Source of the DNA: Candidatus Hydrogenedentota bacterium
GTDB taxonomy: Bacteria > Hydrogenedentota > Hydrogenedentia > Hydrogenedentales > SLHB01
Assembly (NCBI GenBank): GCA_045863295.1
Contig: BTWA01000039.1
Span: forward strand, 1 to 57,193
Direction of reading: 5' to 3'
DNA: 57,193 bases
This document shows positions 1-57,193 of this stretch, one piece after another. Every line of letters begins with the position of its first letter. The stretch's first letter is position 1. The notes below the pieces were generated by a model that saw only the letters and a list, made by a program, of their open reading frames with translations, did no database searches and was not told the origin of the DNA. The translations under genes and the position numbers were made by a program.

Positions 1-425
1 TCCACGTCGAGCTTGTCGAAGCACAACCCGGCTACGCGGGCCTTCGGCGGTTCCTGACCGATGGCCTGGCGGAACTCCGCAACGGCGGCGAGATCGGGCA
101 GTTTATCCGGATCCTGCACGAGATGGCGCAGTGTGATGAGCGTGTGCGTCTTGCCGCCGCCGTACGTGAGCTCGAGTTGGCGGACAGCCTTGTCGTTCTT
201 TCCCGCCACGCGGAGCATCACATCGCGCACAAGCTGTCGCAGGTTGTATGTCGGAAACGTCAAGGCGAAGAAGTTGTTCGGGTTTTCATACACCGGACGT
301 TTCCCGCTCTGCATCAGGACCTCGTACAGGTCCGCGGCGAACAGGTGCAGCGGGAGTTCGCCCGATTTGAGGTCGTCGCGCAATGTCACAACCTCATGCC
401 AGCTCTTCCAGGGTTGTTTTGCCAT
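1..425 (-). CDS. DUF499-family AAA+ ATPase, N-terminal part (runs off the window start; absent from the ORF track)
   Basis: Manual translation from ATG at 425: MAKQPWKSWHEVVTLRDDLKSGELPLHLFAADLYEV...FFALTFPTYNLRQLV...QLELTYGGGKTHTLI. PW..V..LR.D, FAADL, FF..T.PT and Walker A GGGKTH are DUF499 hallmarks. Purine-rich RBS upstream. Confidence 0.9.
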   Translation of the reverse strand, partial: MAKQPWKSWHEVVTLRDDLKSGELPLHLFAADLYEVLMQSGKRPVYENPNNFFALTFPTYNLRQLVRDVMLRVAGKNDKAVRQLELTYGGGKTHTLITLRHLVQDPDKLPDLAAVAEFRQAIGQEPPKARVAGLCFDKLDV

Positions 426-435
426 CTTCTTTTCC

Positions 436-1554
436 TTACGTCAGCTCGTCCGGTTCATGAATGACGACGACGCCGTTGGGGAGACCGTAACCTAACGGTT
501 CAAGTCTCGCGCGTTGATCTTTGAATTCCAATAACGAACGATTCACGCTTTCAAGTATCGTCGCCGTACTTCGTGCGAACAGGGCCTTGATGGTTGGCCC
601 ATAGAAGCCTATCGCGTCTCCGAATGGCGATTCGCCCAGTATCAATACTGGCAAGCCAGCGAGTCTCGGAAGCGCTGCATCTTCAAGGGGTGGAAAGGTC
701 TCCGGAAACGGGCGACGTGCGATAAGCCGTGCAGCAAGTACGTCGTGCCCCATGAATCGCAGCGCCTTGGCATAGGCGAGACGCACTACCATATCTGAGT
801 TTGGATTACGCTCCTGACTGGGCTCGCCTTCTGGGTCTCTCACAATCGTTGTAGTTTCTGATCTCGGGTGCCTGCTCTCCACGCAGAAATGGGTGCCGAT
901 TACGACACGACTACAAGTGCCTCGTAGCGGTTTACTCACAGGCCTCACGTTCTGCACCTGAGCCAATCCTTCGGGATCGATTCTTTGTGTGATAGAACTA
1001 TTCGTCCCCGTGGACCCCTTGCTTTCCGCCAAGACTGTTTCGCCTCGGCTATCTTCGCAGAAATAGTCAGGGCGGCCCTGAAGCGGTGGATTCACATACA
1101 CAAGCTCTCCGCGTTGAATGCATGCATACGCATCCGCGATGTGATCCAAGCCGAAGTGCTCTCGCAGGATGTAGCAGGTTATGCCCGTAGCTACCTCTTC
1201 CGATGCAACCGCCGTGAGACGCGGGTCCTTTTCTAGAACGCCTTCATAGAACCGCAGCCGCGTCGCCGTCCCTGCGAAATCGCCGCCATAACGGTACAAG
1301 GCAAACCACGACCGTGGATCCCACGAGGAAGTGGCAAGGGTCATCGCGATACCAGTCTCGATCAATAGCCGATGGAGACTGACCTTCATTGTCCCACCAG
1401 TTGGAAATGGCGTTGGCGGAGCATAGCCGGGTGGTTGCACCTCTATCTTCCACTCCCGCAGATCCGTTGGACTGGGCGCGAATGGCAAATGCCACGGCGC
1501 GAGTCGATACCGCGCGCGCCAAAAGGGCCAGCAATATTTGAAGAACGGATCCAC
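436..1554 (-). CDS. Hypothetical protein with putative PD-(D/E)xK nuclease motif
   Basis: 372-aa ORF packed between the DUF1156 and DUF499 genes. Contains PDYFCEDSRGETVLAESKG (PD...ExK). Confidence 0.6.
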   Translation of the reverse strand: MDPFFKYCWPFWRARYRLAPWHLPFAPSPTDLREWKIEVQPPGYAPPTPFPTGGTMKVSLHRLLIETGIAMTLATSSWDPRSWFALYRYGGDFAGTATRLRFYEGVLEKDPRLTAVASEEVATGITCYILREHFGLDHIADAYACIQRGELVYVNPPLQGRPDYFCEDSRGETVLAESKGSTGTNSSITQRIDPEGLAQVQNVRPVSKPLRGTCSRVVIGTHFCVESRHPRSETTTIVRDPEGEPSQERNPNSDMVVRLAYAKALRFMGHDVLAARLIARRPFPETFPPLEDAALPRLAGLPVLILGESPFGDAIGFYGPTIKALFARSTATILESVNRSLLEFKDQRARLEPLGYGLPNGVVVIHEPDELT

Positions 1555-1558
1555 GAAC

Positions 1559-4500
1559 TTACTGCTCCTCTTTCAGGCTGAGTTGGCTGTCGTCCCGTAT
1601 CGCGCCTTTGGCCTGGATGTGGTTGCTCAGGCTTTCGAGGAGCGACCGTTCTTCGCTGCCGGCGTTGGAAAGCTCGATAAGCGATTGGACGAGGCGTTTG
1701 AACAACTCCTGGCGGCGGAGGCCGTTGTCGTCGAGGTATTCGTCGACCTTATGCACGTCGCCGGCGCGCCACAGATGCATTAGACGGTGAACACGGTCGA
1801 TCAACGGGATTGGACGTCCACTAGGTGCTTCGTAGCCCATGGACGCGCGCTTGCGCTGGGCCCAGGTTTTCAACGCAATCTTGCTACCGGAATCGCCGTT
1901 GTCCTCCGGCTCTTCTTCGGAATCGGGATCGGGCTCTTCATCGTCTTCGTCACTCGTCGATCCGCCCTTGTGCGTCACCAGGTCCCAGATGGATTCGAGG
2001 TCGCGGTCGGAGAGTCCGCAGGCCGTGGCGTACAGGATGCACGCGCCCGCGGGCGCTTCGTCTAAACTGAAGTCGTGCCTGTGGAGCAGGTAGTAGGCCG
2101 TCGGCGAGTCCATGCGGTCGGCGGCGGCCATGTCGGAATCGCCCTTCTCGCCTGTGAGCACCTGGCCGACCACGAAATCGACCACCATCCGCCGCACGTG
2201 GGACAAAAACTCGCCCACGGACATGATCTCGTTCGCGGCGTTCGCTTTCTTGACGATGGGATGTTTGCTGTAGGCTTCCAGCGCCGGACCCGTCGCCGCC
2301 CACACAAAGTCAGGGCCCCGGATACCCGCGTCCCAGTATTCGCGCAGACGTTCTTTGATATTGGCGCGCATTTGTTCCATGACGATGTTGTCCCAGCCCG
2401 GACGGGCCGTCGCGGGGCGCTTCTTGCAGACGAGCCAGACGGAGGAGGAGAGGGCGGCGGATGCGTGAGCTCGCATTCTCGATTCTCTTTCCGTCTGAAT
2501 TGGCCAACTTCCATCCACTATAAAACCAGCTCGAATTATTGCGGAGACAAGCGTCTCCCAAGCATCGGGATGTTTATGCGCAAACACAATCACCAAGCAT
2601 CCATCAGCTTGGAGACTCTCATGACACGCAAGAAACGCGCGTGCCATACCGTCTTCATAGGTCTGCTTTGACTTTTTCGAATCGCCGCCATGACGACTAT
2701 CATCGTCAATCAGCTCTCCATCCTTATCCGAATGGTTCCACTTCGGCGAGATGACTTCACTTAGCCAACTCCCTTCTTCCAGCGAGGTACCTTGGATTGC
2801 CCGCTTAATCCAAACGTAGAAGAAGTCCATACAGTCTGAATATGGGATGGCGTCATAATAGGGAGGGTCTGTGACAATAAGGTCAACTCTTGTGGGGTTT
2901 GCTGAGATGGCCGAACCTTGCCTTATGCTTGGCTCTGGCGAGGCTTGAGTCGCGAGCAAGCCATGCTCGATCGAAAGTGAAACCCATCGAACAGCACTCT
3001 GATAACCGCCACCCTCAGAGGTTGTAGCGTTAATCTCTGCAAAATCCCAAACGATTGGGAGGGCAAATCGACCAAATGTATGTGCAACAAACTCCATGCT
3101 CATTGCCCACATACACAGCGTGCTTGAGTAGTCAGTGAATCGATCAAAGGCAATAACCAAATAGGCCGCGACTGCCTCGCGCCAGTCTGGTGGAAGACTG
3201 CCCTCGTTCACGGTGGCAACTTTGCGAAGCTGCTTAACGAGCGTTCCCAATGCCAGCAATTGCCGAGGAGAAAACAGGTCTCTCCATTGCATCAGGCCGT
3301 AACCTTGAATCGAAAAAGCTCTTGCTGCACCTCGACCACCACCCGCAGGCGTTGGTTCAGTGGGTAGACCAAACGGAATATCTGCGAAGACTTGTTCTAA
3401 TTCGCTTTCGGTTCTTACGGCACAATCGAGTTCATATGGTGTTGGCAGCCGATATGCCTTGCTCGTTTGGCTCTCTGTGATTACCGCTGTTGCAACTACG
3501 CCCAACCGCCGCGCTTTGCCCTCCGTGCGTATGTCTTCCATTGTCATTATTGCGGGACAGCAAGGGCACTTCGCGCCTGCCCGTGACATCGTACCGGCGC
3601 CCAACCGTTTGTCATGCTCCCGCTTCTGGGCTGCGTTGCCGCCCTGGGCCGGAACATTGTCCTGAATCCCGAACTCCACGCCGGTCTTGTCCGCGTTCGG
3701 TTGCATCGTGAGCAGCACCCGCTTGCGGTCTTTCTTGCAGAGCCAGCGTGTCTTCAGAAGCGGTACCACGGCGCGGCAGTTCTTGCACTTGACTGTGCGC
3801 GCCCAGAGATAGCCCACGGTGGGTTTGGCGACCCAGCGCGGGTTCTTCTTGTCGGCGAGGTATTCCTCCGAGAACTCGGCGTTTAACGCATTGATGTTCG
3901 CCCTTCCCTGGTCGTCGAGCGGCACGAGTTGCATGGGCTGTTTTTCGTAGGGCTTGGGATGCTTCGGGTCGAGGGGCTCGAAGTCGGCATAGGTCGGATA
4001 ATACGGCGCGAGTTCTTTCCGCGCTTCATTGAGCACCCAGCGGCCCCAGGCGCGCACGTGCCAGGCGAGGTCCGCCTTCGGCGTTCGGCCGCTGTCTTTC
4101 TTCCGGCTTTCCCAGAGGTCTTCCTGGGCTTCCTGCTCCTGTTTCTTCGTGCGCTTGGTCCGGCCGACGAGATGAGGATGGGCCTTGTAGAAGTCGTTCA
4201 TGAAATCCTCGTCGTCGAGGATAAAGTCCGGTAGTGGATGGGTCTTCCCCGCCAGCTTCTGGGGATATTCGAGCGTGCACTTAAGAATGAACCAGGCCAC
4301 GGGGTTGATGTCTGCCGCGGTGGTTTCGCAGCCCAGCCGCATGGCCTCGAGCGGAATGGCGCCGCCCCCGGCGAAGGGATCGAGCACCCGAGGCGCGCGC
4401 CCGCCGTAGGCCTTCTTAATTTGTTCCCGGAACCAGGCGAGTTCCTTCTCCCGGTGCGCGACAAGAGTTTGGTGTTGCTCCAGCTTCTTCCGTCCGCCCG

Positions 4501-4840
4501 ATTTCGGTTCCGTGCCGATCCAGCCGAGCACCCCGCCTTCCACTTCTTCTTTCACGCGCTCGACTACGCTGCCGTTCGGCATCTTCTTCTTTTCAATCTT
4601 CTGAACGACCTTGCCGCCGATCCGTTCGCACAGCTTCTGCCGTTCCTCCGGCGTCCCCGGGTCCGGCAACAGCGTCGCCAACAACGCCGCCCGGCACGCC
4701 GCCAACGGTCGCCGCGCCGGCCAGATATGCAACGTCGAAATGTGCCCATGCCGCACGTTCTTCTCATGCACCGAAGTCAGCGAAGCCTGCTTCAACGGAA
4801 ACGCGCGCTCAATTAGTCTGGGTTTGTTTGTATCACTCAT
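1559..4840 (-). CDS. DUF1156-domain adenine-specific DNA methyltransferase
   Basis: N-terminal LHIWPARRPLAACRA (DUF1156), SAM-binding LDPFAGGGAIPLEA, Zn ribbon CKNC...CPCC, catalytic TDPPY. Confidence 0.93.
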   Translation of the reverse strand: MSDTNKPRLIERAFPLKQASLTSVHEKNVRHGHISTLHIWPARRPLAACRAALLATLLPDPGTPEERQKLCERIGGKVVQKIEKKKMPNGSVVERVKEEVEGGVLGWIGTEPKSGGRKKLEQHQTLVAHREKELAWFREQIKKAYGGRAPRVLDPFAGGGAIPLEAMRLGCETTAADINPVAWFILKCTLEYPQKLAGKTHPLPDFILDDEDFMNDFYKAHPHLVGRTKRTKKQEQEAQEDLWESRKKDSGRTPKADLAWHVRAWGRWVLNEARKELAPYYPTYADFEPLDPKHPKPYEKQPMQLVPLDDQGRANINALNAEFSEEYLADKKNPRWVAKPTVGYLWARTVKCKNCRAVVPLLKTRWLCKKDRKRVLLTMQPNADKTGVEFGIQDNVPAQGGNAAQKREHDKRLGAGTMSRAGAKCPCCPAIMTMEDIRTEGKARRLGVVATAVITESQTSKAYRLPTPYELDCAVRTESELEQVFADIPFGLPTEPTPAGGGRGAARAFSIQGYGLMQWRDLFSPRQLLALGTLVKQLRKVATVNEGSLPPDWREAVAAYLVIAFDRFTDYSSTLCMWAMSMEFVAHTFGRFALPIVWDFAEINATTSEGGGYQSAVRWVSLSIEHGLLATQASPEPSIRQGSAISANPTRVDLIVTDPPYYDAIPYSDCMDFFYVWIKRAIQGTSLEEGSWLSEVISPKWNHSDKDGELIDDDSRHGGDSKKSKQTYEDGMARAFLACHESLQADGCLVIVFAHKHPDAWETLVSAIIRAGFIVDGSWPIQTERESRMRAHASAALSSSVWLVCKKRPATARPGWDNIVMEQMRANIKERLREYWDAGIRGPDFVWAATGPALEAYSKHPIVKKANAANEIMSVGEFLSHVRRMVVDFVVGQVLTGEKGDSDMAAADRMDSPTAYYLLHRHDFSLDEAPAGACILYATACGLSDRDLESIWDLVTHKGGSTSDEDDEEPDPDSEEEPEDNGDSGSKIALKTWAQRKRASMGYEAPSGRPIPLIDRVHRLMHLWRAGDVHKVDEYLDDNGLRRQELFKRLVQSLIELSNAGSEERSLLESLSNHIQAKGAIRDDSQLSLKEEQ

Positions 4841-6330
4841 ACGTTGTGCCCCGAAAAGGGAAGTTGCTTCAGTTTGTGCTCATTGACCAGGACCTTCTGG
4901 GCATCGAAAAAGCCCTCGATCAAATCCTTGGTTGATCTCCCCGATCCTTGCTCAATCTGGAAGGAATTCGCTGTGATTCTTATCGTGACGTCAAGACCAT
5001 CGACTTGGAGCGTGCAGAAGGAGCAATCCTTGTCAGTATCTACCGTGAGGCGTCCATCGTTCAGGTCTTCTATCTGGTCCACAATATCCGCAATATCGAA
5101 GAGAGTGTCGGATACAAACTCAAGCACGGTGAAAATGTCTCCAAAGGCCCTTTCAAATTCCGGCGACAATACAGCGTCGGGCGTACGGATACTTTCTATC
5201 TCCCGGTACCAGAGGGCTTCAGATGTGTCATCCGGATTGATTTGGACGGTCACAACATAGTTGAAGTCCGGCGTGATGATAGAGCCGCTCCCCTCTTCCG
5301 GGCCATCGGTCCTTATGTCACGTCTCTTGAGTCCGAAAGCCTCCTTGATACTCGCGTATTTGTCTTCAAGGTCCTGCTCCAACTCTTCTTGGGCAATTCT
5401 GGCAACGAAACTCTGTGCAGACTCGGAATCAGAGTCGGGAATGAAGTGGCCCTTTTTCTTATTGAACCCACTCAGGTGCACGATGCTGAGTGCATCGACA
5501 CCGCGGAGGACAATCCGTTTCAACTGTCGCATGTGGGGCATCGCAGCAGATCTGCGTGCTTCAAGAATATGCTTGACGTCCGCGATCAAGAACTCGCTAC
5601 TCTGTGCGCCATATAACCATGGCGTTTGGTGTCTCACGTCAGGGGAAGCTTGTCGAAGTGAACGCGGGACTTCCTGTTTCAAGAAATTCTGCAAAGACGA
5701 TGACGTGAGCAAATGCCCTCGCTCCAAAGCCAGAGGTGCTTCACCGTTGAGCGCTTGGATAATGTGATAGGTCCAAATCCCATGATTCAGTAGGCGTGAA
5801 GGATAGGAAGATTCATCCGGTTTACAGGCGGTGAAGCAGACACAGTGTTCGGATTTGTCAAAAAACTCCTCCAGCTCGCGTTCCGTGAGATCGGTGTAGA
5901 TGCCGCGGACTTTCGTACTCGCCAATATTCCACTCTCGCACGAATCCAAGAAAAGCATGACCTTGTTGCACAGAGAATTTCGAAACAAATCAAACAACCA
6001 TTGAACTGGAACGCTTGTTCGTTCAAGGTCGGCTACATCTGTGTCGTGGCAAGTGATATAGTTTTCACCGTTCTTGGCGAATCCATGACCGGCGTAATAG
6101 AAGCACAGCGTATCTCCTGCAGTGAGAGATCGGACGCGACGTCCCACTTGGGACTCGATACTCGTCTTCGTCGCTTTGTTGCTCAGCAGCAGTACCTGTT
6201 CGGTCTTATCAAATCCATGCTGCTCCAGTGCTGTCGACAACCCGAGCGCGTCGGCTTCGGCGTAGTCGACAGATGAGATCGAGGTATCGGAGTAATTCTC
6301 AACCGCGATCAGAATCGCGTACTTGCTCAT
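4837..6330 (-). CDS. Caspase-like (peptidase C14) protein with uncharacterised C-terminal domain
   Basis: Likely start MSKYAILIAVENY at 6330 (AGGAAGG RBS). His-Cys dyad motifs FYYAGHG and FLDSCESG. Stop overlaps the MTase start (ATGA). Confidence 0.88.
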   Translation of the reverse strand: MSKYAILIAVENYSDTSISSVDYAEADALGLSTALEQHGFDKTEQVLLLSNKATKTSIESQVGRRVRSLTAGDTLCFYYAGHGFAKNGENYITCHDTDVADLERTSVPVQWLFDLFRNSLCNKVMLFLDSCESGILASTKVRGIYTDLTERELEEFFDKSEHCVCFTACKPDESSYPSRLLNHGIWTYHIIQALNGEAPLALERGHLLTSSSLQNFLKQEVPRSLRQASPDVRHQTPWLYGAQSSEFLIADVKHILEARRSAAMPHMRQLKRIVLRGVDALSIVHLSGFNKKKGHFIPDSDSESAQSFVARIAQEELEQDLEDKYASIKEAFGLKRRDIRTDGPEEGSGSIITPDFNYVVTVQINPDDTSEALWYREIESIRTPDAVLSPEFERAFGDIFTVLEFVSDTLFDIADIVDQIEDLNDGRLTVDTDKDCSFCTLQVDGLDVTIRITANSFQIEQGSGRSTKDLIEGFFDAQKVLVNEHKLKQLPFSGHNV

Positions 6331-6364
6331 GAACTGCCTTCCTGATGATGTGTATGGGCAAACG

Positions 6365-8353
6365 TCATGTTTCAACACCTGTGTTCTTAAGAAACCTTCG
6401 GCCCGAAACCGCTGCAGGACACTGCGGCCCGAGTTCGTGAATGAACTGAGACGCGACCGTACTTGCGGTGCCCCCAATGGTCCGGCGCGTTCGGGCTCTC
6501 ATCTTGAATGCCGTAGCGGCGGGCAATCCGGTCACGGACGAAAGCACAACAGTTTGCCTGGTCCGAGTTATGGCAACGTAGAAGAGGCGACGCTGTTCTT
6601 CGATCGATACTTGCTGTTCGTGTTGGGATGCATCGGTATCAATGCTCGGTATGAGGCCTTGCAAACACCCGCTGACCACGACGAGGTCGGCGGTCAACCC
6701 TTTCGATTTGTGAAGACTCATGACGCGTACGTAGTCCACATCAGTAGGCATTTCTGGTTGAGACACAAAGCGCCTTATAGTGTCGACGAGTTTTTGTGGT
6801 CCGAAGTTGTCTTCCTCAATGCCGCCAGCGATATCCACGAACGGAGCCGCCCAGGCTTCCGCCGCAGGAAGCACCGCGTCAACCAAAGCTTGCCCCGTGA
6901 GGCTGTCAAGATTCGTCAGCAGTGTTTGTAGTTCCCGGAATCGGTCTATGATGTGCCCCGTGTGCGCAATCTTCAGGGCGCTGCTAGCCAGTTTCTCCAA
7001 CGCCTCCCACGGACTATCACCCTTCGATTCACAGTGTTCCCGCAGCCGTGCCCAGGCGCCATCCGCCAGTGTATTGCTGCCAAAGCCGCACCAGCAACGG
7101 AGCGCGACGCGATCATCGCGATTTGCCAAGAGCATCAACAAAGCCAGGGCCTGTTGAGCTTGCGACTGGTCATGTTTCTTGGGGTCTCCATCAAGGAGTT
7201 GCTCGCTGAAGAAACTATGCGCGGGGACATCCAGTGCATTGAGGTGGTCGCGCACCAGGTACCCGAACTCCCTGCGCGGCGCCAGAATAAGCACGCTCCC
7301 CGGCTCGACATCTCCAGAGTCGATGCGACTCTTGATAAAGGTGGCGATTCCGCGCGCCTCGGCATTCATTGACTGCCATTGGACTACATGAATCTCGCCC
7401 ATCGGATTGTCTGATGACGGCTGTAGTTGGCGGTTGCTACGTATTGTGTTGTTCGCGATTAAGGCGTTTGCCATCGCAACAACCGTCTGAGGGCACCGGC
7501 GACACAGGTCAAGGCCAACCTCTTCTGTGTTCGGGTGCGACCCAGGAAATTCAACGATTCCGGCCGGGTGAGCGTGCTTGAAGGAATATATGGACTGGTC
7601 TTCATCGCCGACGATCACCAGACTGCCATTGGCAAGCAAATCGACCAGATGTTGCTCCGCGCGATTCAAGTCCTGGTACTCATCCACAAGCAGATGGTCG
7701 AAATTGTCGCGATACGGCGATAGCGGGTTGTTACGAAGGTACTTGATGCCCTCGGGTATCAGTTCGCCGATGAGCATCGCTTCGTGGAACTTGAGCCAAT
7801 TTAGCAACGCGGATTGGAAGGCTCGGTCGGCAGGGTCCTGCGGCCAACCGGGCTGCTCATGTTGCAGCCGCGCCCAGGCGGCGGAGAAGGCGATGAGTTT
7901 CTTGCCGCACTCGCGAACACCGCCGAAGCCCGTTTTGCAAAGATCCTGCAGAAGAAACCTCTCCTCGAAACGCAGCAGTGGACGTGGCACGCGCCCTGTT
8001 GCCTCCAGCACATCCTGGGACGAGAGCATTGAAAAGCAGAAGCCATGGACTGTGTGGGTCTGGATTTCGTCGGCCCTATCCACACCAAGCTCCGCAATAG
8101 CCCGGGTAATGTCCTCAGCCGCAGTACGCGTGAAAGTGCATGCCAGAATCCGCCGTGGATTGGCCTTATCAACTTCCAAGAGACGCGTGATACGTCGCAT
8201 TAGCGCAAACGTCTTACCCGTCCCCGGACCGGCAACAACGCATAGTGGCGAGTTGGGAGAGGCCGCAATGGTGAGGGCTTGACCTTTTAGTCCGTCATTC
8301 CAAGGCATAGCCGTATCCTTTAGCGATGGTCTCTGTGATGGGTCGAAACTCAT
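6365..8353 (-). CDS. UvrD/Rep-family SF1 helicase
   Basis: AGPGTGKT, TFTRTAA, VDEYQD, VGDEDQSIY, MSLHKSKGL, EEQRRLFYVAITR. Alternative start at 8308. Confidence 0.93.
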   Translation of the reverse strand: MSFDPSQRPSLKDTAMPWNDGLKGQALTIAASPNSPLCVVAGPGTGKTFALMRRITRLLEVDKANPRRILACTFTRTAAEDITRAIAELGVDRADEIQTHTVHGFCFSMLSSQDVLEATGRVPRPLLRFEERFLLQDLCKTGFGGVRECGKKLIAFSAAWARLQHEQPGWPQDPADRAFQSALLNWLKFHEAMLIGELIPEGIKYLRNNPLSPYRDNFDHLLVDEYQDLNRAEQHLVDLLANGSLVIVGDEDQSIYSFKHAHPAGIVEFPGSHPNTEEVGLDLCRRCPQTVVAMANALIANNTIRSNRQLQPSSDNPMGEIHVVQWQSMNAEARGIATFIKSRIDSGDVEPGSVLILAPRREFGYLVRDHLNALDVPAHSFFSEQLLDGDPKKHDQSQAQQALALLMLLANRDDRVALRCWCGFGSNTLADGAWARLREHCESKGDSPWEALEKLASSALKIAHTGHIIDRFRELQTLLTNLDSLTGQALVDAVLPAAEAWAAPFVDIAGGIEEDNFGPQKLVDTIRRFVSQPEMPTDVDYVRVMSLHKSKGLTADLVVVSGCLQGLIPSIDTDASQHEQQVSIEEQRRLFYVAITRTRQTVVLSSVTGLPAATAFKMRARTRRTIGGTASTVASQFIHELGPQCPAAVSGRRFLKNTGVET

Positions 8354-8374
8354 GGACTCTGGCGCGCGTTAGCA

Positions 8375-11083
8375 TCACGTTACGCCCTCCATCGCAACGC
8401 CATCTCCCGGCACCCGCACGATGCGGGCACCCAGACCCGCATAGGGCGTGTCGTTGCAGGTAGCGATGACGATCTGACAGGCCTTGGCCGCTTCCTGGAG
8501 AATGAGGCAGAGGCGTTTCATACGGATGGGGTCGGCGTTTACGAGGCGATCGTCGATGACGACGAGGTTGCACTCCGCGCTGCTGACCAGTACGGCGATA
8601 GCGAGCCGCAGCAGGACCACCGTCTGTTCCTGGGCGCCGTGGCTGAGGCTCGTGAGGGGAAGATCGGCACTGTAGCGGGCCACGCGGACGCCGGCGGGTT
8701 TCAGGTCCTGGTCAATCTGAAGGACGTCGTAGTTGTCCTCGGTGAGAAGACGGAGCCAGCGGTTGACAATCTCCTGGACTGGACCCGATAGCGCCGCCGA
8801 GCGTTGCTTATCGTGGGCCAGCACGAGATCATGGAGAAGCTTCGCGCCATCGGCGCGGCGCTTAAGCACCTCGATACGCCGCCTCTTCCACTCAATCTCA
8901 ATTTCGGTGTCCGCGAGCTGACTGTAGTTCCCCTGCGCCGCCGCTTCCTCGATGCGTGCCCGCGTCTCCGCGATTTTGGTTCGGAGATCGCCTACTTGCC
9001 GCTCCAATTCCTGGACACGGCGTTGAGCCTGTTCGTGAAGCAGCCTCGGTGTCTCCACCTTCTCCGCGTAGTCGCCAAGGAGCGTTTCCAGATCCGCCGC
9101 TGTAATCTTGGCCTCTTCGCCAGCGCGCTCCACAAGCTCACGGAGGTGCTCGACGGTGCTGTAGGTCTTAAGGATCGCCGTGACACCTTCTTCGTGTGTC
9201 TTAATCTCGGCCTTATGTCCGGCCAACTGATTCGACGTGGTCTCCCGCGCACCCACGAGATCAAGGTGTTTTTGTAACGCGGCCTTTTCAGCTTTCTGCT
9301 CGTCGTCGATCTCGCGGACGAGTTGCTTTTTCTCCCGCTCCTTGGCGGCAATTTCGTCCCGGACCCACTGACCGCTCTTTTTCCGCGTCTCCGGCTGGAG
9401 AGCGCTTACGCCCCGCGTTTCTTCTTCGATTCCCCTCTTGACCCGCGCGATTTCGTCCTTGGCGTCTGGCTCGGCTGCTTCGGCTTCATCGAGGCTCTTC
9501 ACTAGCGTCGCGATGTCCCGATCTAGGTCGCGGCCCTTTTCATGTAGCGTCGCTATACCGTCCGCATCGGCCACACCGAAGCGTGTCAAGAATTGCTGGA
9601 ACTCTTGCTGGACCTTGTCTCTCTCGGCGACGAGGTCCTTCAAGGAGGCCGCATCGCTGCGCACCCGAATCTTTCCTACATTCTCAATTTCGAACTCGGT
9701 CGGTTCTGTGACGATGTATTCGTCTTCCTCGGCAGCACTCAGGCGGGGCGACGTTCTTACGTCGAGGGATTTGTTGGTCCACTCGAACGCCACCCGGATT
9801 GCGCTCGCCTCAACTTGCGCCTGGAGAACGCTGAGCTGCTTCGACACAGTCCCGAAACGCTTCCAATCCTTGTCGCTCGGGGACACGAGCTCGGCACGCT
9901 CTTTCCTGCGCGCTTCAAGTTGCGCTTCGATTTGGCTGACCTTTTCCAGGTGCTTCTCCAGGCGATCACGGTCCTTTTCGAGCTTCCGCAACCGTTCAAG
10001 GGCATGGAGGGCCTGGAGTTCGGTCTCAAGTTGCTTCAGACCGGGTTCAAGTTCCTCTTTCCAACGGCGTGCGTGGCGATCCCGTGCGGTTGCCTCCATC
10101 TTGATGTCGGCGGCGGCTTCCGACAGAGTTTCATCCAGTTCACCGATCTCGCTCCTAAGCGCCAGGATCTTCTTTTCAGTGTCTTCAATCTTAGACAAGT
10201 CCTGACGCAGACGCCGGGCCTTCTCTTCGGCTTCGCTCTTCGCCCGTTCCTTTGCCTCGCGGTCGCGTTCGTAGGCCTCCGCTGCCTGCACGCGTTCCGA
10301 CGATGCGGTCAGTTCGGCATTAGCATTGTCGAGCTCTGTTCGCTTCTCGGATTCCGAACCTTGAATCTCCTCCAAGTCCGAACGGTATGACTCGACGGAC
10401 TTGGCCTTTTCCAGTAGTCCGGCAAGGCGCTCCTCAAGCTTTGGCAACTCCGATTGCAGGCGCGCCAGATCGCTACTCGCAACGATGCGGCCTGTCGGCG
10501 TCCAATGCTCGCTGTAGCTTGCTTTGACCCGTTCCAGAACAGCCGTCTCGATGGGCGAGCGCGTGGCCAACGGCACGAGGCCCCCCAATCCCTGCTTTAC
10601 GCCGTTGTTCCAAGTTTTGTCAGGAATGGCCCCATCGGACTGGAGATACCACAGGGCTTGGGCCAGACCGCGGTGTTCGGAGCGTGCAGCTGTGCGCGAG
10701 GTCGCCTCGCCCCGCAGAATTTCGCGCAGTTGCGCGTCGGCTGCATCGCCCTCGTGATCCAACTCCCAAGATCCGCCGCGCTCGGAGTAAAGTTCGCTCC
10801 TGGCGTCTTGAAGGAAGCGCTTGACGGCCCGATACCGCTGCCCGTTCGCCCGGAACTGGATCTGTGCTTCCGGACCTAGGCTGCTGCCGATGGGCTGGAT
10901 GGCGCGAATCTCCTCCGTCTTGGAGTTGTGCCGGTCGAACAGTACGCGCGTGAGCGACTCGAAGAGCGTGGACTTGCCGGCCTCGTTTCTGCCCACCAAC
11001 AGATTGATGCCATCTTGGAAATGGAACGTGTGTGGTTCGCGGTAGCCACGCCAATTCTTGATCGTTATTTGTTCGATGATCAC
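8375..11083 (-). CDS. SbcC/Rad50 (YhaN-like) coiled-coil ABC ATPase
   Basis: Walker A GRNEAGKST, long coiled coil, signature LSHG, Walker B VVIDD. Overlaps the upstream nuclease stop. Confidence 0.88.
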   Translation of the reverse strand: MIIEQITIKNWRGYREPHTFHFQDGINLLVGRNEAGKSTLFESLTRVLFDRHNSKTEEIRAIQPIGSSLGPEAQIQFRANGQRYRAVKRFLQDARSELYSERGGSWELDHEGDAADAQLREILRGEATSRTAARSEHRGLAQALWYLQSDGAIPDKTWNNGVKQGLGGLVPLATRSPIETAVLERVKASYSEHWTPTGRIVASSDLARLQSELPKLEERLAGLLEKAKSVESYRSDLEEIQGSESEKRTELDNANAELTASSERVQAAEAYERDREAKERAKSEAEEKARRLRQDLSKIEDTEKKILALRSEIGELDETLSEAAADIKMEATARDRHARRWKEELEPGLKQLETELQALHALERLRKLEKDRDRLEKHLEKVSQIEAQLEARRKERAELVSPSDKDWKRFGTVSKQLSVLQAQVEASAIRVAFEWTNKSLDVRTSPRLSAAEEDEYIVTEPTEFEIENVGKIRVRSDAASLKDLVAERDKVQQEFQQFLTRFGVADADGIATLHEKGRDLDRDIATLVKSLDEAEAAEPDAKDEIARVKRGIEEETRGVSALQPETRKKSGQWVRDEIAAKEREKKQLVREIDDEQKAEKAALQKHLDLVGARETTSNQLAGHKAEIKTHEEGVTAILKTYSTVEHLRELVERAGEEAKITAADLETLLGDYAEKVETPRLLHEQAQRRVQELERQVGDLRTKIAETRARIEEAAAQGNYSQLADTEIEIEWKRRRIEVLKRRADGAKLLHDLVLAHDKQRSAALSGPVQEIVNRWLRLLTEDNYDVLQIDQDLKPAGVRVARYSADLPLTSLSHGAQEQTVVLLRLAIAVLVSSAECNLVVIDDRLVNADPIRMKRLCLILQEAAKACQIVIATCNDTPYAGLGARIVRVPGDGVAMEGVT

Positions 11084-12213
11084 GGCTGAGCCTCTCTGAC
11101 GAGTCGATGCAGGAGGACCCTCGCCTCGTTAACAGTCTCCGGATCCGCGACAGCGAATTCCCGTCCGGGTCCTTCAGGTAGCCTGCCGTCCAAGATGGCA
11201 TCGAGGTCTTCGTCAACCTGCAGGAGGAGGCCTTCCGGAATTGTCGCAAGTGCAAGCGGTGATGCGTCCAGCGCCTCCACCGGCCAGTCCAGGAAAAACG
11301 CCTCCGCCTCAAGTTCATCCCTTAAGGACCGCAGCTCATCCAATACGTCCGCCGATACATCCGGGTCAATTTGTGGAGTGATGCGGAGAAGTTGAGTCGA
11401 GAGTGGTCCGACATCGCGCACCGTGTTACGGAGTTGCTCGACGTCCGACGCGTCGCGAATCAGAAGTTCGTGCTCGGTCCACGTAAGAGCCCCTACCCGG
11501 TGTTTTGACACTATGGGTTCAGTTCTTGGGCCGGATATCTCGACGATAACAACGTTGCCTGGGTCTTTTTCGCTAAAGCTCGATTGCTCCATCGTGCCCG
11601 AGTATATGGTTCGCCCATGTTGTGCGAAACCATGCCAGTCGCCGAGCGCGAGGTAATCGAGACCCGCGGTATCAGCCCGCATGGCAGAGATCGGAAAATT
11701 GGTCCGCTCGGGCAAAATGTCCAATGCCCCATGCGCGATGCCTATCCGTATTCGTTTGTCGTCCGGTTCCCGCACCGGAATTCGTTCAGTCGGGTCAAGC
11801 GCACTCTGCTTTTGCTTCAAGGGCGCCGGGTATAGGGTGACGTCGTCGCGGAAGCGAACTTCGTTGGCCACGTGAAGCAACGTAACGTGGTCCCCGACAC
11901 GCTGCCAGCTTTGGCGGTCCCAGACGCCGCCGGCGATGTACGGATCGTGGTTGCCGGGCAATACGAATACGGGAATGGGAGCAAAGTTGTCGAGGACGGT
12001 GACTGTTTTTCGGACGACCAAATCGTCGACATCGTGGTGTTCGAACAGGTCGCCCGCTAGGAGCACGAAGTCGACGCCTTCACGCTTCGCCAACTCCATG
12101 ATCCGCTCGGCTGTCTCAAAACGCTTGGCGCGGACGTCCTTCGCCTTCTGTCCGGCATTGAGTGCTTTCATGCCCATCTGCCAGTCAGCAGTGTGGAGGA
12201 ATTTTACAGACAT
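11080..12213 (-). CDS. SbcD/Mre11-like metallophosphoesterase nuclease
   Basis: HTADWQMG, AGDLFE, PGNHD, AHG and LGDWH motifs. Confidence 0.92.
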   Translation of the reverse strand: MSVKFLHTADWQMGMKALNAGQKAKDVRAKRFETAERIMELAKREGVDFVLLAGDLFEHHDVDDLVVRKTVTVLDNFAPIPVFVLPGNHDPYIAGGVWDRQSWQRVGDHVTLLHVANEVRFRDDVTLYPAPLKQKQSALDPTERIPVREPDDKRIRIGIAHGALDILPERTNFPISAMRADTAGLDYLALGDWHGFAQHGRTIYSGTMEQSSFSEKDPGNVVIVEISGPRTEPIVSKHRVGALTWTEHELLIRDASDVEQLRNTVRDVGPLSTQLLRITPQIDPDVSADVLDELRSLRDELEAEAFFLDWPVEALDASPLALATIPEGLLLQVDEDLDAILDGRLPEGPGREFAVADPETVNEARVLLHRLVREAQP

Positions 12214-12298
12214 GGCGTGATCCTCCTGGGCGTGATACGCTGAATCCGTTCACGCATCCAGGTCAAGTGCACGTCAGGTGAGCAATAGCTTTCATTTG

Positions 12299-15200
12299 TC
12301 ATACCTGCCCGACCTCCATGATTTGCGTATGCCCAATACGCACTCCTCCGGATTCAACGGTCGCGCGAATGGTGCGCTCGACGGATTGGGCGCGGCTAAA
12401 CGGCTTGACGAGGAGGTTTGTAAAGGGATCCTGCACACGAACGAGTTGCGGAGATGATGATCCGCACTGGTAGACGACGTACAGCCAGTAATCTTCGCGC
12501 AGGTTACAGGCTCGCGCCCATTCGTTGTCCGTCACCTGAATTTCGCCGACGCCGATGCACCCTTTAACCTCTATGCACCGCCGCCGCTGACCGGGACGCG
12601 TACTAAGCAGATCGAACCCCGGATGCTCCGGCAAACCCGCGGCCCGGGCGAGCTTGGCCGTGTGAACGAACTTCACGCTGCCGCCCTCGGCCTCTTCGAA
12701 GGCCTTGGCGAGGTCCATTGCGATCTGTTCCACGTTCGCGTCGCGCCATTCGAGGTCCGCGGGATCGGTGGAGGGCACGACCAATGCATGGGCAATGAAG
12801 TCGACATCGCCTGGGACGAGCAACTCGGGTTCGCGTCGGATGATGCTCAGCGCGCGTTCGCGGCGGTCTCCCAACTCGCGTTGCTGCGTTTTGATTTGCG
12901 TCAATTCCGCGGCAGCGCCTTTGTTGCCAGCGCGGGCCTTCTGGCTCAGCTTGCCCCTCGCCGCGGCGAGCTCCGCCTCTTGATAATCGAACCCGCGGCG
13001 GACGAAGGTCTCGCGTTCAGGGAGGGTCGCCATGCGCCGTTCGCGGCATTCGACCGCCAATGATCGACAGACCCGTTCGGTGAGGTAGGCACGGGCCTGG
13101 TCGCGCTGGCGTGATGCGTCCACTGCGAGTCGCTGTGCCTGGGGAGGCAAACCATGGCCGCCGCGCAGGAGGAGCAAGTGCTCGATGGGACACACGGAGA
13201 TTTCGGCACTCTCGGTCTGCTTGATGCCGACCAGACGGCACTCGACCGTTTCTTCGTGCGCCAGTTCCGTGAACTCCGGATCCGCTTTTCGGATAACCGT
13301 CAGACGAGCGAGGTGGAAGAGATAAGGTTTATCCGCTGTAGGATCCACGAACACCGCGCCGCGCAGGGCATCTTTGCCAAGTTTCTCGCGCACGAGTCCG
13401 CGAAAACGCTCAAAGACCGGCTCGCCGGGATGCACCCAAACGCAGGACTGCCGGTCGTCGGGACGGACGACGGACAGGCGCTGGGCCTGCACGGCGGGGT
13501 AGGCGTCGAGAGCAGGGAGAAGCGGATCGATGGCCCCCTTCCGCGCGGGGCGAAGGCGAAATATGCCGCCCAGGTCACCATCCACATCGATGCCGATTTG
13601 CGGCGCAGCAGACGCGATGAACTTGCGCACATAGCCGGGCAGCAAACGGAAGTAGGTTTCTTGCTCAATGCTCTCGCGAAGCCGGGGGAGTTCCCGTTTC
13701 ACGTCTCCGCCATCGCCGTACAGGCGACGCTCCTGCTCCTGAATGGCCTTGACCTGTTCTGCGGTCAGACGGCCCTCCAGTTCGGACGCAATCTGGTCGA
13801 CGTCGTCGCCGGCAGCGATCCGTTCCATATAGGTCTTAATGGAAACCTCGGTGAAGATGCGGCCTATGCTGTCGAAGACCTTGTCGGACTTGAGTTGCTT
13901 TCGGATCTTTTCGAGCTTCTCCAACAGAGTCTTGAGGACGCGCCCTTCCCGGGTCGCTGGAGCGACGAGATTCAGAATGATTACCGGGTCGTGCTTCTGT
14001 CCATAGCGGTGGATGCGCCCCATCCGTTGTTCGAGGCGCGCTGGGTTCCAAGGCACATCGTAGTTGATCATAATCCAGCAGAACTGGAGATTGACGCCCT
14101 CTGCGGCCGCGTCGGTGCAAACCATGAAGCGAGCGCCGCCTTCGGATGCGGGGGCGCGGAAGCGGTCTATTTGTTCTTGGCGTTCCGTGAAATGCATGCC
14201 ACCGTGTATCTGCGCAATCTGGCCGGTGTATCCGAGACCGCTCAGGCGTCGCGTGAGGAATTCAAGCGTGTCGCGATGCTCGGTGAAGACGAGAAGTTTT
14301 TCCTGGGCGTACTTGTCGTCCGTGACAACGTCGCGCAACTTCTCGAACTTCGATTCGATGCCACGCTGATACACCGACTCTGCAAGATCGCGCAACTGCA
14401 CGACTTGCTCACGCTCCGCGATTAGGTCCGCAAGCGACGCCGCGATAACGCCCTGGAGCAACTTCTCTTCGGAGGCTTCGTTTTCTTCGATGCCTTCTTC
14501 CTGGGATTCCTCATCCGCCGACTTCGATTCGAACACATCGTCGTCTTCGCGAATCCTGCGCTGGAGCGTGATGAGCTGCTCAATCGTAATGCGACCCGAC
14601 TGAACGTCATCAATAATTCCGTTGAGCTTCGCGATGCGGCGTTTGAAAGAACACAGCAACGCATACGTTGAACTTGCCAGACGGCGCTGGAAAACACCCA
14701 TGGCCAAACGCGCGGCCGATTGGTTCAAGAGCTTCGCGCGGTTGTACACATAACGAAGGTATTCCGTTGTTTCGTCGTACAGCTTCTGCTCGCTGATATC
14801 CCCCTGCGAAAGCGCGTAGCCGAGTGTGTCAGAGAAACGCTTTGGATATAGGGGCTGCCCGTCAAGCCGGACCATTTCCTCCTTCGTACGCCGGATGAAA
14901 TAGTGGTGGCGCTGCGAGGATGGGAAATCGCTGAATGCTTCTGGAGTCGATAGTACGTCCGGTTCCAGCAAACGCCACAGGGCATAATATGGATACTCCT
15001 TGCCCATGTGCGGAGTGGCGGTCAACAGCAGCAGGTGATGCGCATGCCAAGGCAATTGCCAACCGCGTTCCCGGTTGTCGACACCAGCGAGCGCTTCGGC
15101 GAGTTTGTAACGTCCGGTTTTTCGAATACGGAAATCGGCGCCGCGGTCGCAGGATAGTTTGTGCGCTTCATCGAAAACGACGAGTTCGTAGGGTTCTACG

Positions 15201-15910
15201 CCCTCCTCACCGAGACGGCCAAAGACCTTATCGCCGGCCAAGGTATCGACACTAACAATGACGCGATCACCGCCCGGACCGACAAAGGGGTTCCGATTCT
15301 TGGCGTCGCTACCACTTACAATGGTGAACGATAGTCCGAAAAGAATCTGAAGCTCCCGTTGCCAGTTTCCGACGAGTCCCGCGGGTGGAACGATTAGCAC
15401 GCGGCTCAAGACCCGGCGGGACAGCATCTCCCTGATGTAGAGGCCAGTCATGATCGTTTTGCCCGCGCCCGCGTCGTCGGCGAGGAGGAATCGCAGGCGA
15501 GCCTGCTTGAGCATGTGGTCGTAAACTGCGATGCGCTGGTGGGGCAGCGGGTCGATGCTCGCGATTTCGGTTGCGAAAGTTGGGTTGGCGAGATGGCCGA
15601 AGGAAAGACGTTCTCCTTCGACGAGGCACTTCACCACGTCGGGGACTACCGTAAAGTCGATTTTCGGCGGCGCGTTGCCATACGGAGGAGGTTCGGGTTC
15701 GGCTACGTGAGATGGTTCATCAAACTCCTCGGCAATCTGGCGCAAGCGATTCCAGGAGAGTTGCGACGGCTCCGACTTTCCGTTCTCCCACCGATTTACC
15801 GTCGGAAAAGAGACACCAAGCCGCTCCGCTAGGCTTACTTGGGTTAGCCCAAGTCGTGCGCGAAGCCGCTTTATTTCCTCGGCAAAGTTTTCGGTCGGAG
15901 TCGACTCCAT
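12299..15910 (-). CDS. XRE-HTH + SNF2-family helicase + C-terminal DUF3883-like nuclease domain
   Basis: N-terminal LGLTQVSLAERLGVSFPTVNRWENGK; ADDAGAGKT, DEAH, TATPH, EGVNLQ, EQRMGRIHRYGQ; C-terminal GFDLLS...IEVKG...NEW...YWLYVV. Confidence 0.92.
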   Translation of the reverse strand: MESTPTENFAEEIKRLRARLGLTQVSLAERLGVSFPTVNRWENGKSEPSQLSWNRLRQIAEEFDEPSHVAEPEPPPYGNAPPKIDFTVVPDVVKCLVEGERLSFGHLANPTFATEIASIDPLPHQRIAVYDHMLKQARLRFLLADDAGAGKTIMTGLYIREMLSRRVLSRVLIVPPAGLVGNWQRELQILFGLSFTIVSGSDAKNRNPFVGPGGDRVIVSVDTLAGDKVFGRLGEEGVEPYELVVFDEAHKLSCDRGADFRIRKTGRYKLAEALAGVDNRERGWQLPWHAHHLLLLTATPHMGKEYPYYALWRLLEPDVLSTPEAFSDFPSSQRHHYFIRRTKEEMVRLDGQPLYPKRFSDTLGYALSQGDISEQKLYDETTEYLRYVYNRAKLLNQSAARLAMGVFQRRLASSTYALLCSFKRRIAKLNGIIDDVQSGRITIEQLITLQRRIREDDDVFESKSADEESQEEGIEENEASEEKLLQGVIAASLADLIAEREQVVQLRDLAESVYQRGIESKFEKLRDVVTDDKYAQEKLLVFTEHRDTLEFLTRRLSGLGYTGQIAQIHGGMHFTERQEQIDRFRAPASEGGARFMVCTDAAAEGVNLQFCWIMINYDVPWNPARLEQRMGRIHRYGQKHDPVIILNLVAPATREGRVLKTLLEKLEKIRKQLKSDKVFDSIGRIFTEVSIKTYMERIAAGDDVDQIASELEGRLTAEQVKAIQEQERRLYGDGGDVKRELPRLRESIEQETYFRLLPGYVRKFIASAAPQIGIDVDGDLGGIFRLRPARKGAIDPLLPALDAYPAVQAQRLSVVRPDDRQSCVWVHPGEPVFERFRGLVREKLGKDALRGAVFVDPTADKPYLFHLARLTVIRKADPEFTELAHEETVECRLVGIKQTESAEISVCPIEHLLLLRGGHGLPPQAQRLAVDASRQRDQARAYLTERVCRSLAVECRERRMATLPERETFVRRGFDYQEAELAAARGKLSQKARAGNKGAAAELTQIKTQQRELGDRRERALSIIRREPELLVPGDVDFIAHALVVPSTDPADLEWRDANVEQIAMDLAKAFEEAEGGSVKFVHTAKLARAAGLPEHPGFDLLSTRPGQRRRCIEVKGCIGVGEIQVTDNEWARACNLREDYWLYVVYQCGSSSPQLVRVQDPFTNLLVKPFSRAQSVERTIRATVESGGVRIGHTQIMEVGQV

Positions 15911-15939
15911 TCATCTTGTCCTAGTCTGAACTTTGAAGA

Positions 15940-15968
15940 AGTATAACAAACTTTATATCAGCGATCAA
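15940..15968 (-). promoter_or_regulatory. Putative sigma70 promoter of the defence operon with overlapping palindrome
   Basis: Minus strand TTGATC-N17-TATACT. TATAA-caaact-TTATA palindrome at 15942-15957 overlaps the -10 and spacer. Confidence 0.5.
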
Positions 15969-16760
15969 CACAACACGCGATATATGGCGTATCGCGGACT
16001 TTCTCGCGGTTTGATTAGAATAGGTGCCATTGGCGTAAGGCACTGAATAAGAAGAACTTATAGCATAACAAGTGCGGTCGACCCTGGAAAATGCCTCTTG
16101 AGATGTTTGCCGTGACACTGGAGCATCGTCAAACCAAAGGCGCCGAGCAGACAGACCCGGGATAGATCGCGTCCGAGGCCAAAGCGGTGCGTCACCCCCG
16201 ATTTCCAACCGATTGAAAGACTTTTCCAATAGACAGACAATACCCGCGATTCGACATACAATGTGGTCCGTCATGCAATTCAATTCGTCAGTTGCAGACA
16301 GGGAGAGTGACTCACGGGTGAAGACTTACGCCTTTCGGCGTCAACGGCTGTTGACGCGAGGGCGTGGAAGGATGAATGCTAGCGTAACCTTTGTGCGTGA
16401 CAGGAGGGATCCAATTCCCCAAGTGTTCAGTACCCTTCTCGCTGCTGCGAGCATGGCTTCTGGCGACCGGTGCTGCGCAATACCTGCAAGGGCATGACCG
16501 GTCATGAGTATCGCACGCCGTTTAGACAGGAATTTGACTGCGTCCGGCCGAGTCGGCAAACCCGTCCGCAGATCCGCAAGAAACGCTCATCTGTCGGCAC
16601 TACTTTTAGGCGGCAGGCCGTCAGTTCCAACACCTTCGTGTTCGGTAGATTGAAGAACCCCTGGTCTCCCCTGACAGGTCGCGGGGCAAGTATCATTTCC
16701 GGCAACACTCACAGAACTTCTCACCGCAAACTGTTACTGCAAAAGAACTTGAGATGTCAA

Positions 16761-16787
16761 GCTCGTTGGGGTCATAATCCAACGAGC
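16761..16787. repeat. Perfect 9-bp inverted repeat (hairpin), resembling a tRNA-Met anticodon region
   Basis: GCTCGTTGG-ggtcataat-CCAACGAGC, flanked by TTACTGCA direct repeats at 16734-16741 and 16789-16796. Confidence 0.5.
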
Positions 16788-16971
16788 CTTACTGCACCAA
16801 CCTTAGGGGCTAATAGTCACTAGTCGGCGGACAAGGTCCCGCCCCGGTAGGCTGAGCGTTCCCCAATGAACAAGTCGCGAACAATTACAGATGCGGCATC
16901 CGGTTGAATGCTGCGACAAGTTTGTGCTCCTGTCTAGTGGCGGTCTGCGTGGTGACCGCATGCCACCTGAT

Positions 16972-17292
16972 TCAGACTGTGACCAAGCGATCGGAGTCTC
17001 GCACGATCTCGTAGTGGTCTTTGAGCGTGGAGAGGGGACAGACCTCCGAGCCTTTGGAGTTGCGCAGTTCCAAGCACGTTCCACAAGCGAGGAACTCACC
17101 GCCCGCATCGAGAACCTTCTGGGCCTGTGCCCTAACATCGAATTTCGCATCCTCAATCTGGTCGATTTCAACGCCACGTCCCGAAAGAAAGATGCGCACT
17201 TCGTCGCCCTGCTCAAGGCTGTAGAGCGCCAGGCGAAGAGCGTTATAGACGGTCTCCGGGTCGGTCTGCGTGATGGTCATCCCAAGTTTCAT
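16972..17292 (-). CDS. DsrE-family sulfur-relay protein
   Basis: 106 aa with NALRLA, VRIFLSGRGVE and ACGTCLELR. Confidence 0.85.
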   Translation of the reverse strand: MKLGMTITQTDPETVYNALRLALYSLEQGDEVRIFLSGRGVEIDQIEDAKFDVRAQAQKVLDAGGEFLACGTCLELRNSKGSEVCPLSTLKDHYEIVRDSDRLVTV

Positions 17293-17870
17293 GGTGTGGT
17301 TATCCTCTTGCGGCCGATCAAGCCATAGTGATACGGGGGCAAATCCACGACGCCTTTCTCAACATCGAAACCCGCCTCCTCGATCCATCGTTGGCAATCT
17401 TCAGGACGTGGGCGGATCTCCATCGAAGGCCCGCGAGGTGTGGTCGCATCATAGTTCCAGTGGATGACCCCTACGCGGCCTTGTGGTCTAAGAATTCGCC
17501 ATGCCTCCCGCAGTAGAAGTAGTGGCTTCTCAGCGTGGAGAATATTGAACAGCATGACGTAATCAATTGAGTCAGCCTCGATTCCCGTACCCTCTTGAAC
17601 AAAATCGCGGAGATGGAGTTGGAGATTGTCGACGCCCGCCTCGCGAGCGCGACGCCCACACTCCTCGAGCATCGATGACTCGATATCCAATCCGTAGAGT
17701 GTACCTTGAATACGCCTTGCCGCTGGCAGCGCGAACGTTCCATAACCGCAACCGAAGTCAACCGCCTTCTTGACGTGGTTGTCCAGTCTCAGCGTGTCAA
17801 GGATGGCCTCAGGATCAAAGAACGAACGCCATGTTTCCTCCTCCGGCATTCCGCTTTCGCGCGTCTTCAT
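17289..17870 (-). CDS. Class I SAM-dependent methyltransferase
   Basis: VDFGCGYG, LDI and ILRPQG motifs. Start MKTRESG overlaps the upstream stop. Confidence 0.88.
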   Translation of the reverse strand: MKTRESGMPEEETWRSFFDPEAILDTLRLDNHVKKAVDFGCGYGTFALPAARRIQGTLYGLDIESSMLEECGRRAREAGVDNLQLHLRDFVQEGTGIEADSIDYVMLFNILHAEKPLLLLREAWRILRPQGRVGVIHWNYDATTPRGPSMEIRPRPEDCQRWIEEAGFDVEKGVVDLPPYHYGLIGRKRITTP

Positions 17871-18646
17871 TGTACTTCTCTCCACTGCCGGACGACCCGA
17901 GAAATAAGGTCTACCATCGCCGTGTTGCCGTCTTTTTCACCCTTCTCAAAATCGTTTTCAACCGTGGCCAACTGATTGGTCACGTGCGCGAAGCAGACAA
18001 TGGCGACGTTCTTGGCCTCCGCCAGGGCGTACAGCGCTGCCGCTTCCATCTCGACCGCCAACAATCCTTCCGACCTTGCGAAAGCGATCGCTTCTTCTGT
18101 TTCTCGAAATGGCGCGTCGGTGGTCCAGACACCACCCTGGACAATATTCCCCTCGCTCGCCACCAGGGTCTGTCCGACCGCGAGCATGTCCTTCGGAATG
18201 TTCACATAGGTTGTCGGTGGAAGGTAGTGGTAGCTGGTTCCTTCGTCGCGTAAGGCACGGTCGATGAGCACGAAATACGGAGGCTGACCTGCGGGGACGA
18301 TCTGCCCGGCCGAGGTAATGCTGATTAGAACCCGGCACCCGGAGTTGAATAGCTCTTCTGCCACCAGCACGGCAAATGAAGCCCCAACCGCACAACCCAG
18401 CACACCCGCAGTTTCGCCATCGATCTCGATCTCGTAAAGCTCTGTGTGGTAGCAGGCCCAATATGGATTGCGCGGAGCCCCTGACTCACGGAGATGTCGG
18501 AAAAGGTCCCCGTCCGGGTCAAGGACACAGACATCTGGCACGGCGCCAGAGGGTAGTGTCCTTTGACGCCGCGCTGCCTCAAGAAGGTTAGCCGGCTCGA
18601 ACACCGACGGCCGGTCATAATGCTTGTTCTTTAGTATCTGCGTCAT
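17867..18646 (-). CDS. Nucleoside phosphorylase (PNP/UDP family)
   Basis: ALRDEGTSYHY, WTTDAPFRET, AVEMEAAALY. Confidence 0.88.
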   Translation of the reverse strand: MTQILKNKHYDRPSVFEPANLLEAARRQRTLPSGAVPDVCVLDPDGDLFRHLRESGAPRNPYWACYHTELYEIEIDGETAGVLGCAVGASFAVLVAEELFNSGCRVLISITSAGQIVPAGQPPYFVLIDRALRDEGTSYHYLPPTTYVNIPKDMLAVGQTLVASEGNIVQGGVWTTDAPFRETEEAIAFARSEGLLAVEMEAAALYALAEAKNVAIVCFAHVTNQLATVENDFEKGEKDGNTAMVDLISRVVRQWREVQ

Positions 18647-18652
18647 ACTAGT

Positions 18653-19324
18653 TCACTCTTCGCCAATGGCCACCTTGAAACCGTGCGCCCGCCAGTCCTG
18701 CACTCCGTCCTCCAACCGCACCGCCCGGTAACCTTTGGCGCGAAGGACCTCCACCGCCTGTACCGCCAAAACGCAGTAGGGTCCTCGACAGTACGCGACA
18801 ATTTCTGCGTCGTTGGGAAACTCCGCCAATCGGCTCTCCAACTCTTTTAAGGGAATGGAGACCGCTCCCGGAATATGTCCCGCGTGGTATTCCTCACAGG
18901 GGCGCACATCGATCACGGTCACGCTCTTGCGGCGAACGCGCTCTACAAGTTCCTCTCGGTCAACGGCCTCAAGTCCCTCACGACCCTCCAGGAAGCGGCG
19001 AGTGATATGCTCAATGTCTGCAAGCCGCTTTGCTGCCAGAAGCCTCATACTCCGAAAGAACTCACAGACCGCCGGATCGGCAATCTCGTAGATCACGTAT
19101 AGGCCGTCCTTGTGGCTCTCGACTAGGCTGGCGCCGCGAAGAATGTGAAGATGCCGGGAGGTATTGGCAACCGTGAGATTGGATTCCTGAGCGAGCGTCT
19201 CCACGGTTCTCGGCCCCTGGCATATGAGATCCAATAGCTCGAGTCGTTTCGGGCTAGAGACAGCCTTTCCAATCCGGGCGAATTGCTCGTAGATCGCGTC
19301 TTTGTAGCGCCTATTGGGATTCAC
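18653..19324 (-). CDS. ArsR/SmtB regulator fused to a rhodanese domain
   Basis: HTH region (PKRLELLDL...NTSRHL) followed by IDVRP..EY.AGHIPGA and AYCRGPYC. Confidence 0.92.
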   Translation of the reverse strand: MNPNRRYKDAIYEQFARIGKAVSSPKRLELLDLICQGPRTVETLAQESNLTVANTSRHLHILRGASLVESHKDGLYVIYEIADPAVCEFFRSMRLLAAKRLADIEHITRRFLEGREGLEAVDREELVERVRRKSVTVIDVRPCEEYHAGHIPGAVSIPLKELESRLAEFPNDAEIVAYCRGPYCVLAVQAVEVLRAKGYRAVRLEDGVQDWRAHGFKVAIGEE

Positions 19325-19344
19325 GAAAGCCCCTTTCCATCAAT

Positions 19345-19366
19345 TATTCCATCAAGCAATTGAATA
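19345..19366. promoter_or_regulatory. Putative ArsR operator
   Basis: TATTCCAT-caagca-ATTGAATA (7/8 inverted match) just upstream of the ArsR-rhodanese start. Confidence 0.5.
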
Positions 19367-19569
19367 GTAGAATATACTCACCGTCGTGTCAAGAGTGGTG
19401 CGCCCAAGGTATTCGCGCCTTGTGAGTTAACTCATCCTTTCGATAGCGAGAGTCGAAAGAACAGACCGTTCGGTTGCTGACGACCAGCTACTTCAAGCAT
19501 TTCTTTTCCCCCAGTTTACATCGCACTGCACAGGGTTAGCTTGTTGGGCGACGTTCAAGATCATTATTC

Positions 19570-19599
19570 TTGACTGACTAAGTCAGTTATGGTAAAACT
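19570..19599 (+). promoter_or_regulatory. Promoter with TetR-type operator
   Basis: TTGACT-N17-TAAAAC, with perfect palindrome ACTGACT-a-AGTCAGT at 19573-19587. Confidence 0.6.
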
Positions 19600-19604
19600 C
19601 CCTC

Positions 19605-20309
19605 ATGACAAGAAAGCGACCCGAAGACAGACTCCAGAAATTGGTCGAGACGGCCACTGAAGTGTTCATCGTCGCGCAAAGCTATCAGCGAACGCAGATG
19701 GACGACGTGGCCAAGGCGCTCGGCGTATCGAAAGGCACGGTGTACTTGTATGTGGCGAGCAAAGAGGCGCTGTTCGACTTGTGCGTGCGCCACGCCGACG
19801 CCCCTGAGGCCCTGACTGACTCGACGATAGAGCTTCCCCATCGTTCAGCCGATTCTGGCGCGACCCTCGAATTCGTTCAGGCTCAACTCGCCGGAGACAA
19901 AGCCCTGGGGGAGATGCTTACACTGCTTTCCGAGGAAAAATGCAGTGACGCTGGCCAGACGCTGGAAAGCATCGTTCGATTGCTGTATCGGACTTTGCTC
20001 GCTCACCGCAGGTCCATCAAGCTTGTCGAAGCGGCGGCTCAGGACCATCCGGGCCTCTCCGATGTCTGGTACCCGAACGCACGCGGCCAACTCCTGCAAG
20101 TCTTGCTGCCTTTCGTCGAGCGAAACATACAGTCCGGGGCATTCCGACGCGTGCGCAGCCCGGCCATGGCGGCACGGCATTTGATTGAAACCTGCACCTT
20201 CTGGGCCATTCATCGATACTGGGACCCAGCACCACAGGACGTTGACCCCGGCTCCATGGAAGATGGCCTCGTCGAATTGCTGCTTCCTGCCTTCATGGAG
20301 CATGCGTGA
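19605..20309 (+). CDS. TetR/AcrR-family regulator
   Basis: TQMDDVAKALGVSKGTVYLYVASKEALF. Confidence 0.92.
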   Translation: MTRKRPEDRLQKLVETATEVFIVAQSYQRTQMDDVAKALGVSKGTVYLYVASKEALFDLCVRHADAPEALTDSTIELPHRSADSGATLEFVQAQLAGDKALGEMLTLLSEEKCSDAGQTLESIVRLLYRTLLAHRRSIKLVEAAAQDHPGLSDVWYPNARGQLLQVLLPFVERNIQSGAFRRVRSPAMAARHLIETCTFWAIHRYWDPAPQDVDPGSMEDGLVELLLPAFMEHA

Positions 20310-21856
20310 TGACAAACCGGATAGAAGCGCCGACCGCCCCGCCCCTCGCGTGGCCCGTCCTGCTCAGTCTTATCGGCATACGTGTCGTGCTGTGGTTCTG
20401 CCTGGGCGACCGTTACGGCTATCATGGAGACGAGTTCTATTACATCGAGAGCACACGCCACCTCGACTACGGCTACGTGGACCATCCCCCGTTCGTGGTG
20501 TGGGCCGCCTATCTCGCTCAGCTAGTGCTCGGAGAATCTCTCCACGCATTGCGATTTCCGTCCATGGCGGCCGGTGTGGTCACAATCGCACTCACGGTTC
20601 TAGTCGTGCGTCAATTCGGCGGAGGAGTGTTGGCGCAGTTCCTAGGTGGATTCTGCGTGCTGTTCGCGCCGGTCTATCTTGTCATCGGCAACATGCTCGA
20701 CATTCCCGTATTCGAACAAGTTGCCTGGACGCTCGCGGCCTACCTAATCGTGCTCTCCGTCCGCCGCGACGCTCCAAGGCTCTGGGTGCTGGTCGGCGTA
20801 ACCGCGGGCGTGGGCCTGTTGATCAAGCACACGATGGTGCTCTGGGGTGTGGGTATCGCTGCGGGCCTGCTGCTCACCGAGCGCCGATCAGTGCTGCGAA
20901 CGCCGTGGCCCTGGGCCGGAGCGCTCGTGGCACTCGCGGTCTTCTCGCCCAATCTCGTTTGGCAAGCGCGCAACGGGTGGCCGACCCTGGAATTCATCCG
21001 TTCGATGGAAGGCGGTCCGCTCGCGGAAATTCCCCGAGTGCTGTTCGTGCTGGGACAGGTCCTTTACCAAGGCCCATTCTTCGCCTTCATCTGGATTCTC
21101 GGGTTGGTCTTCTTTTTCACCCGCCACGGGAAGCCGTATCGCCTTTTTGGCTGGCTGTACGTGGTGGTCTTCGCCATCGTTCTGGCAAGGCAGGGCAAGC
21201 CCTACTATCTGGCGGCGTGTTACCCGGTGCTTTTTGCGGGCGGGGCAGTATGGCTGGAGGCGTGGCTGCGCGAACCACGGCCGCGATGGATTCGTCGCAC
21301 CGTGGTCTTCACAACCGTCGTCGGAGGTATTGCTCTCGCGCCCCTCGCCGCTCCCGTTTTTCCGCTTCCACAGACGGAGGCTGGAATCGCCGTAGTGGTT
21401 GGCGGCGTTGTCGAACCTCAGGCCGTAACCGGCGATGCACGTGCCCAAATCGGCTGGGCCGAACAACTCGATCAACTGGCGGAGATGGCGAAGCGCGGAA
21501 GAGAGATGGAAGTCTTAGGGGAAGACTACATCTTCCTGTCCAACCGCTACAGTCTGACCGGAGCCGTTCAGGTCGTGGATACACAAAATCGGTTGGCTCC
21601 CGCATTCAGCGGCCACATGTCCTGGTACTACTGGGGTCCTCCACCCGAGTCCGCCAGTTCCGCGCTTGTTCACGGATATGCACCGGATCTGTTGGAACAC
21701 GTGTTTGTGCATGTTAACCAGATAGGGACGTTGGTTCATCCCATGGGAGAAGGCATCGAGTATCTGCGGCCCGCGCCGATCTACGCATGCACCGGGTTGC
21801 GAACACCATGGGCGGACGTTTGGCCGCGCTTCAGGAAGTTCAATCATGACGACTGA
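20306..21856 (+). CDS. GT39/ArnT-like (PMT_2) membrane glycosyltransferase
   Basis: HGDEFYY, GYVDHPP, multiple TM helices, GLLIKHT, PNLVWQARNGWP. Confidence 0.85.
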   Translation: MMTNRIEAPTAPPLAWPVLLSLIGIRVVLWFCLGDRYGYHGDEFYYIESTRHLDYGYVDHPPFVVWAAYLAQLVLGESLHALRFPSMAAGVVTIALTVLVVRQFGGGVLAQFLGGFCVLFAPVYLVIGNMLDIPVFEQVAWTLAAYLIVLSVRRDAPRLWVLVGVTAGVGLLIKHTMVLWGVGIAAGLLLTERRSVLRTPWPWAGALVALAVFSPNLVWQARNGWPTLEFIRSMEGGPLAEIPRVLFVLGQVLYQGPFFAFIWILGLVFFFTRHGKPYRLFGWLYVVVFAIVLARQGKPYYLAACYPVLFAGGAVWLEAWLREPRPRWIRRTVVFTTVVGGIALAPLAAPVFPLPQTEAGIAVVVGGVVEPQAVTGDARAQIGWAEQLDQLAEMAKRGREMEVLGEDYIFLSNRYSLTGAVQVVDTQNRLAPAFSGHMSWYYWGPPPESASSALVHGYAPDLLEHVFVHVNQIGTLVHPMGEGIEYLRPAPIYACTGLRTPWADVWPRFRKFNHDD

Positions 21857-23036
21857 CTCAATCGCTTCACCGCGGGCAAGGTTCGAAATCCGCCACGCCA
21901 CCTACTTGGCCACGCTGTTTTGTCTCCTCGTCGGTCCTCGGCTTTGTGCGGCTGCAAAGGAGCATCGCGTCGTTGGAATGGTGGCCGGACAGCACATCGA
22001 TGCGATGGCCGACAGCCCTTGTGTCTCAGAGTATGTCAATGCCCTAAACCAGAGAATGGAGATGTCGGAAACATTAGACTCAGCCATCAAGAAAGCGGAC
22101 GCCGCACCTCTGAATGCCGGGACCCTGCGCGATCTCAGCGCCCTCACCTCAGTGGATTTAGCCACCCTCTACTTCACGGCGCGGTTGTATCGGGATACCC
22201 AAAACCGCATTTATCAGGACGCATTCGCCGAACTCACTGAGCATTACCATGCGTCCGGTCCGGATAAGATCGGTAACTCCATACCCCTGAATCGCTACAC
22301 GCTTGCCTTTGTGCCCGGCTACGGCTACAAGATGGACACCAGCACGGGAAGCGATTTCGCCCGCCAGCGCGCTCTGATGGCTCGTCTCGGCATAGGCACT
22401 GTCCTGATCGAGACAAACGAGACGGGCACAGTCGAAGAGAATGCCACAATCATCGCGGACAATGTTCGTCAACTTGGCGAGGACGGGGAAGAAGTCATCA
22501 TCGTAAGTGCAAGCAAAGGCGGTCCAGAGGTCGCTCTCGCGCTAGGCGAGATCATGTCTCACGAAGATGCCCGGTTCGTGAAAGCGTGGATCAGTATTGG
22601 TGGCGTGCTGCGTGGCAGCCCCATGGCGGACCACATGCTTGGCTGGCCGCGACGCTGGCTCGTCGCCACCGTAGGCCGACTGCTTGGACACCCGAAAGGC
22701 ATCGCCAAGAATCTGAGCACCGACGTGCGCGGGGAGGTATTCGAGCGGATTGCCATACCCGAACACATTCTTACAGTACAGTACGTGGGAGCACCGCTTT
22801 GCAGTCAGGTTCGGAGAGAAACCCGCAAGCGTTATGCGACGCTGCACCCGCTCGGACCTAACGACGGACTCACCCTGTTGCCGGACGAACTGGTTGAGGG
22901 CGGGATCGCCGTGACCGACATTGGCCTCGACCACTATTATCGCGACTCGATGATCGACATGAAGACTTTGGCGCTTACGCAACTCGTCATCGGAAAACTG
23001 GCAGACCGCGAGTGCAGCGTGGCTCTCGAAAAATGA
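21846..23036 (+). CDS. Putative exported alpha/beta-hydrolase-fold protein
   Basis: Hydrophobic N-terminus, FVPG, nucleophile-elbow-like SASKGG, NDGL, late His (LDH). Confidence 0.55.
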   Translation: MTTDSIASPRARFEIRHATYLATLFCLLVGPRLCAAAKEHRVVGMVAGQHIDAMADSPCVSEYVNALNQRMEMSETLDSAIKKADAAPLNAGTLRDLSALTSVDLATLYFTARLYRDTQNRIYQDAFAELTEHYHASGPDKIGNSIPLNRYTLAFVPGYGYKMDTSTGSDFARQRALMARLGIGTVLIETNETGTVEENATIIADNVRQLGEDGEEVIIVSASKGGPEVALALGEIMSHEDARFVKAWISIGGVLRGSPMADHMLGWPRRWLVATVGRLLGHPKGIAKNLSTDVRGEVFERIAIPEHILTVQYVGAPLCSQVRRETRKRYATLHPLGPNDGLTLLPDELVEGGIAVTDIGLDHYYRDSMIDMKTLALTQLVIGKLADRECSVALEK

Positions 23037-23138
23037 TTCGTGTTTGCCATCGGGGTGTGGTTTCAAAAGACCCGTCCATAGAAGTGATGCTAGCCCCTAC
23101 GGAATTCAGTACGTAGGCCTCACGTCCGCTATGACGCA

Positions 23139-24782
23139 CTAAGGTCTATTGAGATGTTGGGGATCCGGCAGCCGGGTTTCCCTTGATATGGTGATTGCGA
23201 CGGCGGCGATGAGTATGGGACCAATCACCAGCGCGGCGGCAAGGAGGGTGAGCACGGCAACGTATGAGCGGGGGCTGTTAGCCTCGATGGAGAAGAGAGC
23301 GAGGAGAAGGGTCTCACCGCCGGGCGGGTGCAAGAGCATGATGATGCCGATGTCGCCCATGCAAAGGATGAACAGGCAAACGGTGGTTATGAGCACGGGC
23401 GTGCGAAGTATGGGCAGGTCGATGAACAGAATCCGAGCCCAGAATCCAGCGCCATCCAGCTCCGCGGCCTCGTACAACTCGGAAGGGATCTGTCGCATGC
23501 TGGAAGTGATGGCGTAGTAGGCCACGATCTGAAATCGGACGAAGAGGGCTCCCGTCACGAGCGCTTGTCCGCCAATCCACTCAGACCAGGGGGGCTTGCC
23601 GTACAGTTCGAGCAGCGACAGGCCTAGAATGGCGCTAGGAATTACGAAGCCGACGAGCAGCAGGAACTCAATGCCAGTTCTTCTCATTCCGAGGGTATCT
23701 CTCAGGCAGACGCCGAATCCTATGGCGAATGCGATGGCGAGCGCCGCAGCCAGCACGGCGTGGAAAATACTTTGCAGTGCAGGCCCGGCTGCCAGTGGCG
23801 CCATTGCGGACCACGCGTCTGGAGCCAGTCCAGAAAGCCAGACCGTCGAGAAAGGACACAGGGTTGATATGCATAGCAGAGCAGCCGTCAAAGTGGCCCG
23901 TGTCCACCAACCGCGCCGGGAGACCATCGGAAATGGAAGGAACTCCCCGGTGCCGTGATCGGCCGGATCGGCGCGAATGAATGCCGGGAGAATTGTCAGG
24001 ACCAGTAGCCCCAGGAGAAGCAAGGGAAACATCAAGATCGTGGCGGCAGCCACGTCATTGAAGGCGGCGAGTTGCGTGAGGACCTCGAAGCTGAACACCC
24101 GCACCTTGAGCAGGGTGGGAACACCACTTTCCGAAGCGGTCATAATGGCGGTCAGTGCCGCGCCCGCGAAAATGGCGGGACGAACGGCGGGCCAATACGC
24201 GTGTCGAAAAATGGAAAAACCGCCTGCGCCGAACACCCGGGCTGTCTCGGAAAACGAGCGCGGCACCAGCGCAAGGGATTTTTCGGTGAACAGGGCGATT
24301 AGTGGAAAGTAAGCGAAGGCGAGAATCATTGCAGCGCCCGGAATGGACTGTAGCGTTTCCGATGGCATGCTGGGCCGCACGCCGCAAAGGCTGGTCAGTG
24401 AGGTTGCCAGTAGTCCGTTGGGCCGGAGGAGCGTGGTCCATCCAATCCCGTGCAGGTAGGGGGGGAGCGCCAGAGGAATCAGAAGCAGTGTCCGAAACAC
24501 GGCCCGGCCACGCCATTCGGAAGTTCCCATTGCGAAGCCCGCGATGCAGCCCAGCACCGCCGCCCCGATGGATGCGAGTATCGCAAGGTATACGGTATTT
24601 GTCAGTGTTCCAAGAGCATGCGCGGTAAACAACGCACTGTGCCCCGTCCGATCAGTGAACGCACGTGCGATTAGCATCGCCACTGGTATCACGGATAACG
24701 CGATGGCCGGCGAGGCCAGCACGAACATTCTGGAGAAGCCGCGGACTTGTCTTAGGCCCGGTTTCAGGGATTTTCGACCCAA
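23139..24782 (-). CDS. Fe(III)-type ABC transporter permease (FbpB-like)
   Basis: Two EAA loops (ETARVFGAG, EAAELDGAG), LPPYLHGIGW, many TM helices. Confidence 0.85.
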   Translation of the reverse strand: MGRKSLKPGLRQVRGFSRMFVLASPAIALSVIPVAMLIARAFTDRTGHSALFTAHALGTLTNTVYLAILASIGAAVLGCIAGFAMGTSEWRGRAVFRTLLLIPLALPPYLHGIGWTTLLRPNGLLATSLTSLCGVRPSMPSETLQSIPGAAMILAFAYFPLIALFTEKSLALVPRSFSETARVFGAGGFSIFRHAYWPAVRPAIFAGAALTAIMTASESGVPTLLKVRVFSFEVLTQLAAFNDVAAATILMFPLLLLGLLVLTILPAFIRADPADHGTGEFLPFPMVSRRGWWTRATLTAALLCISTLCPFSTVWLSGLAPDAWSAMAPLAAGPALQSIFHAVLAAALAIAFAIGFGVCLRDTLGMRRTGIEFLLLVGFVIPSAILGLSLLELYGKPPWSEWIGGQALVTGALFVRFQIVAYYAITSSMRQIPSELYEAAELDGAGFWARILFIDLPILRTPVLITTVCLFILCMGDIGIIMLLHPPGGETLLLALFSIEANSPRSYVAVLTLLAAALVIGPILIAAVAITISRETRLPDPQHLNRP

Positions 24783-25807
24783 CGCTTTAGATCCCCCATG
24801 AGCGCATCGAGACGCTGGGCGACCCGCGCGTAGTTGATCTGCATGGGCCTTACGGTAGCCACGGGAAATGCATCCGAAGTAACAGGCACGTTGGGTGAAA
24901 GCGGCGCTTGGGCGCAGGACTTGGCCAACATGACCTGTACTTCCGGGGACAAGAGGTAATCGAACACTACCTTGGCTCCCTCGGGATTGGGGCCGTTCTG
25001 GATAAGCGAAAGTGTGTTGGGGATAACAAGTGTGCCGAGTGCCGAGCCTCCCTCACTCAGGGGGGCCTGGTCAAGAAAAACCATACGAACGGGTTGGCTA
25101 TCCTTGATGGCTTCCGCGGCGTCATCGGTATCGGTAAGGCCGGCGGCGGCCTGGCCCGAAGCGACCCGCCGCTTGACCTCGCCATTGCTGCTGACGATTT
25201 GCAGTTCGTTCTGTTTCAATTCGCGCAACCACTTCCAAGCCTGCTCGTCGCCCCATGCGTCGAACAGGGCGGCAACATGATACGACGTGGTGCCGAAGAG
25301 CGGATTGGCCAAGGCCACGCGTCCTTTCCATTCGGGACCAACAAGGTCGGTCAAGCGCTTGGGTTCCTGTCCCTCGGGCACCAGGTCCGTGTTCACAAGA
25401 AGTACGCGCGCACGTGCGGAGAAGCCCGTCCAGTGGCCATCGGGATCGACAAAAACGGGGGATATGCCCGAAGCTACGGGCGATCGATACGCATCAGTCA
25501 CGCCTTCCAGCTTCAGCAAGGCCGCGCGCCCGGCATCGCCGCTCCAAAAGATGTCGCCATCGGGATTGTCCCTGCGGGCCAACAAACGGTTCACGAGGCC
25601 CGTACTCTTGGTCTCTTCCGTATCGTAGACCCCGACAACGCGAAGACCGAGCACCTTGCCAGCCTCTCGCAGGACCGGCTCGGCGAACACCCGATCCACG
25701 GAAGTGTAGACAACGACTTGCTGTGCGTCGTCTCTTGCGGTATTTCCGCATCCGTTGAGGCAAGAGCAAATGACGACTGCAACCAGAAGTGTAAGTGCGT
25801 GCTTCAT
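24764..25807 (-). CDS. Fe(III)-type ABC substrate-binding lipoprotein
   Basis: Start MKHALTLL at 25807, lipobox-like LNGC, VVVYTSVD, ALANPLFGTT, TDTDD. Confidence 0.85.
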   Translation of the reverse strand: MKHALTLLVAVVICSCLNGCGNTARDDAQQVVVYTSVDRVFAEPVLREAGKVLGLRVVGVYDTEETKSTGLVNRLLARRDNPDGDIFWSGDAGRAALLKLEGVTDAYRSPVASGISPVFVDPDGHWTGFSARARVLLVNTDLVPEGQEPKRLTDLVGPEWKGRVALANPLFGTTSYHVAALFDAWGDEQAWKWLRELKQNELQIVSSNGEVKRRVASGQAAAGLTDTDDAAEAIKDSQPVRMVFLDQAPLSEGGSALGTLVIPNTLSLIQNGPNPEGAKVVFDYLLSPEVQVMLAKSCAQAPLSPNVPVTSDAFPVATVRPMQINYARVAQRLDALMGDLKRWVENP

Positions 25808-25827
25808 AGAATGTTTGTCCTCATGGC

Positions 25828-26868
25828 TCAAGGCGCGACATTTACCGAACCGACCACGAGCCGCTTGGGTGCGGGACCCACGTCCACCGTGGCGGTAACC
25901 TTGCGCGCCTGCGCGTCGATGATGGAGACATTGTTCGAGCCCGTGTTGCTTACGACGGCGAGGCGGCCATCCGGAGTGAAGTCGAGCCAGTTGGGGTCCC
26001 GGCCGACCTGGACGGTTGCAAGAATTTTCTGGTCCGTCGCGCTTAGAATCGTGACCGAATCCGTCGTCTGTGTCGATACCCAGAGTTCGCTGACACCCGG
26101 AGCAAAGGCGATTCCGTGCGCATCCTTCCCCTCCTCCGCAAAGACCGGTTCGCCCAGCGCCACGCGGTCGATCACTTTCCCTGACGCCAGGTCGATGACC
26201 AACGCGCCGTTGAGCCACCGTATCGTCTGATAGAGCTTGTCACCGGCGCGGTTCAGGGTTGGAACGCGCGGCATGGCGAAGACCGGTATCTCGCCGATCA
26301 CCTCCCACTGCTCCGCATCGAGAATGGCAAGTTTCATGTCGCCTTCGCAGGTTACAAAGATGCGCTTTCCCTCCTGACTCAGCAGTGCGATATGGGGCGC
26401 CCTTCCGACGGCTGGCTTGGCAAGCACGTCGCCGGTGTGGGCGTCTACCACGGCCACAGCGTCTTCCCCGTTTAGCGCGACAAAGACATACCTTCCATCG
26501 GTACTCACTTCTAGCTGATGGGGGGTTTTGCCCACGGGTACCGTCTTTGTCACAAGGTTCGACACCGCATCGATAAAGCAAAAGGTTCCGTCGCCTTCGT
26601 TCGACACATATACTGCCGAGCCGTCGGGGGCTATGCCTACGCCGTGAGGCTTCTTACCGGTCTTCACGTCGGCGATCAACGTTCCAGCCACGGGATCGAT
26701 CACGGAGACCGAATCGCCATTCCAGTTGGTCACGTATGCCCGATCCGCTTTGTTCGAAGCGGTGGCCTCTTCCGCGCTCGCGGCCAGACACGCGGCTGCT
26801 GTTCCAACGAACATCCAGACGAACATCCGGAAAACAGACTTGGCTTGTAAACGTAATGTCGCGCTCAT
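25828..26868 (-). CDS. YVTN/YncE beta-propeller protein, exported
   Basis: Signal peptide; repeats AYVTN..DSVSVID, PHGVGIAPDG, VYVSN. Confidence 0.88.
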   Translation of the reverse strand: MSATLRLQAKSVFRMFVWMFVGTAAACLAASAEEATASNKADRAYVTNWNGDSVSVIDPVAGTLIADVKTGKKPHGVGIAPDGSAVYVSNEGDGTFCFIDAVSNLVTKTVPVGKTPHQLEVSTDGRYVFVALNGEDAVAVVDAHTGDVLAKPAVGRAPHIALLSQEGKRIFVTCEGDMKLAILDAEQWEVIGEIPVFAMPRVPTLNRAGDKLYQTIRWLNGALVIDLASGKVIDRVALGEPVFAEEGKDAHGIAFAPGVSELWVSTQTTDSVTILSATDQKILATVQVGRDPNWLDFTPDGRLAVVSNTGSNNVSIIDAQARKVTATVDVGPAPKRLVVGSVNVAP

Positions 26869-27803
26869 TCTGATGGCCCCTTTGCGTTTTGTCCGTTATC
26901 CAGCAAGTCCAGGGCCGTTTTCAGACTCCGGGCGAGCGTCGCTGTCGGGCCTCGGCCCCAATAGTGCAAGAACAATATTTTGGGATTCTCGGACTCCATA
27001 TGGTGGTGGATGGCAACGATGTTGATGCCCGCAGAACGCAGGGACTTGAGAACACCTTGGAGCTCTCCCTCCAGAACGGCAAAGTCACCGTCCACGAGAG
27101 CGACTTCATCGGAGCCGTAGAACGCGGCCCATGTGTTGACGCCCATTTCCTTGCCCACTTCGCAGCCACAGGGCATGTTCGTTTTGCGTCCGATGACGAC
27201 CTTGAACATGCCGTCTTTGGCTTGTCCCTTGCCGAGAACATTCTCGATTGGCCCCGGCGTAAGGCTGCTCGTCGCGGGCAGGGGTTCCATGCCGAAGCCC
27301 TTCGCGATCTCGGGCGTAGCGGCCCTGATTTCTTTTACCTTGTCCTGAAGTTGCTTCACGGCTCCAGCGAGTGCGACGGGATCTCCCTCGCCGCCGATGT
27401 GCATGAAGTACACTTTGGGCTCATCGTAGAAGAAGTGGTTGTGCAGGGCGGTCACGTCCAGCCCGTTGTCCAGCGCGACGCTCATCGCGGGATTGACTTC
27501 GTCCTGGAAGAGCACCATGTCGCCCATGACCATGGCCTCTTCCTTTACGCCCGGTTTGAACGCGGCCCAACTGGTCAGGCCCATGAAGGGCGGCAAGATG
27601 GTTCCGTCAACGCTGACCTTCACATCGTTTCTTGGGTAAGTGACTTTGAAGACGCCTTCTTCTTCGCTAAGCGTTCCTTTCGCCCCAGCGGCCTCCTCGA
27701 TCTTGACGGTGTCGAGTTGGGCGAAAGCGGAGCCGCCAAACAAGTACAAGGCAATCATGACCAACAGAGAAGAATTTCGAAGCATGGCCTGTTTCCCAAT
27801 CAT
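26865..27803 (-). CDS. DUF1259 (LppY/LpqO-like) exported protein
   Basis: Duplicated WAAF...GD...A(L/I)H(N/H)H...F(M/L)H domains after a signal peptide. Confidence 0.85.
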   Translation of the reverse strand: MIGKQAMLRNSSLLVMIALYLFGGSAFAQLDTVKIEEAAGAKGTLSEEEGVFKVTYPRNDVKVSVDGTILPPFMGLTSWAAFKPGVKEEAMVMGDMVLFQDEVNPAMSVALDNGLDVTALHNHFFYDEPKVYFMHIGGEGDPVALAGAVKQLQDKVKEIRAATPEIAKGFGMEPLPATSSLTPGPIENVLGKGQAKDGMFKVVIGRKTNMPCGCEVGKEMGVNTWAAFYGSDEVALVDGDFAVLEGELQGVLKSLRSAGINIVAIHHHMESENPKILFLHYWGRGPTATLARSLKTALDLLDNGQNAKGPSE

Positions 27804-27806
27804 GTG

Positions 27807-28508
27807 TTAATTGCCGGGGGTTGAAGGAGGATTCGATTTGACGGCATCGTTAAGATGAATTTCCAGTCCATCGAAAGAAGTCGCTGCGTCTGCTTTTGTC
27901 CAGAGTCCCACGCCGCCCCCGTCTGCGATCGTACTGTCGTCGGCTTCCAAGACAAGCGCATCGTTGAAGTAGCATCGAATATGCGCTCCCTCATGCATGA
28001 TTCTCAGGGTATGCCACGCGCCGCTGGGCATGTCGATATCGGCGCTCTTCAACATTTCGCGTTTACCGCTTTTTACGTAATAGAGACGAATATTGTTTTC
28101 CAACGGGTTGGGCCGGCATATGTAGTAGTTGTCCTTGTCCCGCGCTCGCCAGATCAGACCTCCGCCCTGGTCGACCTTGCCTTCGTTGGCACGGAGCCGG
28201 ACGGAGATTTCGCCGTTCGTGAAACGTACCTTGTCGGTCCAGCAAAGGTTAAACGTTCCTCGTGACGAATGATTTGGCTTGGTGAGGGTCAAAAATTTGC
28301 TGGCGCCCGACGCTGACTTCTCTTCCTGCACTTCCCAGGTCGCAGGGGGGCCGTCCTGGTTTGTCCCTTCCACTTTCCATCCCTCTGGCAGTGCGCCGGT
28401 GGTCACATTCTCGAAGTCCCATCGCAGGGGTACGACAGGCTCCGCCGAATGGGCGGCCAAGGTTAGAAGCAGTCCCGCCAGTATCGTTATGAGATTCTTT
28501 GTAGCCAT
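27807..28508 (-). CDS. DUF1080/concanavalin-like exported protein
   Basis: Signal peptide, DQGGGLIWR..DNYY, WHTLRI, GGVGLWTKAD. Confidence 0.75.
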   Translation of the reverse strand: MATKNLITILAGLLLTLAAHSAEPVVPLRWDFENVTTGALPEGWKVEGTNQDGPPATWEVQEEKSASGASKFLTLTKPNHSSRGTFNLCWTDKVRFTNGEISVRLRANEGKVDQGGGLIWRARDKDNYYICRPNPLENNIRLYYVKSGKREMLKSADIDMPSGAWHTLRIMHEGAHIRCYFNDALVLEADDSTIADGGGVGLWTKADAATSFDGLEIHLNDAVKSNPPSTPGN

Positions 28509-28707
28509 TGTCGGTTCCTCCTTGCTGGGTCAATCCCAGTATGTTTTTGCGTTGCTCCGTCTAAGTAGCTGAACCCAAGAAGCCGGCAATTTGGCCCGCC
28601 GGTCCGCCGAAACTGTTGAGTCCGATATAGGCCCAGGTTCGGATCGCCTCGCCAAACCACGGCGCCCGGCGATTGGATTACCTGCCTCTTGCGGAACGTT
28701 GACGCAT

Positions 28708-29706
28708 TCAGGTGCTGATATTGTCATGGGGAACTTCCAGGCTGCTGAAATGGGCATACAACGCATCCAACACCGCCTCGCCCTGCCCAAGCCGCTCCGC
28801 ATCGGACGGGTGGGTATGTTTGAATCCTTGCAGAATCACGTCCAAGCCGGCGGCTTCACTACGCTGGAACTTCGCGTACTTGAGATCCAAGTCATGCACG
28901 ATCTCGGCGATTGACCGAAGCGCCGGATCGCTGAGAGAAAAAGCCTCCAGCAGCACTTCAAACGTGCAACAATCACCTACATGCGTAAACTCCGCCTCGT
29001 ACATGTCGAAACGGACCTCCCGCGCCAAGGGCTTGTAGCTAGTGGGGTCCACGAACTTGAAGTGGGCTTCCGCGTCAACGCGACGGCGAATCAGCCAAGC
29101 GCTTGCGATGCGGTCCACAAAGATATTGGATCGGGTAATCCAGGTCCGTCCCTGGTACTTGGCTGTGTCCGCTTTCTCGATGGTTTCCGGGGTGTCGTCG
29201 TCGGTGATGTCCTTGAGTGCAGATTCGATCTGCTGAAGCAGTGTTTCGCAGACGGAGTGGTTCGATGCGCCGAAAAAGTCAACTGCCGAGCATTCGTCGA
29301 ATGCGCTCCGGAGTTTGTTGAACTTTGACTTGAGCATTTGGCGGGCATCGGGATCCGCCGCTGCCGCCCGCGCGTCGCGCAGAACGTCCTTCATAGCCTC
29401 GGCGAGGTCTTCGTATTCTGCATCGCGCGCTTTGTTGAAAAGAAGGATCACATCGGAGTTGGTCAGGCCCTCAATCATATCCGCCGAGCAGAGGTATGCT
29501 TCGCCCCCGGCATCCTCAATCTCTTTCAGCAGCCAATGAAAATCCTCGACTTGGGCATCCCTGTTCGGCAGGGCGTAGACCGTGTTCTTTATGGCAATCG
29601 ATCCCAAACGCAGTAGACGCCGCCGAATCTTCACGCGAATGTAATCCGGCTTCGGTGGAAGCTGGTGAATAAGCAACAGCCAGTGTGGGCGAACGCCATT
29701 ATCCAT
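28708..29706 (-). CDS. chrB: Chromate-sensing regulator ChrB
   Basis: WLLLIHQLPPKP.Y.RVKI.RRL, WITR...VDRIASAWLIRR, FDM, FTHVGDCCTFE. GGAGGAG RBS before ATG at 29706. Confidence 0.9.
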   Translation of the reverse strand: MDNGVRPHWLLLIHQLPPKPDYIRVKIRRRLLRLGSIAIKNTVYALPNRDAQVEDFHWLLKEIEDAGGEAYLCSADMIEGLTNSDVILLFNKARDAEYEDLAEAMKDVLRDARAAAADPDARQMLKSKFNKLRSAFDECSAVDFFGASNHSVCETLLQQIESALKDITDDDTPETIEKADTAKYQGRTWITRSNIFVDRIASAWLIRRRVDAEAHFKFVDPTSYKPLAREVRFDMYEAEFTHVGDCCTFEVLLEAFSLSDPALRSIAEIVHDLDLKYAKFQRSEAAGLDVILQGFKHTHPSDAERLGQGEAVLDALYAHFSSLEVPHDNIST

Positions 29707-29839
29707 GAGCAGAGGGCTCCTCCCGATATGATACAGATGAATCATCGTCTGTTGCAACTGCATCTTTCGGAAATTTGCCTTCGGATGGCATGTATCACCC
29801 GTCTATCGCAACTCATTAGTTGACAATGTGATATACGCG

Positions 29840-30178
29840 GTGACTCCAGATGAGGAGCCGCGCGAGAACTAACCGATCAGTCCAATAGCGCTTGCATTGT
29901 CCTTTCGAAAGATGCTGGACGAAGGTACAGTCCGCGATCAGACCCACCTTGCGCAGAAATTGGGTCTGACTCGGGCTCGAGTCACCCAAATCCTGAACCT
30001 CCTCAAACTTCCAGCAGCGGTCATTACCGAACTGAGTGCCGCCAACGACTTTGTCGAGATCGCCTTCTTTACCGAGAGGCGTCTGCGTTCCATGACCAAG
30101 CTTACATCTGCACAAGAGCAGCTTGAGGCTTTCCAGGGCACGAAAACGGAACTCTTGGCACTCTCCGTTGCTCCGTAG
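29840..30178 (+). pseudogene. Relic of a mobile-element-associated ParB-like HTH protein
   Basis: QTHLAQKLGLTRARVTQILNLLKL; in-frame TAA at 29870-29872 cuts off the N-terminus. Confidence 0.55.
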
Positions 30179-30322
30179 TGGCGAGCTGCCTCGGGGCCGT
30201 AGCTCGTCCGTCCACGGGACAAACCCACCGCCAGCGGGATACCGGCGGACCCAGGTTAAGGCTCTCGTAGGATGTGAAATTGTAGCGCGTTCTTGTCAGA
30301 AAGTTCTGCTTCAGCGGCGCTC

Positions 30323-30480
30323 TCAGCAACCGACAAGCCCATTGAAAGCAACCAGAAGTGATGAACCTGTATCAGCAGCGATGGCCAAACAGAGCGTTAC
30401 GGCACCCACTAGTGGCATGGCAATGAACATCGATTCAACTCCAAGGGCAAAGCTGTAAATGACGCCCTGCAACAGCGTGT
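30323..30480 (-). pseudogene. C-terminal relic of a heavy-metal P1B ATPase (ZntA/CadA-like)
   Basis: FALGVESMFIAMPLVGAVTLCLAIAADTGSSLLVAFNGL resembles the terminal helices (AIAADxGxSLLVxxNGLRL). The rest of the gene is absent. Confidence 0.65.
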
Positions 30481-30601
30481 CGCTACTCGCGCATTTGTAG
30501 CATGAGTAGCAATTTCTGTCGGCTCGTGTCAGGGGCAATTTGAAATCTACACGTAAATGTGTATAATTATGGATAGAGGATGCGATCAAGCGAGGTGATG
30601 C

Positions 30602-31024
30602 ATGTTGCCCAAGACTTCAGAGTATGCCTTACGGGCCGTGGTGTGGCTGGCCCGCGAACCAGGGCGAACGGCTTCGGCCGACCTCCTGGCCGAGCGCACG
30701 AAGGTACCACGCCGCTATTTGCACAAGGTTTTGCAAGACTTGGTGGGTGGCGGGCTCGTGCGATCGCAGCCCGGTCCCGGCGGCGGCTACGCGTTGGCGC
30801 AACGGCCTGAGGATATCACGATCCTCGACGTGGTCAGTTCCGTGGCGCCGCTGGAGCGTATCCGCAGTTGCCCGCTTGGGCTGCCATCGCACACGAAGCT
30901 CTGCCCTCTCCACAGCGAATTGGACCAGGTCTACGCCGCGGCGGAACGTGCGCTGGGGCGCGTGACGATTGCGAAACTGCTCCGTTCGGCAAGCCCAATC
31001 GTTCCGTTGTGCGAGGTGATGTAG
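30602..31024 (+). CDS. Rrf2-family regulator
   Basis: [39 protein letters not shown]. Confidence 0.92.
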
Positions 31025-31056
31025 CTGCAACGCCAATTGAAAAAAGGAGAATCCCG

Positions 31057-31788
31057 ATGAGCACGATTTCCGTTCAAGACATAGTGGGAGAGATCATCAC
31101 ACGGCGCCCAATGCTTGCGCATGCGTTTGAAGCGGCCGGCATGGACTACTGCTGCGGCGGCAAAAAGACACTGGAGGAGGCGTGCCGGGAAAAAGGCGTT
31201 GATCCGCAGGCGTTTGCCGCCAAGCTGGAGCAGTCAGAGGCGGCGTCCGAGGGGGAGCCGCTCGTGGATGCGGCGGCCATGTCGCTCACGGAGTTGGCCG
31301 ACCACGTCGAGCACACGCACCATGCTTACCTCCGCTCGGAGTTGCCCCGGCTTGATGCGCTCACAGAGAAAGTGGCTTCTGTGCACGGAGGGGAAGACGC
31401 TCGCCTGCACGATGTTCGCAAGACGGTGCGTTCGCTGACAGCCGAAATGACCAGCCACATGATGAAGGAAGAGCAAATCCTGTTTCCCATGATCCGTCGG
31501 CTGGAAGCGAGCGATGCGCTTCCGAAGTTCCACTGCGGCTCGATCACCAATCCGATCCGGCAAATGGAGATGGAGCATCACGACGCAGGCGCGGCGCTCG
31601 AGCGAATGCGCACGCTGACTGATGACTATACCCCGCCTGACTGGGCTTGCAACACGTACCGGGTGATGCTCGACGCCCTGGCGCGCTTGGAATTCGACAT
31701 GCATCAGCACGTTCACAAGGAAGACAACGTGCTGTTCCCGAGGGCCGTCAAGGTCGAAGCCGATCTTGCCGAAAGGGCGAAGGTGTGA
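31057..31788 (+). CDS. ric: Iron-sulfur cluster repair di-iron protein (Ric/YtfE/ScdA)
   Basis: AGGAGA RBS; DYCCGG, HHAYLR, HMMKEEQILFP, EH, HVHKEDNVLFP. Confidence 0.93.
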   Translation: MSTISVQDIVGEIITRRPMLAHAFEAAGMDYCCGGKKTLEEACREKGVDPQAFAAKLEQSEAASEGEPLVDAAAMSLTELADHVEHTHHAYLRSELPRLDALTEKVASVHGGEDARLHDVRKTVRSLTAEMTSHMMKEEQILFPMIRRLEASDALPKFHCGSITNPIRQMEMEHHDAGAALERMRTLTDDYTPPDWACNTYRVMLDALARLEFDMHQHVHKEDNVLFPRAVKVEADLAERAKV

Positions 31789-32300
31789 TGGCCGTGAACG
31801 TGGGCGGCAAACCACTGGCCGATTTCAGCGAACCCATCGAGATGATGAAAGACTGCCATCGGCGTATCGAGCATTTTCTCGAAGTACTGCGAGAGGCCGA
31901 ACGGCGATTTCGCAAGAGCGATCTCAACGAGGAAGGACGTCACGCATTAGAGGCCTCGCTGAACTACTTCGCGAACTTCGCACCACGCCATACGGCTGAC
32001 GAGGAACAATCTCTGTTCCCACGGATGCGATGCTCCGGCAACCCGGACGCACGAGAGGTCATGGCCGATCTAGAACGCTTGGAAAACGACCATCGCGGTT
32101 GCGAGGAGCTCCATTCGCTCGTTGACCGCGTGGTGCGCAGTTGGCTCGAAACGGGTCGACTGGACGACGCTCAACGAGAGCGCCTCCGGGCGGCGCTTGA
32201 TGAACTGGAAAAGGCTTATGCGGCTCAAATTCAACTTGAGGAAGGCGAAGTCTTTGTGGTTGCAGTTCGCATTCTAGAGGCTATCCCAAAACCTGATTGA
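31788..32300 (+). pseudogene. Hemerythrin-domain protein, 3' end cut by IS5
   Basis: CHRRIEHF, HTADEEQSLFP, LENDH. The last codons (EAIPKPD*) come from the IS end after CTAG at 32274. Confidence 0.75.
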
Positions 32301-33108
32301 GCAACAAGAGAGCGCAACTCAAGTGCAGATATCCCTGGAAGAGTTTGGTGGATTTTTCTCATCGGATGCACAGGCGCCGGTAGTTCTGGAGCCACCCGAT
32401 GGTGCGTTCAACGGTCCATTGCCGCCCGTAGCGGCGCAGGGGACGTCCATCTTGGGTGCTGTTTTCGATCTTGCGATTGGATTTATGCAGGGCGATCATT
32501 TCGATACCCATTTCGGCCATGGCGTCGTCGAGCCTGTCGCTGTCGTAGGCCTTGTCCCCGATGATACGCTCCGGCGTTTCTTCAGTGAGCATGAAGTCGA
32601 AAAGTCCCTGAACCAGGGTGGATTCATGTGGGTTTGCAGACACGGTATCCACAGCCACCGGGAGACCACGCGCATCGACAAGAACCATTATTTTCACGCC
32701 TTTTCCGACGCGCGTGCAGCCAATGCCGTCGCCACCGCCCTTGGCCTTGCTGGAGGTACCGTCCACGAAACATTCATAGAGCCGATACGCTCCACGCTCT
32801 TCAACAAGCCGTCCTGCGTCACGCATGATTTGTTCGAACACCCCCTCGCTGACCCAATGCTGAAACCAGCGATGGACTGTACTCTTGGCGCCGAACTCGG
32901 CAGGAAGATCTTTCCACTTCGCGCCATTGTCCAGCATCCAGAAGATACCTTGAATGACCGTACGCTTGTTGGCCGTGGGCCGACCGCCAAGGGGATTGCG
33001 CGGCGGATCAGGAATCCGTTCGCACAACCAATCGAGTTGAGCATCGGTGAGTTTAAGCATAGCGCTAGTATACATAACTAGCGTTAAAATTAGGTTATGG
33101 GATAGCTT
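32278..33108 (-). mobile_element. IS5-family insertion sequence (~830 bp)
   Basis: 17-bp terminal inverted repeats AGGCTATCCCAAAACCT / AGGTTATGGGATAGCTT (15/17), flanked by CTAG at 32274-32277 and 33109-33112. Confidence 0.9.
32281..33060 (-). pseudogene. IS5-family transposase with a premature stop
   Basis: GAKWKDLP...STVHRWFQHW, VDGT, GDKAYDSD, WTVERTIGWL. TGA at 32359-32361, after which the frame continues EKSTKLFQGYLHL...VLG* to 32281. Confidence 0.85.
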
Positions 33109-33125
33109 CTAGGCGGATCGGCAAA

Positions 33126-33141
33126 GTCCGACAAACTGTTA
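33126..33141. repeat. 16-bp sequence, inverted copy of 56620-56635 (IS-end-like)
   Basis: GTCCGACAAACTGTTA. Confidence 0.7.
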
Positions 33142-34200
33142 ACCACCAATGTGATACATCTCGGCCTTTTCCGGGCGATGGGATCGACTGCAGCCCCGCT
33201 CTTCCGAGTAGCGATCCGTTCTTTGCACCCACAGACCCCGAAGCTGATCCACCAATAGCCCGTCGGTTACATCACCACGTAGGGAAGGACGGAGATCAAG
33301 TCCCCGAGCGGCGAAGAGGCAAGTGAAGAGGTGGCCATCGCAGGTTAGTCGCAGGCGGGAGCAGCCGCCGCAGAACGGCCGCGTGACGGATGCGATCACA
33401 CCGATCTCGCCCTGCCCGTCGGCATAACGATAGCGGCTGGCGACTTCGCCAGGATAGCTCGGTGCGACAGGCTCCAAGGGGAAGTACTCGTGAATACGGG
33501 CCATCACCTCGCGCGCGGGTACCACGCGATCCAGCTTCCACTGGTTCATGGTGCCCACATCCATAAACTCGATAAAGCGCAGCACAATACCGGTCCCACG
33601 AAAGTGGCGGGCCAGATCTACGATGCTCCCATCATTCATGCCGCGCTGCAGCACGGTGTTCACCTTGATTGATTCGAATCCCGCATCCCGCGCGGCCGCG
33701 ATGCCGTCGAGGACGAGATCAGGGTGTACGTCGCGCCCGCACATCTGGCGCAGCACGGTTGGATCGAGGCTATCTAGGCTGACCGTGATGCGATTCATGC
33801 CAGCATCCCTGAGGGGCCGTGCGTAGCGCGGCAGGAGTAGACCGTTTGTGGTGAGCGCGAGATCCTGGATGGTGGGAAGACCCGCCAGCATGGACACAAG
33901 TTGGTCGAGATTATGGCGCAGGAGGGGCTCGCCGCCGGTCAGGCGAATCTTATGCACGCCGAGGTCGGCCGCAATGCGTGCGATCCGTGCAATCTCCTCA
34001 AAGCTCAGCAGGGCCTCGCGCGGCTGGAAACAGTGATTTTCTGGATAGCTTTCGGCGGGCATGCAGTAGGCGCAGCGAAGATTGCAGCGGTCCGTGACGG
34101 AGATCCGGAGATCACGCAGGGGGCGGCCCAGGCGGTCCCGAACGACGCCATCCCGTGCCGCCCTGAGGGATTCTGGTGCTTCACGGGTCATGCAGGCCAT
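33139..34200 (-). CDS. moaA: GTP 3',8-cyclase MoaA
   Basis: LRISVTDRCNLRCAYC, RLTGGEP, FCGGCSRLRLT..G.LFTCLF, C-terminal IGG. Confidence 0.96.
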   Translation of the reverse strand: MACMTREAPESLRAARDGVVRDRLGRPLRDLRISVTDRCNLRCAYCMPAESYPENHCFQPREALLSFEEIARIARIAADLGVHKIRLTGGEPLLRHNLDQLVSMLAGLPTIQDLALTTNGLLLPRYARPLRDAGMNRITVSLDSLDPTVLRQMCGRDVHPDLVLDGIAAARDAGFESIKVNTVLQRGMNDGSIVDLARHFRGTGIVLRFIEFMDVGTMNQWKLDRVVPAREVMARIHEYFPLEPVAPSYPGEVASRYRYADGQGEIGVIASVTRPFCGGCSRLRLTCDGHLFTCLFAARGLDLRPSLRGDVTDGLLVDQLRGLWVQRTDRYSEERGCSRSHRPEKAEMYHIGG

Positions 34201-34210
34201 CTCGCGTCCT

Positions 34211-34558
34211 TCATGTGCGAGCTGCCTCGGCTTGCGCCCAGGCGACCAAGTCGTCCAAGGTCATGGAATCGAGCAGGCCTTCCTTTTTCTTGATGCCGAG
34301 ATCGTGGAGGCGCAGATGGAGCACCATGGGACGGCCGACTTTCGCGGAGACGCCTTCTCCGCACGCAATTGGACATCCGTCGATGATCCACACGGGCCGA
34401 CGCTCCGCCAGCTTCATGAAGACGGGCTTTTCCGCCCCCAGTCCGGCTAGGCAGGACATCTCGGCGATTCCGCGCCGGTCCAGTTCGAGGGCGAGTTGGT
34501 TGGCAAGCTGGCCGGCAGGCGAACAGCCCGAACAAGCAAAGACGACGGGCCTTAACAT
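34211..34558 (-). CDS. DGC-domain putative zinc-binding protein
   Basis: ACSGCS, MSCLAG, IDGCPIAC. Start uncertain. Confidence 0.75.
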   Translation of the reverse strand: MLRPVVFACSGCSPAGQLANQLALELDRRGIAEMSCLAGLGAEKPVFMKLAERRPVWIIDGCPIACGEGVSAKVGRPMVLHLRLHDLGIKKKEGLLDSMTLDDLVAWAQAEAART

Positions 34559-34731
34559 GGATTGCACTATTTGTACTCCTATTGGCAAATGCTCAAGAAA
34601 GCAACAGGGACCTTGTCGGGCATGTCCGCGAGTAATGCCACCACTGATTTTCGTCCATATGGGACAACTCATGAGTACGTGGATATGTCACATTCCCCTG
34701 CGGACATGGCCCGGTTATTCGGGGTGATAGG

Positions 34732-35883
34732 TCAGTTGAACCGGAGCGAAATCCGGCTATACCCGCCTGCCGGATGGCGTGCATATGCCGGTTGCTCTGC
34801 CGGATACGACTCGATGTTCCGGCACCGGTTAAGACACTCTTCCATAAACGTCAGCAATTCCAGGCGCGCGAGGGGAGCGCCTGGACATACATGAATACCG
34901 GCACCATAGAGGAGACTTAGGCGGCCATCGCGTTCCGGCATGATCTCGTCCGGCCGGTCGAATACCGATTCATCCCGGTTGGCGGCAGTCCACATGATAT
35001 TCAATTCGTCGCCCGCCTGAATCGGACAGCCGCCGATGGTTGAGTCGTATTTTGCTCGCCGTCGGTTGGACACAAGCGGTCCATGGGCGCGCAGAATCTC
35101 GTCGATAGCCGCCGGTAGTTTCTCGCGTTGGGCACGTAGCATGGCCTGGAGTCCGGGATGAACAGCCATGGCCTGAAGAACAATACCGACGGAGGCGGAA
35201 ATAGTGCCAATCTCACCTACAGTCCAATTTCGAAAAAGGCTCGTAAGTTCTTCGTCGTTCAAGGGACGCCCGTCCACACGCGCTTCCAGGAGCGTGTTCA
35301 TAACGCGGTTTCGGGCCGCTCTATTCTGGCGAAAACGGCGCAACAAGTCCGCCACCACGGCCTCGAACTGCGCCGCGAGCATCCTCAACATTGCCCGGTC
35401 GGCCGCTCGTGCCGCGGCCTGGTTGCGGCGCGTCCATTCCACTAGTAGCGATGCCAGCGCATCCGGCCAACCGAGAAACGCACACTGCGCCCGCCCCGCG
35501 AACGGATAAGCGATCTCGTCCATCACTTCGACCTTCTCCGCCCCTACCGCACCGACGATAAGTTCCTCCGCAATGGCCCGGCAAGGCGCTTCAATAGGCG
35601 CCAGGTACTCCCGGGAAAAGAGCGGCTCAATAAGACGGCGGAAAGGCGTGTGTGCGGGGGGATCCATTCCGTTGGGTACAGATAGGCGGGAAGACACCTC
35701 GTTGCTGAACGTTTCGTGATCCAGTAAGACGTTGGTAGTTTCGCGATGGCCAAGCACGTACCACTTACCGGGCCCGCCGTGCGCCACGGGACACAAGCGC
35801 CGCATGGCATCGCTTTCTTCGATGAGGTTGTCGGCATCTGGGTCGCTGTGGGGTTCCCACGCGGAATCAAACCTAGCTGTCAT
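34732..35883 (-). CDS. Cytochrome P450
   Basis: AGGAG RBS before ATG at 35883; MDPP.H, EILR, AANRD..VF, YGAGIHVCPG heme ligand. Confidence 0.92.
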   Translation of the reverse strand: MTARFDSAWEPHSDPDADNLIEESDAMRRLCPVAHGGPGKWYVLGHRETTNVLLDHETFSNEVSSRLSVPNGMDPPAHTPFRRLIEPLFSREYLAPIEAPCRAIAEELIVGAVGAEKVEVMDEIAYPFAGRAQCAFLGWPDALASLLVEWTRRNQAAARAADRAMLRMLAAQFEAVVADLLRRFRQNRAARNRVMNTLLEARVDGRPLNDEELTSLFRNWTVGEIGTISASVGIVLQAMAVHPGLQAMLRAQREKLPAAIDEILRAHGPLVSNRRRAKYDSTIGGCPIQAGDELNIMWTAANRDESVFDRPDEIMPERDGRLSLLYGAGIHVCPGAPLARLELLTFMEECLNRCRNIESYPAEQPAYARHPAGGYSRISLRFN

Positions 35884-35948
35884 GTATAATCTCCTGGCGA
35901 TTTGCTGCTTGCCGCTTCCGGTACCGTCCTGCACTTCGGGGCGACCAG

Positions 35949-37049
35949 TTACGGGGCGCGCGAAGGGGTCTGCCCGCAGAATACGGCGCCGATCGCGCGC
36001 ATGCGATTCAACACGCCTAGAAAGGCAGCGCCCCAGGCCAGGAAGGCAGCATAAATCGTAACAGTGGGAATTGCGTCCAAATGTGGCACGGGAATCAACG
36101 CGCTCAGACGCCACGAGCATGCCGTGTACATGCCCAGCGGGAAGACCATGCTCCAATAGGCGGGATCGTAGACAATGGGAACTCGCTGAGCCACATGCCG
36201 CCATACACCGAGAACAATGAGAAACGGAATCCACCATGTCGCCGTTGCCCAGAAGACGAGTGTCGCACCGGTAATAAACTCGCGCAGGCCCGCCAGGAGA
36301 GGCGACCTATCTGCGGCGGCCAGGAGCACGCACCCGCCGAGGGTGGAAATGGCCATGGCACCCATGTTTATCCAATACGGCGGCAGTACGTCTTCCCGCG
36401 CCATCGGAAAGAAGGAGTATCGATAAAAGATCAGCGAAATCAACCAGATATAGAGCATACCGGCTGCCAGCCACAAGTTCAGTGCAACAAAAAGTACAAA
36501 TTCGGACCAAGTGGCAAAATCATCGGCGAGCAGCGCGGCAAGGATCGCCACTGCCTGTGTCGCTACTACCAACACGAGCCACCCGCCATGGATACTGTGC
36601 GCGATATCCGGCTTGTTCGGCGAAAGCGTGAGGAATCCGAGCACGGCGTACAGTAAAGCACACCACAGCACAGCCCCCGCCGCCAAGAACACCATGGCAA
36701 TACTGTGCGACCCGAAGATGATCAGTGTCTGGTTCCCAAGAATGCAAGTACCCGCCACCAGCGTCATGAAGCCCACGGCGCGCCGCGGGTCTTGTAAATC
36801 ACCTAGTATCGCCCGCGGGAAATAAGCGACTCGAGCCGTATAGAGAATACAGAGCACGGCGGCAAAGACGTAGTTGCCCCCCCCCAGCACCCAGGCACAG
36901 CGTTCGAACCCAGTGAAGTGAGCTGCGATGGCCACGATACCCGTGGCCATCACCATCGCAAAATATGCGGGATGTAACGATCTGACTAACGCCGCGACTT
37001 GCTCTATGGGCGCGGCTCCGTGCTCGCTTGAGCGTTCCGTGGCAGTCAT
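35949..37049 (-). CDS. TDT/SLAC1-family anion transporter
   Basis: PAYFAMVMATGI, PPYWINMGAMAIS, WSMVFPLGMY; about 10 TM helices. Confidence 0.9.
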   Translation of the reverse strand: MTATERSSEHGAAPIEQVAALVRSLHPAYFAMVMATGIVAIAAHFTGFERCAWVLGGGNYVFAAVLCILYTARVAYFPRAILGDLQDPRRAVGFMTLVAGTCILGNQTLIIFGSHSIAMVFLAAGAVLWCALLYAVLGFLTLSPNKPDIAHSIHGGWLVLVVATQAVAILAALLADDFATWSEFVLFVALNLWLAAGMLYIWLISLIFYRYSFFPMAREDVLPPYWINMGAMAISTLGGCVLLAAADRSPLLAGLREFITGATLVFWATATWWIPFLIVLGVWRHVAQRVPIVYDPAYWSMVFPLGMYTACSWRLSALIPVPHLDAIPTVTIYAAFLAWGAAFLGVLNRMRAIGAVFCGQTPSRAP

Positions 37050-37230
37050 GTCTGTTCCTTCTTTACCTCGGCTAGACCGACTGGATCCGTGTTACCAGGC
37101 AATGTCCATCTATATGGCCAGTGTAACGTGACGTACCCTATGCATCCCCCCTTGGCGGCAAGACTTCGGGCTAGCGGGAATTCGCCATTTAACCTGATCG
37201 CTTTTCTGAATCCTCCACGATCAGGGTTAC

Positions 37231-37824
37231 TCAACAGTCCCTGCGTTGACGTCCTTTCGCCGCGCTAAGCGCTTCGAAACCGTGGAGCAGATTCTGGAGG
37301 CCCCACAGGCCGGCGACTGTGGCTAGCCCCACCATGACCACGTGAAACCAGCTCCGCTTCAAGTTGATGAAAAAGAGTGCCCACGGGTCGCCGTGATTGG
37401 GGTCGGTGGGCAGCGTACCCTCCAGGTACTCGCGGACATCCGGGAGCCCGTCACCGTCCAGATCGCTTTGCGGTCCCAAGGCATCCGCAAGCTTTGCGGG
37501 ATCCTGACGGATCTGGAGAAACTGCTGCTTGCCCAGTACTTGAATGATGTGATTTCCGAACTCATTGAGGATTGGGCTTTCCACCTCTTCACCCGGCGTG
37601 AAGGCCGCCCGGGCCTTGCCGAGGGCCTCCATCTGAAGTGGCGTCAGGCTCCCGATCTGTCCCGGCTTGAGGCCCTCCGGACCGTCGGCATGGGCGTGGC
37701 ACATGGCGCAGTTCACATTACGGCCCGACTGGGTTTCGATAAAGGTCTGGAATTCCGGATAGGCCCAAGCGGCGCTGCCAAGCGCCACGAAGGCCACTGC
37801 CGCAACGGCGATACGCAGCTTCAT
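37231..37824 (-). CDS. Membrane-anchored monoheme cytochrome c
   Basis: Signal peptide, CAMCH, Ca-binding-like DLDGDGLPD, C-terminal TM helix. Start overlaps the cytochrome b stop. Confidence 0.75.
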   Translation of the reverse strand: MKLRIAVAAVAFVALGSAAWAYPEFQTFIETQSGRNVNCAMCHAHADGPEGLKPGQIGSLTPLQMEALGKARAAFTPGEEVESPILNEFGNHIIQVLGKQQFLQIRQDPAKLADALGPQSDLDGDGLPDVREYLEGTLPTDPNHGDPWALFFINLKRSWFHVVMVGLATVAGLWGLQNLLHGFEALSAAKGRQRRDC

Positions 37825-38930
37825 TGGTGGGCTCCTTTAAAGAACTCGTAGATCTGCTGGCCGAATACCGTCATGGCTACCAGATAAAAGGTGACGGCCA
37901 GGGCGATGTTGCGAAGGGTCTTCCTGCTCGTGCCTCGAAAGATCCACGGGACCCCGAGCAGGACGGCCATCGCGATTCCGGAAAGGATCATGATCATCCA
38001 GAAAGGCAGCAGCTCCAGCGGATAGTAGACGAAGAAGAAATACCACTCCGGCTTTATCCCGTCGGGCGTGGAGCCTTGGGGGTCAAAGGGCTCGAAGAGT
38101 GGATAGGAGAAGAAGGCCTCGAAGGGGAGACAGAGGGCCACGACGAAGAGAACGAAGAAGACCAGGCCCCAGATGGAGAAATCCTTCAGGGCGAAAATCG
38201 GGAAGAACTTCTCTGTCTTGCCTGTGGGCTTGTCCACGCCCTTGCTCATGCCATGGATCTGCACCATGAAAAGATGCTGGCCCAGGACCGCAAAGACCGC
38301 CAGCGGCAGCACCACGACGTGTAGTGCATAGAAGCGGCTCAACGTGGCCTGGCCCACCGCCGCCTCGCCTTGGATCAACTCCTTGATCTGGCGCGGAATA
38401 TCGGCAAGCGTGCCGGGGAGATAGGCCCCGGCCTCTTCGACGGACTGAAGCCCCACCTTGGTGGCGTTGACCGCGATCTGGTGCCAGGGCAGGAGGTAGC
38501 CGGTAAATCCGAAGCCGAAGGTTATCAGCAGCAGGAGTACGCCCGAGACCCAGGTGATCTCTCGCGGCTTCTCGAAGGCTTTCATGGCAAAGGCCGTGAT
38601 CAGGTGGGTTAGCACGCAGAAGATCATCGCCGAGGACGACCAAGTGTGAAGGTTGCGGATAAGAGCGCCCCCGCCCACGTGAAAGGTGATTAATTCCACC
38701 GAGGCGTGTGCGTCAGCGACCGTAGGCTGGTAGTAAAATAGTAGCAACAACCCGGTAACAAGTTGGATGCTGAAACAAAAGAGGGCCAGGCCGCCGAAGT
38801 AATAACCCCAGCTCATCCGGTGGACGGGCACTTCCTTTTTCTGAAAAAGGGTTTCAAAACTGAGCTTTTCCAGCGGAAAACGCTCATGAAGCCAGTCCGT
38901 TGCCTGTTGGACCCGGTCTTGCGCGCGCAT
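37821..38930 (-). CDS. Cytochrome b of a Rieske/cytb complex (with subunit-IV region)
   Basis: Four heme His (NLHTW...THL; ALHVV...QHL), GFTGYLLPW, Qo-site PEWY. Confidence 0.92.
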   Translation of the reverse strand: MRAQDRVQQATDWLHERFPLEKLSFETLFQKKEVPVHRMSWGYYFGGLALFCFSIQLVTGLLLLFYYQPTVADAHASVELITFHVGGGALIRNLHTWSSSAMIFCVLTHLITAFAMKAFEKPREITWVSGVLLLLITFGFGFTGYLLPWHQIAVNATKVGLQSVEEAGAYLPGTLADIPRQIKELIQGEAAVGQATLSRFYALHVVVLPLAVFAVLGQHLFMVQIHGMSKGVDKPTGKTEKFFPIFALKDFSIWGLVFFVLFVVALCLPFEAFFSYPLFEPFDPQGSTPDGIKPEWYFFFVYYPLELLPFWMIMILSGIAMAVLLGVPWIFRGTSRKTLRNIALAVTFYLVAMTVFGQQIYEFFKGAHQ

Positions 38931-40249
38931 CAAGCCATCTCCTCAAACTGTTTGGCGATGTAAACGCCGTAGCCGCCTGCTTGCGCAAGATCGACCTCGC
39001 CGGTCATTTCGGCGCCCGCACCCTTGCTCGCCACCAAGTTGCCAGCGCCATCCATCAACACCCAGCCCAAGAGGGGCAGAGGCGCTTTCGCAGGCGCGCC
39101 CGGCGTGGGCATTCCCGTTTTCACGTCAAACCAGGACACGTGGCACGGGCAGAGAATCCGCCCGTTGTTGATCGTGCTCGCTACCGTGCAGCCGAGATGA
39201 GTGCACTTGGCGGAAATCAGCAGCGGGAGGCCGCGTTCGTCCTTGAAAGCGAGAGCCGGGCGCATGTGGTAGTCGGTGAAGTAGCGCCCGTCCTTGTCCG
39301 AGAGCTCAGCGAGGGATGCCACGAAGATGTAGTCTTTCTCGATGCGTTCGATTTCCAGTGCCCGTTCCGCAGCGGCCAGCTCCAGCCGTTCGAGCTTCTT
39401 CTGGAGCAGTTCAGCCTGCTGCCGCGAATCAAGGGCTGGGCCGCGGAAAAACCGGCCCAGCTTGTCGAGGACACCCGCACTGAGCAGGAATAGTGCAGCG
39501 CCGGTCCCCAGGGCACCCCGGAGGAAGTACCGGCGGCTGTCCGCGTGGCGATGCTGCGGCGCACCACAAGCGGAGGGCTCAGGACGCGGCGTGGTCCAGA
39601 CCACCTTCTGCGGTGGCCGCCAAAAATAGGCAATGGGCACCGAGAAGATGTGGACTAACCGCGTGAACGGAACCACCAGAAAAAGACACCAGGCGAGCAC
39701 AAGGTGCAACTTCACCGCGGGCGGCAGGCCGGTGATGTATTCGGGCTTGGGTTGAAAGGTGGCCAAGCTCCAGAGGTAGGGCGTGGTGGTGCTGGCCGAC
39801 CAGGCGGCCCCCCAGCGCGCACTTGTCGCCACGGAGATGCCCACAAGCACTTGTGCGATGAGCAAGAGTAGCAGCAGGTAGTCCGCCGTGGTGGTTACCG
39901 CCGAGATTTTACCCGAGGTGGTGCGCCGGTAGAGGAGTACACAGAGCCCGGTCAGGGCAAGGAAGGCGGCGACGATTCCGATGACTTCAACTGTAATCAA
40001 AAAGATCGGGATGGCGGTCAGAGCCCGCCAAAGGCCCGGCACAAGCACTGGAACCACATGTCCCAACAGGAGAATGAGGATACCGACGTGCCACCCCATG
40101 CTTCCCCAGCGCAATTGGTTGCTCTCGAGAAACTGGGAACTGAGCGCCGAATAAGTGAAGCGCTGCAACCTGTAGCGGTAGATCGACAACACAATCATCA
40201 GCGCGAATGCGATGTAGGGGAATCCGACAAACAGAAAAAGATCAAGCAT
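38930..40249 (-). CDS. narI: NarI (nitrate reductase gamma) fused to a Rieske 2Fe-2S domain
   Basis: SSQFLE, WHVGILILLLGH, LH...PFTRLVH; then SRRYFLRG + TM; then CTHLGC and CPCH, all in one frame. Confidence 0.9.
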   Translation of the reverse strand: MLDLFLFVGFPYIAFALMIVLSIYRYRLQRFTYSALSSQFLESNQLRWGSMGWHVGILILLLGHVVPVLVPGLWRALTAIPIFLITVEVIGIVAAFLALTGLCVLLYRRTTSGKISAVTTTADYLLLLLLIAQVLVGISVATSARWGAAWSASTTTPYLWSLATFQPKPEYITGLPPAVKLHLVLAWCLFLVVPFTRLVHIFSVPIAYFWRPPQKVVWTTPRPEPSACGAPQHRHADSRRYFLRGALGTGAALFLLSAGVLDKLGRFFRGPALDSRQQAELLQKKLERLELAAAERALEIERIEKDYIFVASLAELSDKDGRYFTDYHMRPALAFKDERGLPLLISAKCTHLGCTVASTINNGRILCPCHVSWFDVKTGMPTPGAPAKAPLPLLGWVLMDGAGNLVASKGAGAEMTGEVDLAQAGGYGVYIAKQFEEMA

Positions 40250-40787
40250 GGATCAATGCTCCGGCAGTCACGTGCTTCACAAAGTGTTGAAGAGAAGCGA
40301 GGACATGGTGATAAGGGGTTTCCCCCTCCCGCAGGGATTGGCACATGAGTCTCAAAGGCAATGGCAGACAAAACCGCTGGACTTCATCCCAGGTATCTTC
40401 GGATGCCACTGCAGCGTAACCCAGCACCACGGCGAGGTGGTCCGGCAGTTCTCCTCCGCTGTCGTAGCCTGATTCGGCATAGGCCCCGCTGAATCCGGCC
40501 ATGAACTGGCCCCGCTGGGGATTCTCCGCGCCAAAGAGATAAACGCTCAGGTACGGTACGGCGAGCGGACTCAAATCGAAAGCGCGGGTGTAGAGTTCGC
40601 GGGCTTTCGCCAAAGTTGCGGCCTCCAGAAATTGGACGAAGCGCCAAAGTTCTTCCGCCGCCGGCGGGGAAAGGCTTGCGAGACGCTTTTCCAGTGCCGG
40701 AGCTATTTTATAGATATCCTGTTCTGGATAAGTGAGCAAAGTGGCAAAACACCCATATATCGTACGATATTCGACGGATTCTTTCAT
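40242..40787 (-). CDS. narJ: Nitrate reductase chaperone NarJ
   Basis: LLTYP, YTRAFDL, ELPDHL; located between narH and narI. Confidence 0.9.
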   Translation of the reverse strand: MKESVEYRTIYGCFATLLTYPEQDIYKIAPALEKRLASLSPPAAEELWRFVQFLEAATLAKARELYTRAFDLSPLAVPYLSVYLFGAENPQRGQFMAGFSGAYAESGYDSGGELPDHLAVVLGYAAVASEDTWDEVQRFCLPLPLRLMCQSLREGETPYHHVLASLQHFVKHVTAGALIHA

Positions 40788-42280
40788 AGCCCTCGCTCCG
40801 GAGTGGATACGGCGCCGAGCCCGCAGGATCCTTTGCACATCTCGGGCGAGCAGCCGCTCCCCGCGATATTCACTTCGCGCTGGATGGGCGGCATCACGTA
40901 GCGCTCGTTCATGGGGGCGAGGGTAGTCATCTTATAGATCGCCTCGGCGTCTTCCCCCGAAAGCGCCGCCTCGCGCAGCACGGCATGGACCCTGGCCGCA
41001 TCCACATCGTCCACATCCTGGGCGCGCTTGAAGTAGCGAACCGCCATCTGCCGTTTCATCACGTCGCGCACGATCTTCTCGTTGCCGGCACTGAAGAGGG
41101 AGGCTAGGTAGCGGATAGGCAGGCGCGCACTGTCGAGATTGGAGAAGAACTCGGTGACATTCTGCTCGTAAATTCCGTCACCCGCACGGCCGCTGACCGG
41201 CAGGAGCGGGGGCACGTAATAGAGCATGGGCAGGGTGCGGAACTCGGGATGGAGCGGCAGGGCCAGCTTCCACTTCATCACATAATTCCACACGGGGGAG
41301 TGTTGGGCGGATTCGACAAACTGGGCGCTGATGCCGTTGGCTTCGGCACCGGTAATCACCACCGGATCAAAAGGATCGAGCAGGACGCTGCGGTGAGACT
41401 CCACCAGCGCGTCTTCCGGCGCCTTCATGGCCTCCTCCACGCGATCCGCGTCGTAGAGCAACACGCCCATGTAGCGAATTCGGCCCACGCAGGAGTGAAA
41501 GCACGCAGGAGGCTGGCCGGTCTCGATCCGGGGGTAGCAGAGGATGCATTTTTCGGCCTTGCCCGTTTTCCAGTTGTAGTAGACCTTCTTGTAGGGGCAG
41601 GCGGCTACGCAGGCACGCCAGCCCCGGCAGGTGTCCTGATTGACGAGCACAATGCCATCTTCGCCGCGCTTGTAGAGCGCACCGCTGGGGCAGGCTGCCA
41701 CGCAGCTCGGATTCGCGCAGTGGTTGCAGATGCGGGGCAGATACATCATTGTGATCTGCTCTACATCGAAGAGAACGCGCCGCTCGTCTTCCGTCAGGGC
41801 GTCAAGATTGGGGTCGTTGGCCGCGTAAACGGGAGAGCCGCCCAGATCATCGTCCCAGTTCGGCCCCGCCTCGATGTCCATGTCTTCACCAGTGATCTGG
41901 GAGATGGGGCGGGCCGTGGGCTGATCGTCGCCCTCGGGGGCGTTGGTGAGATCGCCGTAGCGATAGGTCCAGGGCTCGTAGTATTCATCCAGCCCCGGCT
42001 GGTTTGGATTGTAGAAGAGTTTGTGGAAGTAATTGCCTTTTTTTTGGCTCTTCAGCTGGAGCTCGCGCTGGGCGTTCAGTTCCCAGCCGCCTTTGTAATT
42101 GAGCTGGTCCTCCCAGCGCGTCGGATAACCCGTGCCCGGCTTGGTCTCCACATTGTTCCACCACATGTATTCCGCTCCCGGACGGTCGGTCCAGATGTTT
42201 TTACAGGCTACGCTGCACGTGTGGCAGCCAATGCATTTGTCGAGGTGGAACACCATGGAAACGTGTGCGCGTACATTCAT
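40784..42280 (-). CDS. narH: Respiratory nitrate reductase beta subunit
   Basis: LDKCIGCHTCSVACK, ICNHCANPSCVAACP, CRGWRACVAACP, CILC...CFHSC. Confidence 0.96.
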   Translation of the reverse strand: MNVRAHVSMVFHLDKCIGCHTCSVACKNIWTDRPGAEYMWWNNVETKPGTGYPTRWEDQLNYKGGWELNAQRELQLKSQKKGNYFHKLFYNPNQPGLDEYYEPWTYRYGDLTNAPEGDDQPTARPISQITGEDMDIEAGPNWDDDLGGSPVYAANDPNLDALTEDERRVLFDVEQITMMYLPRICNHCANPSCVAACPSGALYKRGEDGIVLVNQDTCRGWRACVAACPYKKVYYNWKTGKAEKCILCYPRIETGQPPACFHSCVGRIRYMGVLLYDADRVEEAMKAPEDALVESHRSVLLDPFDPVVITGAEANGISAQFVESAQHSPVWNYVMKWKLALPLHPEFRTLPMLYYVPPLLPVSGRAGDGIYEQNVTEFFSNLDSARLPIRYLASLFSAGNEKIVRDVMKRQMAVRYFKRAQDVDDVDAARVHAVLREAALSGEDAEAIYKMTTLAPMNERYVMPPIQREVNIAGSGCSPEMCKGSCGLGAVSTPERGL

Positions 42281-42291
42281 TGTCGTGACTC

Positions 42292-45200
42292 CTACCAAAC
42301 CGGTTTGTCGAGTTTGCGCACCACCACAAAGGTGTCGCGGTTCACGCCCTGGGGTCCCCAGTAATTAAAGCCATACGAGAACTGGGCGTAGCCGCCGATC
42401 ATGAAGAGGGGTTTGAGGCGCGCGCGTGTCAGGCTGTTGTGCCCGCCCGCGCGTCGTTTGCCCCGATGTTGGCTTTTGGGATTGCCCACCGTCCGCTCGG
42501 TGGCGTGGTAGATGAAGCAGATGCCCCGGGGAATGCGCGCACTGACGCAGGCCCGGGTGACCACGGTGCCGTGGTCGTTCAGCACCTCTACCCAGTCGTT
42601 GTCGTGGATACCCAGCATGGCGGCGTCGTGTTCGTTCATCCAAAAGGGCTCGATGCCGCGCGAGAGTGTCTCCATACGCAAGGTGTCGCCGAAAGTCGAG
42701 TGGATATGCCACTTGCCGTGGGGGGTGAGGTAATTGAGGACGAGTGAGCCCGGCTCGGTGCCCGTCACGTCGAGATCGCGTGTGGTTCGCAGGTCGGCCC
42801 GGGGCTTGAATGTGGGCAGGTGCTCGCCATAGGCCACATAGGCCTCATGATCGAAATAGGTGTGCTGGCGCCCCGTCAGCGTGCGCCAAGGAATACGCTC
42901 TTCCAGATTCTGGCAGTAGGCGGAGTAGGTCCGGGTGCCGTTGGTGATACCGGTCCAATAGGGTGTGGTCAGCACGCGGCGCGGCTGAGTGCAAAGATCG
43001 GCGAAGGTATAACGCACATTGCGGTTGCCCGCCGCCAGGTGCGTGTGGTCGATGCCGGTCTTGTGGGACTCGGTCTCGTAGGCCCGATGCGCCAGTTCGC
43101 CATTGGTCTCGGCCGCGAAGTGAAGAATGGCCTCGCACACGTCACGGTCTATCCGCAGCGATGGGTATTGTTCGCCCTCCCAGGCTTCCACCGGATGGGT
43201 GAGGAGATACTGGTCGTAAAGATCATCAACCTTGTAGGTGCAGCCGTGAACGCCGATGCCGTTGTTGCGCAGGTTGCGGCCGAGAGAGATGAATTTTTGA
43301 TAGACCTGGGTGTAGTTCCGCTCGACGACGCTCATGTTCGGCATGGTCTTGCCAGGAATGGCCTCGCACTCGCCCTTGGCCCAATCGCGGATACGCGGCT
43401 GAGCGATTTCGCCTGGGGTATCGTGCAGGAGGGGTGAGCAGACAAAGTCCTGAACCGGATCCGGAAGATAGCGCTCGGCCATCTTGCTGGTGGCTTTGGC
43501 GATCTCCTGGAAGATTTTCCAGTCGGTCTTGGCTTCCCAACAGGGTGGCACGGCGGCCTGAAGCGGGTGTATGAAGGAGTGCATGTCGGTCGAACTGAGA
43601 TCGTCTTTCTCGTACCAGCTTGCCGTGGGCAGGACGATGTCGGAGTAGAGCGCAGAGGTGTCCATGCGGAAATTGATATCGACAATAAGGTCCATCTTTC
43701 CCAGCTCGACCTTGTCGTGCCACGTGACTTCCTTCACATCCTCTTGCGCTTGTTCCTCGGCGATACTGTTGTGGTGCGTGCCCAAGTAGTGCTTGAGGAA
43801 GTATTCGTGGCCCTTGGCGGAGGCCTGAATCGCGTTGCCCCGCCAGATGTACCACACGCGGGGGAAGCACGCGGGATTGTCAACGTCTTCCATGGCAAAT
43901 TTGAGGCTACGGTCCTTCAGGCGCGAGACCACATGGTCCACGGGGTTTACACCGCGCGCCGCGGCCTCTTTCACCAGTTCGAAATTGTGCTCCGTAAACT
44001 GGGGGTAACAGGGCAGCCAGCCGCAGCGCACGGCGAGGGCCTGCTTGTCCGCCGTGTGGCCCTCGGCGATGGGATTGGCTTTGTCGGCCACGGGGCAGAA
44101 CTCGCCGAACTTCCGGTCGTAGCGCCACTGGTCGCTGTGCATGTAGTGGAAGGAAGGCGCGTTTTGCAGGCGGGGTGGCCCGTTCCAGTCGGTGGCAAAG
44201 GCGATGGGGGCCCAGCTCGCCTGAGGCGCAAGCTTTTCCTGCCCCACATAGTGGTTCAGCCCGCCCCCGCTCCGGCCGACGCAGCCGCAGAAGAGCAGGG
44301 CGTTAATGCAGGCGCGGTAGATGAGGTTGTTGTGGTACCAGTGGTTCACGCCGGCGCCGATGATGATGCTGCACTTGCCGCCGGTCTTTTCGGCGGTGAT
44401 GGCCCACTGGCGCGCAAAATCGATTACCGTTTCCGCCTTGATGCCGGTGTACTGTTCCTGCCACGCGGGCGTGAAGGGGTGGGTGTCGTCGTCGTAACCG
44501 GTGGGCCACTGGCCCTCGAAACCACGGTTCACGCCATGCTGAGCGAGCTGGAGGTCGTAGACGGTGGCGACAAGCACAGGGCCATCCGCCGTCTGGATTT
44601 CGCGCACGGGCACATGACGCAGACGCCCCTGGCCCTGGATGCCTTCGGAGAAATCATCAAAATACGCGCTGACCGTCTTGTCTGCGCAATCTCTCAGGGA
44701 AAGCAGGGCGTCGATGGGCGCGCCGTCCCGGCTGTCTTCCTGCTTGATGTTCCACTGGCCTTTTTCCGTCTGCCAACGGTGACCGATCTGGCCCGCTGGG
44801 ATACGCAAGCGGCCTTCCGTGTCCAGCACGAAGCTTTTCCACTCGGCATGCTCTTCGCCCTGGGTCTCTGCGATTTGAGAAGTGCGCAGCAGTGAGCCGG
44901 GCCGGTAGTGGCCCTTCGTGTCGGGCTCCAGCACGACAAGGAATGCCGCATCGGAGTTCTCCCGCATGTACTGCTGAAAGAAGGGCACGGCGCGGTCCGC
45001 ATGGAACTCTCGGAGGATCACGTGGTTTACCGCCATCCAGAAGGCGGTGTCGCTACCCTGGTTGATGGGGATCCATTCGTCCGCAATCTTGGAGGTCTGA
45101 CTGAAGTCCGGCGAAAAGACAACGACCTTGGCTCCCCGGTGGCGCGCTTCCACCAGGAAGTGCGCATCGGGCGTGCGGGTCATGAGCACGTTGGAGCCGA

Positions 45201-45909
45201 CGGTGGCGATAAACTTCGAGTGGAACCAGTCGGCGCTTTCCGCCACGTCGGTCTGCTCGCCCCAGACCTCGGGGGAAGCGGGCGGCAGATCGCAGTACCA
45301 GTCGTAGAAGCTGAGGGCGATGCCACCCATGAGCTGGAGAAAGCGCGCGCCTGCCGCATAGCTGATCATGCTCATGGCGGGAATAGGCGAGAAGCCGACG
45401 AGGCGATCAGGGCCGTATTTCTGGACGGTGTAGATGTTGGAGGCGGCGATGAGCTCCTGGGCTTCGCGCCAGGAAACGCGCTGGAAGCCGCCCTTGCCTC
45501 GGGCCTGCTGGTAGCGCTTGCGGCGCTCGGGATTGGCCGTGATCGATTCCCACGCCGCGACCGGATCGTTCCCGTGCTCCGCTTTGGCCTCGCGCCAGAG
45601 ATCGAGGAGCGCCCCGCGCATATACGGATACTTGATCCGCAGGGGCGAGTAGATGTACCACGAGGTGGAAATGCCGCGCTGGCAACCCCGGGGCTCGTGG
45701 TTCGGAATCGCCTTGTCGATGGTGGGATAGTCGAGGGCCTGCATTTCCCAGGTCACGATGCCCTGCTTCACATAGACGTTCCAACTGCACGATCCAGTGC
45801 AGTTGACCCCGTGGGTCGTACGCACCACCTTATCGTGGGCCCAGCGGTTCCGGTAAAACTCCTCCCAGTCCCGCTGTTCCGGCGCAAATAAGTCCAGAAT
45901 CCAACCCAT
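42292..45909 (-). CDS. narG: Respiratory nitrate reductase alpha subunit (cytoplasmic type)
   Basis: Start MGWILDLF at 45909; [36 protein letters not shown]; no Tat signal. Confidence 0.96.
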
Positions 45910-46805
45910 CAGTTCTTCCTCCTGCGATTTGCGCCCAAGTCGCTGCGGCGGCAGGCGTCCGCCACCATGCGCGCCCGCGTTCCCCCGACCCGTTTCGCCG
46001 TGGATTTGCCCAGGAACACCAGCGCCAGGGCCGTGCCGCCGATGCCAGCCAGATGCATCGGATGACTGGCTGGGGCCGCGGGGTTCTTGGAGACTTCTTC
46101 GAGGTACTTCACAATGTGGAGTGCCTCCTGCTTGTTCACCGGATGGGGGGTATAGATTGCCCGCATGACGGGAAAGCCGGGCGATTCGGTGGTCGCCTGC
46201 AGTGGCTGCGCACCGAGACGGGTAAAGGAGTCCTCCAGCGATGCCGCTAGGTTGCCGCCGCGACCTTCCGCCTGGTGGCATGCGGCGCAAGCGGCCCCCC
46301 CATTGGCAAAAGCCTTGCGCCCGGTAAAGAGGGCACGGCCCATTTCAGCATTTGGGGGCGCCATGGAGGCGGCTTCCCGCAACTGCACCTGCTGGCGGTG
46401 CGCATCGAGGCGGGCCGCCGCGTCCGGTGCGAGCAGGAAGTCGGCCAGCATCGCCAAATCGCCTTCGCTGATGGGCCCTACGTTCTTCTCCATCCGCTTA
46501 ATGCCGTCTAGGACCGTCTGCCGCGGATAAGTGGCTGCGTTCTTGAGGTCTGGACCGGTCAATACGCCACCGCCGATGGTGTGGCACCCCATACACTTCA
46601 TCGCATAGGCTGCCGCTGCAGTATCCGCTTGGGGCGCTGCCTCGGCCGGGGCCGCTGCGGCAAGCGTGGGCGCGCTTTCCGCAAGGGCATCGGGTATCGC
46701 CTGGGTCGATACCCACGGGGCCAATAACCCTGTCCCAAGGAAACAGGCCGTCACAAACTGCCCGCGCCCCCACGCGAAGGTTGTCTTACCCAATAAAAAG
46801 CTCAT
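45909..46805 (-). CDS. Diheme cytochrome c, NarC-like
   Basis: CMGCH and CAACH, N-terminal hydrophobic leader, C-terminal anchor; stop overlaps the narG start. Confidence 0.85.
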
Positions 46806-46857
46806 ACTTTCTGCTCCCGTCGAGTGCATCCACTCCGGAATTTTGGGGTAATTAATT

Positions 46858-46899
46858 GTGGATAGATTTATCCACTATATTCCGGAGTAAATTATCCAC
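46858..46899. promoter_or_regulatory. Tandem 18-bp boxes upstream of the nar operon (putative Rrf2 operators)
   Basis: GTGGATA-gatt-TATCCAC (46858-46875) and CCGGAGT-aaat-TATCCAC (46882-46899). Confidence 0.7.
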
Positions 46900-46999
46900 T
46901 ATTGCGTGTTGGCAAGTCAAGAGGATTCTCTCGGTTCCTAAAAGCGCAGTTTGACAGAAACTAGAGCGCCCGGGAGAGGCGGGGATCTAACCGAATTTG

Positions 47000-47455
47000 C
47001 TATTGGGACTCGAGTGTCTTGTGTTCTTGGAGCATCTTACGCTCTAAGGTCAGGGCGGCCAGCTTATCGAGGGTGGTATGGGACAGATTCTCGAGGAGGT
47101 TTATCTTCGAGATTACCCATATATCATGAAGGGGACAGGGGTTGGCCTTGCCGCACTCGGCGAAACCAAGCACGCAATGGTCATATGTATCCTCCCCCTC
47201 AACGGCCTGAATTACTTCTAGCAGGGTGATCTCGCCGGGATCTCGGGTGAGCGAGTACCCCCCGCCCGGTCCCCGATGAGCTTCGAGAAATCCCCCCTGT
47301 ACGAGGGCTTGGAATATCTTGCGTGTAAAATACTCTGGAATTTCCGCCTTTTCGCAGATCTCACGGGCCTGAAAGCGGTCTCTCGATTTGTCTGAAACCA
47401 CGAAGGTAAGCGCGCGTAGCGCATATTGGCAGCCTTTGGAATAGAGCTTGAACAT
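47000..47455 (-). CDS. Rrf2-family Fe-S regulator
   Basis: MFKLYSKGCQYALRAL, GPGGGYSL, CVLGFAECGKANPCPLH. Start placed at 47455 because 47459-47476 matches the operator box. Confidence 0.92.
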   Translation of the reverse strand: MFKLYSKGCQYALRALTFVVSDKSRDRFQAREICEKAEIPEYFTRKIFQALVQGGFLEAHRGPGGGYSLTRDPGEITLLEVIQAVEGEDTYDHCVLGFAECGKANPCPLHDIWVISKINLLENLSHTTLDKLAALTLERKMLQEHKTLESQ

Positions 47456-47458
47456 ATT

Positions 47459-47476
47459 ATGGATATTTTCCTCCAC
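47459..47476. promoter_or_regulatory. Putative Rrf2 autoregulatory box
   Basis: ATGGATA-tttt-CCTCCAC. Confidence 0.55.
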
Positions 47477-47570
47477 TTAAGTATCGGGCACGGCGAAACG
47501 TTTGTCAAGACCCCGCCTTGGATAGCGCCAAAGACTTACGCACCGCTCGCGCTACGCTGGGGTTGTATTT

Positions 47571-47588
47571 GTGGATAAAATAGTCCAC
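47571..47588. promoter_or_regulatory. Putative Rrf2 box upstream of the ric relic and nxr operon
   Basis: GTGGATA-aaat-AGTCCAC. Confidence 0.65.
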
Positions 47589-47616
47589 AATATAGGCGCT
47601 ACCAAGGAGAGAATCC

Positions 47617-47945
47617 ATGGGCACAAATCTACCGACTCGCCATACGATGGCCGAACGGGCACTGGAGCGGCCGCCCCGATCACGCTACTTTGGACGTTCG
47701 GGAATCGATTTCAACTGTGGCGGCAAGAAGGCTCTGAAAGCGGCCCGTGACCGGAGGGCATTACCCTCTTCCCGAGCGTATGGACGGCTGGCGGCCCTAA
47801 GTATCGAGGCGGCACAGAATCAGGAGCTGGATGTTAGCACCGAGACCCTCGCGAACAGGATTGACCGCATTCTCGATGCGCACGACCAGTACCTGCCGCA
47901 GGACCTTCTCCGTTGGGGTGCAATGCTACGGAAAGTTAAGTATTT
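47617..47945 (+). pseudogene. Degenerate, truncated ric/scdA copy
   Basis: AAGGAGA RBS; GIDFNCGGKKAL and IDRILDAHDQYLPQDLLR parallel GMDYCCGGKKTL and ADHVEHTHHAYLRSELPR of the intact Ric. The C-terminal di-iron motifs are missing. Confidence 0.7.
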
Positions 47946-48047
47946 CCTTTCTGGATTCCCGGGCCCTCCGCACATAGGTTGTCCCGCTCTCGCCTCACTG
48001 GCGAGTCCACAATGCTTTGGCCGCTTGAAGTTGAGGGGTCTCCTTTC

Positions 48048-49631
48048 ATGATAAGAATCCGAGTCGCGTGTTCGCTCTTCCTGGCTGGTTGTATTTTCCT
48101 TGGCACTGCTGCCTCCTCCGAAGATATCACCCCGCTGCCTGTCACGCCTGAATTGGTGGCGCGTGGCGCGGAGGTCTATGCCCGGGAGTGTGTGGCCTGC
48201 CATGGCGTCGAGGGCCGCGGAGATGGCCCCGCTGCCTATCTCCTGTATCCAAAGCCCCGAAATCTGGTATCCGGTGAGTACCGAATTGTCTCCACCTGGG
48301 AGCGTGTTCCCACGGATCAAGATCTTTTTACCACGCTGACGCGGGGTATGCCGGGTTCTGCGATGCCGCCATTCAACCATCTGAACGTAGCTGATCGGTG
48401 GGGCGCTGTCTACTATATAAAGAGTCTCTCGCCACGCGAGTGGCCCGGTGATGTCCTTGAGTTGGCCAGTCAATCACAAGAAGGATTTCAGGGAATCGTC
48501 AGAGTGCCGCCACCAGTTCCCCTGACTCCGGAAGCACGGACAAAGGCTGCCGCACTGTTTGCTGAAGGTTGTGCCGCATGCCACGGGCCCACTGGACGAA
48601 ATGACGGTCCACTTAAGCAGTTTGATTCGGATGGCGTACCAACCCGGCCACGCGATCTTACCAAGGGAATTTATAAAGGGCCAGCCACTTACGAGTCCGT
48701 GTATCGGCGGATTGTGGCCGGGATACCGGGCACCCCCATGCCCATGAGTGATTGGGCAGAAGGAGAGACGGCTGCCCTGTTGGCGCAGTACGTTTTGGAA
48801 CTGTCTTCGTCCAAGCAACGCGATAGCTACGAATCCCGCCGCGAATCGCTTCTCGCCGTCCGTCGCGACCGGATTCCTGATCATCCGGACTCCAGTGAAT
48901 GGCAATCGACCTCTCCAATCGGGGTTCGTATCACGCCGCTATGGTGGCGTGATGAATATGCCGGACACATTACTGCCCGGGCCATGCACGATGGCAAGGA
49001 CATTGCGTTTCAATTGATTTGGACCGATACGACGCACGATCACACCGCAATCCGAACGGAGGATTTTCGCGATGCGGTTGCCATCCAGATGTCTCCCGAA
49101 ATATCTCCGCCCTTCATCGGGATGGGCGGGCAAGACAGTCCGGTCAATATCTGGATGTGGAAGTCCGAACGACAGGCCAATCTGGAGACGGCCTTTCAGG
49201 ACATCGAAACCATCTACCCCAATATCGGTATCGACTCCTATCCGAATCCGGAAATGTCGCCACTGCAACAGCCGGCCCGCCACGCCCGCACACTAAAATC
49301 ATCGCCAACCTACATTACCGGCTGGGGGGCCGGCAACATTGTTTCCGATCCGGCCTATCGTCATTCGGCGGAGGACCTGGAAGCCCGTGGTTTTGGCACG
49401 CTGAAAGCCCGCCCGCAGGAACATCAAGCCGTCGCGGCCGTCGGCCGCTACGACACATCTACTTACGCCGTGACCTTCAAAAGAAGCCTGAAAGCACACC
49501 ACGCAAATCAACTGGATTTGATTCCTGGCTCCCGCATCTCCATCGCCTTTGCCGTGTGGGATGGAAGCATGGGGGACCGTGATGGAAAAAAGTGCGTTAC
49601 CACATGGCATGAACTAATAATCCAACCGTGA
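48048..49631 (+). CDS. Periplasmic diheme cytochrome c fused to an EbdC/NxrC-like heme-b domain
   Basis: Signal peptide, CVACHG, CAACHG, FRDAVAIQ, FIGMG, VNIWMWK, AFAVWDG...RDGKK. Confidence 0.82.
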   Translation: MIRIRVACSLFLAGCIFLGTAASSEDITPLPVTPELVARGAEVYARECVACHGVEGRGDGPAAYLLYPKPRNLVSGEYRIVSTWERVPTDQDLFTTLTRGMPGSAMPPFNHLNVADRWGAVYYIKSLSPREWPGDVLELASQSQEGFQGIVRVPPPVPLTPEARTKAAALFAEGCAACHGPTGRNDGPLKQFDSDGVPTRPRDLTKGIYKGPATYESVYRRIVAGIPGTPMPMSDWAEGETAALLAQYVLELSSSKQRDSYESRRESLLAVRRDRIPDHPDSSEWQSTSPIGVRITPLWWRDEYAGHITARAMHDGKDIAFQLIWTDTTHDHTAIRTEDFRDAVAIQMSPEISPPFIGMGGQDSPVNIWMWKSERQANLETAFQDIETIYPNIGIDSYPNPEMSPLQQPARHARTLKSSPTYITGWGAGNIVSDPAYRHSAEDLEARGFGTLKARPQEHQAVAAVGRYDTSTYAVTFKRSLKAHHANQLDLIPGSRISIAFAVWDGSMGDRDGKKCVTTWHELIIQP

Positions 49632-49663
49632 CCATCCGCGGGATTTAGATTGGGAGGGGTGCA

Positions 49664-52600
49664 ATGAACGACGAAAGATTATGCGACACGGTGAGCAGAC
49701 GCAAATTTCTGCAGGTGCTCGGTGTCGGCCTTGCAGGCCTCCCCTTGGGAATCTTGCATGCTCCGGATTCCAACACAAATCCACTGGCGGGCACCGTCGG
49801 GCGGGACTGGGAAAAGATCTATCGGGATCAGTTCCGCTACGACTCCATGTTCGACTGGGTATGCTCACCCAACGACACTCACGCGTGCCGGATCCGGGCG
49901 TACGTGCGCAACGGAATTGTGACGCGTCTCGGTTCGACCTATGACTACCAGGACTATGCCGATCTTTACGGCAACAAGGCCACGGTTAACTGGAACCCCC
50001 GCCAGTGCGCGAAGGGCTATACCTTTCACCGGGTGATCTATGGCCCCTATCGCCTGCGCTATCCCATTATCCGAAAGGGCTGGAAGGAATGGGCCGACGC
50101 GGGATATCCGATCCTGACGCCGGAACTTCGCACGCAGTACAAGTTCGATTCCCGCGGCAGCGACGAATTCGTGCGTGTGAATTGGGAAGATGTATTCAAA
50201 TACGTGGCGGGCGGCCTGCGGTCGGTTGCGGTCAACTATAGCGGGAATAATGGAACGCAACGCCTGCTATCCCAGGGCTATCAACCGGAGATGGTGGCCG
50301 AGACCCAGGGCGCCGGAACCCGCTGCATCAAAATGCGCGGCGGCATGGGGCTGCTCGGGGTTATGGGCAAGTATGGCATGTACCGTCTTAACAACTCGTT
50401 GGCCCTCCTTGACGTTGCTGTGCGCGGTGTGGATTCGAAACAGGCGCTTGCCGGCCGGAACTGGTCGAACTACACGTGGCACGGCGATCAGGCGCCAGGA
50501 CAGCCCTGGGTTCATGGCCTCCAGGCATCGGACTGTGATTTTAACGATTTACGTTTCTCGAAGCTGATTGTCATGGACGGAAAGAACCTCGTCGAGAATA
50601 AGATGACCGATTCACACTGGTTCATCGAGTGCATGGAACGGGGCGCCAAGATCGTGGTGATCGCACCCGAGTACGGGCCGCCCAGCACAAAGGCAGACTA
50701 TTGGATACCGATCCGTCCCGCCACAGACGCGGCGCTGTGGCTTGGCGTGACAAAACTCTTGATCGACAACAAGAATTACGACGAGAGCTTCGTAAGGCAG
50801 TTCACCGATTTTCCCCTGCTGGTGCGCAAGGACAATCTTAAACGCCTGCGCGCAGCAGAACTGATTCCCGGTTATCAGCCGGGACTCAAGCCAGAGGGCG
50901 CGTCGATGAGGCTTCAGAACCTCACGAAGGAACAGTACGCCGAACTTAGCGACTTTGCCGGATGGGACACGAAGACCGATGCCCCTGTGGCCATAACGCG
51001 CGACGAGGTCGGAGTGCATCTGGACGCGAAGGGGGTGGACCTTGCTCTCGACGGTAACTATACCGTAACGCTGGTCAGCGGCGAGACGGTCGAAGTAGCG
51101 CCCTTATGGACCTTGTATCAAGAGCATCTCAAGGACTATGACATCGACACCGTCTGCGATATTACGCAGGCCCCAAGGGATTTGATACTGCAGCTCGCAG
51201 AGGACATTGCAACCATACGGCCGTGTACGATTCATCAAGGCGAGGGCATCAATCACTGGTTTCATGCGACTGAAATGAATCGGGCTGCCTATCTTCCGAT
51301 AATGCTCACCGGCAACATCGGGAAGCCTGGAGCGGGCTGCCATACCTGGGCGGGTAACTACAAATCGGCGCTATTCCAGGGATCGCCCTGGACCGGCCCG
51401 GGGTACAAGGGCTGGGTGGCCGAAGATCCGTTCAATCTCACGCTCGATCCGGAGGCGCCCGGCAAATCGGTCCACACCCACGCGTATACCAAGGATGAGG
51501 AGCCGGCCTATTGGAATCACGGGGACAAGGCGCTAATCGTCGATACGCCGAAAATGGGACATAAGAACTTCACGGGCAAGACACACATGCCTACACCCAC
51601 AAAGGCGATCGTATTCACGAATGTAAATCTTATCAATAACGCCAAGTGGGTCTACGAAATGGTAAAAAATGTAAACCCTCTGGTGGATATGATCGTCTCG
51701 GTAGACGTTCAAATGACGGCCTCCATCGAATATGCGGACATCGCTCTGCCTGCAAATTCCTGGCTCGAGTTCGAAGGGCTGGAGATTACCGCATCCTGTT
51801 CGAACCCCTTCCTCCAAATCTGGAAAGGCGGAATTCCCCCTGTCTTCGACAGCAAAGACGACCTGACCATTCTGGCCGGCGTCGCGAACGCCTTGGGCGA
51901 CCTCACAGGCGATCCGCGCTTTTACGACACGTTCCACTTTGAGAACGAGGGCAAGCGAAACGTTTATATTCAGCGGCTGCTCGACACCTCGACCACCACC
52001 ACCGGATACAATCTTGACGATATCATGGCCGGTAAATACGGTCCCTCCGGCGGTTGCCTCTTGAACTTTCGCACCTACCCCCGGATTCCATTCTATGAGC
52101 AGGTACATTTCTCCGAACCCTTCTTTACTGACACCGGCCGCCTCCACGCCTATGCGGACACGCCGGAAGCCATCGAGTATGGCGAAAACTTCATCGTCCA
52201 TCGTGAAGGTCCAGAGGCCTCACCCTATCTCCCCAACGTGATCATAAGTTCCAACCCCTTGGTGCGGCCAGAGGATTACGGCATCCCGCTTGATGCCGAA
52301 CATTGGGATGACCGCACAATACGAAATATAAAGATGCCTTGGGCCGAGGCGAAAAAGACCAAGAATTTTCTGTGGGAAAAGGGCTACCAGTTTATCTGCC
52401 TCACCCCGAAAACCCGACATCGCGTGCATAGCAGCTGGTCGAATGTAGATTGGCACATGATGTACGACTCAAATTTTGGCGATCCGTACCGGATCGACAA
52501 GCGATCTCCCACGATAGGGGAACATCAGCTTCATATGAACCCCCAAGCCGCCCGCGATCTTGGCATCGAGGATGGCGACTATGTCTACGTGGATGCGAAT

Positions 52601-53113
52601 CCGGCGGATCGCCCGTATATGGGCGCATCGCCGGATGACCCGTTCTACAAAGTGTCCCGCTGCATGTTACGTGTGAAGTACAATCACGCCTATCCCTATG
52701 ACGTGATCATGATGAAGCACGGTCCGTTTATCGCGACGGAGCGCAGCGTAAAAGCCCACGAAACACGAGCCGATGGACGAGCGCTTTCGGAGAACACGGG
52801 CTATCAAGCCAACATGCGCTATGGCTCGCAGCAATCGATCACGCGCAATTGGCATATGCCGATGCATCAGACCGACAGCCTTTTTCATAAGTCAAAGGCC
52901 ACTATCGGTTTCTTATTCGGCGGCGAAGCCGACAATCATGCCGTCAATACCGTGCCCAAAGAAGCGCTCGTCAAGGTGACAAAGGCCGAAGACGGTGGTC
53001 TTGGCGGCAAGGGGGTCTGGAGCCCCACCCTGTCGGGGATGGCGCCGGACAACGAGAATGAGGCCATGATGAAGTACCTAGAAGGCGGTTATTCTGGCGA
53101 AACGTTTTTCTGA
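49664..53113 (+). CDS. nxrA: Periplasmic nitrite oxidoreductase/nitrate reductase alpha subunit, Nitrospira/anammox type
   Basis: Tat motif SRRKFL; CSPNDTHAC, WNPRQC.KG, YTWHGDQAPG, TPKTRHRVHS, QQSITRNW. Confidence 0.9.
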   Translation: MNDERLCDTVSRRKFLQVLGVGLAGLPLGILHAPDSNTNPLAGTVGRDWEKIYRDQFRYDSMFDWVCSPNDTHACRIRAYVRNGIVTRLGSTYDYQDYADLYGNKATVNWNPRQCAKGYTFHRVIYGPYRLRYPIIRKGWKEWADAGYPILTPELRTQYKFDSRGSDEFVRVNWEDVFKYVAGGLRSVAVNYSGNNGTQRLLSQGYQPEMVAETQGAGTRCIKMRGGMGLLGVMGKYGMYRLNNSLALLDVAVRGVDSKQALAGRNWSNYTWHGDQAPGQPWVHGLQASDCDFNDLRFSKLIVMDGKNLVENKMTDSHWFIECMERGAKIVVIAPEYGPPSTKADYWIPIRPATDAALWLGVTKLLIDNKNYDESFVRQFTDFPLLVRKDNLKRLRAAELIPGYQPGLKPEGASMRLQNLTKEQYAELSDFAGWDTKTDAPVAITRDEVGVHLDAKGVDLALDGNYTVTLVSGETVEVAPLWTLYQEHLKDYDIDTVCDITQAPRDLILQLAEDIATIRPCTIHQGEGINHWFHATEMNRAAYLPIMLTGNIGKPGAGCHTWAGNYKSALFQGSPWTGPGYKGWVAEDPFNLTLDPEAPGKSVHTHAYTKDEEPAYWNHGDKALIVDTPKMGHKNFTGKTHMPTPTKAIVFTNVNLINNAKWVYEMVKNVNPLVDMIVSVDVQMTASIEYADIALPANSWLEFEGLEITASCSNPFLQIWKGGIPPVFDSKDDLTILAGVANALGDLTGDPRFYDTFHFENEGKRNVYIQRLLDTSTTTTGYNLDDIMAGKYGPSGGCLLNFRTYPRIPFYEQVHFSEPFFTDTGRLHAYADTPEAIEYGENFIVHREGPEASPYLPNVIISSNPLVRPEDYGIPLDAEHWDDRTIRNIKMPWAEAKKTKNFLWEKGYQFICLTPKTRHRVHSSWSNVDWHMMYDSNFGDPYRIDKRSPTIGEHQLHMNPQAARDLGIEDGDYVYVDANPADRPYMGASPDDPFYKVSRCMLRVKYNHAYPYDVIMMKHGPFIATERSVKAHETRADGRALSENTGYQANMRYGSQQSITRNWHMPMHQTDSLFHKSKATIGFLFGGEADNHAVNTVPKEALVKVTKAEDGGLGGKGVWSPTLSGMAPDNENEAMMKYLEGGYSGETFF

Positions 53114-53133
53114 CCACGAAGCGAGATATACCA

Positions 53134-53451
53134 ATGCCATACAACCATCCAGAATCCGGCGACCCCTTGGTGCTAAACGGCGTTGCCTTTGAAACTTCGC
53201 CCGAAACTGCCCTTGAGGCCGCCTATGTCTTCGCCGAGGAGTTGGCGCGGCTGGGCCATTCCGAGCAAGCCATTCTCTGTCTGTTTAAGTCCCCCGAGTA
53301 TCAAGGACCCTACAGCGCATTCCAGGTGCTGGGCGCCGATACGGTCTCCCGCGCGGTCAGGGAATGTTGCGAGACAATGTCCGCTTGCCGCGCCGTGATT
53401 CGGGCACGTCACGGAGCCGGCCCCTCTGTCGAAAAGACGACGCCCTTATGA
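53134..53451 (+). CDS. Small hypothetical protein between nxrA and nxrB
   Basis: 105-aa co-oriented ORF (DPLVLNGV...FAEELARLG...LFKSPEY). Confidence 0.65.
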   Translation: MPYNHPESGDPLVLNGVAFETSPETALEAAYVFAEELARLGHSEQAILCLFKSPEYQGPYSAFQVLGADTVSRAVRECCETMSACRAVIRARHGAGPSVEKTTPL

Positions 53452-53523
53452 GTTCAGGACCACAAACCATGTCTGAACCGCAGTACATCCCGCTCTTCCG
53501 AATGGACTGCCAAGGAGACCCTG

Positions 53524-54792
53524 ATGGCACGTGTCTATAACTGGCATCTCGGCCGGGAGATGGAGTATCCCCATGAGGCTGCCTACCCCAAGCAGCAGTT
53601 CGCGTTCGTCTTCAACACGAACCGCTGTATCGGCTGCCAGACTTGCACGATGGCCTGCAAGTCGACCTGGACATTTAGCAAGGGTCAGGAGAACATGTGG
53701 TGGGCAAATGTGGAAACGAAACCCTACGGCGGCTACCCCCAGCACTGGGACGTTAAAATACTTAAGTTGATGCAGGATGCTAATCCAGACGCGCAGACCT
53801 GGACGCCGGGAGACGGTACCGATCCGCGGCAGCCCTACGGCACCTTCGACGGGAAGACCATATTTGAGTCTGCGGGAAAAGCGCTGACTCCCGACAGCGC
53901 GCGGGTACTGGGCTACCTTCCCCGAGACGAGGAGTGGATAAACCCGAACATCTACGAGGACAATCCATCGGGCAAGACAGGAATCAAAGGCCAATACGAC
54001 CCCAGCGGCACTTCCCTGCCGGAGCACAAAACGTGGTTTTTTTACCTAGCGCGCATCTGCAATCACTGCCAGTATCCTGCCTGTCTCGCTGCATGCCCGC
54101 GCAACGCAGTGTACAAGCGTCCCGAAGACGGGATCGTCCTTATCAATCAGCAGGAGTGCCGCGGCTATAGGAAGTGCGTCGAAGCCTGCCCATACAAGAA
54201 ATCGATGTATCGGGGCAATACTCGTATCTCGGAGAAATGCATCGGCTGCTACCCGCGGGTAGAAGGCTCCGATCCCGAGAGCGGCGGTGTTCCCATGGAA
54301 ACACGTTGTATGGCTGCCTGCATCGGCCAAATTCGCATGCAGGGCTGTGTACAGCTGAATGCAGACGGGACATGGGCAGAAGATCGAAATCATCCGCTGT
54401 ATTATCTCGTCCATGTCGCCAAGGTCGCCCTGCCCCTCTACCCCCAATTGGGCACCGAACCCAATGGCTACTACATTCCTCCACGCTGGGTTCCACGTTC
54501 CTATCTTTACCAAATGTTCGGCCCAGGCGTGGACGCCGCCATTGAGCGCTATATGTATCCCGACCGGGAATTGCTTGCCGTCTTACAGTTATTCCGGCGT
54601 TCAAACCGGATCATTTACCGCTACCGGGTTGAAGAAGGCCCAAAAGTCTACGAGGGTACACTTCGAGGTAAACACTTTGAAATGTATGATGACACCGTTA
54701 TTGCGTATGGGGCGAACGGCGAGGAACTCTTCCGGACAACGGTTGAGGAGCCCGTCTATGTGCGCCCCGAGGCACATCAGAATTCCATCTAG
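53524..54792 (+). CDS. nxrB: NXR beta (Fe-S) subunit
   Basis: VYNWHLGREM.YP, NRCIGCQTCTMACK, ICNHCQYPACLAACP, LYPQLGTEPNGYYIPPRW; AGGAG RBS. Confidence 0.92.
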   Translation: MARVYNWHLGREMEYPHEAAYPKQQFAFVFNTNRCIGCQTCTMACKSTWTFSKGQENMWWANVETKPYGGYPQHWDVKILKLMQDANPDAQTWTPGDGTDPRQPYGTFDGKTIFESAGKALTPDSARVLGYLPRDEEWINPNIYEDNPSGKTGIKGQYDPSGTSLPEHKTWFFYLARICNHCQYPACLAACPRNAVYKRPEDGIVLINQQECRGYRKCVEACPYKKSMYRGNTRISEKCIGCYPRVEGSDPESGGVPMETRCMAACIGQIRMQGCVQLNADGTWAEDRNHPLYYLVHVAKVALPLYPQLGTEPNGYYIPPRWVPRSYLYQMFGPGVDAAIERYMYPDRELLAVLQLFRRSNRIIYRYRVEEGPKVYEGTLRGKHFEMYDDTVIAYGANGEELFRTTVEEPVYVRPEAHQNSI

Positions 54793-54805
54793 GGAATCCG
54801 CGATC

Positions 54806-55582
54806 ATGATCACTGAAAACCTGCCTAGCGCGAATGAGACCACGCTCGCACGGTCCGCCCTCTATGGCGTGTTGGCTTTGGCTTTACATAATCCGAGCCA
54901 CCCGCGCTTCTGTAGCTTTTCCTGGCAGGAGGAGATCGACGCCCTGCGCGAGGCGATCGCTTTTGTGCGGGGAACGCAGTCTGGCCCGTTGGAGGCCGCC
55001 GTCACTGCTTTGGCGCAGGCCGCCGGGAAAACTAGTCACGAAGCGATACGAAACGCCTATGTCAGGCTGTTCGGACATACGGCCCGCGGCCAGGTTCCGC
55101 CCTATGAAACCGAATATGGAACCGGCGGCCCGTTTACGCAACCGCAGGAAATGAGTGATATTGTGGGCTTCTACCGGGCTTTCGGACTTGATGTTGACCC
55201 CGTTAAGCGCGAAAGACTCGATCATATTTCGTGCGAATGCGAGTTTATGTGCTTTCTATGTGCCAGGGAAGTCCGTGCCGTGGAATCGAATGACGAGAAC
55301 ACCGCGGAGGCGGTCCAAAGGGCGCAACGCCTTTTTCTACGCGATCATTTGGGTGCGTTTGCCCGAACTTTCTTCGCAGACCTCTCCCGCCAGCCGGCGG
55401 CGCCTTGGCACGCGGCGATCGCCGGGCTAGGCGCGCGCTTTATCGACGCCGAATGCGAGCGATTCGAGCTTGCGATATCGCCGGCTTATTTAACTTTGCG
55501 GCCTATCGAGGAAGTCGCCGTGCCCATGGCCTGCGGGAGTTGCGACGGCCCCTGTGAGAGCGGCGATGTGCAAAACCCCTGA
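54806..55582 (+). CDS. TorD/DmsD-family molybdoenzyme chaperone
   Basis: YVRLFGH, PPYETEY, DIVGFYRAFG, ERLDHISCECEFM, FLRDHLG. Confidence 0.88.
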   Translation: MITENLPSANETTLARSALYGVLALALHNPSHPRFCSFSWQEEIDALREAIAFVRGTQSGPLEAAVTALAQAAGKTSHEAIRNAYVRLFGHTARGQVPPYETEYGTGGPFTQPQEMSDIVGFYRAFGLDVDPVKRERLDHISCECEFMCFLCAREVRAVESNDENTAEAVQRAQRLFLRDHLGAFARTFFADLSRQPAAPWHAAIAGLGARFIDAECERFELAISPAYLTLRPIEEVAVPMACGSCDGPCESGDVQNP

Positions 55583-56381
55583 CACTATGGCTGAATTAAA
55601 AAAGTTCGATCCGGGCCGCCCAGACGGTGCACAACGCGCACATGGCGCAGTCGGCATCGAGTACCACCCTGCTCTCGTGGAGCAAACCTTATTTCTCGCA
55701 ATGGCCGGCCACCCCGAGCGGGTGGCTTACCATGCCGCGCGAGAAGCCTGCTACCGAGAATCAGATCCAGAACAGCGCGATCGCCTATTCCTCCGGTTGG
55801 AGACGGAATGGTTCGTGAAACTCGATCTGGCCAGGCCGGTTATTGACGCACTGGCTGAATGGCCGTCGGTTTTCTCGCGCGTACATCGCTGTATTCTCGC
55901 GCCCGCTATAAGACGCCGTGATGGGTTCGCGGAACTATATGGAATTAACCCAATGGATAAGCTAAAGCCCAACCTGCTTATCCGTCTGGATGTTGACTTA
56001 TTCGGGCACCCGTCCCAGATGCAGACCTTCATGCGCCGTGAACTTATGCACATCGACGACATGCTCGATCCCGCATTCGAATATGACCCGTCGCTGAGCC
56101 AGTTCTTTGATGAGTGCGGTATGCCCAATGCCTTGCGGGATCGTTACCGGGTTCTATGGGATGCGTATGTTGACGGACGTATCTCCGCACGGTTTAACAC
56201 GGGAATTGATTTCCGGACGCGAAACAAAACCGAGTTTAACCGGCTTTTTCGCGTTCTTGGCTCCCAATGCAACGATGCATTTAGCTGGATTTTCGGTGCG
56301 CCCACACTAAGCCACCCGGAGATTCTGGGATATGCGCGCGCGCCGCTCAAGTTGTTGGAAAACATCGACCCCACACGATAA
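55554..56381 (+). CDS. Hypothetical protein, last gene of the nxr operon
   Basis: 275-aa co-oriented ORF containing RELMHIDDMLDPAFEY. True start may be 55566 or 55587. Confidence 0.65.
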   Translation: MRAAMCKTPDTMAELKKFDPGRPDGAQRAHGAVGIEYHPALVEQTLFLAMAGHPERVAYHAAREACYRESDPEQRDRLFLRLETEWFVKLDLARPVIDALAEWPSVFSRVHRCILAPAIRRRDGFAELYGINPMDKLKPNLLIRLDVDLFGHPSQMQTFMRRELMHIDDMLDPAFEYDPSLSQFFDECGMPNALRDRYRVLWDAYVDGRISARFNTGIDFRTRNKTEFNRLFRVLGSQCNDAFSWIFGAPTLSHPEILGYARAPLKLLENIDPTR

Positions 56382-56619
56382 GTAATTTGGTAGGTCATGA
56401 GGCAAGCTTGCGTACACGTGATTCTTAGTCAAGTAAGGGGGAAGGGAATTTCGCCGATCCGTTGAGGCCCGGATGAGAGCGGCGCGGTAGGGGCTGTCCA
56501 TCTCCGGAACGGGGCGAACGACCTCTGCCGCATCCGGGCCCTCGCGCCAAATCTTGTAGCCTGCGCATGCGCAGCATTGTGCCCTCGGTGCCGTAGTCCG
56601 AGCCTTTGATGGGGCGGGC

Positions 56620-56655
56620 TAACAGTTTGTCGGACATCTGTTAGCATCCGACAAA
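56620..56655. repeat. IS-end-like repeat and hairpin
   Basis: TAACAGTTTGTCGGAC is the reverse complement of 33126-33141. Local stem TTTGTCGGA...TCCGACAAA. Confidence 0.65.
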
Positions 56656-56705
56656 TAGGTAGTCTGCAGAATTGAGATTGGTTCGGGTGCCACCTCCAAA
56701 CTTCG

Positions 56706-57012
56706 GAGGCCGTCTCAAAACCGCCGTCTTGTTTCCAATTTTTCGGTATTTGAATTGGGCTTCCAGCGAGGAAACCCTTTTTCTTGTTGTGTGTTACGCG
56801 CACCTTGCTGTTAATTGGCCCAAGACACTTGTTTTTGGTGCTGTTCGAGGGCGGTACTTCTTCCATATGCGGTATATCGTGCTCAAATTCACCGTGAGGC
56901 ACAGAGAGGCCTATTGCCGTCCAGCGCATTCTCATTTTGAAGGCGGCAGGTTTCTTCCCTCGCCTCCGCAAGTTTCCTGCGGAGTTGCTCATCTCCGTTT
57001 TGCGACACACGC
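56706..57012 (-). mobile_element. Internally deleted IS remnant (IS1182/IS5-like ends)
   Basis: Ends GAGGCCGTCTCAAAAC and (reverse complement) GCGTGTGTCGCAAAAC (11/16). Internal frame Q*ASLCLTVNLSTIYRIW resembles a transposase C-terminus. Confidence 0.4.
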
Positions 57013-57030
57013 TACTCCGCCTCTGCGCGC

Positions 57031-57144
57031 TTAGTCATCGCCGGGGTTGTCCAAGTACCGTTTTCCAACATCTGTCAGACGATACCGCTGCTTGCTGCTC
57101 CGAGGTTTGTCTGGAATGGTCATTTCGGCGAGGCCATCTTCTAG
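57031..57144 (-). pseudogene. C-terminal fragment of a Fic-like/wHTH protein
   Basis: LEDGLAEMTIPDKPRSSKQRYRLT. The open frame breaks just upstream of CTAG at 57141-57144. Confidence 0.65.
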
Positions 57145-57193
57145 ACAATTTTAACTTTTTATACCTACGACACAGTGCCGAAAGTAACCTGCC

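Follow-up and report, generated by a model that had tools for sequence, protein, structure and literature searches.

An Hma operon of Candidatus Hydrogenedentota with an SbcD/SbcC-like pair, a UvrD helicase, a caspase and a putative PD-(D/E)xK nuclease in its gene junctions

The locus and its Hma core

The window analyzed here, 57,193 nucleotides in length, is an entire contig (C39) of a Candidatus Hydrogenedentota assembly (GCA_045863295.1). Eight open reading frames, all on the minus strand, are tightly packed at 3–15910 (Table 1), as the preliminary description had reported when it noted eight co-oriented genes, some with overlapping stop and start codons. From hmaA to hmaC, the successive spacings are 85 nt, a 4-nt overlap, 21 nt, 34 nt, a 4-nt overlap, 4 nt, and 10 nt; the overlapping stop/start pairs join the SbcD-like to the SbcC-like gene and the caspase gene to hmaB. 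This tight spacing suggests that all eight genes are co-transcribed from upstream of hmaA. The leader is 79% identical to that of a paralogous locus on contig C16 of the same assembly (blastn) and carries a sigma-70-like site with an extended -10 at 15968–15940, although such sites number 7 against 6.2 expected, which is no excess over chance.

Table 1. Genes and features of the Hma locus, in the order of the operon
Feature	Coordinates	Strand	Description
Upstream leader	15911..16232	-	About 320 nt; one promoter-like site
hmaA	15910..12299	-	1203 aa; HTH + SNF2/DEAH helicase + NOV_C nuclease
SbcD-like (cargo unit 1a)	12213..11080	-	377 aa; metallophosphoesterase, Mre11-like
SbcC-like (cargo unit 1b)	11083..8375	-	902 aa; Rad50-like ABC ATPase
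UvrD (cargo unit 2)	8353..6365	-	662 aa; SF1 helicase
Caspase (cargo unit 3)	6330..4837	-	497 aa; Peptidase_C14
hmaB	4840..1559	-	1093 aa; DUF1156 + N6-adenine methyltransferase
ORF7 (cargo unit 4, hmaB/hmaC junction)	1554..436	-	372 aa; putative PD-(D/E)xK core
hmaC	425..3	-	DUF499 AAA+ ATPase; first 141 aa only

The domain labels given previously agree with our PADLOC and Pfam calls, and for ORF7 with motif and fold matches. Two details had to be changed. The longest frame of the caspase gene, starting at 6477, is too long: its homologues have around 495 aa and the database entry 497 aa, so we place the start at 6330, where there is no overlap with UvrD. Also, hmaC was thought to be clipped by the window, but it is cut by the end of the contig. 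The rest of the gene is absent from the assembly, in which HmaC matches number three in all and only the copy on contig C8 is full length.

The core is an Hma system (HmaA/HmaB/HmaC), named in PADLOC (PMC8565338) and termed the Type-1 DUF499-centred BREX-related (BR) system in the accessible text of PMC12839542. It is already known, and the BREX-related, restriction-like DUF499/DUF1156/SNF2 core proposed before is confirmed by the PADLOC matches. HmaA matches its model at 2.8e-147 over residues 92–1164, with Pfam matches to Helicase_C (3.4e-24), NOV_C (2e-15), HTH_3 (7e-12), and SNF2-rel_dom; its motifs GAGKT148, DEAH247, and D..EVK (EVK1114-1116) are intact. HmaB (PADLOC 6.9e-114; DUF1156 2.1e-18; MethyltransfD12) retains motif I (LDPFAGGG153) and motif IV (DPPY658), and a large variable insert (around 361–840) lies in the 500-residue gap between them and extends beyond motif IV. 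The 141 N-terminal residues of HmaC match PADLOC HmaC at 1e-21 and DUF499 at 3.5e-11. The three families, their order, and their orientation are those of Hma, as are the intact D..ExK nuclease of the helicase and the nested recognition insert of the DUF1156 methylase. The XRE-type HTH at the start of HmaA (residues 9–66), the incomplete hmaC, and the cargo differ. HmaA has been tested in Halomonas meridiana and is a nickase in vitro, according to the accessible text of PMC11232893.

Compared with the C16 paralogue, residues 361–720 of HmaB show 27–47% identity, whereas both ends show 93–100%. GC3 is 0.54 in the insert against 0.78 in the hmaB ends and in hmaC, and spans 0.54–0.71 over insert and cargo. 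These comparisons indicate a swap of the target-recognition region in the methylase of the paralogue.

The cargo genes and their relatives

The SbcD-like protein matches Pfam Metallophos (8.3e-13) but scores 42.5 bits against NCBIfam sbcd (cutoff 77.65). Likewise, the SbcC-like protein scores 73.4 bits against Rad50 PRK03918, for which the cutoff is 700; it matches SMC_N, AAA_15, and AAA_23 and has a long coiled-coil insert. As in SbcCD/Mre11-Rad50, the gene of a calcineurin-type phosphoesterase shows translational coupling to that of a Rad50/SMC-type ATPase, which has around 900 aa and contains a long helical insert. However, the pair differs in several respects, besides falling far under the NCBIfam cutoffs. 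Phosphoesterases have five motifs with canonical His ligands, and in the SbcD-like protein conservation extends to GD, GNHD, and the His of motif IV, while motif I reads DWQ (His to Gln) and motif V GDWH (first His to Asp); metal binding may still be possible. In the SbcC-like protein, N33, G36, K37, T39, Q148, S814, G816, D844, D845, T875, and C876 are conserved, Walker B reads DD and the signature S-H-G, and what we take to be the site of the expected H-loop His is occupied by a conserved T-C. No CxxC zinc hook is present in its 902 aa, nor any conserved Cys pair when it is compared with 42 homologues. The pair is also an extra copy: an ordinary SbcD, 33% identical to the SbcD-like protein, lies on contig C34 of the same assembly.

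Relatives of the SbcD-like protein, among the matches listed, show 51–87% identity, are nearly all 363–397 aa long, and come from bacteria and archaea. Matches at around E 1e-61 or better were found in only 5 of 135 genomes of the phylum. The SbcC-like partner is retained in 74 of 80 SbcD-like loci, and neither Hma nor a caspase was found nearby in any of the 80. The closest relatives adjoin SIR2-HerA, OLD-type ATPases, Schlafen, type I RM genes, and transposases, and relatives occur on 142 plasmids, of which 82 are conjugative. According to this in silico survey, the pair behaves as a self-contained mobile two-gene unit, moving across domains and plasmids. Near some of these pairs lie SF1 helicases from other families: AddA-like genes in five loci (L048, L068, L082, L100, and L102) and a RecB-like gene on plasmid pNIN3; in L190, UvrD is followed by SbcD.

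An ABC-type ATPase gene followed by a UvrD-family helicase gene recalls Gabija, in which GajA is an OLD-type ABC ATPase-TOPRIM protein and GajB a UvrD-like helicase. PADLOC GajB models match UvrD (2.1e-51) and GajA models match the SbcC-like P-loop (2.4e-12). However, the GajA matches span residues 1–55 only and Pfam detects no TOPRIM domain; moreover, the ATPase here has its own SbcD-like nuclease partner, and the helicase and the pair are separate in nearly all other loci.

UvrD (UvrD-helicase 8.8e-42, UvrD_C 2e-20) has intact motifs GPGTGKT42 and DEYQD224. Its relatives lie in Hma in 2/5 genome loci and 16/80 metagenome loci, and in type I RM operons in 1/5 and 4/80, respectively; many of the remaining contexts are short contigs with the flanks out of view. 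On a tree from a quick search, all 15 Hma-embedded UvrD sequences fall in one 28-member clade (SH-aLRT 99), compared with 0 of the 44 other ingroup sequences. The Hma label requires 10 changes on this tree; the mean over shuffles is 15.5, and 0 of 500 shuffles matched the observed value. The clade is spread with Hma over several phyla, and its sister clades are embedded in type I and other restriction operons. UvrD is the lone extra gene of Hma in L132, L168, and L184, and is found with AbiE in L131 and with DUF3644 and a caspase in L011.

The embedding recalls PrrC, an anticodon nuclease restrained by the restriction enzyme; in the type Ic EcoprrI locus, its gene is flanked by hsdS and hsdR. 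The UvrD clade is placed in the same way, inside a restriction operon between the specificity/modification and the restriction genes, in L134, L215, and L228 as well as in Hma. The embedded gene here encodes a DNA helicase, whereas PrrC is an RNase.

The caspase (Peptidase_C14 1.1e-14) has its protease domain in residues 1–250, followed by a C-terminal domain of around 235 aa without assigned fold family. The His-Cys dyad is present (across 26 sequences, H82 never varies and C131 is conserved to 90% or more), and the predicted structure (AF2 pLDDT 86.6) matches the MALT1 paracaspase in Foldseek (1.6e-13); dyad and predicted caspase fold together place the protein in Peptidase C14. Against the EACC1-associated caspases (NCBIfam NF047832) it reaches 91.7 bits for a cutoff of 140. 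Relatives lie outside Hma in 29 of 31 loci, without any conserved neighbour. The two Hma-embedded ones are among the closest (53–58% identity), and in L026 the caspase is the sole gene separating hmaA from hmaB. Each of the three Hma loci having a caspase places it directly upstream of hmaB. As far as published accounts describe them, bacterial caspase-like immune proteases (the type IV Thoeris caspase and gasdermin-activating proteases) share the C14 fold, the intact dyad, and the defence context; unlike them, the present protein has no adjacent TIR, gasdermin, or STAND partner, carries its own C-terminal domain, and is usually solitary.

ORF7 and 42 members of its family have no Pfam, PADLOC, or NCBIfam match, though 158 representative relatives were found at E<=0.001. 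Across 42 sequences, G124, D141, D163, E177, K179, Q199, and G361 are invariant and include a D..D..ExK..Q motif. For the predicted structure (AF2 pLDDT 89.2), Foldseek gave no match at E<=0.001, and almost every top VIA match, over residues 112–245, is to a PD-(D/E)xK nuclease, at Z scores of only 5.0–5.4. With D163/E177/K179 and these fold matches, ORF7 appears to belong to an unnamed family with a predicted PD-(D/E)xK nuclease core, a superfamily in which the catalytic motif D...(D/E)xK is borne by an alpha-beta-beta-beta-alpha-beta fold. A relative lies in the hmaA/hmaB junction of another Hma locus.

Insertions in other Hma loci

Insertion of defence genes between hmaA, hmaB, and hmaC has already been published, and the cargo at the present locus occupies the same two junctions. 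The accessible text of PMC11232893 gives around 66.5% of hma loci with insertions and names Septu, PARIS, Ppl, an AAA_21 pair, and GmrSD-like genes; the SbcD/SbcC-like pair, UvrD, caspase, and unnamed PD-(D/E)xK protein are not among the cargo named there.

The same assembly holds two further Hma loci. On C16, where HmaA is 98% identical (aa) to ours, the hmaA/hmaB junction carries CBASS genes (SAVED nuclease, CD-NTase, E1-E2, and JAB) and the hmaB/hmaC junction short pAgo and SIR2. On C8, five other genes fill the first junction and one the second. The three loci could derive from co-binned strains, because the assembly looks like a MAG. In the phylum, HmaA was found at E<=1e-50 in 36 of 135 genomes, and ORFs lie between hmaA and hmaB in 13 of the 16 loci where both are visible; a seventeenth has CBASS genes after hmaA, then the contig ends. 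Among the ORFs between hmaA and hmaB are DarT-Macro, an AAA_15 ATPase pair, Schlafen, RhuM, and IS200-like genes. The exact eight-gene combination was not found again in around 200 related loci (31 caspase, 80 SbcD-like, 85 UvrD, and 20 further Hma loci from this phylum), in keeping with the earlier remark that it is not known as a described system.

Interpretation of the cargo

The locus is probably best read as an Hma operon with four evolutionarily separate cargo units in two known junctions, that is, a stacked defence island and not an eight-part machine. The preliminary description favoured the machine: Hma would discriminate by methylation and cut, UvrD and the SbcD/SbcC-like pair would resect the cut DNA and destroy it, ORF7 would be a second nuclease, and the caspase would kill the cell upon failure. 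Co-orientation, gaps of 4–85 nt, and the two overlapping stop/start pairs speak for such a layered system. The short gaps and overlaps, including that of caspase and hmaB, fit co-translation, so that functional coupling could exist, which counts against separate cargo. UvrD and the caspase also occur together in L011, and 'auxiliary and backup effectors' are proposed within BREX-type loci in the accessible text of an NAR 2026 article (PMC12839542). The recurrence expected of accessory genes, however, holds often for UvrD, hardly for the caspase (2/31), and not for SbcCD (0/80). Partial combinations of every sort exist (UvrD alone, caspase alone, UvrD with AbiE, UvrD with DUF3644 and caspase), GC3 differs among the units, and CBASS and pAgo/SIR2 genes take the same positions beside a nearly identical HmaA. 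Together with the published hmaABC insertions, these observations do not support one layered machine, and we regard it as unlikely.

A repair role, with the pair and UvrD as housekeeping genes mending nicks and breaks that Hma inflicts on its own genome (anti-autoimmunity) and not acting against invaders, would suit the WYL regulators flanking the plasmid version of the pair. Such regulators are linked to DNA damage. Distant relatives of the pair (35–45% identity) adjoin AddAB-like or ordinary metabolic genes, and the in vitro nicking by HmaA (PMC11232893) would supply the lesions. Yet an ordinary SbcD is already present on C34, bacteria and archaea both carry the close clade (60–87% identity), whose neighbours are SIR2-HerA, OLD, Schlafen, and RM genes, and the UvrD clade is embedded in three kinds of restriction operon; we think this role quite improbable. 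Still further from likelihood is an assembly artefact, in which a metagenome bin would hold these genes in a chimeric order. With its 88 contigs, the assembly shows 2.24% contamination, and the contig ends inside hmaC at almost the same point as C16, but the eight frames are open, their junctions are coupled, and independent assemblies repeat parts of the order: UvrD-x-caspase-HmaB-HmaC (L011), HmaA-x-UvrD-HmaB (L131 and L169), and HmaA-caspase-HmaB (L026).

With the stacked island as the preferred reading, we infer roles from family membership. HmaB would methylate adenines at a motif that its recognition insert defines, HmaC, as an AAA+ ATPase, would sense or load on unmarked DNA, and HmaA would translocate and nick or cut through its NOV_C nuclease, the only core step demonstrated, in Halomonas. 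The SbcD/SbcC-like pair apparently moves as a unit among bacteria, archaea, and conjugative plasmids; it probably works on its own, with DNA ends or structures as the target. It could nevertheless act together with UvrD here, because genes of other SF1 helicase families are found close to such pairs in several loci. The caspase is probably an abortive-infection protease, a single protein with a sensor-like C-terminal domain, and ORF7 may be a stand-alone nuclease.

UvrD is probably a helper, unwinding from the nicks or ends left by the restriction enzyme, and on sequence grounds looks like the sole extra gene that is a regular Hma companion. HmaA-UvrD-HmaB-HmaC is a recurrent Hma variant, for which we found no description in the literature. 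Its distribution and phylogeny point to a long association of UvrD with Hma, and indicate that not every 'cargo' gene is a mere passenger.

Organization of the locus and of related Hma loci

Hma, which consists of the three core genes, was first named in the PADLOC paper, whose main text gives 1,638 instances in 26 phyla (PMC8565338), and was reclassified as a Type-1 DUF499-centred BREX-related system in the main text of a 2026 NAR paper (PMC12839542). According to the main text of Liu et al. (2024), HmaA gives protection against T4 and the NOV_C nickase is required; about 66.5% of hma loci carry insertions between their hmaA, hmaB and hmaC genes; Septu, PARIS, Ppl, an AAA_21 pair and a GmrSD-like gene are the ones named, while the operon is termed a defence-gene insertion hotspot (PMC11232893). 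The general phenomenon of defence genes inserted in the Hma operon is therefore already published.

The first 15.9 kb of the window (the entire contig C39) carry eight minus-strand ORFs, separated in gene order by 85, −4, 21, 34, −4, 4 and 10 nt. These ORF calls and spacings confirm the co-oriented, closely spaced eight-gene block with overlapping stop/start codons of the preliminary description, and PADLOC and Pfam matches identify its DUF499/DUF1156/SNF2 core as HmaC, HmaB and HmaA. Inspection of sequence motifs showed that the catalytic motifs of HmaA, HmaB, UvrD and the caspase are intact. The start listed for the caspase was preferred to the longest-ORF start (6477) because homologues are about 495 aa long and the database entry 497 aa. 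The alignment of the PADLOC HmaA model begins only at residue 92; the XRE-type helix-turn-helix upstream of it is also present in the C16 paralogue and may have a role in self-regulation of the operon. Promoter and terminator scans of the window gave counts not above shuffled expectation. The rest of the contig encodes ordinary metabolism; neither mobile-element genes nor a tRNA occur there.

Features of the window and of related loci, with family matches and third-position GC (GC3)
Feature	Coordinates	Strand	Length	Matches or content	GC3
HmaA		−		PADLOC 2.8e-147; Pfam Helicase_C and SNF2-rel_dom, with NOV_C and N-terminal HTH_3	0.69
HmaA XRE-type helix-turn-helix	15713-15886	−	residues 9-66	HTH_3, 7e-12	
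SbcD-like		−	377 aa	Pfam Metallophos	0.65
SbcC-like ATPase		−	902 aa	Pfam SMC_N/AAA_23	0.71
UvrD helicase		−		Pfam 8.8e-42	0.62
Caspase	start 6330	−		Pfam Peptidase_C14 1.1e-14	0.59
HmaB		−		PADLOC 6.9e-114; Pfam DUF1156	0.78 (ends, with hmaC)
HmaB central insert	2321-3760	−	residues 361-720		0.54
ORF7		−	372 aa	no match in any family library scanned	0.57
HmaC		−	first 141 residues only	PADLOC 1e-21	0.78 (with hmaB ends)
Rest of contig	17289-57193			also MoaA-like radical SAM gene, ChrB, ABC transporter parts	
Two molybdopterin oxidoreductase clusters	37.8-46.3 kb; 48.0-55.6 kb			nitrate-reductase-like subunits	
L004, paralogous locus, hmaA|hmaB junction	G000:C16:1-15806			complete type II CBASS set (SAVED nuclease, CD-NTase, E1-E2, JAB)	
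L004, hmaB|hmaC junction	G000:C16:1-15806			short pAgo and SIR2 protein	
L008/L009, third locus, hmaA|hmaB junction	G000:C8:76036-99994			TmtA-like 1403-aa, HEC-05/PDC-M55C-like, pAgo-associated-like and PDC-M28B-like genes	
L008/L009, before hmaC	G000:C8:76036-99994			347-aa gene	
L154, Hma locus of genome G014	G014:C25:1062-1158; 2761-2819			two matches to 5' end of window hmaB	
L159, Hma locus of genome G094	G094:C26:12302-16581			window-type Hma locus; distant UvrD-like helicase, then 685-aa cytidine/dCMP deaminase-domain protein	
L190, metagenome contig	about 4056-10500			hsdM, three small genes, window-clade UvrD, canonical SbcD (Metallophos and SbcD_C), 1083-aa gene	
L243, conjugative Sphingobium plasmid pNIN3	NZ_CP102668.1 75791-83913			TM0106-family RecB-like nuclease, SbcD-like exonuclease, AAA ATPase	

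Two other contigs of the same assembly hold further Hma loci, that of C16 being a paralogue. HmaA of C16 is 98% identical to that of the window as protein and 93% as DNA, and the HmaC N-terminus is likewise 98% identical. Both ends of HmaB are 93–100% identical, with only 27–47% identity in the central insert, which looks, from this alignment, like a target-recognition region swapped between the two copies; two different methylation motifs are predicted from the swapped inserts. The third locus, on C8, is more distant and more canonical; its first junction holds five other genes, its second a single one. As the C16 and C8 loci carry other gene sets, one scaffold accepts different cargo. The GC3 mosaic parallels this mosaic of scaffold, cargo and insert. 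C39 and C16 both break within hmaC, 141 and 168 codons in, and the remainder is on no contig of the assembly; the shared break point suggests that the assembly broke at a repeat common to both loci. Since the assembly has the look of a MAG, the Hma loci may derive from co-binned strains.

An HmaA match at E≤1e-50 was obtained in 36 of 135 genomes of the phylum, and we examined 19 loci from these HmaA-positive genomes and one more. Both hmaA and hmaB were visible in 16 loci, and 13 of them had intervening ORFs. According to Pfam, the junction genes encode a DarT and Macro protein, an AAA_15/AAA_21 ATPase with a partner, Schlafen/AlbA_2, RhuM with HAD, DUF6119, DUF6338, an IS200-like gene, and UvrD-like helicases together with a deaminase or unknown gene (one such locus, L159, is listed in the table); in another locus (L160), CBASS type II genes follow hmaA up to the contig end. 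A DNA search of 40 relatives matched only short hmaA/hmaB stretches, and none shared the window locus. In L154, the second match to the hmaB 5′ end adjoins the hmaA stop, and the double match looks like a duplicated hmaB start that a cassette insertion would have left behind. A search of the window's cargo borders for duplicated hmaB starts or other seams turned up nothing beyond short repeats of chance-like character.

The UvrD helicase in Hma and other restriction loci

Five close relatives of the UvrD helicase were found in genomes: two lie between hmaA and hmaB (L131 and L132), and one, L134, is flanked by hsdS and hsdR in a type I system. Metagenomes yielded at least 564 relatives. Among the best 80 of these, Hma genes are adjacent in 16 and type I genes in 4, many contigs being too short to judge; six more adjoin other restriction genes (N6_N4 methylases, an Eco57I-type enzyme, ResIII-Mrr, Mrr), and the remaining contexts include Abi_C, SIR2, Schlafen, and integrases or transposases. 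In a quick maximum-likelihood tree of 74 rows, the 15 ingroup helicases that are embedded in Hma fall, without exception, in a single clade of 28 (SH-aLRT 99), and none of the 44 other ingroup rows is Hma-embedded. The Hma label requires 10 changes on this tree compared to a shuffled mean of 15.5, a value reached in 0 of 500 shuffles; relatedness alone may give some clustering. Four loci (L132, L168, L177 and L184) share the order HmaA-UvrD-HmaB-(small gene)-HmaC. The genome and metagenome loci and the single clade bear out UvrD as a recurring companion of the Hma core, and the clade has remained associated with Hma in Hydrogenedentota, Armatimonadota, Rhodothermota and Planctomycetota. UvrD is likely the one extra gene that works with the core.

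Neither the SbcD/SbcC-like nor the caspase families of the window were found beside UvrD in any of the same best 80 metagenome loci. L190 is the only other neighbourhood seen in which UvrD stands with an SbcD. In L134, L215 and L228, members of the UvrD family are located between hsdS and hsdR, with a stop/start overlap or near-touch in L134 and L215.

The SbcD/SbcC-like pair, the caspase and ORF7

The top homologues listed for the SbcD-like protein are 51–87% identical, come from bacteria and archaea, and nearly all measure 363–397 aa. A genome-wide scan returned 316 relatives; in the best 80, an ATPase of about 900 aa directly follows the SbcD-like gene in 74 loci, and most of the other six stop at a contig edge. 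None of these 80 loci has Hma or caspase genes; one has a weak SNF2 match (E 2e-08), and four have weak UvrD matches, to AddA-like proteins of about 1100 aa. Recurrence of SbcCD with the Hma core, which the layered system of the preliminary description would lead one to expect, was not borne out in these 80 loci. Closest relatives neighbour SIR2 with HerA, OLD-type AAA_15-TOPRIM, a Schlafen helicase with MazG, HsdS/HsdM and transposases; more distant ones (43–49% identity) have ordinary neighbours. At about 35% identity, relatives occur on 142 plasmids, 82 of them conjugative, where they adjoin AbiE, RelE/ParD or a WYL-flanked RecB-like gene. On pNIN3 (L243), the annotated operon has WYL-domain genes on both sides, with HEPN and DUF3883 genes adjacent. 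Within the phylum, only 5 of 135 genomes have a match that reaches or betters about E 1e-61, including that of the window, which has a second, ordinary SbcD on contig C34 (33% identity to the SbcD-like protein). A phage collection gave only 8 weak matches to the SbcD-like protein (24–28% identity), and therefore no sign of a phage origin.

In contrast to SbcCD/Mre11-Rad50, the ATPase lacks the CxxC hook, has DD as Walker B, S-H-G as signature and a conserved T-C near the C-terminus, and the nuclease has Gln and Asp instead of two canonical His ligands. Both proteins fall below the cut-offs of the curated SbcD and Rad50 models, and no model of PADLOC-DB v2 covers the unit. We rejected a Gabija-like or a Lamassu-like reading for the ATPase, as those models match P-loop or coiled-coil stretches only and there is no TOPRIM. 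We read the pair, on its sequence features and neighbourhoods, as a putative separate, mobile, SbcCD-like two-gene unit.

The caspase has 126 relatives at E≤0.001, most of them full length. A single-protein query returned one distant locus and no synteny; with a 9-sequence alignment as query, 31 loci were obtained, only two of which lie within Hma, in the orders UvrD, DUF3644 gene, caspase, HmaB, HmaC (L011) and HmaA, caspase, HmaB (L026). The other 29 have no common neighbour family, the largest neighbour cluster occurring in 3 loci, so that the caspase mostly failed to appear as a regular companion of the core. It lies directly before hmaB in each of the three Hma cases, of which the window is one, and the Hma caspases are among the closest relatives, which leaves room for a functional link. 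Its structural model combines a confident caspase domain (Foldseek, MALT1 1.6e-13, the list being filled by caspase-domain matches) with a separate C-terminal domain. A similar tail is predicted in the Atlas on another caspase cluster (TM 0.70) and on a TIR cluster (TM 0.53), which we take as a lead only.

ORF7 has 158 representative relatives of about 370–390 aa (E≤0.001), and none of the 42 scanned contains a Pfam family. Its invariant residues are G124, D141, D163, E177, K179, Q199 and G361. The top structural neighbours of its model (pLDDT 89) are nearly all PD-(D/E)xK nucleases, at modest Z scores of 5.0–5.4, and include Hjc, YqaJ-type and alkaline exonucleases, EcoRV and the HsdR nuclease domain; Foldseek found nothing at E≤0.001. 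Relatives were found in 5 of 135 phylum genomes, one of them placed between hmaA and hmaB in a different Hma locus. Homology with the 347-aa gene in the hmaB|hmaC junction of the C8 locus was rejected (hhalign probability 0.1).

A probable rack for separable immune genes

Our best-supported reading is that the operon is an Hma system of the known kind, with four separable units seated in its published hotspots. That all eight genes form one layered machine, as their tight co-oriented packing might suggest, appears decidedly improbable: across loci, the SbcD/SbcC-like pair, the caspase and ORF7 show the behaviour of independent cargo. A further-reaching proposal goes beyond four separable units, and we advance it tentatively, giving it a smaller chance of being right than wrong. 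It holds both that an Hma subtype (HmaA-UvrD-HmaB-HmaC) has the UvrD clade as its genuine fourth component, the family of this clade being a helper helicase which ATP-dependent restriction systems, type I included, would recruit and which would make nicks or cuts degradable, and that the hook-less SbcD/SbcC-like pair would be a new stand-alone anti-phage or anti-plasmid system spreading among archaea, bacteria and conjugative plasmids. In all of this, the demonstrated part of the mechanism is the HmaA nickase role, in another organism; we infer the rest.

Word searches in the main texts of PMC12839542 and PMC11232893 found no UvrD/SF1 accessory, caspase or SbcC in an hma or BR context, and in that of PMC8565338 no UvrD accessory of Hma. 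The literature searched gave, in its main texts, no example of the exact cargo, the HmaA-UvrD-HmaB-HmaC variant or the hook-less SbcCD-like unit.

With the separable-unit reading, the locus illustrates a restriction-like operon as a rack for other immune genes, and the two near-identical Hma scaffolds, with wholly different cargo and methylase recognition regions, amount to a natural cassette-swap experiment. The survey also offers three candidates, none of which PADLOC-DB v2 treats as a system: the restriction-embedded UvrD clade, the mobile hook-less SbcD/SbcC-like pair, and a single-gene caspase with a sensor-like tail. If true, a need for UvrD in Hma or type I restriction would represent a new kind of subunit in well-studied enzyme classes.

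Follow-up and report, generated by a model that had tools for sequence, protein, structure and literature searches.

A seven-gene nar operon in Hydrogenedentota

The window analyzed here, the whole 57,193-nucleotide stretch of Candidatus Hydrogenedentota contig BTWA01000039.1, carries an operon of seven genes on its minus strand: narC, narG, narH and narJ, then a single gene in which NarI continues into a Rieske domain, and finally one gene each for cytochrome b and cytochrome c. The operon and its immediate flanks comprise the following features, in order of transcription.

47000..47476, minus strand: Rrf2-family regulator, upstream of narC (PF02082, E 1.7e-28)
45909..46829, minus strand: narC, membrane-anchored dihaem cytochrome c, opening the operon (two CxxCH and a hydrophobic C-terminal helix; Pfam Cytochrome_CBB3 and Cytochrom_C)
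42292..45915, minus strand: narG, cytoplasmic catalytic subunit (Pfam Molybdopterin and Molydop_binding)
40784..42298, minus strand: narH, iron-sulfur subunit (Pfam Fer4_11 and Nitr_red_bet_C)
40242..40838, minus strand: narJ, chaperone, start approximate (Pfam Nitrate_red_del, E 4.6e-10)
38930..40249, minus strand: NarI::Rieske fusion, 439 aa (Pfam Nitrate_red_gam and Rieske)
39596..40249, minus strand: NarI part of the fusion (aa 1-218), with five helices and the four haem-binding His (PF02665)
39467..39595, minus strand: linker (aa 219-238), followed by the twin-arginine pair R239 R240 and then helix 6 (aa 243-261) (conservation, hydrophobicity, pLDDT)
38930..39427, minus strand: helix on the periplasmic side (aa 275-304), then the Rieske [2Fe-2S] domain (aa 307-432), up to the stop codon (PF00355, model)
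37821..38933, minus strand: cytochrome b, 370 aa, with a b6-like N-terminal half and a subunit-IV-like C-terminal half (PF00033, PF00032, PEWY)
37231..37824, minus strand: monohaem cytochrome c, 197 aa, C-terminal anchor (signal peptide, one CxxCH)
35949..37049, minus strand: SLAC1/TehA-type anion channel, downstream of the operon (PF03595, E 1.9e-43)

Neighboring operon genes overlap at their start and stop codons: the narG start at 45915 overlaps the narC stop, narJ and the fusion share 8 nt, the fusion meets cytochrome b in TGATG (1 nt overlap), and cytochrome b meets cytochrome c in ATGA (4 nt overlap). NarG matches E. coli NarG (1q16_A) over its full length (1300 bits, residues 14-1205), and it carries no twin-arginine signal. 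Among the 80 related fused loci kept, a NarC-like gene lies 5′ of narG in 54, the misses falling at contig ends, and such a gene precedes narG in 41 of 56 unfused relatives.

The flanking genes are less constant. The SLAC1/TehA family adjoins the operon in 5/80 fused and 13/56 unfused loci, and judged by family membership the channel is possibly, though uncertainly, an accessory nitrate/nitrite carrier. The Rrf2-family gene may likewise encode an NsrR-like regulator, an assignment that is also uncertain; it recurs 5′ of narC in several related loci (e.g. L020, L021, L075, L089 and L091). Beyond it, at 47979-55582, lies a divergently oriented Kuenenia-type periplasmic NXR cluster. This adjacency, with the Rrf2 regulator between the two clusters, is what favors the idea that the Rieske and cytochrome genes (the bc module) serve the periplasmic NXR-type enzyme and not NarGH; the feeding of that enzyme was one of two options raised in the preliminary description of this DNA. 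However, no NXR-like alpha or beta subunit occurs in the 7-kb flanks of any of the 80 related loci, and the NXR cluster brings its own gamma subunit, a dihaem c/haem b protein of 550 aa. We therefore set this idea aside as extremely improbable.

The fusion joins a complete NarI to a bc-type Rieske domain

The Nitrate_red_gam profile (PF02665) matches residues 4-218 of the fusion (E 1.1e-62, 212 bits against a cut-off of 22.9) and is covered from position 2 to 216 of 217. Alignment with E. coli NarI (E 5e-27) equates H54, H64, H182 and H200 of the fusion with H56, H66, H187 and H205, and these four haem ligands are kept in all 76 aligned fused sequences. The predicted structure of this half likewise resembles 1q16_C (Foldseek E 8.4e-11, TM-score 0.80 on the target, rmsd 3.5, 217 columns). 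No second NarI was found in the source genome.

The position of E. coli Lys86 is occupied by a hydrophobic residue, F83, with a one-residue alignment gap nearby. Lys or Arg is found here in 3/76 fused versus 83/113 unfused sequences, and the 28 unfused sequences that belong to the clade of the fused ones lack it without exception. Loss of Lys86 was considered as a sign that fused NarI has lost its quinol site, and was dropped as evidence because the tree and the loci show the same loss in unfused relatives that lack bc genes. That tree (NarI domain, FastTree) needs five changes of the fused/unfused state, at least two of which are forced by starred branches, and the fusion may have arisen once or more than once.

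The Rieske profile (PF00355) matches residues 309-389 (E 9.8e-7; 29 bits, cut-off 20.3). Both Rieske boxes, C349-T-H351-L-G-C354 and C367-P-C369-H370, are kept in 76/76 sequences, with six box residues that include the two disulfide Cys. By sequence this part matches the Rieske chains of bc1 and b6f complexes, and its predicted structure is a helix followed by a beta domain. As in bc-type Rieske proteins, R239-R240 precede the last helix and a cytochrome b gene adjoins, here overlapping the stop codon of the fusion. S372 and F374, which we take to be the two positions that tune Rieske potential, are invariant in 96/96 sequences and represent one residue of each potential class. By the published rule, Ser with Tyr gives a high and Gly with Phe a low potential (PMC3509893).

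The fusion is a real gene, widespread and tied to its bc genes

Every one of 120 homologs among the matches listed carries both the NarI and the Rieske domain, and the fusion junction is contained in each of the 80 loci kept, which come from more than 12 phyla. Fusion-bearing phyla include Hydrogenedentota, Verrucomicrobiota, Planctomycetota, Melainabacteria, Acidobacteriota and Omnitrophota. The junction is also bridged by a 700-nt contig from an independent study's run (labelled RNA-Seq, probably DNA), which covers 38956-39655 with 0 differences and no indels; no RNA dataset was listed for this stretch. An assembly artefact, a frameshift or a decaying pseudogene joining two genes would find its precedent in the few loci where the gene is broken (L118, L120 and L029/L096), but in two or more of these narG is fragmented as well, and all ligands are conserved; the probability of such an origin is negligible. 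These data confirm that the fusion is neither an artefact nor a singleton. They also bear out the preliminary description, which read a complete NarI with four haem His running in frame into a Rieske domain, followed by translationally coupled genes for a PEWY cytochrome b and an anchored cytochrome c. No description of a NarI-Rieske fusion was found in the literature open to reading without subscription.

All seven operon genes are present in 50/80 loci, with misses at contig ends. Conversely, downstream sequence of 2.5 kb or more is available for 47 unfused narCGHJI relatives, and 46 of them lack any Rieske, cytochrome b or cytochrome c gene there; the sole exception (L120) is a broken fused locus. 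Within the host phylum, the family of the 197-aa cytochrome c occurs in 20 of 135 Hydrogenedentota genomes, all 20 of which hold the fusion; in the 21st fusion genome, which lacks it, the locus is cut at a contig end. The family is absent from the 6/6 genomes of the phylum that have only unfused NarI. The bc genes are thus exclusive to the fusion.

Topology and predicted membrane insertion

Between the NarI domain and the twin-arginine motif lies a linker of 17-21 aa in all 76 fused sequences, and of 18 aa in 54 of them. R240 is kept in 76/76 and R239 in 75/76. Helix 6 is the least hydrophobic helix of the protein (1.59, against 1.90-2.55 for helices 1-5), and the 15 residues that follow it carry a mean net charge of +0.99 (range -2 to +3). 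In the predicted structure of the fusion, pLDDT falls below 50 at residues 220-230 only. The E. coli NarI structure has its C-terminus on the membrane's cytoplasmic face. A NarI C-terminus in the cytoplasm, with helix 6 carrying the Rieske domain to the outside, fits these features as a coherent topology.

A twin-arginine motif before the last helix, weak hydrophobicity of that helix, positive charge after it and an external cofactor domain together mark class IV Tat substrates, and the fusion displays each of these features. The conserved internal twin-arginine motif and weakly hydrophobic helix 6 suggest, at the level of sequence, insertion by both Sec and Tat: helices 1-5 would be inserted by Sec/YidC, and helix 6 with the folded Rieske domain would then be handed to Tat via the internal motif. 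Known polytopic proteins with dual Sec/Tat targeting, such as the actinobacterial Rieske protein Sco2149 and Sco3746, are described as alike in carrying a twin-arginine motif internally, ahead of a final helix of weak hydrophobicity, in the positive charge after that helix and in a cofactor domain outside the membrane (Tooke 2017; PMC5449189). They differ from the fusion in having an even number of helices before the motif, where the fusion has five; as described, the screen of that study retained even helix numbers only, and was therefore blind to a 5+1-helix class (PMC5449189). The fusion lends itself to testing the rules by which Sec hands over to Tat when the number of helices before the motif is odd.

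The cytochrome b and cytochrome c partners

The cytochrome b matches PF00033 (E 1.2e-40, 139.8 bits) and PF00032 (E 3.9e-6, 27.5 bits), and its best match among solved structures is cytochrome b6 (E 3.6e-47). H96, H110, H205, H220 and the motif P295-E-W-Y298 are invariant in 48/48 sequences. Unlike cytochrome b6 of the b6f and Bacillus types, it has no Cys at the position near the N-terminus where haem ci is covalently attached; in the alignment, Phe stands where spinach and cyanobacterial b6 carry this residue. The source genome has a separate Rieske/cytochrome b pair, whose cytochrome b is only 36% identical to that of the operon, and the Nar-linked module is therefore not the housekeeping complex.

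The 197-aa cytochrome c belongs to no known family. It returned no PDB sequence match and no Pfam match, and a fold search hit nothing but coiled-coil-like structures, aligned on its long helix, at Z values up to 3.1. Pfam did not confirm an Atlas lead to Temptin_C (0.90, 167 shared features): its sole match in the family is the TSP3_bac repeat, found in 21 of 32 members. C39, C42 and H43 are invariant in 32/32, and the family holds no conserved Met or His that could serve as the sixth haem ligand. We regard this protein as a candidate equivalent of cytochrome c1 or cytochrome f; a signal peptide, a single CxxCH and an anchor at the C-terminus are all that it shares with them.

Modeled as a partner of cytochrome b and helix 6, the cytochrome c reached a median score of 0.72 (best of three controls, 0.08), a mark attained by 116/157 solved complexes and 2/215 mismatched pairs; this score is the model's own confidence, and the custom alignments and haem used here lie outside the calibration. 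At least 94% of contacts agree between runs, and partner pLDDT is at least 80. The model supports a predicted position of the cytochrome c on cytochrome b and helix 6.

A proposed Nar-bc respiratory unit

No genomic evidence for joint action of two proteins is stronger than fusion of their genes. As the likeliest reading, we propose that the seven genes form one hard-wired Nar-bc respiratory unit that couples a Q-cycle to cytoplasmic nitrate reduction, and we judge the chances of this as evenly balanced. In such a unit, cytoplasm-facing NarGH would be bound to NarI, whose C-terminus would lead through the short cytoplasmic linker and helix 6 to the periplasmic Rieske domain; the latter would belong to the dedicated cytochrome b/cytochrome c module, and dihaem NarC would join the assembly. 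We infer the path, the direction and the proton yield of electron transfer as follows. The Qo site of cytochrome b would oxidize menaquinol. Of the two electrons, one would pass from the Rieske center to the 197-aa cytochrome c, NarC, the distal and then the proximal haem of NarI, and from there through NarH and NarG to nitrate, while the other would return through the b haems to Qi. The yield would be approximately 4 charges per 2 electrons (~4 H+/2e-), against 2 for classical NarGHI. Menaquinone is the likely pool quinone because MenB is present in the source genome; the futalosine-pathway family PF02621 was not found in that genome, which is 96% complete. For cd1 nitrite reductase (PF02239), the same genome gave weak propeller-like matches only, from which we draw nothing on nitrite reductase.

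Of the tethered Q-cycle complex envisaged in the preliminary description, the tether is supported by the covalent joining of the two proteins, by bc genes that strictly co-occur with the fusion, by the 17-21 aa linker and by the complex model; the proposed service to the NXR is not supported. The conserved ligands (cofactor residues of NarI and Rieske in 76/76, PEWY and b-haem His in 48/48) speak in favor, and the feeding of NarC/NarI with a higher proton yield, put forward in print for Streptomyces Nar1 (PMC7931247), is plausible. Several points weigh against the supercomplex. The nearest unfused relatives, the narCGHJI loci of Thermoanaerobaculia, lack bc genes, so that NarI of this clade is presumably a quinol oxidase, and the fused NarI may thus still oxidize quinol itself. 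Electron transfer from a Rieske center and c haems to b haems is likely uphill. Finally, the three haem-copper oxidases of the source genome could serve equally well as acceptors from c cytochromes.

In another reading, the two halves are co-assembled but electrically parallel: NarI would remain the nitrate-reducing quinol oxidase, the Rieske, cytochrome b and cytochrome c proteins with NarC would form an anaerobic complex III feeding other acceptors in the periplasm or membrane (oxidases or nitrite, NO or N2O reductases), and the fusion would serve co-expression and co-localization only. The unfused relatives that manage without a bc module agree with this, as do the oxidases and the NarC-containing Nar of Thermus, which is described as feeding nitrite and NO reductases under repression of complex III (PMC7694296). 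Against it, the module always accompanies narGHJ and never stands alone, its cytochrome c occurs in 20/20 fusion genomes and 0/114 others, the partner reductases vary among host phyla with none encoded nearby, and the source genome already owns a separate Rieske/cytochrome b pair. Moreover, retention of the fusion in more than 12 phyla exceeds what co-expression would need. Overall, we consider electrically parallel operation unlikely.

The unit might also run in reverse, oxidizing nitrite in the cytoplasm as a Nitrobacter-type NXR, with NarI and NarC passing electrons to an oxidase and the bc module driven backwards to reduce quinone for NAD(P)H. The Nitrobacter NXR cluster is reported to resemble narCGHJI, with electrons moving from the NarI homolog to the NarC homolog (PMC7694296), and this analogy is the sole support for the reverse electron flow suggested in the preliminary description; a second, Kuenenia-type NXR does lie next door in the window. 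However, the host phyla are diverse and mostly heterotroph-like, NarG is a full-length, close match to the E. coli enzyme, nothing within the window points to autotrophy, and we see no known reason for fusing a Rieske domain to NarI in such a system. Reverse operation is accordingly very unlikely.

Returning to the Nar-bc unit, its full form holds that in many uncultured phyla a covalently attached Q-cycle machine, and not quinol oxidation by NarI, drives cytoplasmic nitrate reduction. NarI would here be a transmembrane wire, fed from the periplasm via the new cytochrome c and NarC at ~4 H+/2e-; the fusion would be the first 5+1-helix Sec/Tat protein; and the cytochrome c may ligate its haem by the mature N-terminus, like cytochrome f. 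Taken together, we rate this set of propositions somewhat below an even chance.

Implications for nitrate respiration

According to a review, the electrons that reach cytoplasmic Nar in bacteria bypass the Rieske/cytochrome b complex (PMC3509893), and the one counter-case found is the as yet unsettled bcc dependence of Streptomyces Nar1 (PMC7931247). The NarI-Rieske link stands in the genomes of hundreds of species, many from sludge, groundwater and soil, and the operon is common to many uncultured bacterial phyla. With the fused Nar-bc operon, the energy conserved in nitrate respiration would probably be about double the usual amount. If Q-cycle coupling holds, the energy yields of nitrate respiration in models of denitrifying communities would be too low for fusion hosts, narG-based surveys would mix two bioenergetically different enzymes, and the Streptomyces hypothesis would gain a directly testable natural example.

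Comparison with known systems

The operon shares with E. coli NarGHI (nitrate reductase A, 1Q16) its NarG, NarH and NarJ, a dihaem NarI of five helices in which the four His correspond, and an active site that faces the cytoplasm. It differs in the additional helix 6 and Rieske domain on NarI, in the additional NarC, cytochrome b and cytochrome c, and in F83 at the position of Lys86. With NarCGHI of Thermus thermophilus (narCGHJIKT), and by gene order and two CxxCH, it has in common a gene for a dihaem membrane cytochrome c in first place; the nearest unfused relatives of the fused operon have the same narCGHJI order. Thermus NarC binds NarI in two-hybrid assays and carries electrons (PMC7694296). 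As described, however, the Thermus nar system has no Rieske, cytochrome b or third cytochrome, and its NarC is regarded as a substitute for complex III; the operon studied here instead carries a complex-III-like module attached by fusion.

A link of Nar with Rieske and cytochrome b proteins has been described or proposed in other settings. In haloarchaea, narB and narC cluster with pNarGH, so that Rieske and cytochrome b genes lie within the nar operon and a Q-cycle has been proposed; as the preliminary description stated, these NarGH face outward, and in the published accounts they have no NarI and no fusion (PMC2483277, PMC3509893). In Thermogutta terrifontis, bc1-type genes adjoin narGHI and a role for complex III in nitrate respiration has been suggested, but by description these are separate genes, without NarC, and NarG is of a deep lineage (PMC5673643). 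Finally, Nar1 of Streptomyces coelicolor is likewise a cytoplasmic Nar that relies on a Rieske/cytochrome b complex: it requires and co-purifies with the bcc complex, and the route proposed for it runs from a dihaem c to haem bD at 4 H+/2e- (PMC7931247). In the Streptomyces system as described, that association is non-covalent, encoded by unlinked genes and shared with the aerobic bcc-aa3 supercomplex, whereas in the operon studied here the link is covalent and genetic, and the bc module is dedicated.

Operon organization and reality of the fusion

The reverse strand of the window encodes a nar operon in which narI continues in frame into a Rieske domain, followed by genes for a cytochrome b and a cytochrome c:

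38930–40249 (−): NarI::Rieske fusion, 439 aa (PF02665 and PF00355)
37821–38933 (−): cytochrome b, 370 aa (PF00033 and PF00032)
37231–37824 (−): cytochrome c, 197 aa; signal peptide, one CxxCH motif, hydrophobic helix at the C-terminus

The fusion aligns to the NarI profile PF02665 over the full domain (residues 4–218, E 1.1e-62) and scores above the cut-off of the Rieske profile PF00355 (residues 309–389, E 9.8e-7). Lying 5′ on the same strand are narJ, narH, narG and a dihaem cytochrome c at the Thermus narC position; narG is Tat-less and matches E. coli NarG full length (1300 bits). The narJ and fusion genes overlap by 8 nt, and start and stop codons overlap as TGATG between fusion and cytochrome b and as ATGA between cytochrome b and cytochrome c. 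The profile matches and overlapping codons bear out the preliminary description of a NarI–Rieske gene followed by coupled genes for a PEWY cytochrome b and an anchored cytochrome c. For the latter, searches of Pfam and of PDB sequences returned neither a family nor a solved relative.

Among 5.8 billion proteins searched by word index, 681 match the fusion, and all 120 of the matches listed carry both Pfam domains (433–479 aa, 51–89% identity). A genome scan with one genome per species matched at least 599 stretches and confirmed at least 569; its search patterns sit in the Rieske boxes, and some of those confirmed may be plain Rieske proteins. The NarI–Rieske junction is spanned in all 80 loci kept. 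Their record titles point to Hydrogenedentota, Sumerlaeota, Verrucomicrobiota, Obscuribacterales/Melainabacteria, Planctomycetota, Acidobacteriota, Omnitrophota, Myxococcota, Gemmatimonadota, Bacteroidota, Eisenbacteria and Nitrospiraceae, among others; every record comes from a metagenome bin, and none seen was a cultured isolate. The genome of the window is itself Hydrogenedentales-like. Contigs from three other studies also map to the fusion gene with no listed insertions or deletions; one of 700 nt runs through 38956–39655, taking in the linker, the sixth helix and the greater part of the Rieske domain, and shows 0 differences. Near-identical DNA occurs in sludge and bioreactor habitats. 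The fusion is thus neither an assembly artefact nor a singleton, its two-domain architecture recurring across many phyla.

The fusion gene is broken in three or four loci (L118, L120, L029/L096), where the fusion, and in some also narG or narH, is split or read into adjacent frames. As narG is also in pieces in at least two, these loci appear to owe the break to frameshifts in error-prone assemblies and not to a naturally split gene. In an alignment of 76 fusions (the window and 75 locus sequences, a few possibly representing the same genome twice, e.g. L006/L021), the four NarI haem His, the six Rieske box residues and R240 are kept in 76/76, and R239 in 75/76.

Architecture of the fusion protein

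The fusion was modeled with AlphaFold2 (96-row alignment, mean pLDDT 84.7). The model comprises NarI helices to residue 209, disorder at 220–230, a single long helix at 232–269 that begins with the twin arginines, another helix at 275–304, and a compact β domain at 307–432. Its NarI portion overlays E. coli NarI (1q16_C) with a TM-score of 0.80 on target, and by fold comparison the C-terminal part resembles small Rieske domains. In E. coli NarI, the N-terminus lies outside and the C-terminus inside. A sixth helix therefore puts the Rieske domain in the periplasm, which is where it must be. The linker is 17–21 residues long in 76/76 sequences, and exactly 18 in 54/76, with variable sequence.

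E. coli NarI has five helices (PMC3475470). Helix 6 of the fusion has the lowest hydrophobicity of the six (1.59 vs 1.90–2.55; Kyte–Doolittle, best 19-residue window), and the stretch after it carries a net charge of +1 on average. The same combination of a weakly hydrophobic last helix and subsequent positive charge characterizes the Sec/Tat dual-targeted proteins of Tooke et al., where such features free the last helix from Sec for Tat (PMC5449189). As described there, their screen required an even helix number before the motif, so the fusion could not appear in their list.

Cytochrome b, the Rieske centre and cytochrome c

The first half of the operon cytochrome b is closest to cytochrome b6 (E 3.6e-47); unlike cytochrome b6, this half lacks the haem-ci Cys and is joined to a subunit-IV-like half. 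Its PEWY motif and four His are invariant (48/48), and identity across phyla is 61–95%. With the other cytochrome b of its genome (G000), by contrast, it shares just 36% identity; that protein is encoded on another contig, beside an ordinary Rieske gene, in a second Rieske/cytochrome b locus:

L174 (G000 contig C1), 1791–6044: Rieske protein, 157 aa, own twin-arginine anchor; cytochrome b, 368 aa, PEWY

On its flanks are genes for two membrane proteins of 367 and 495 aa, the latter ending in a cytochrome c domain.

The Rieske part of the fusion carries Ser and Phe at what we take to be the two potential-tuning positions. At these positions, Ser/Tyr is associated with high and Gly/Phe with low potential (PMC3509893); the residues of the fusion suggest that its potential may be intermediate. 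Since MenB was found in G000, menaquinone is the likely pool quinone.

The family alignment of the operon cytochrome c shows no conserved Met or second His as sixth haem ligand. An aromatic-Pro-Glu-Phe-Gln stretch is conserved at the predicted mature N-terminus, 17 residues before CxxCH. This recalls cytochrome f, in which the N-terminal amino group ligates the haem, and an analogous ligation is conceivable here. A bacterial TSP3 calcium-binding repeat is present in 21/32 family members.

We modeled a complex of cytochrome b, fusion residues 232–439 and mature cytochrome c, the last being the scored partner. The median score was 0.72 against 0.08 for the best control, a mark reached by 116/157 solved complexes and 2/215 mismatched pairs, although our use of our own alignments and of co-modeled haem falls outside that calibration. 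At least 94% of contacts agree between runs, and partner pLDDT is at least 80. The cytochrome c anchor is placed against cytochrome b residues 244–274 and helix 6, and the head on residues 267–292, just ahead of PEWY. The model thus supports a predicted binding of cytochrome c to cytochrome b and helix 6.

Conservation and origin of the operon

The full order narC-narG-narH-narJ-narI::Rieske-cytochrome b-cytochrome c occurs in 50/80 loci; cytochrome b is present in 77, cytochrome c in 72, narG in 63 and narC in 54, the absences corresponding to contig ends. A FastTree of NarI domains places the 76 fused rows together with 28 unfused ones in a group of 104; over the tree, the fused state takes 5 changes. 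With the nearest unfused NarI proteins as seeds, a further scan added 78 loci (22 fused, 56 unfused). These unfused loci hold narC-narGHJ-narI operons, of which the closest come from Thermoanaerobaculia and the more distant from Ignavibacteria, Bacteroidota, Calditrichota and Rhodothermales. Downstream sequence of at least 2.5 kb is available for 47, and 46 of these lack any gene for a Rieske protein, cytochrome b or cytochrome c; L120, the one that does not, is a fused locus in broken form. NarC therefore predates the fusion, and the bc module (Rieske domain, cytochrome b and cytochrome c) arrived together with it.

The cytochrome c family was found in 20/135 sampled genomes of the phylum, in one copy each (E ≤5e-72, nothing weaker). 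All 20 carry the fusion; in a 21st fusion genome the gene lies at a contig end. The family is absent from all six sampled genomes having only unfused NarI. Against 1.84 billion representative proteins, its profile gave 561 hits, comprising a few dozen full-length clusters and otherwise the thrombospondin-type repeat alone.

Neighboring genes

Divergent from the nar operon lies a nitrite oxidoreductase (NXR)-type cluster:

47979–56381 (+): complete periplasmic NXR-type cluster

Its alpha subunit (1149 aa, Tat signal) matches Kuenenia NxrA (7b04_B) over the whole length (1677 bits), and its gamma subunit (550 aa) has two cytochrome c domains and an EB_dh haem b domain; further genes encode a 422-aa beta subunit, a NarJ-like chaperone and a 275-aa protein of no family. 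An anammox/Nitrospira-type NXR is unusual in a Hydrogenedentales genome. The preliminary description had allowed that the bc module feeds this enzyme. Adjacent as the two are in the window, such service is unlikely, as no NXR neighbor appears in the 7-kb flanks of any of the 80 related loci; reverse, nitrite-oxidizing operation of the complex is likewise unlikely.

The remaining features are:

35949–37049 (−): SLAC1/TehA-type anion channel, after the nar operon
34732–36237: P450-like ORF, whose listed frame overlaps the channel gene
33139–34200: MoaA
31647–32300: second hemerythrin protein
30868–31788: ScdA/RIC-type di-iron protein
28708–29763: ChrB-like gene, adjoining the DUF1259 gene
26865–27803 (−): DUF1259 protein (PF07485), two repeats, E 5e-74
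1559–15910 (−): DUF1156 protein (1093 aa), caspase-family peptidase, UvrD helicase, SMC/AAA_15-type ATPase with metallophosphatase, and HTH-SNF2 helicase with NOV_C domain

No NarK-type transporter lies near the nar operon in the window, and the channel, whose family adjoins 5/80 fused and 13/56 unfused nar loci, is a candidate nitrate/nitrite carrier. The downstream genes at 30868–36237 are tied to nitrosative stress and cofactor supply, and the run of large genes at 1559–15910 looks like a defence or DNA-processing island.

Proposed electron path

The covalent link, fixed linker length and exclusive co-occurrence argue for the Nar and bc parts forming one assembly, so the tethered unit of the preliminary description is supported; the higher proton yield that it proposed via NarC/NarI we put at even odds. 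The best-supported path would be, by analogy, that proposed by Falke, Sawers and colleagues for the non-fused Nar1 of Streptomyces spores, which requires the bcc complex and co-purifies with it (PMC7931247). Menaquinol would be oxidized at the Qo site; one electron would travel by way of the Rieske centre and the c haems to the distal haem of NarI, then cross the membrane and reach NarGH, and the other would return to Qi, yielding 4 rather than 2 H+ per nitrate. The same authors calculate the menaquinol–nitrate gap of ~505 mV to be sufficient for this path (PMC7931247), and in Thermus NarC is described as binding NarI and able to carry electrons (PMC7694296).

Against such Q-cycle-coupled nitrate reduction, which has about an equal chance of being right or wrong, the sister operons without bc genes imply that NarI of this clade may oxidize quinol alone. 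At the position of E. coli Lys86, Lys or Arg stands in 3/76 fused and 83/113 unfused NarI sequences, and all 28 unfused members of the same clade, which have no bc genes, lack it as well. Moreover, G000 encodes three haem-copper oxidases, which are other possible acceptors for c-type cytochromes. The main rival, to which we give roughly one chance in five, has the two parts working in parallel, with the fused bc module supplying other reductases.

Comparison with known systems

Every component is of a known kind. What is new is the fusion itself, its dedicated seven-gene operon, its cytochrome c family and the 5+1-helix Sec/Tat-type architecture; no description of a NarI–Rieske fusion was found in searches of the full-text literature outside subscription journals. 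Three near-cases are published: the haloarchaeal Rieske/cytochrome b–Nar clusters differ in being outward-facing and without NarI (PMC2483277, PMC3509893), Thermogutta terrifontis has bc1 genes adjoining narGHI (PMC5673643), and in Streptomyces Nar1 the corresponding parts are non-fused (PMC7931247).
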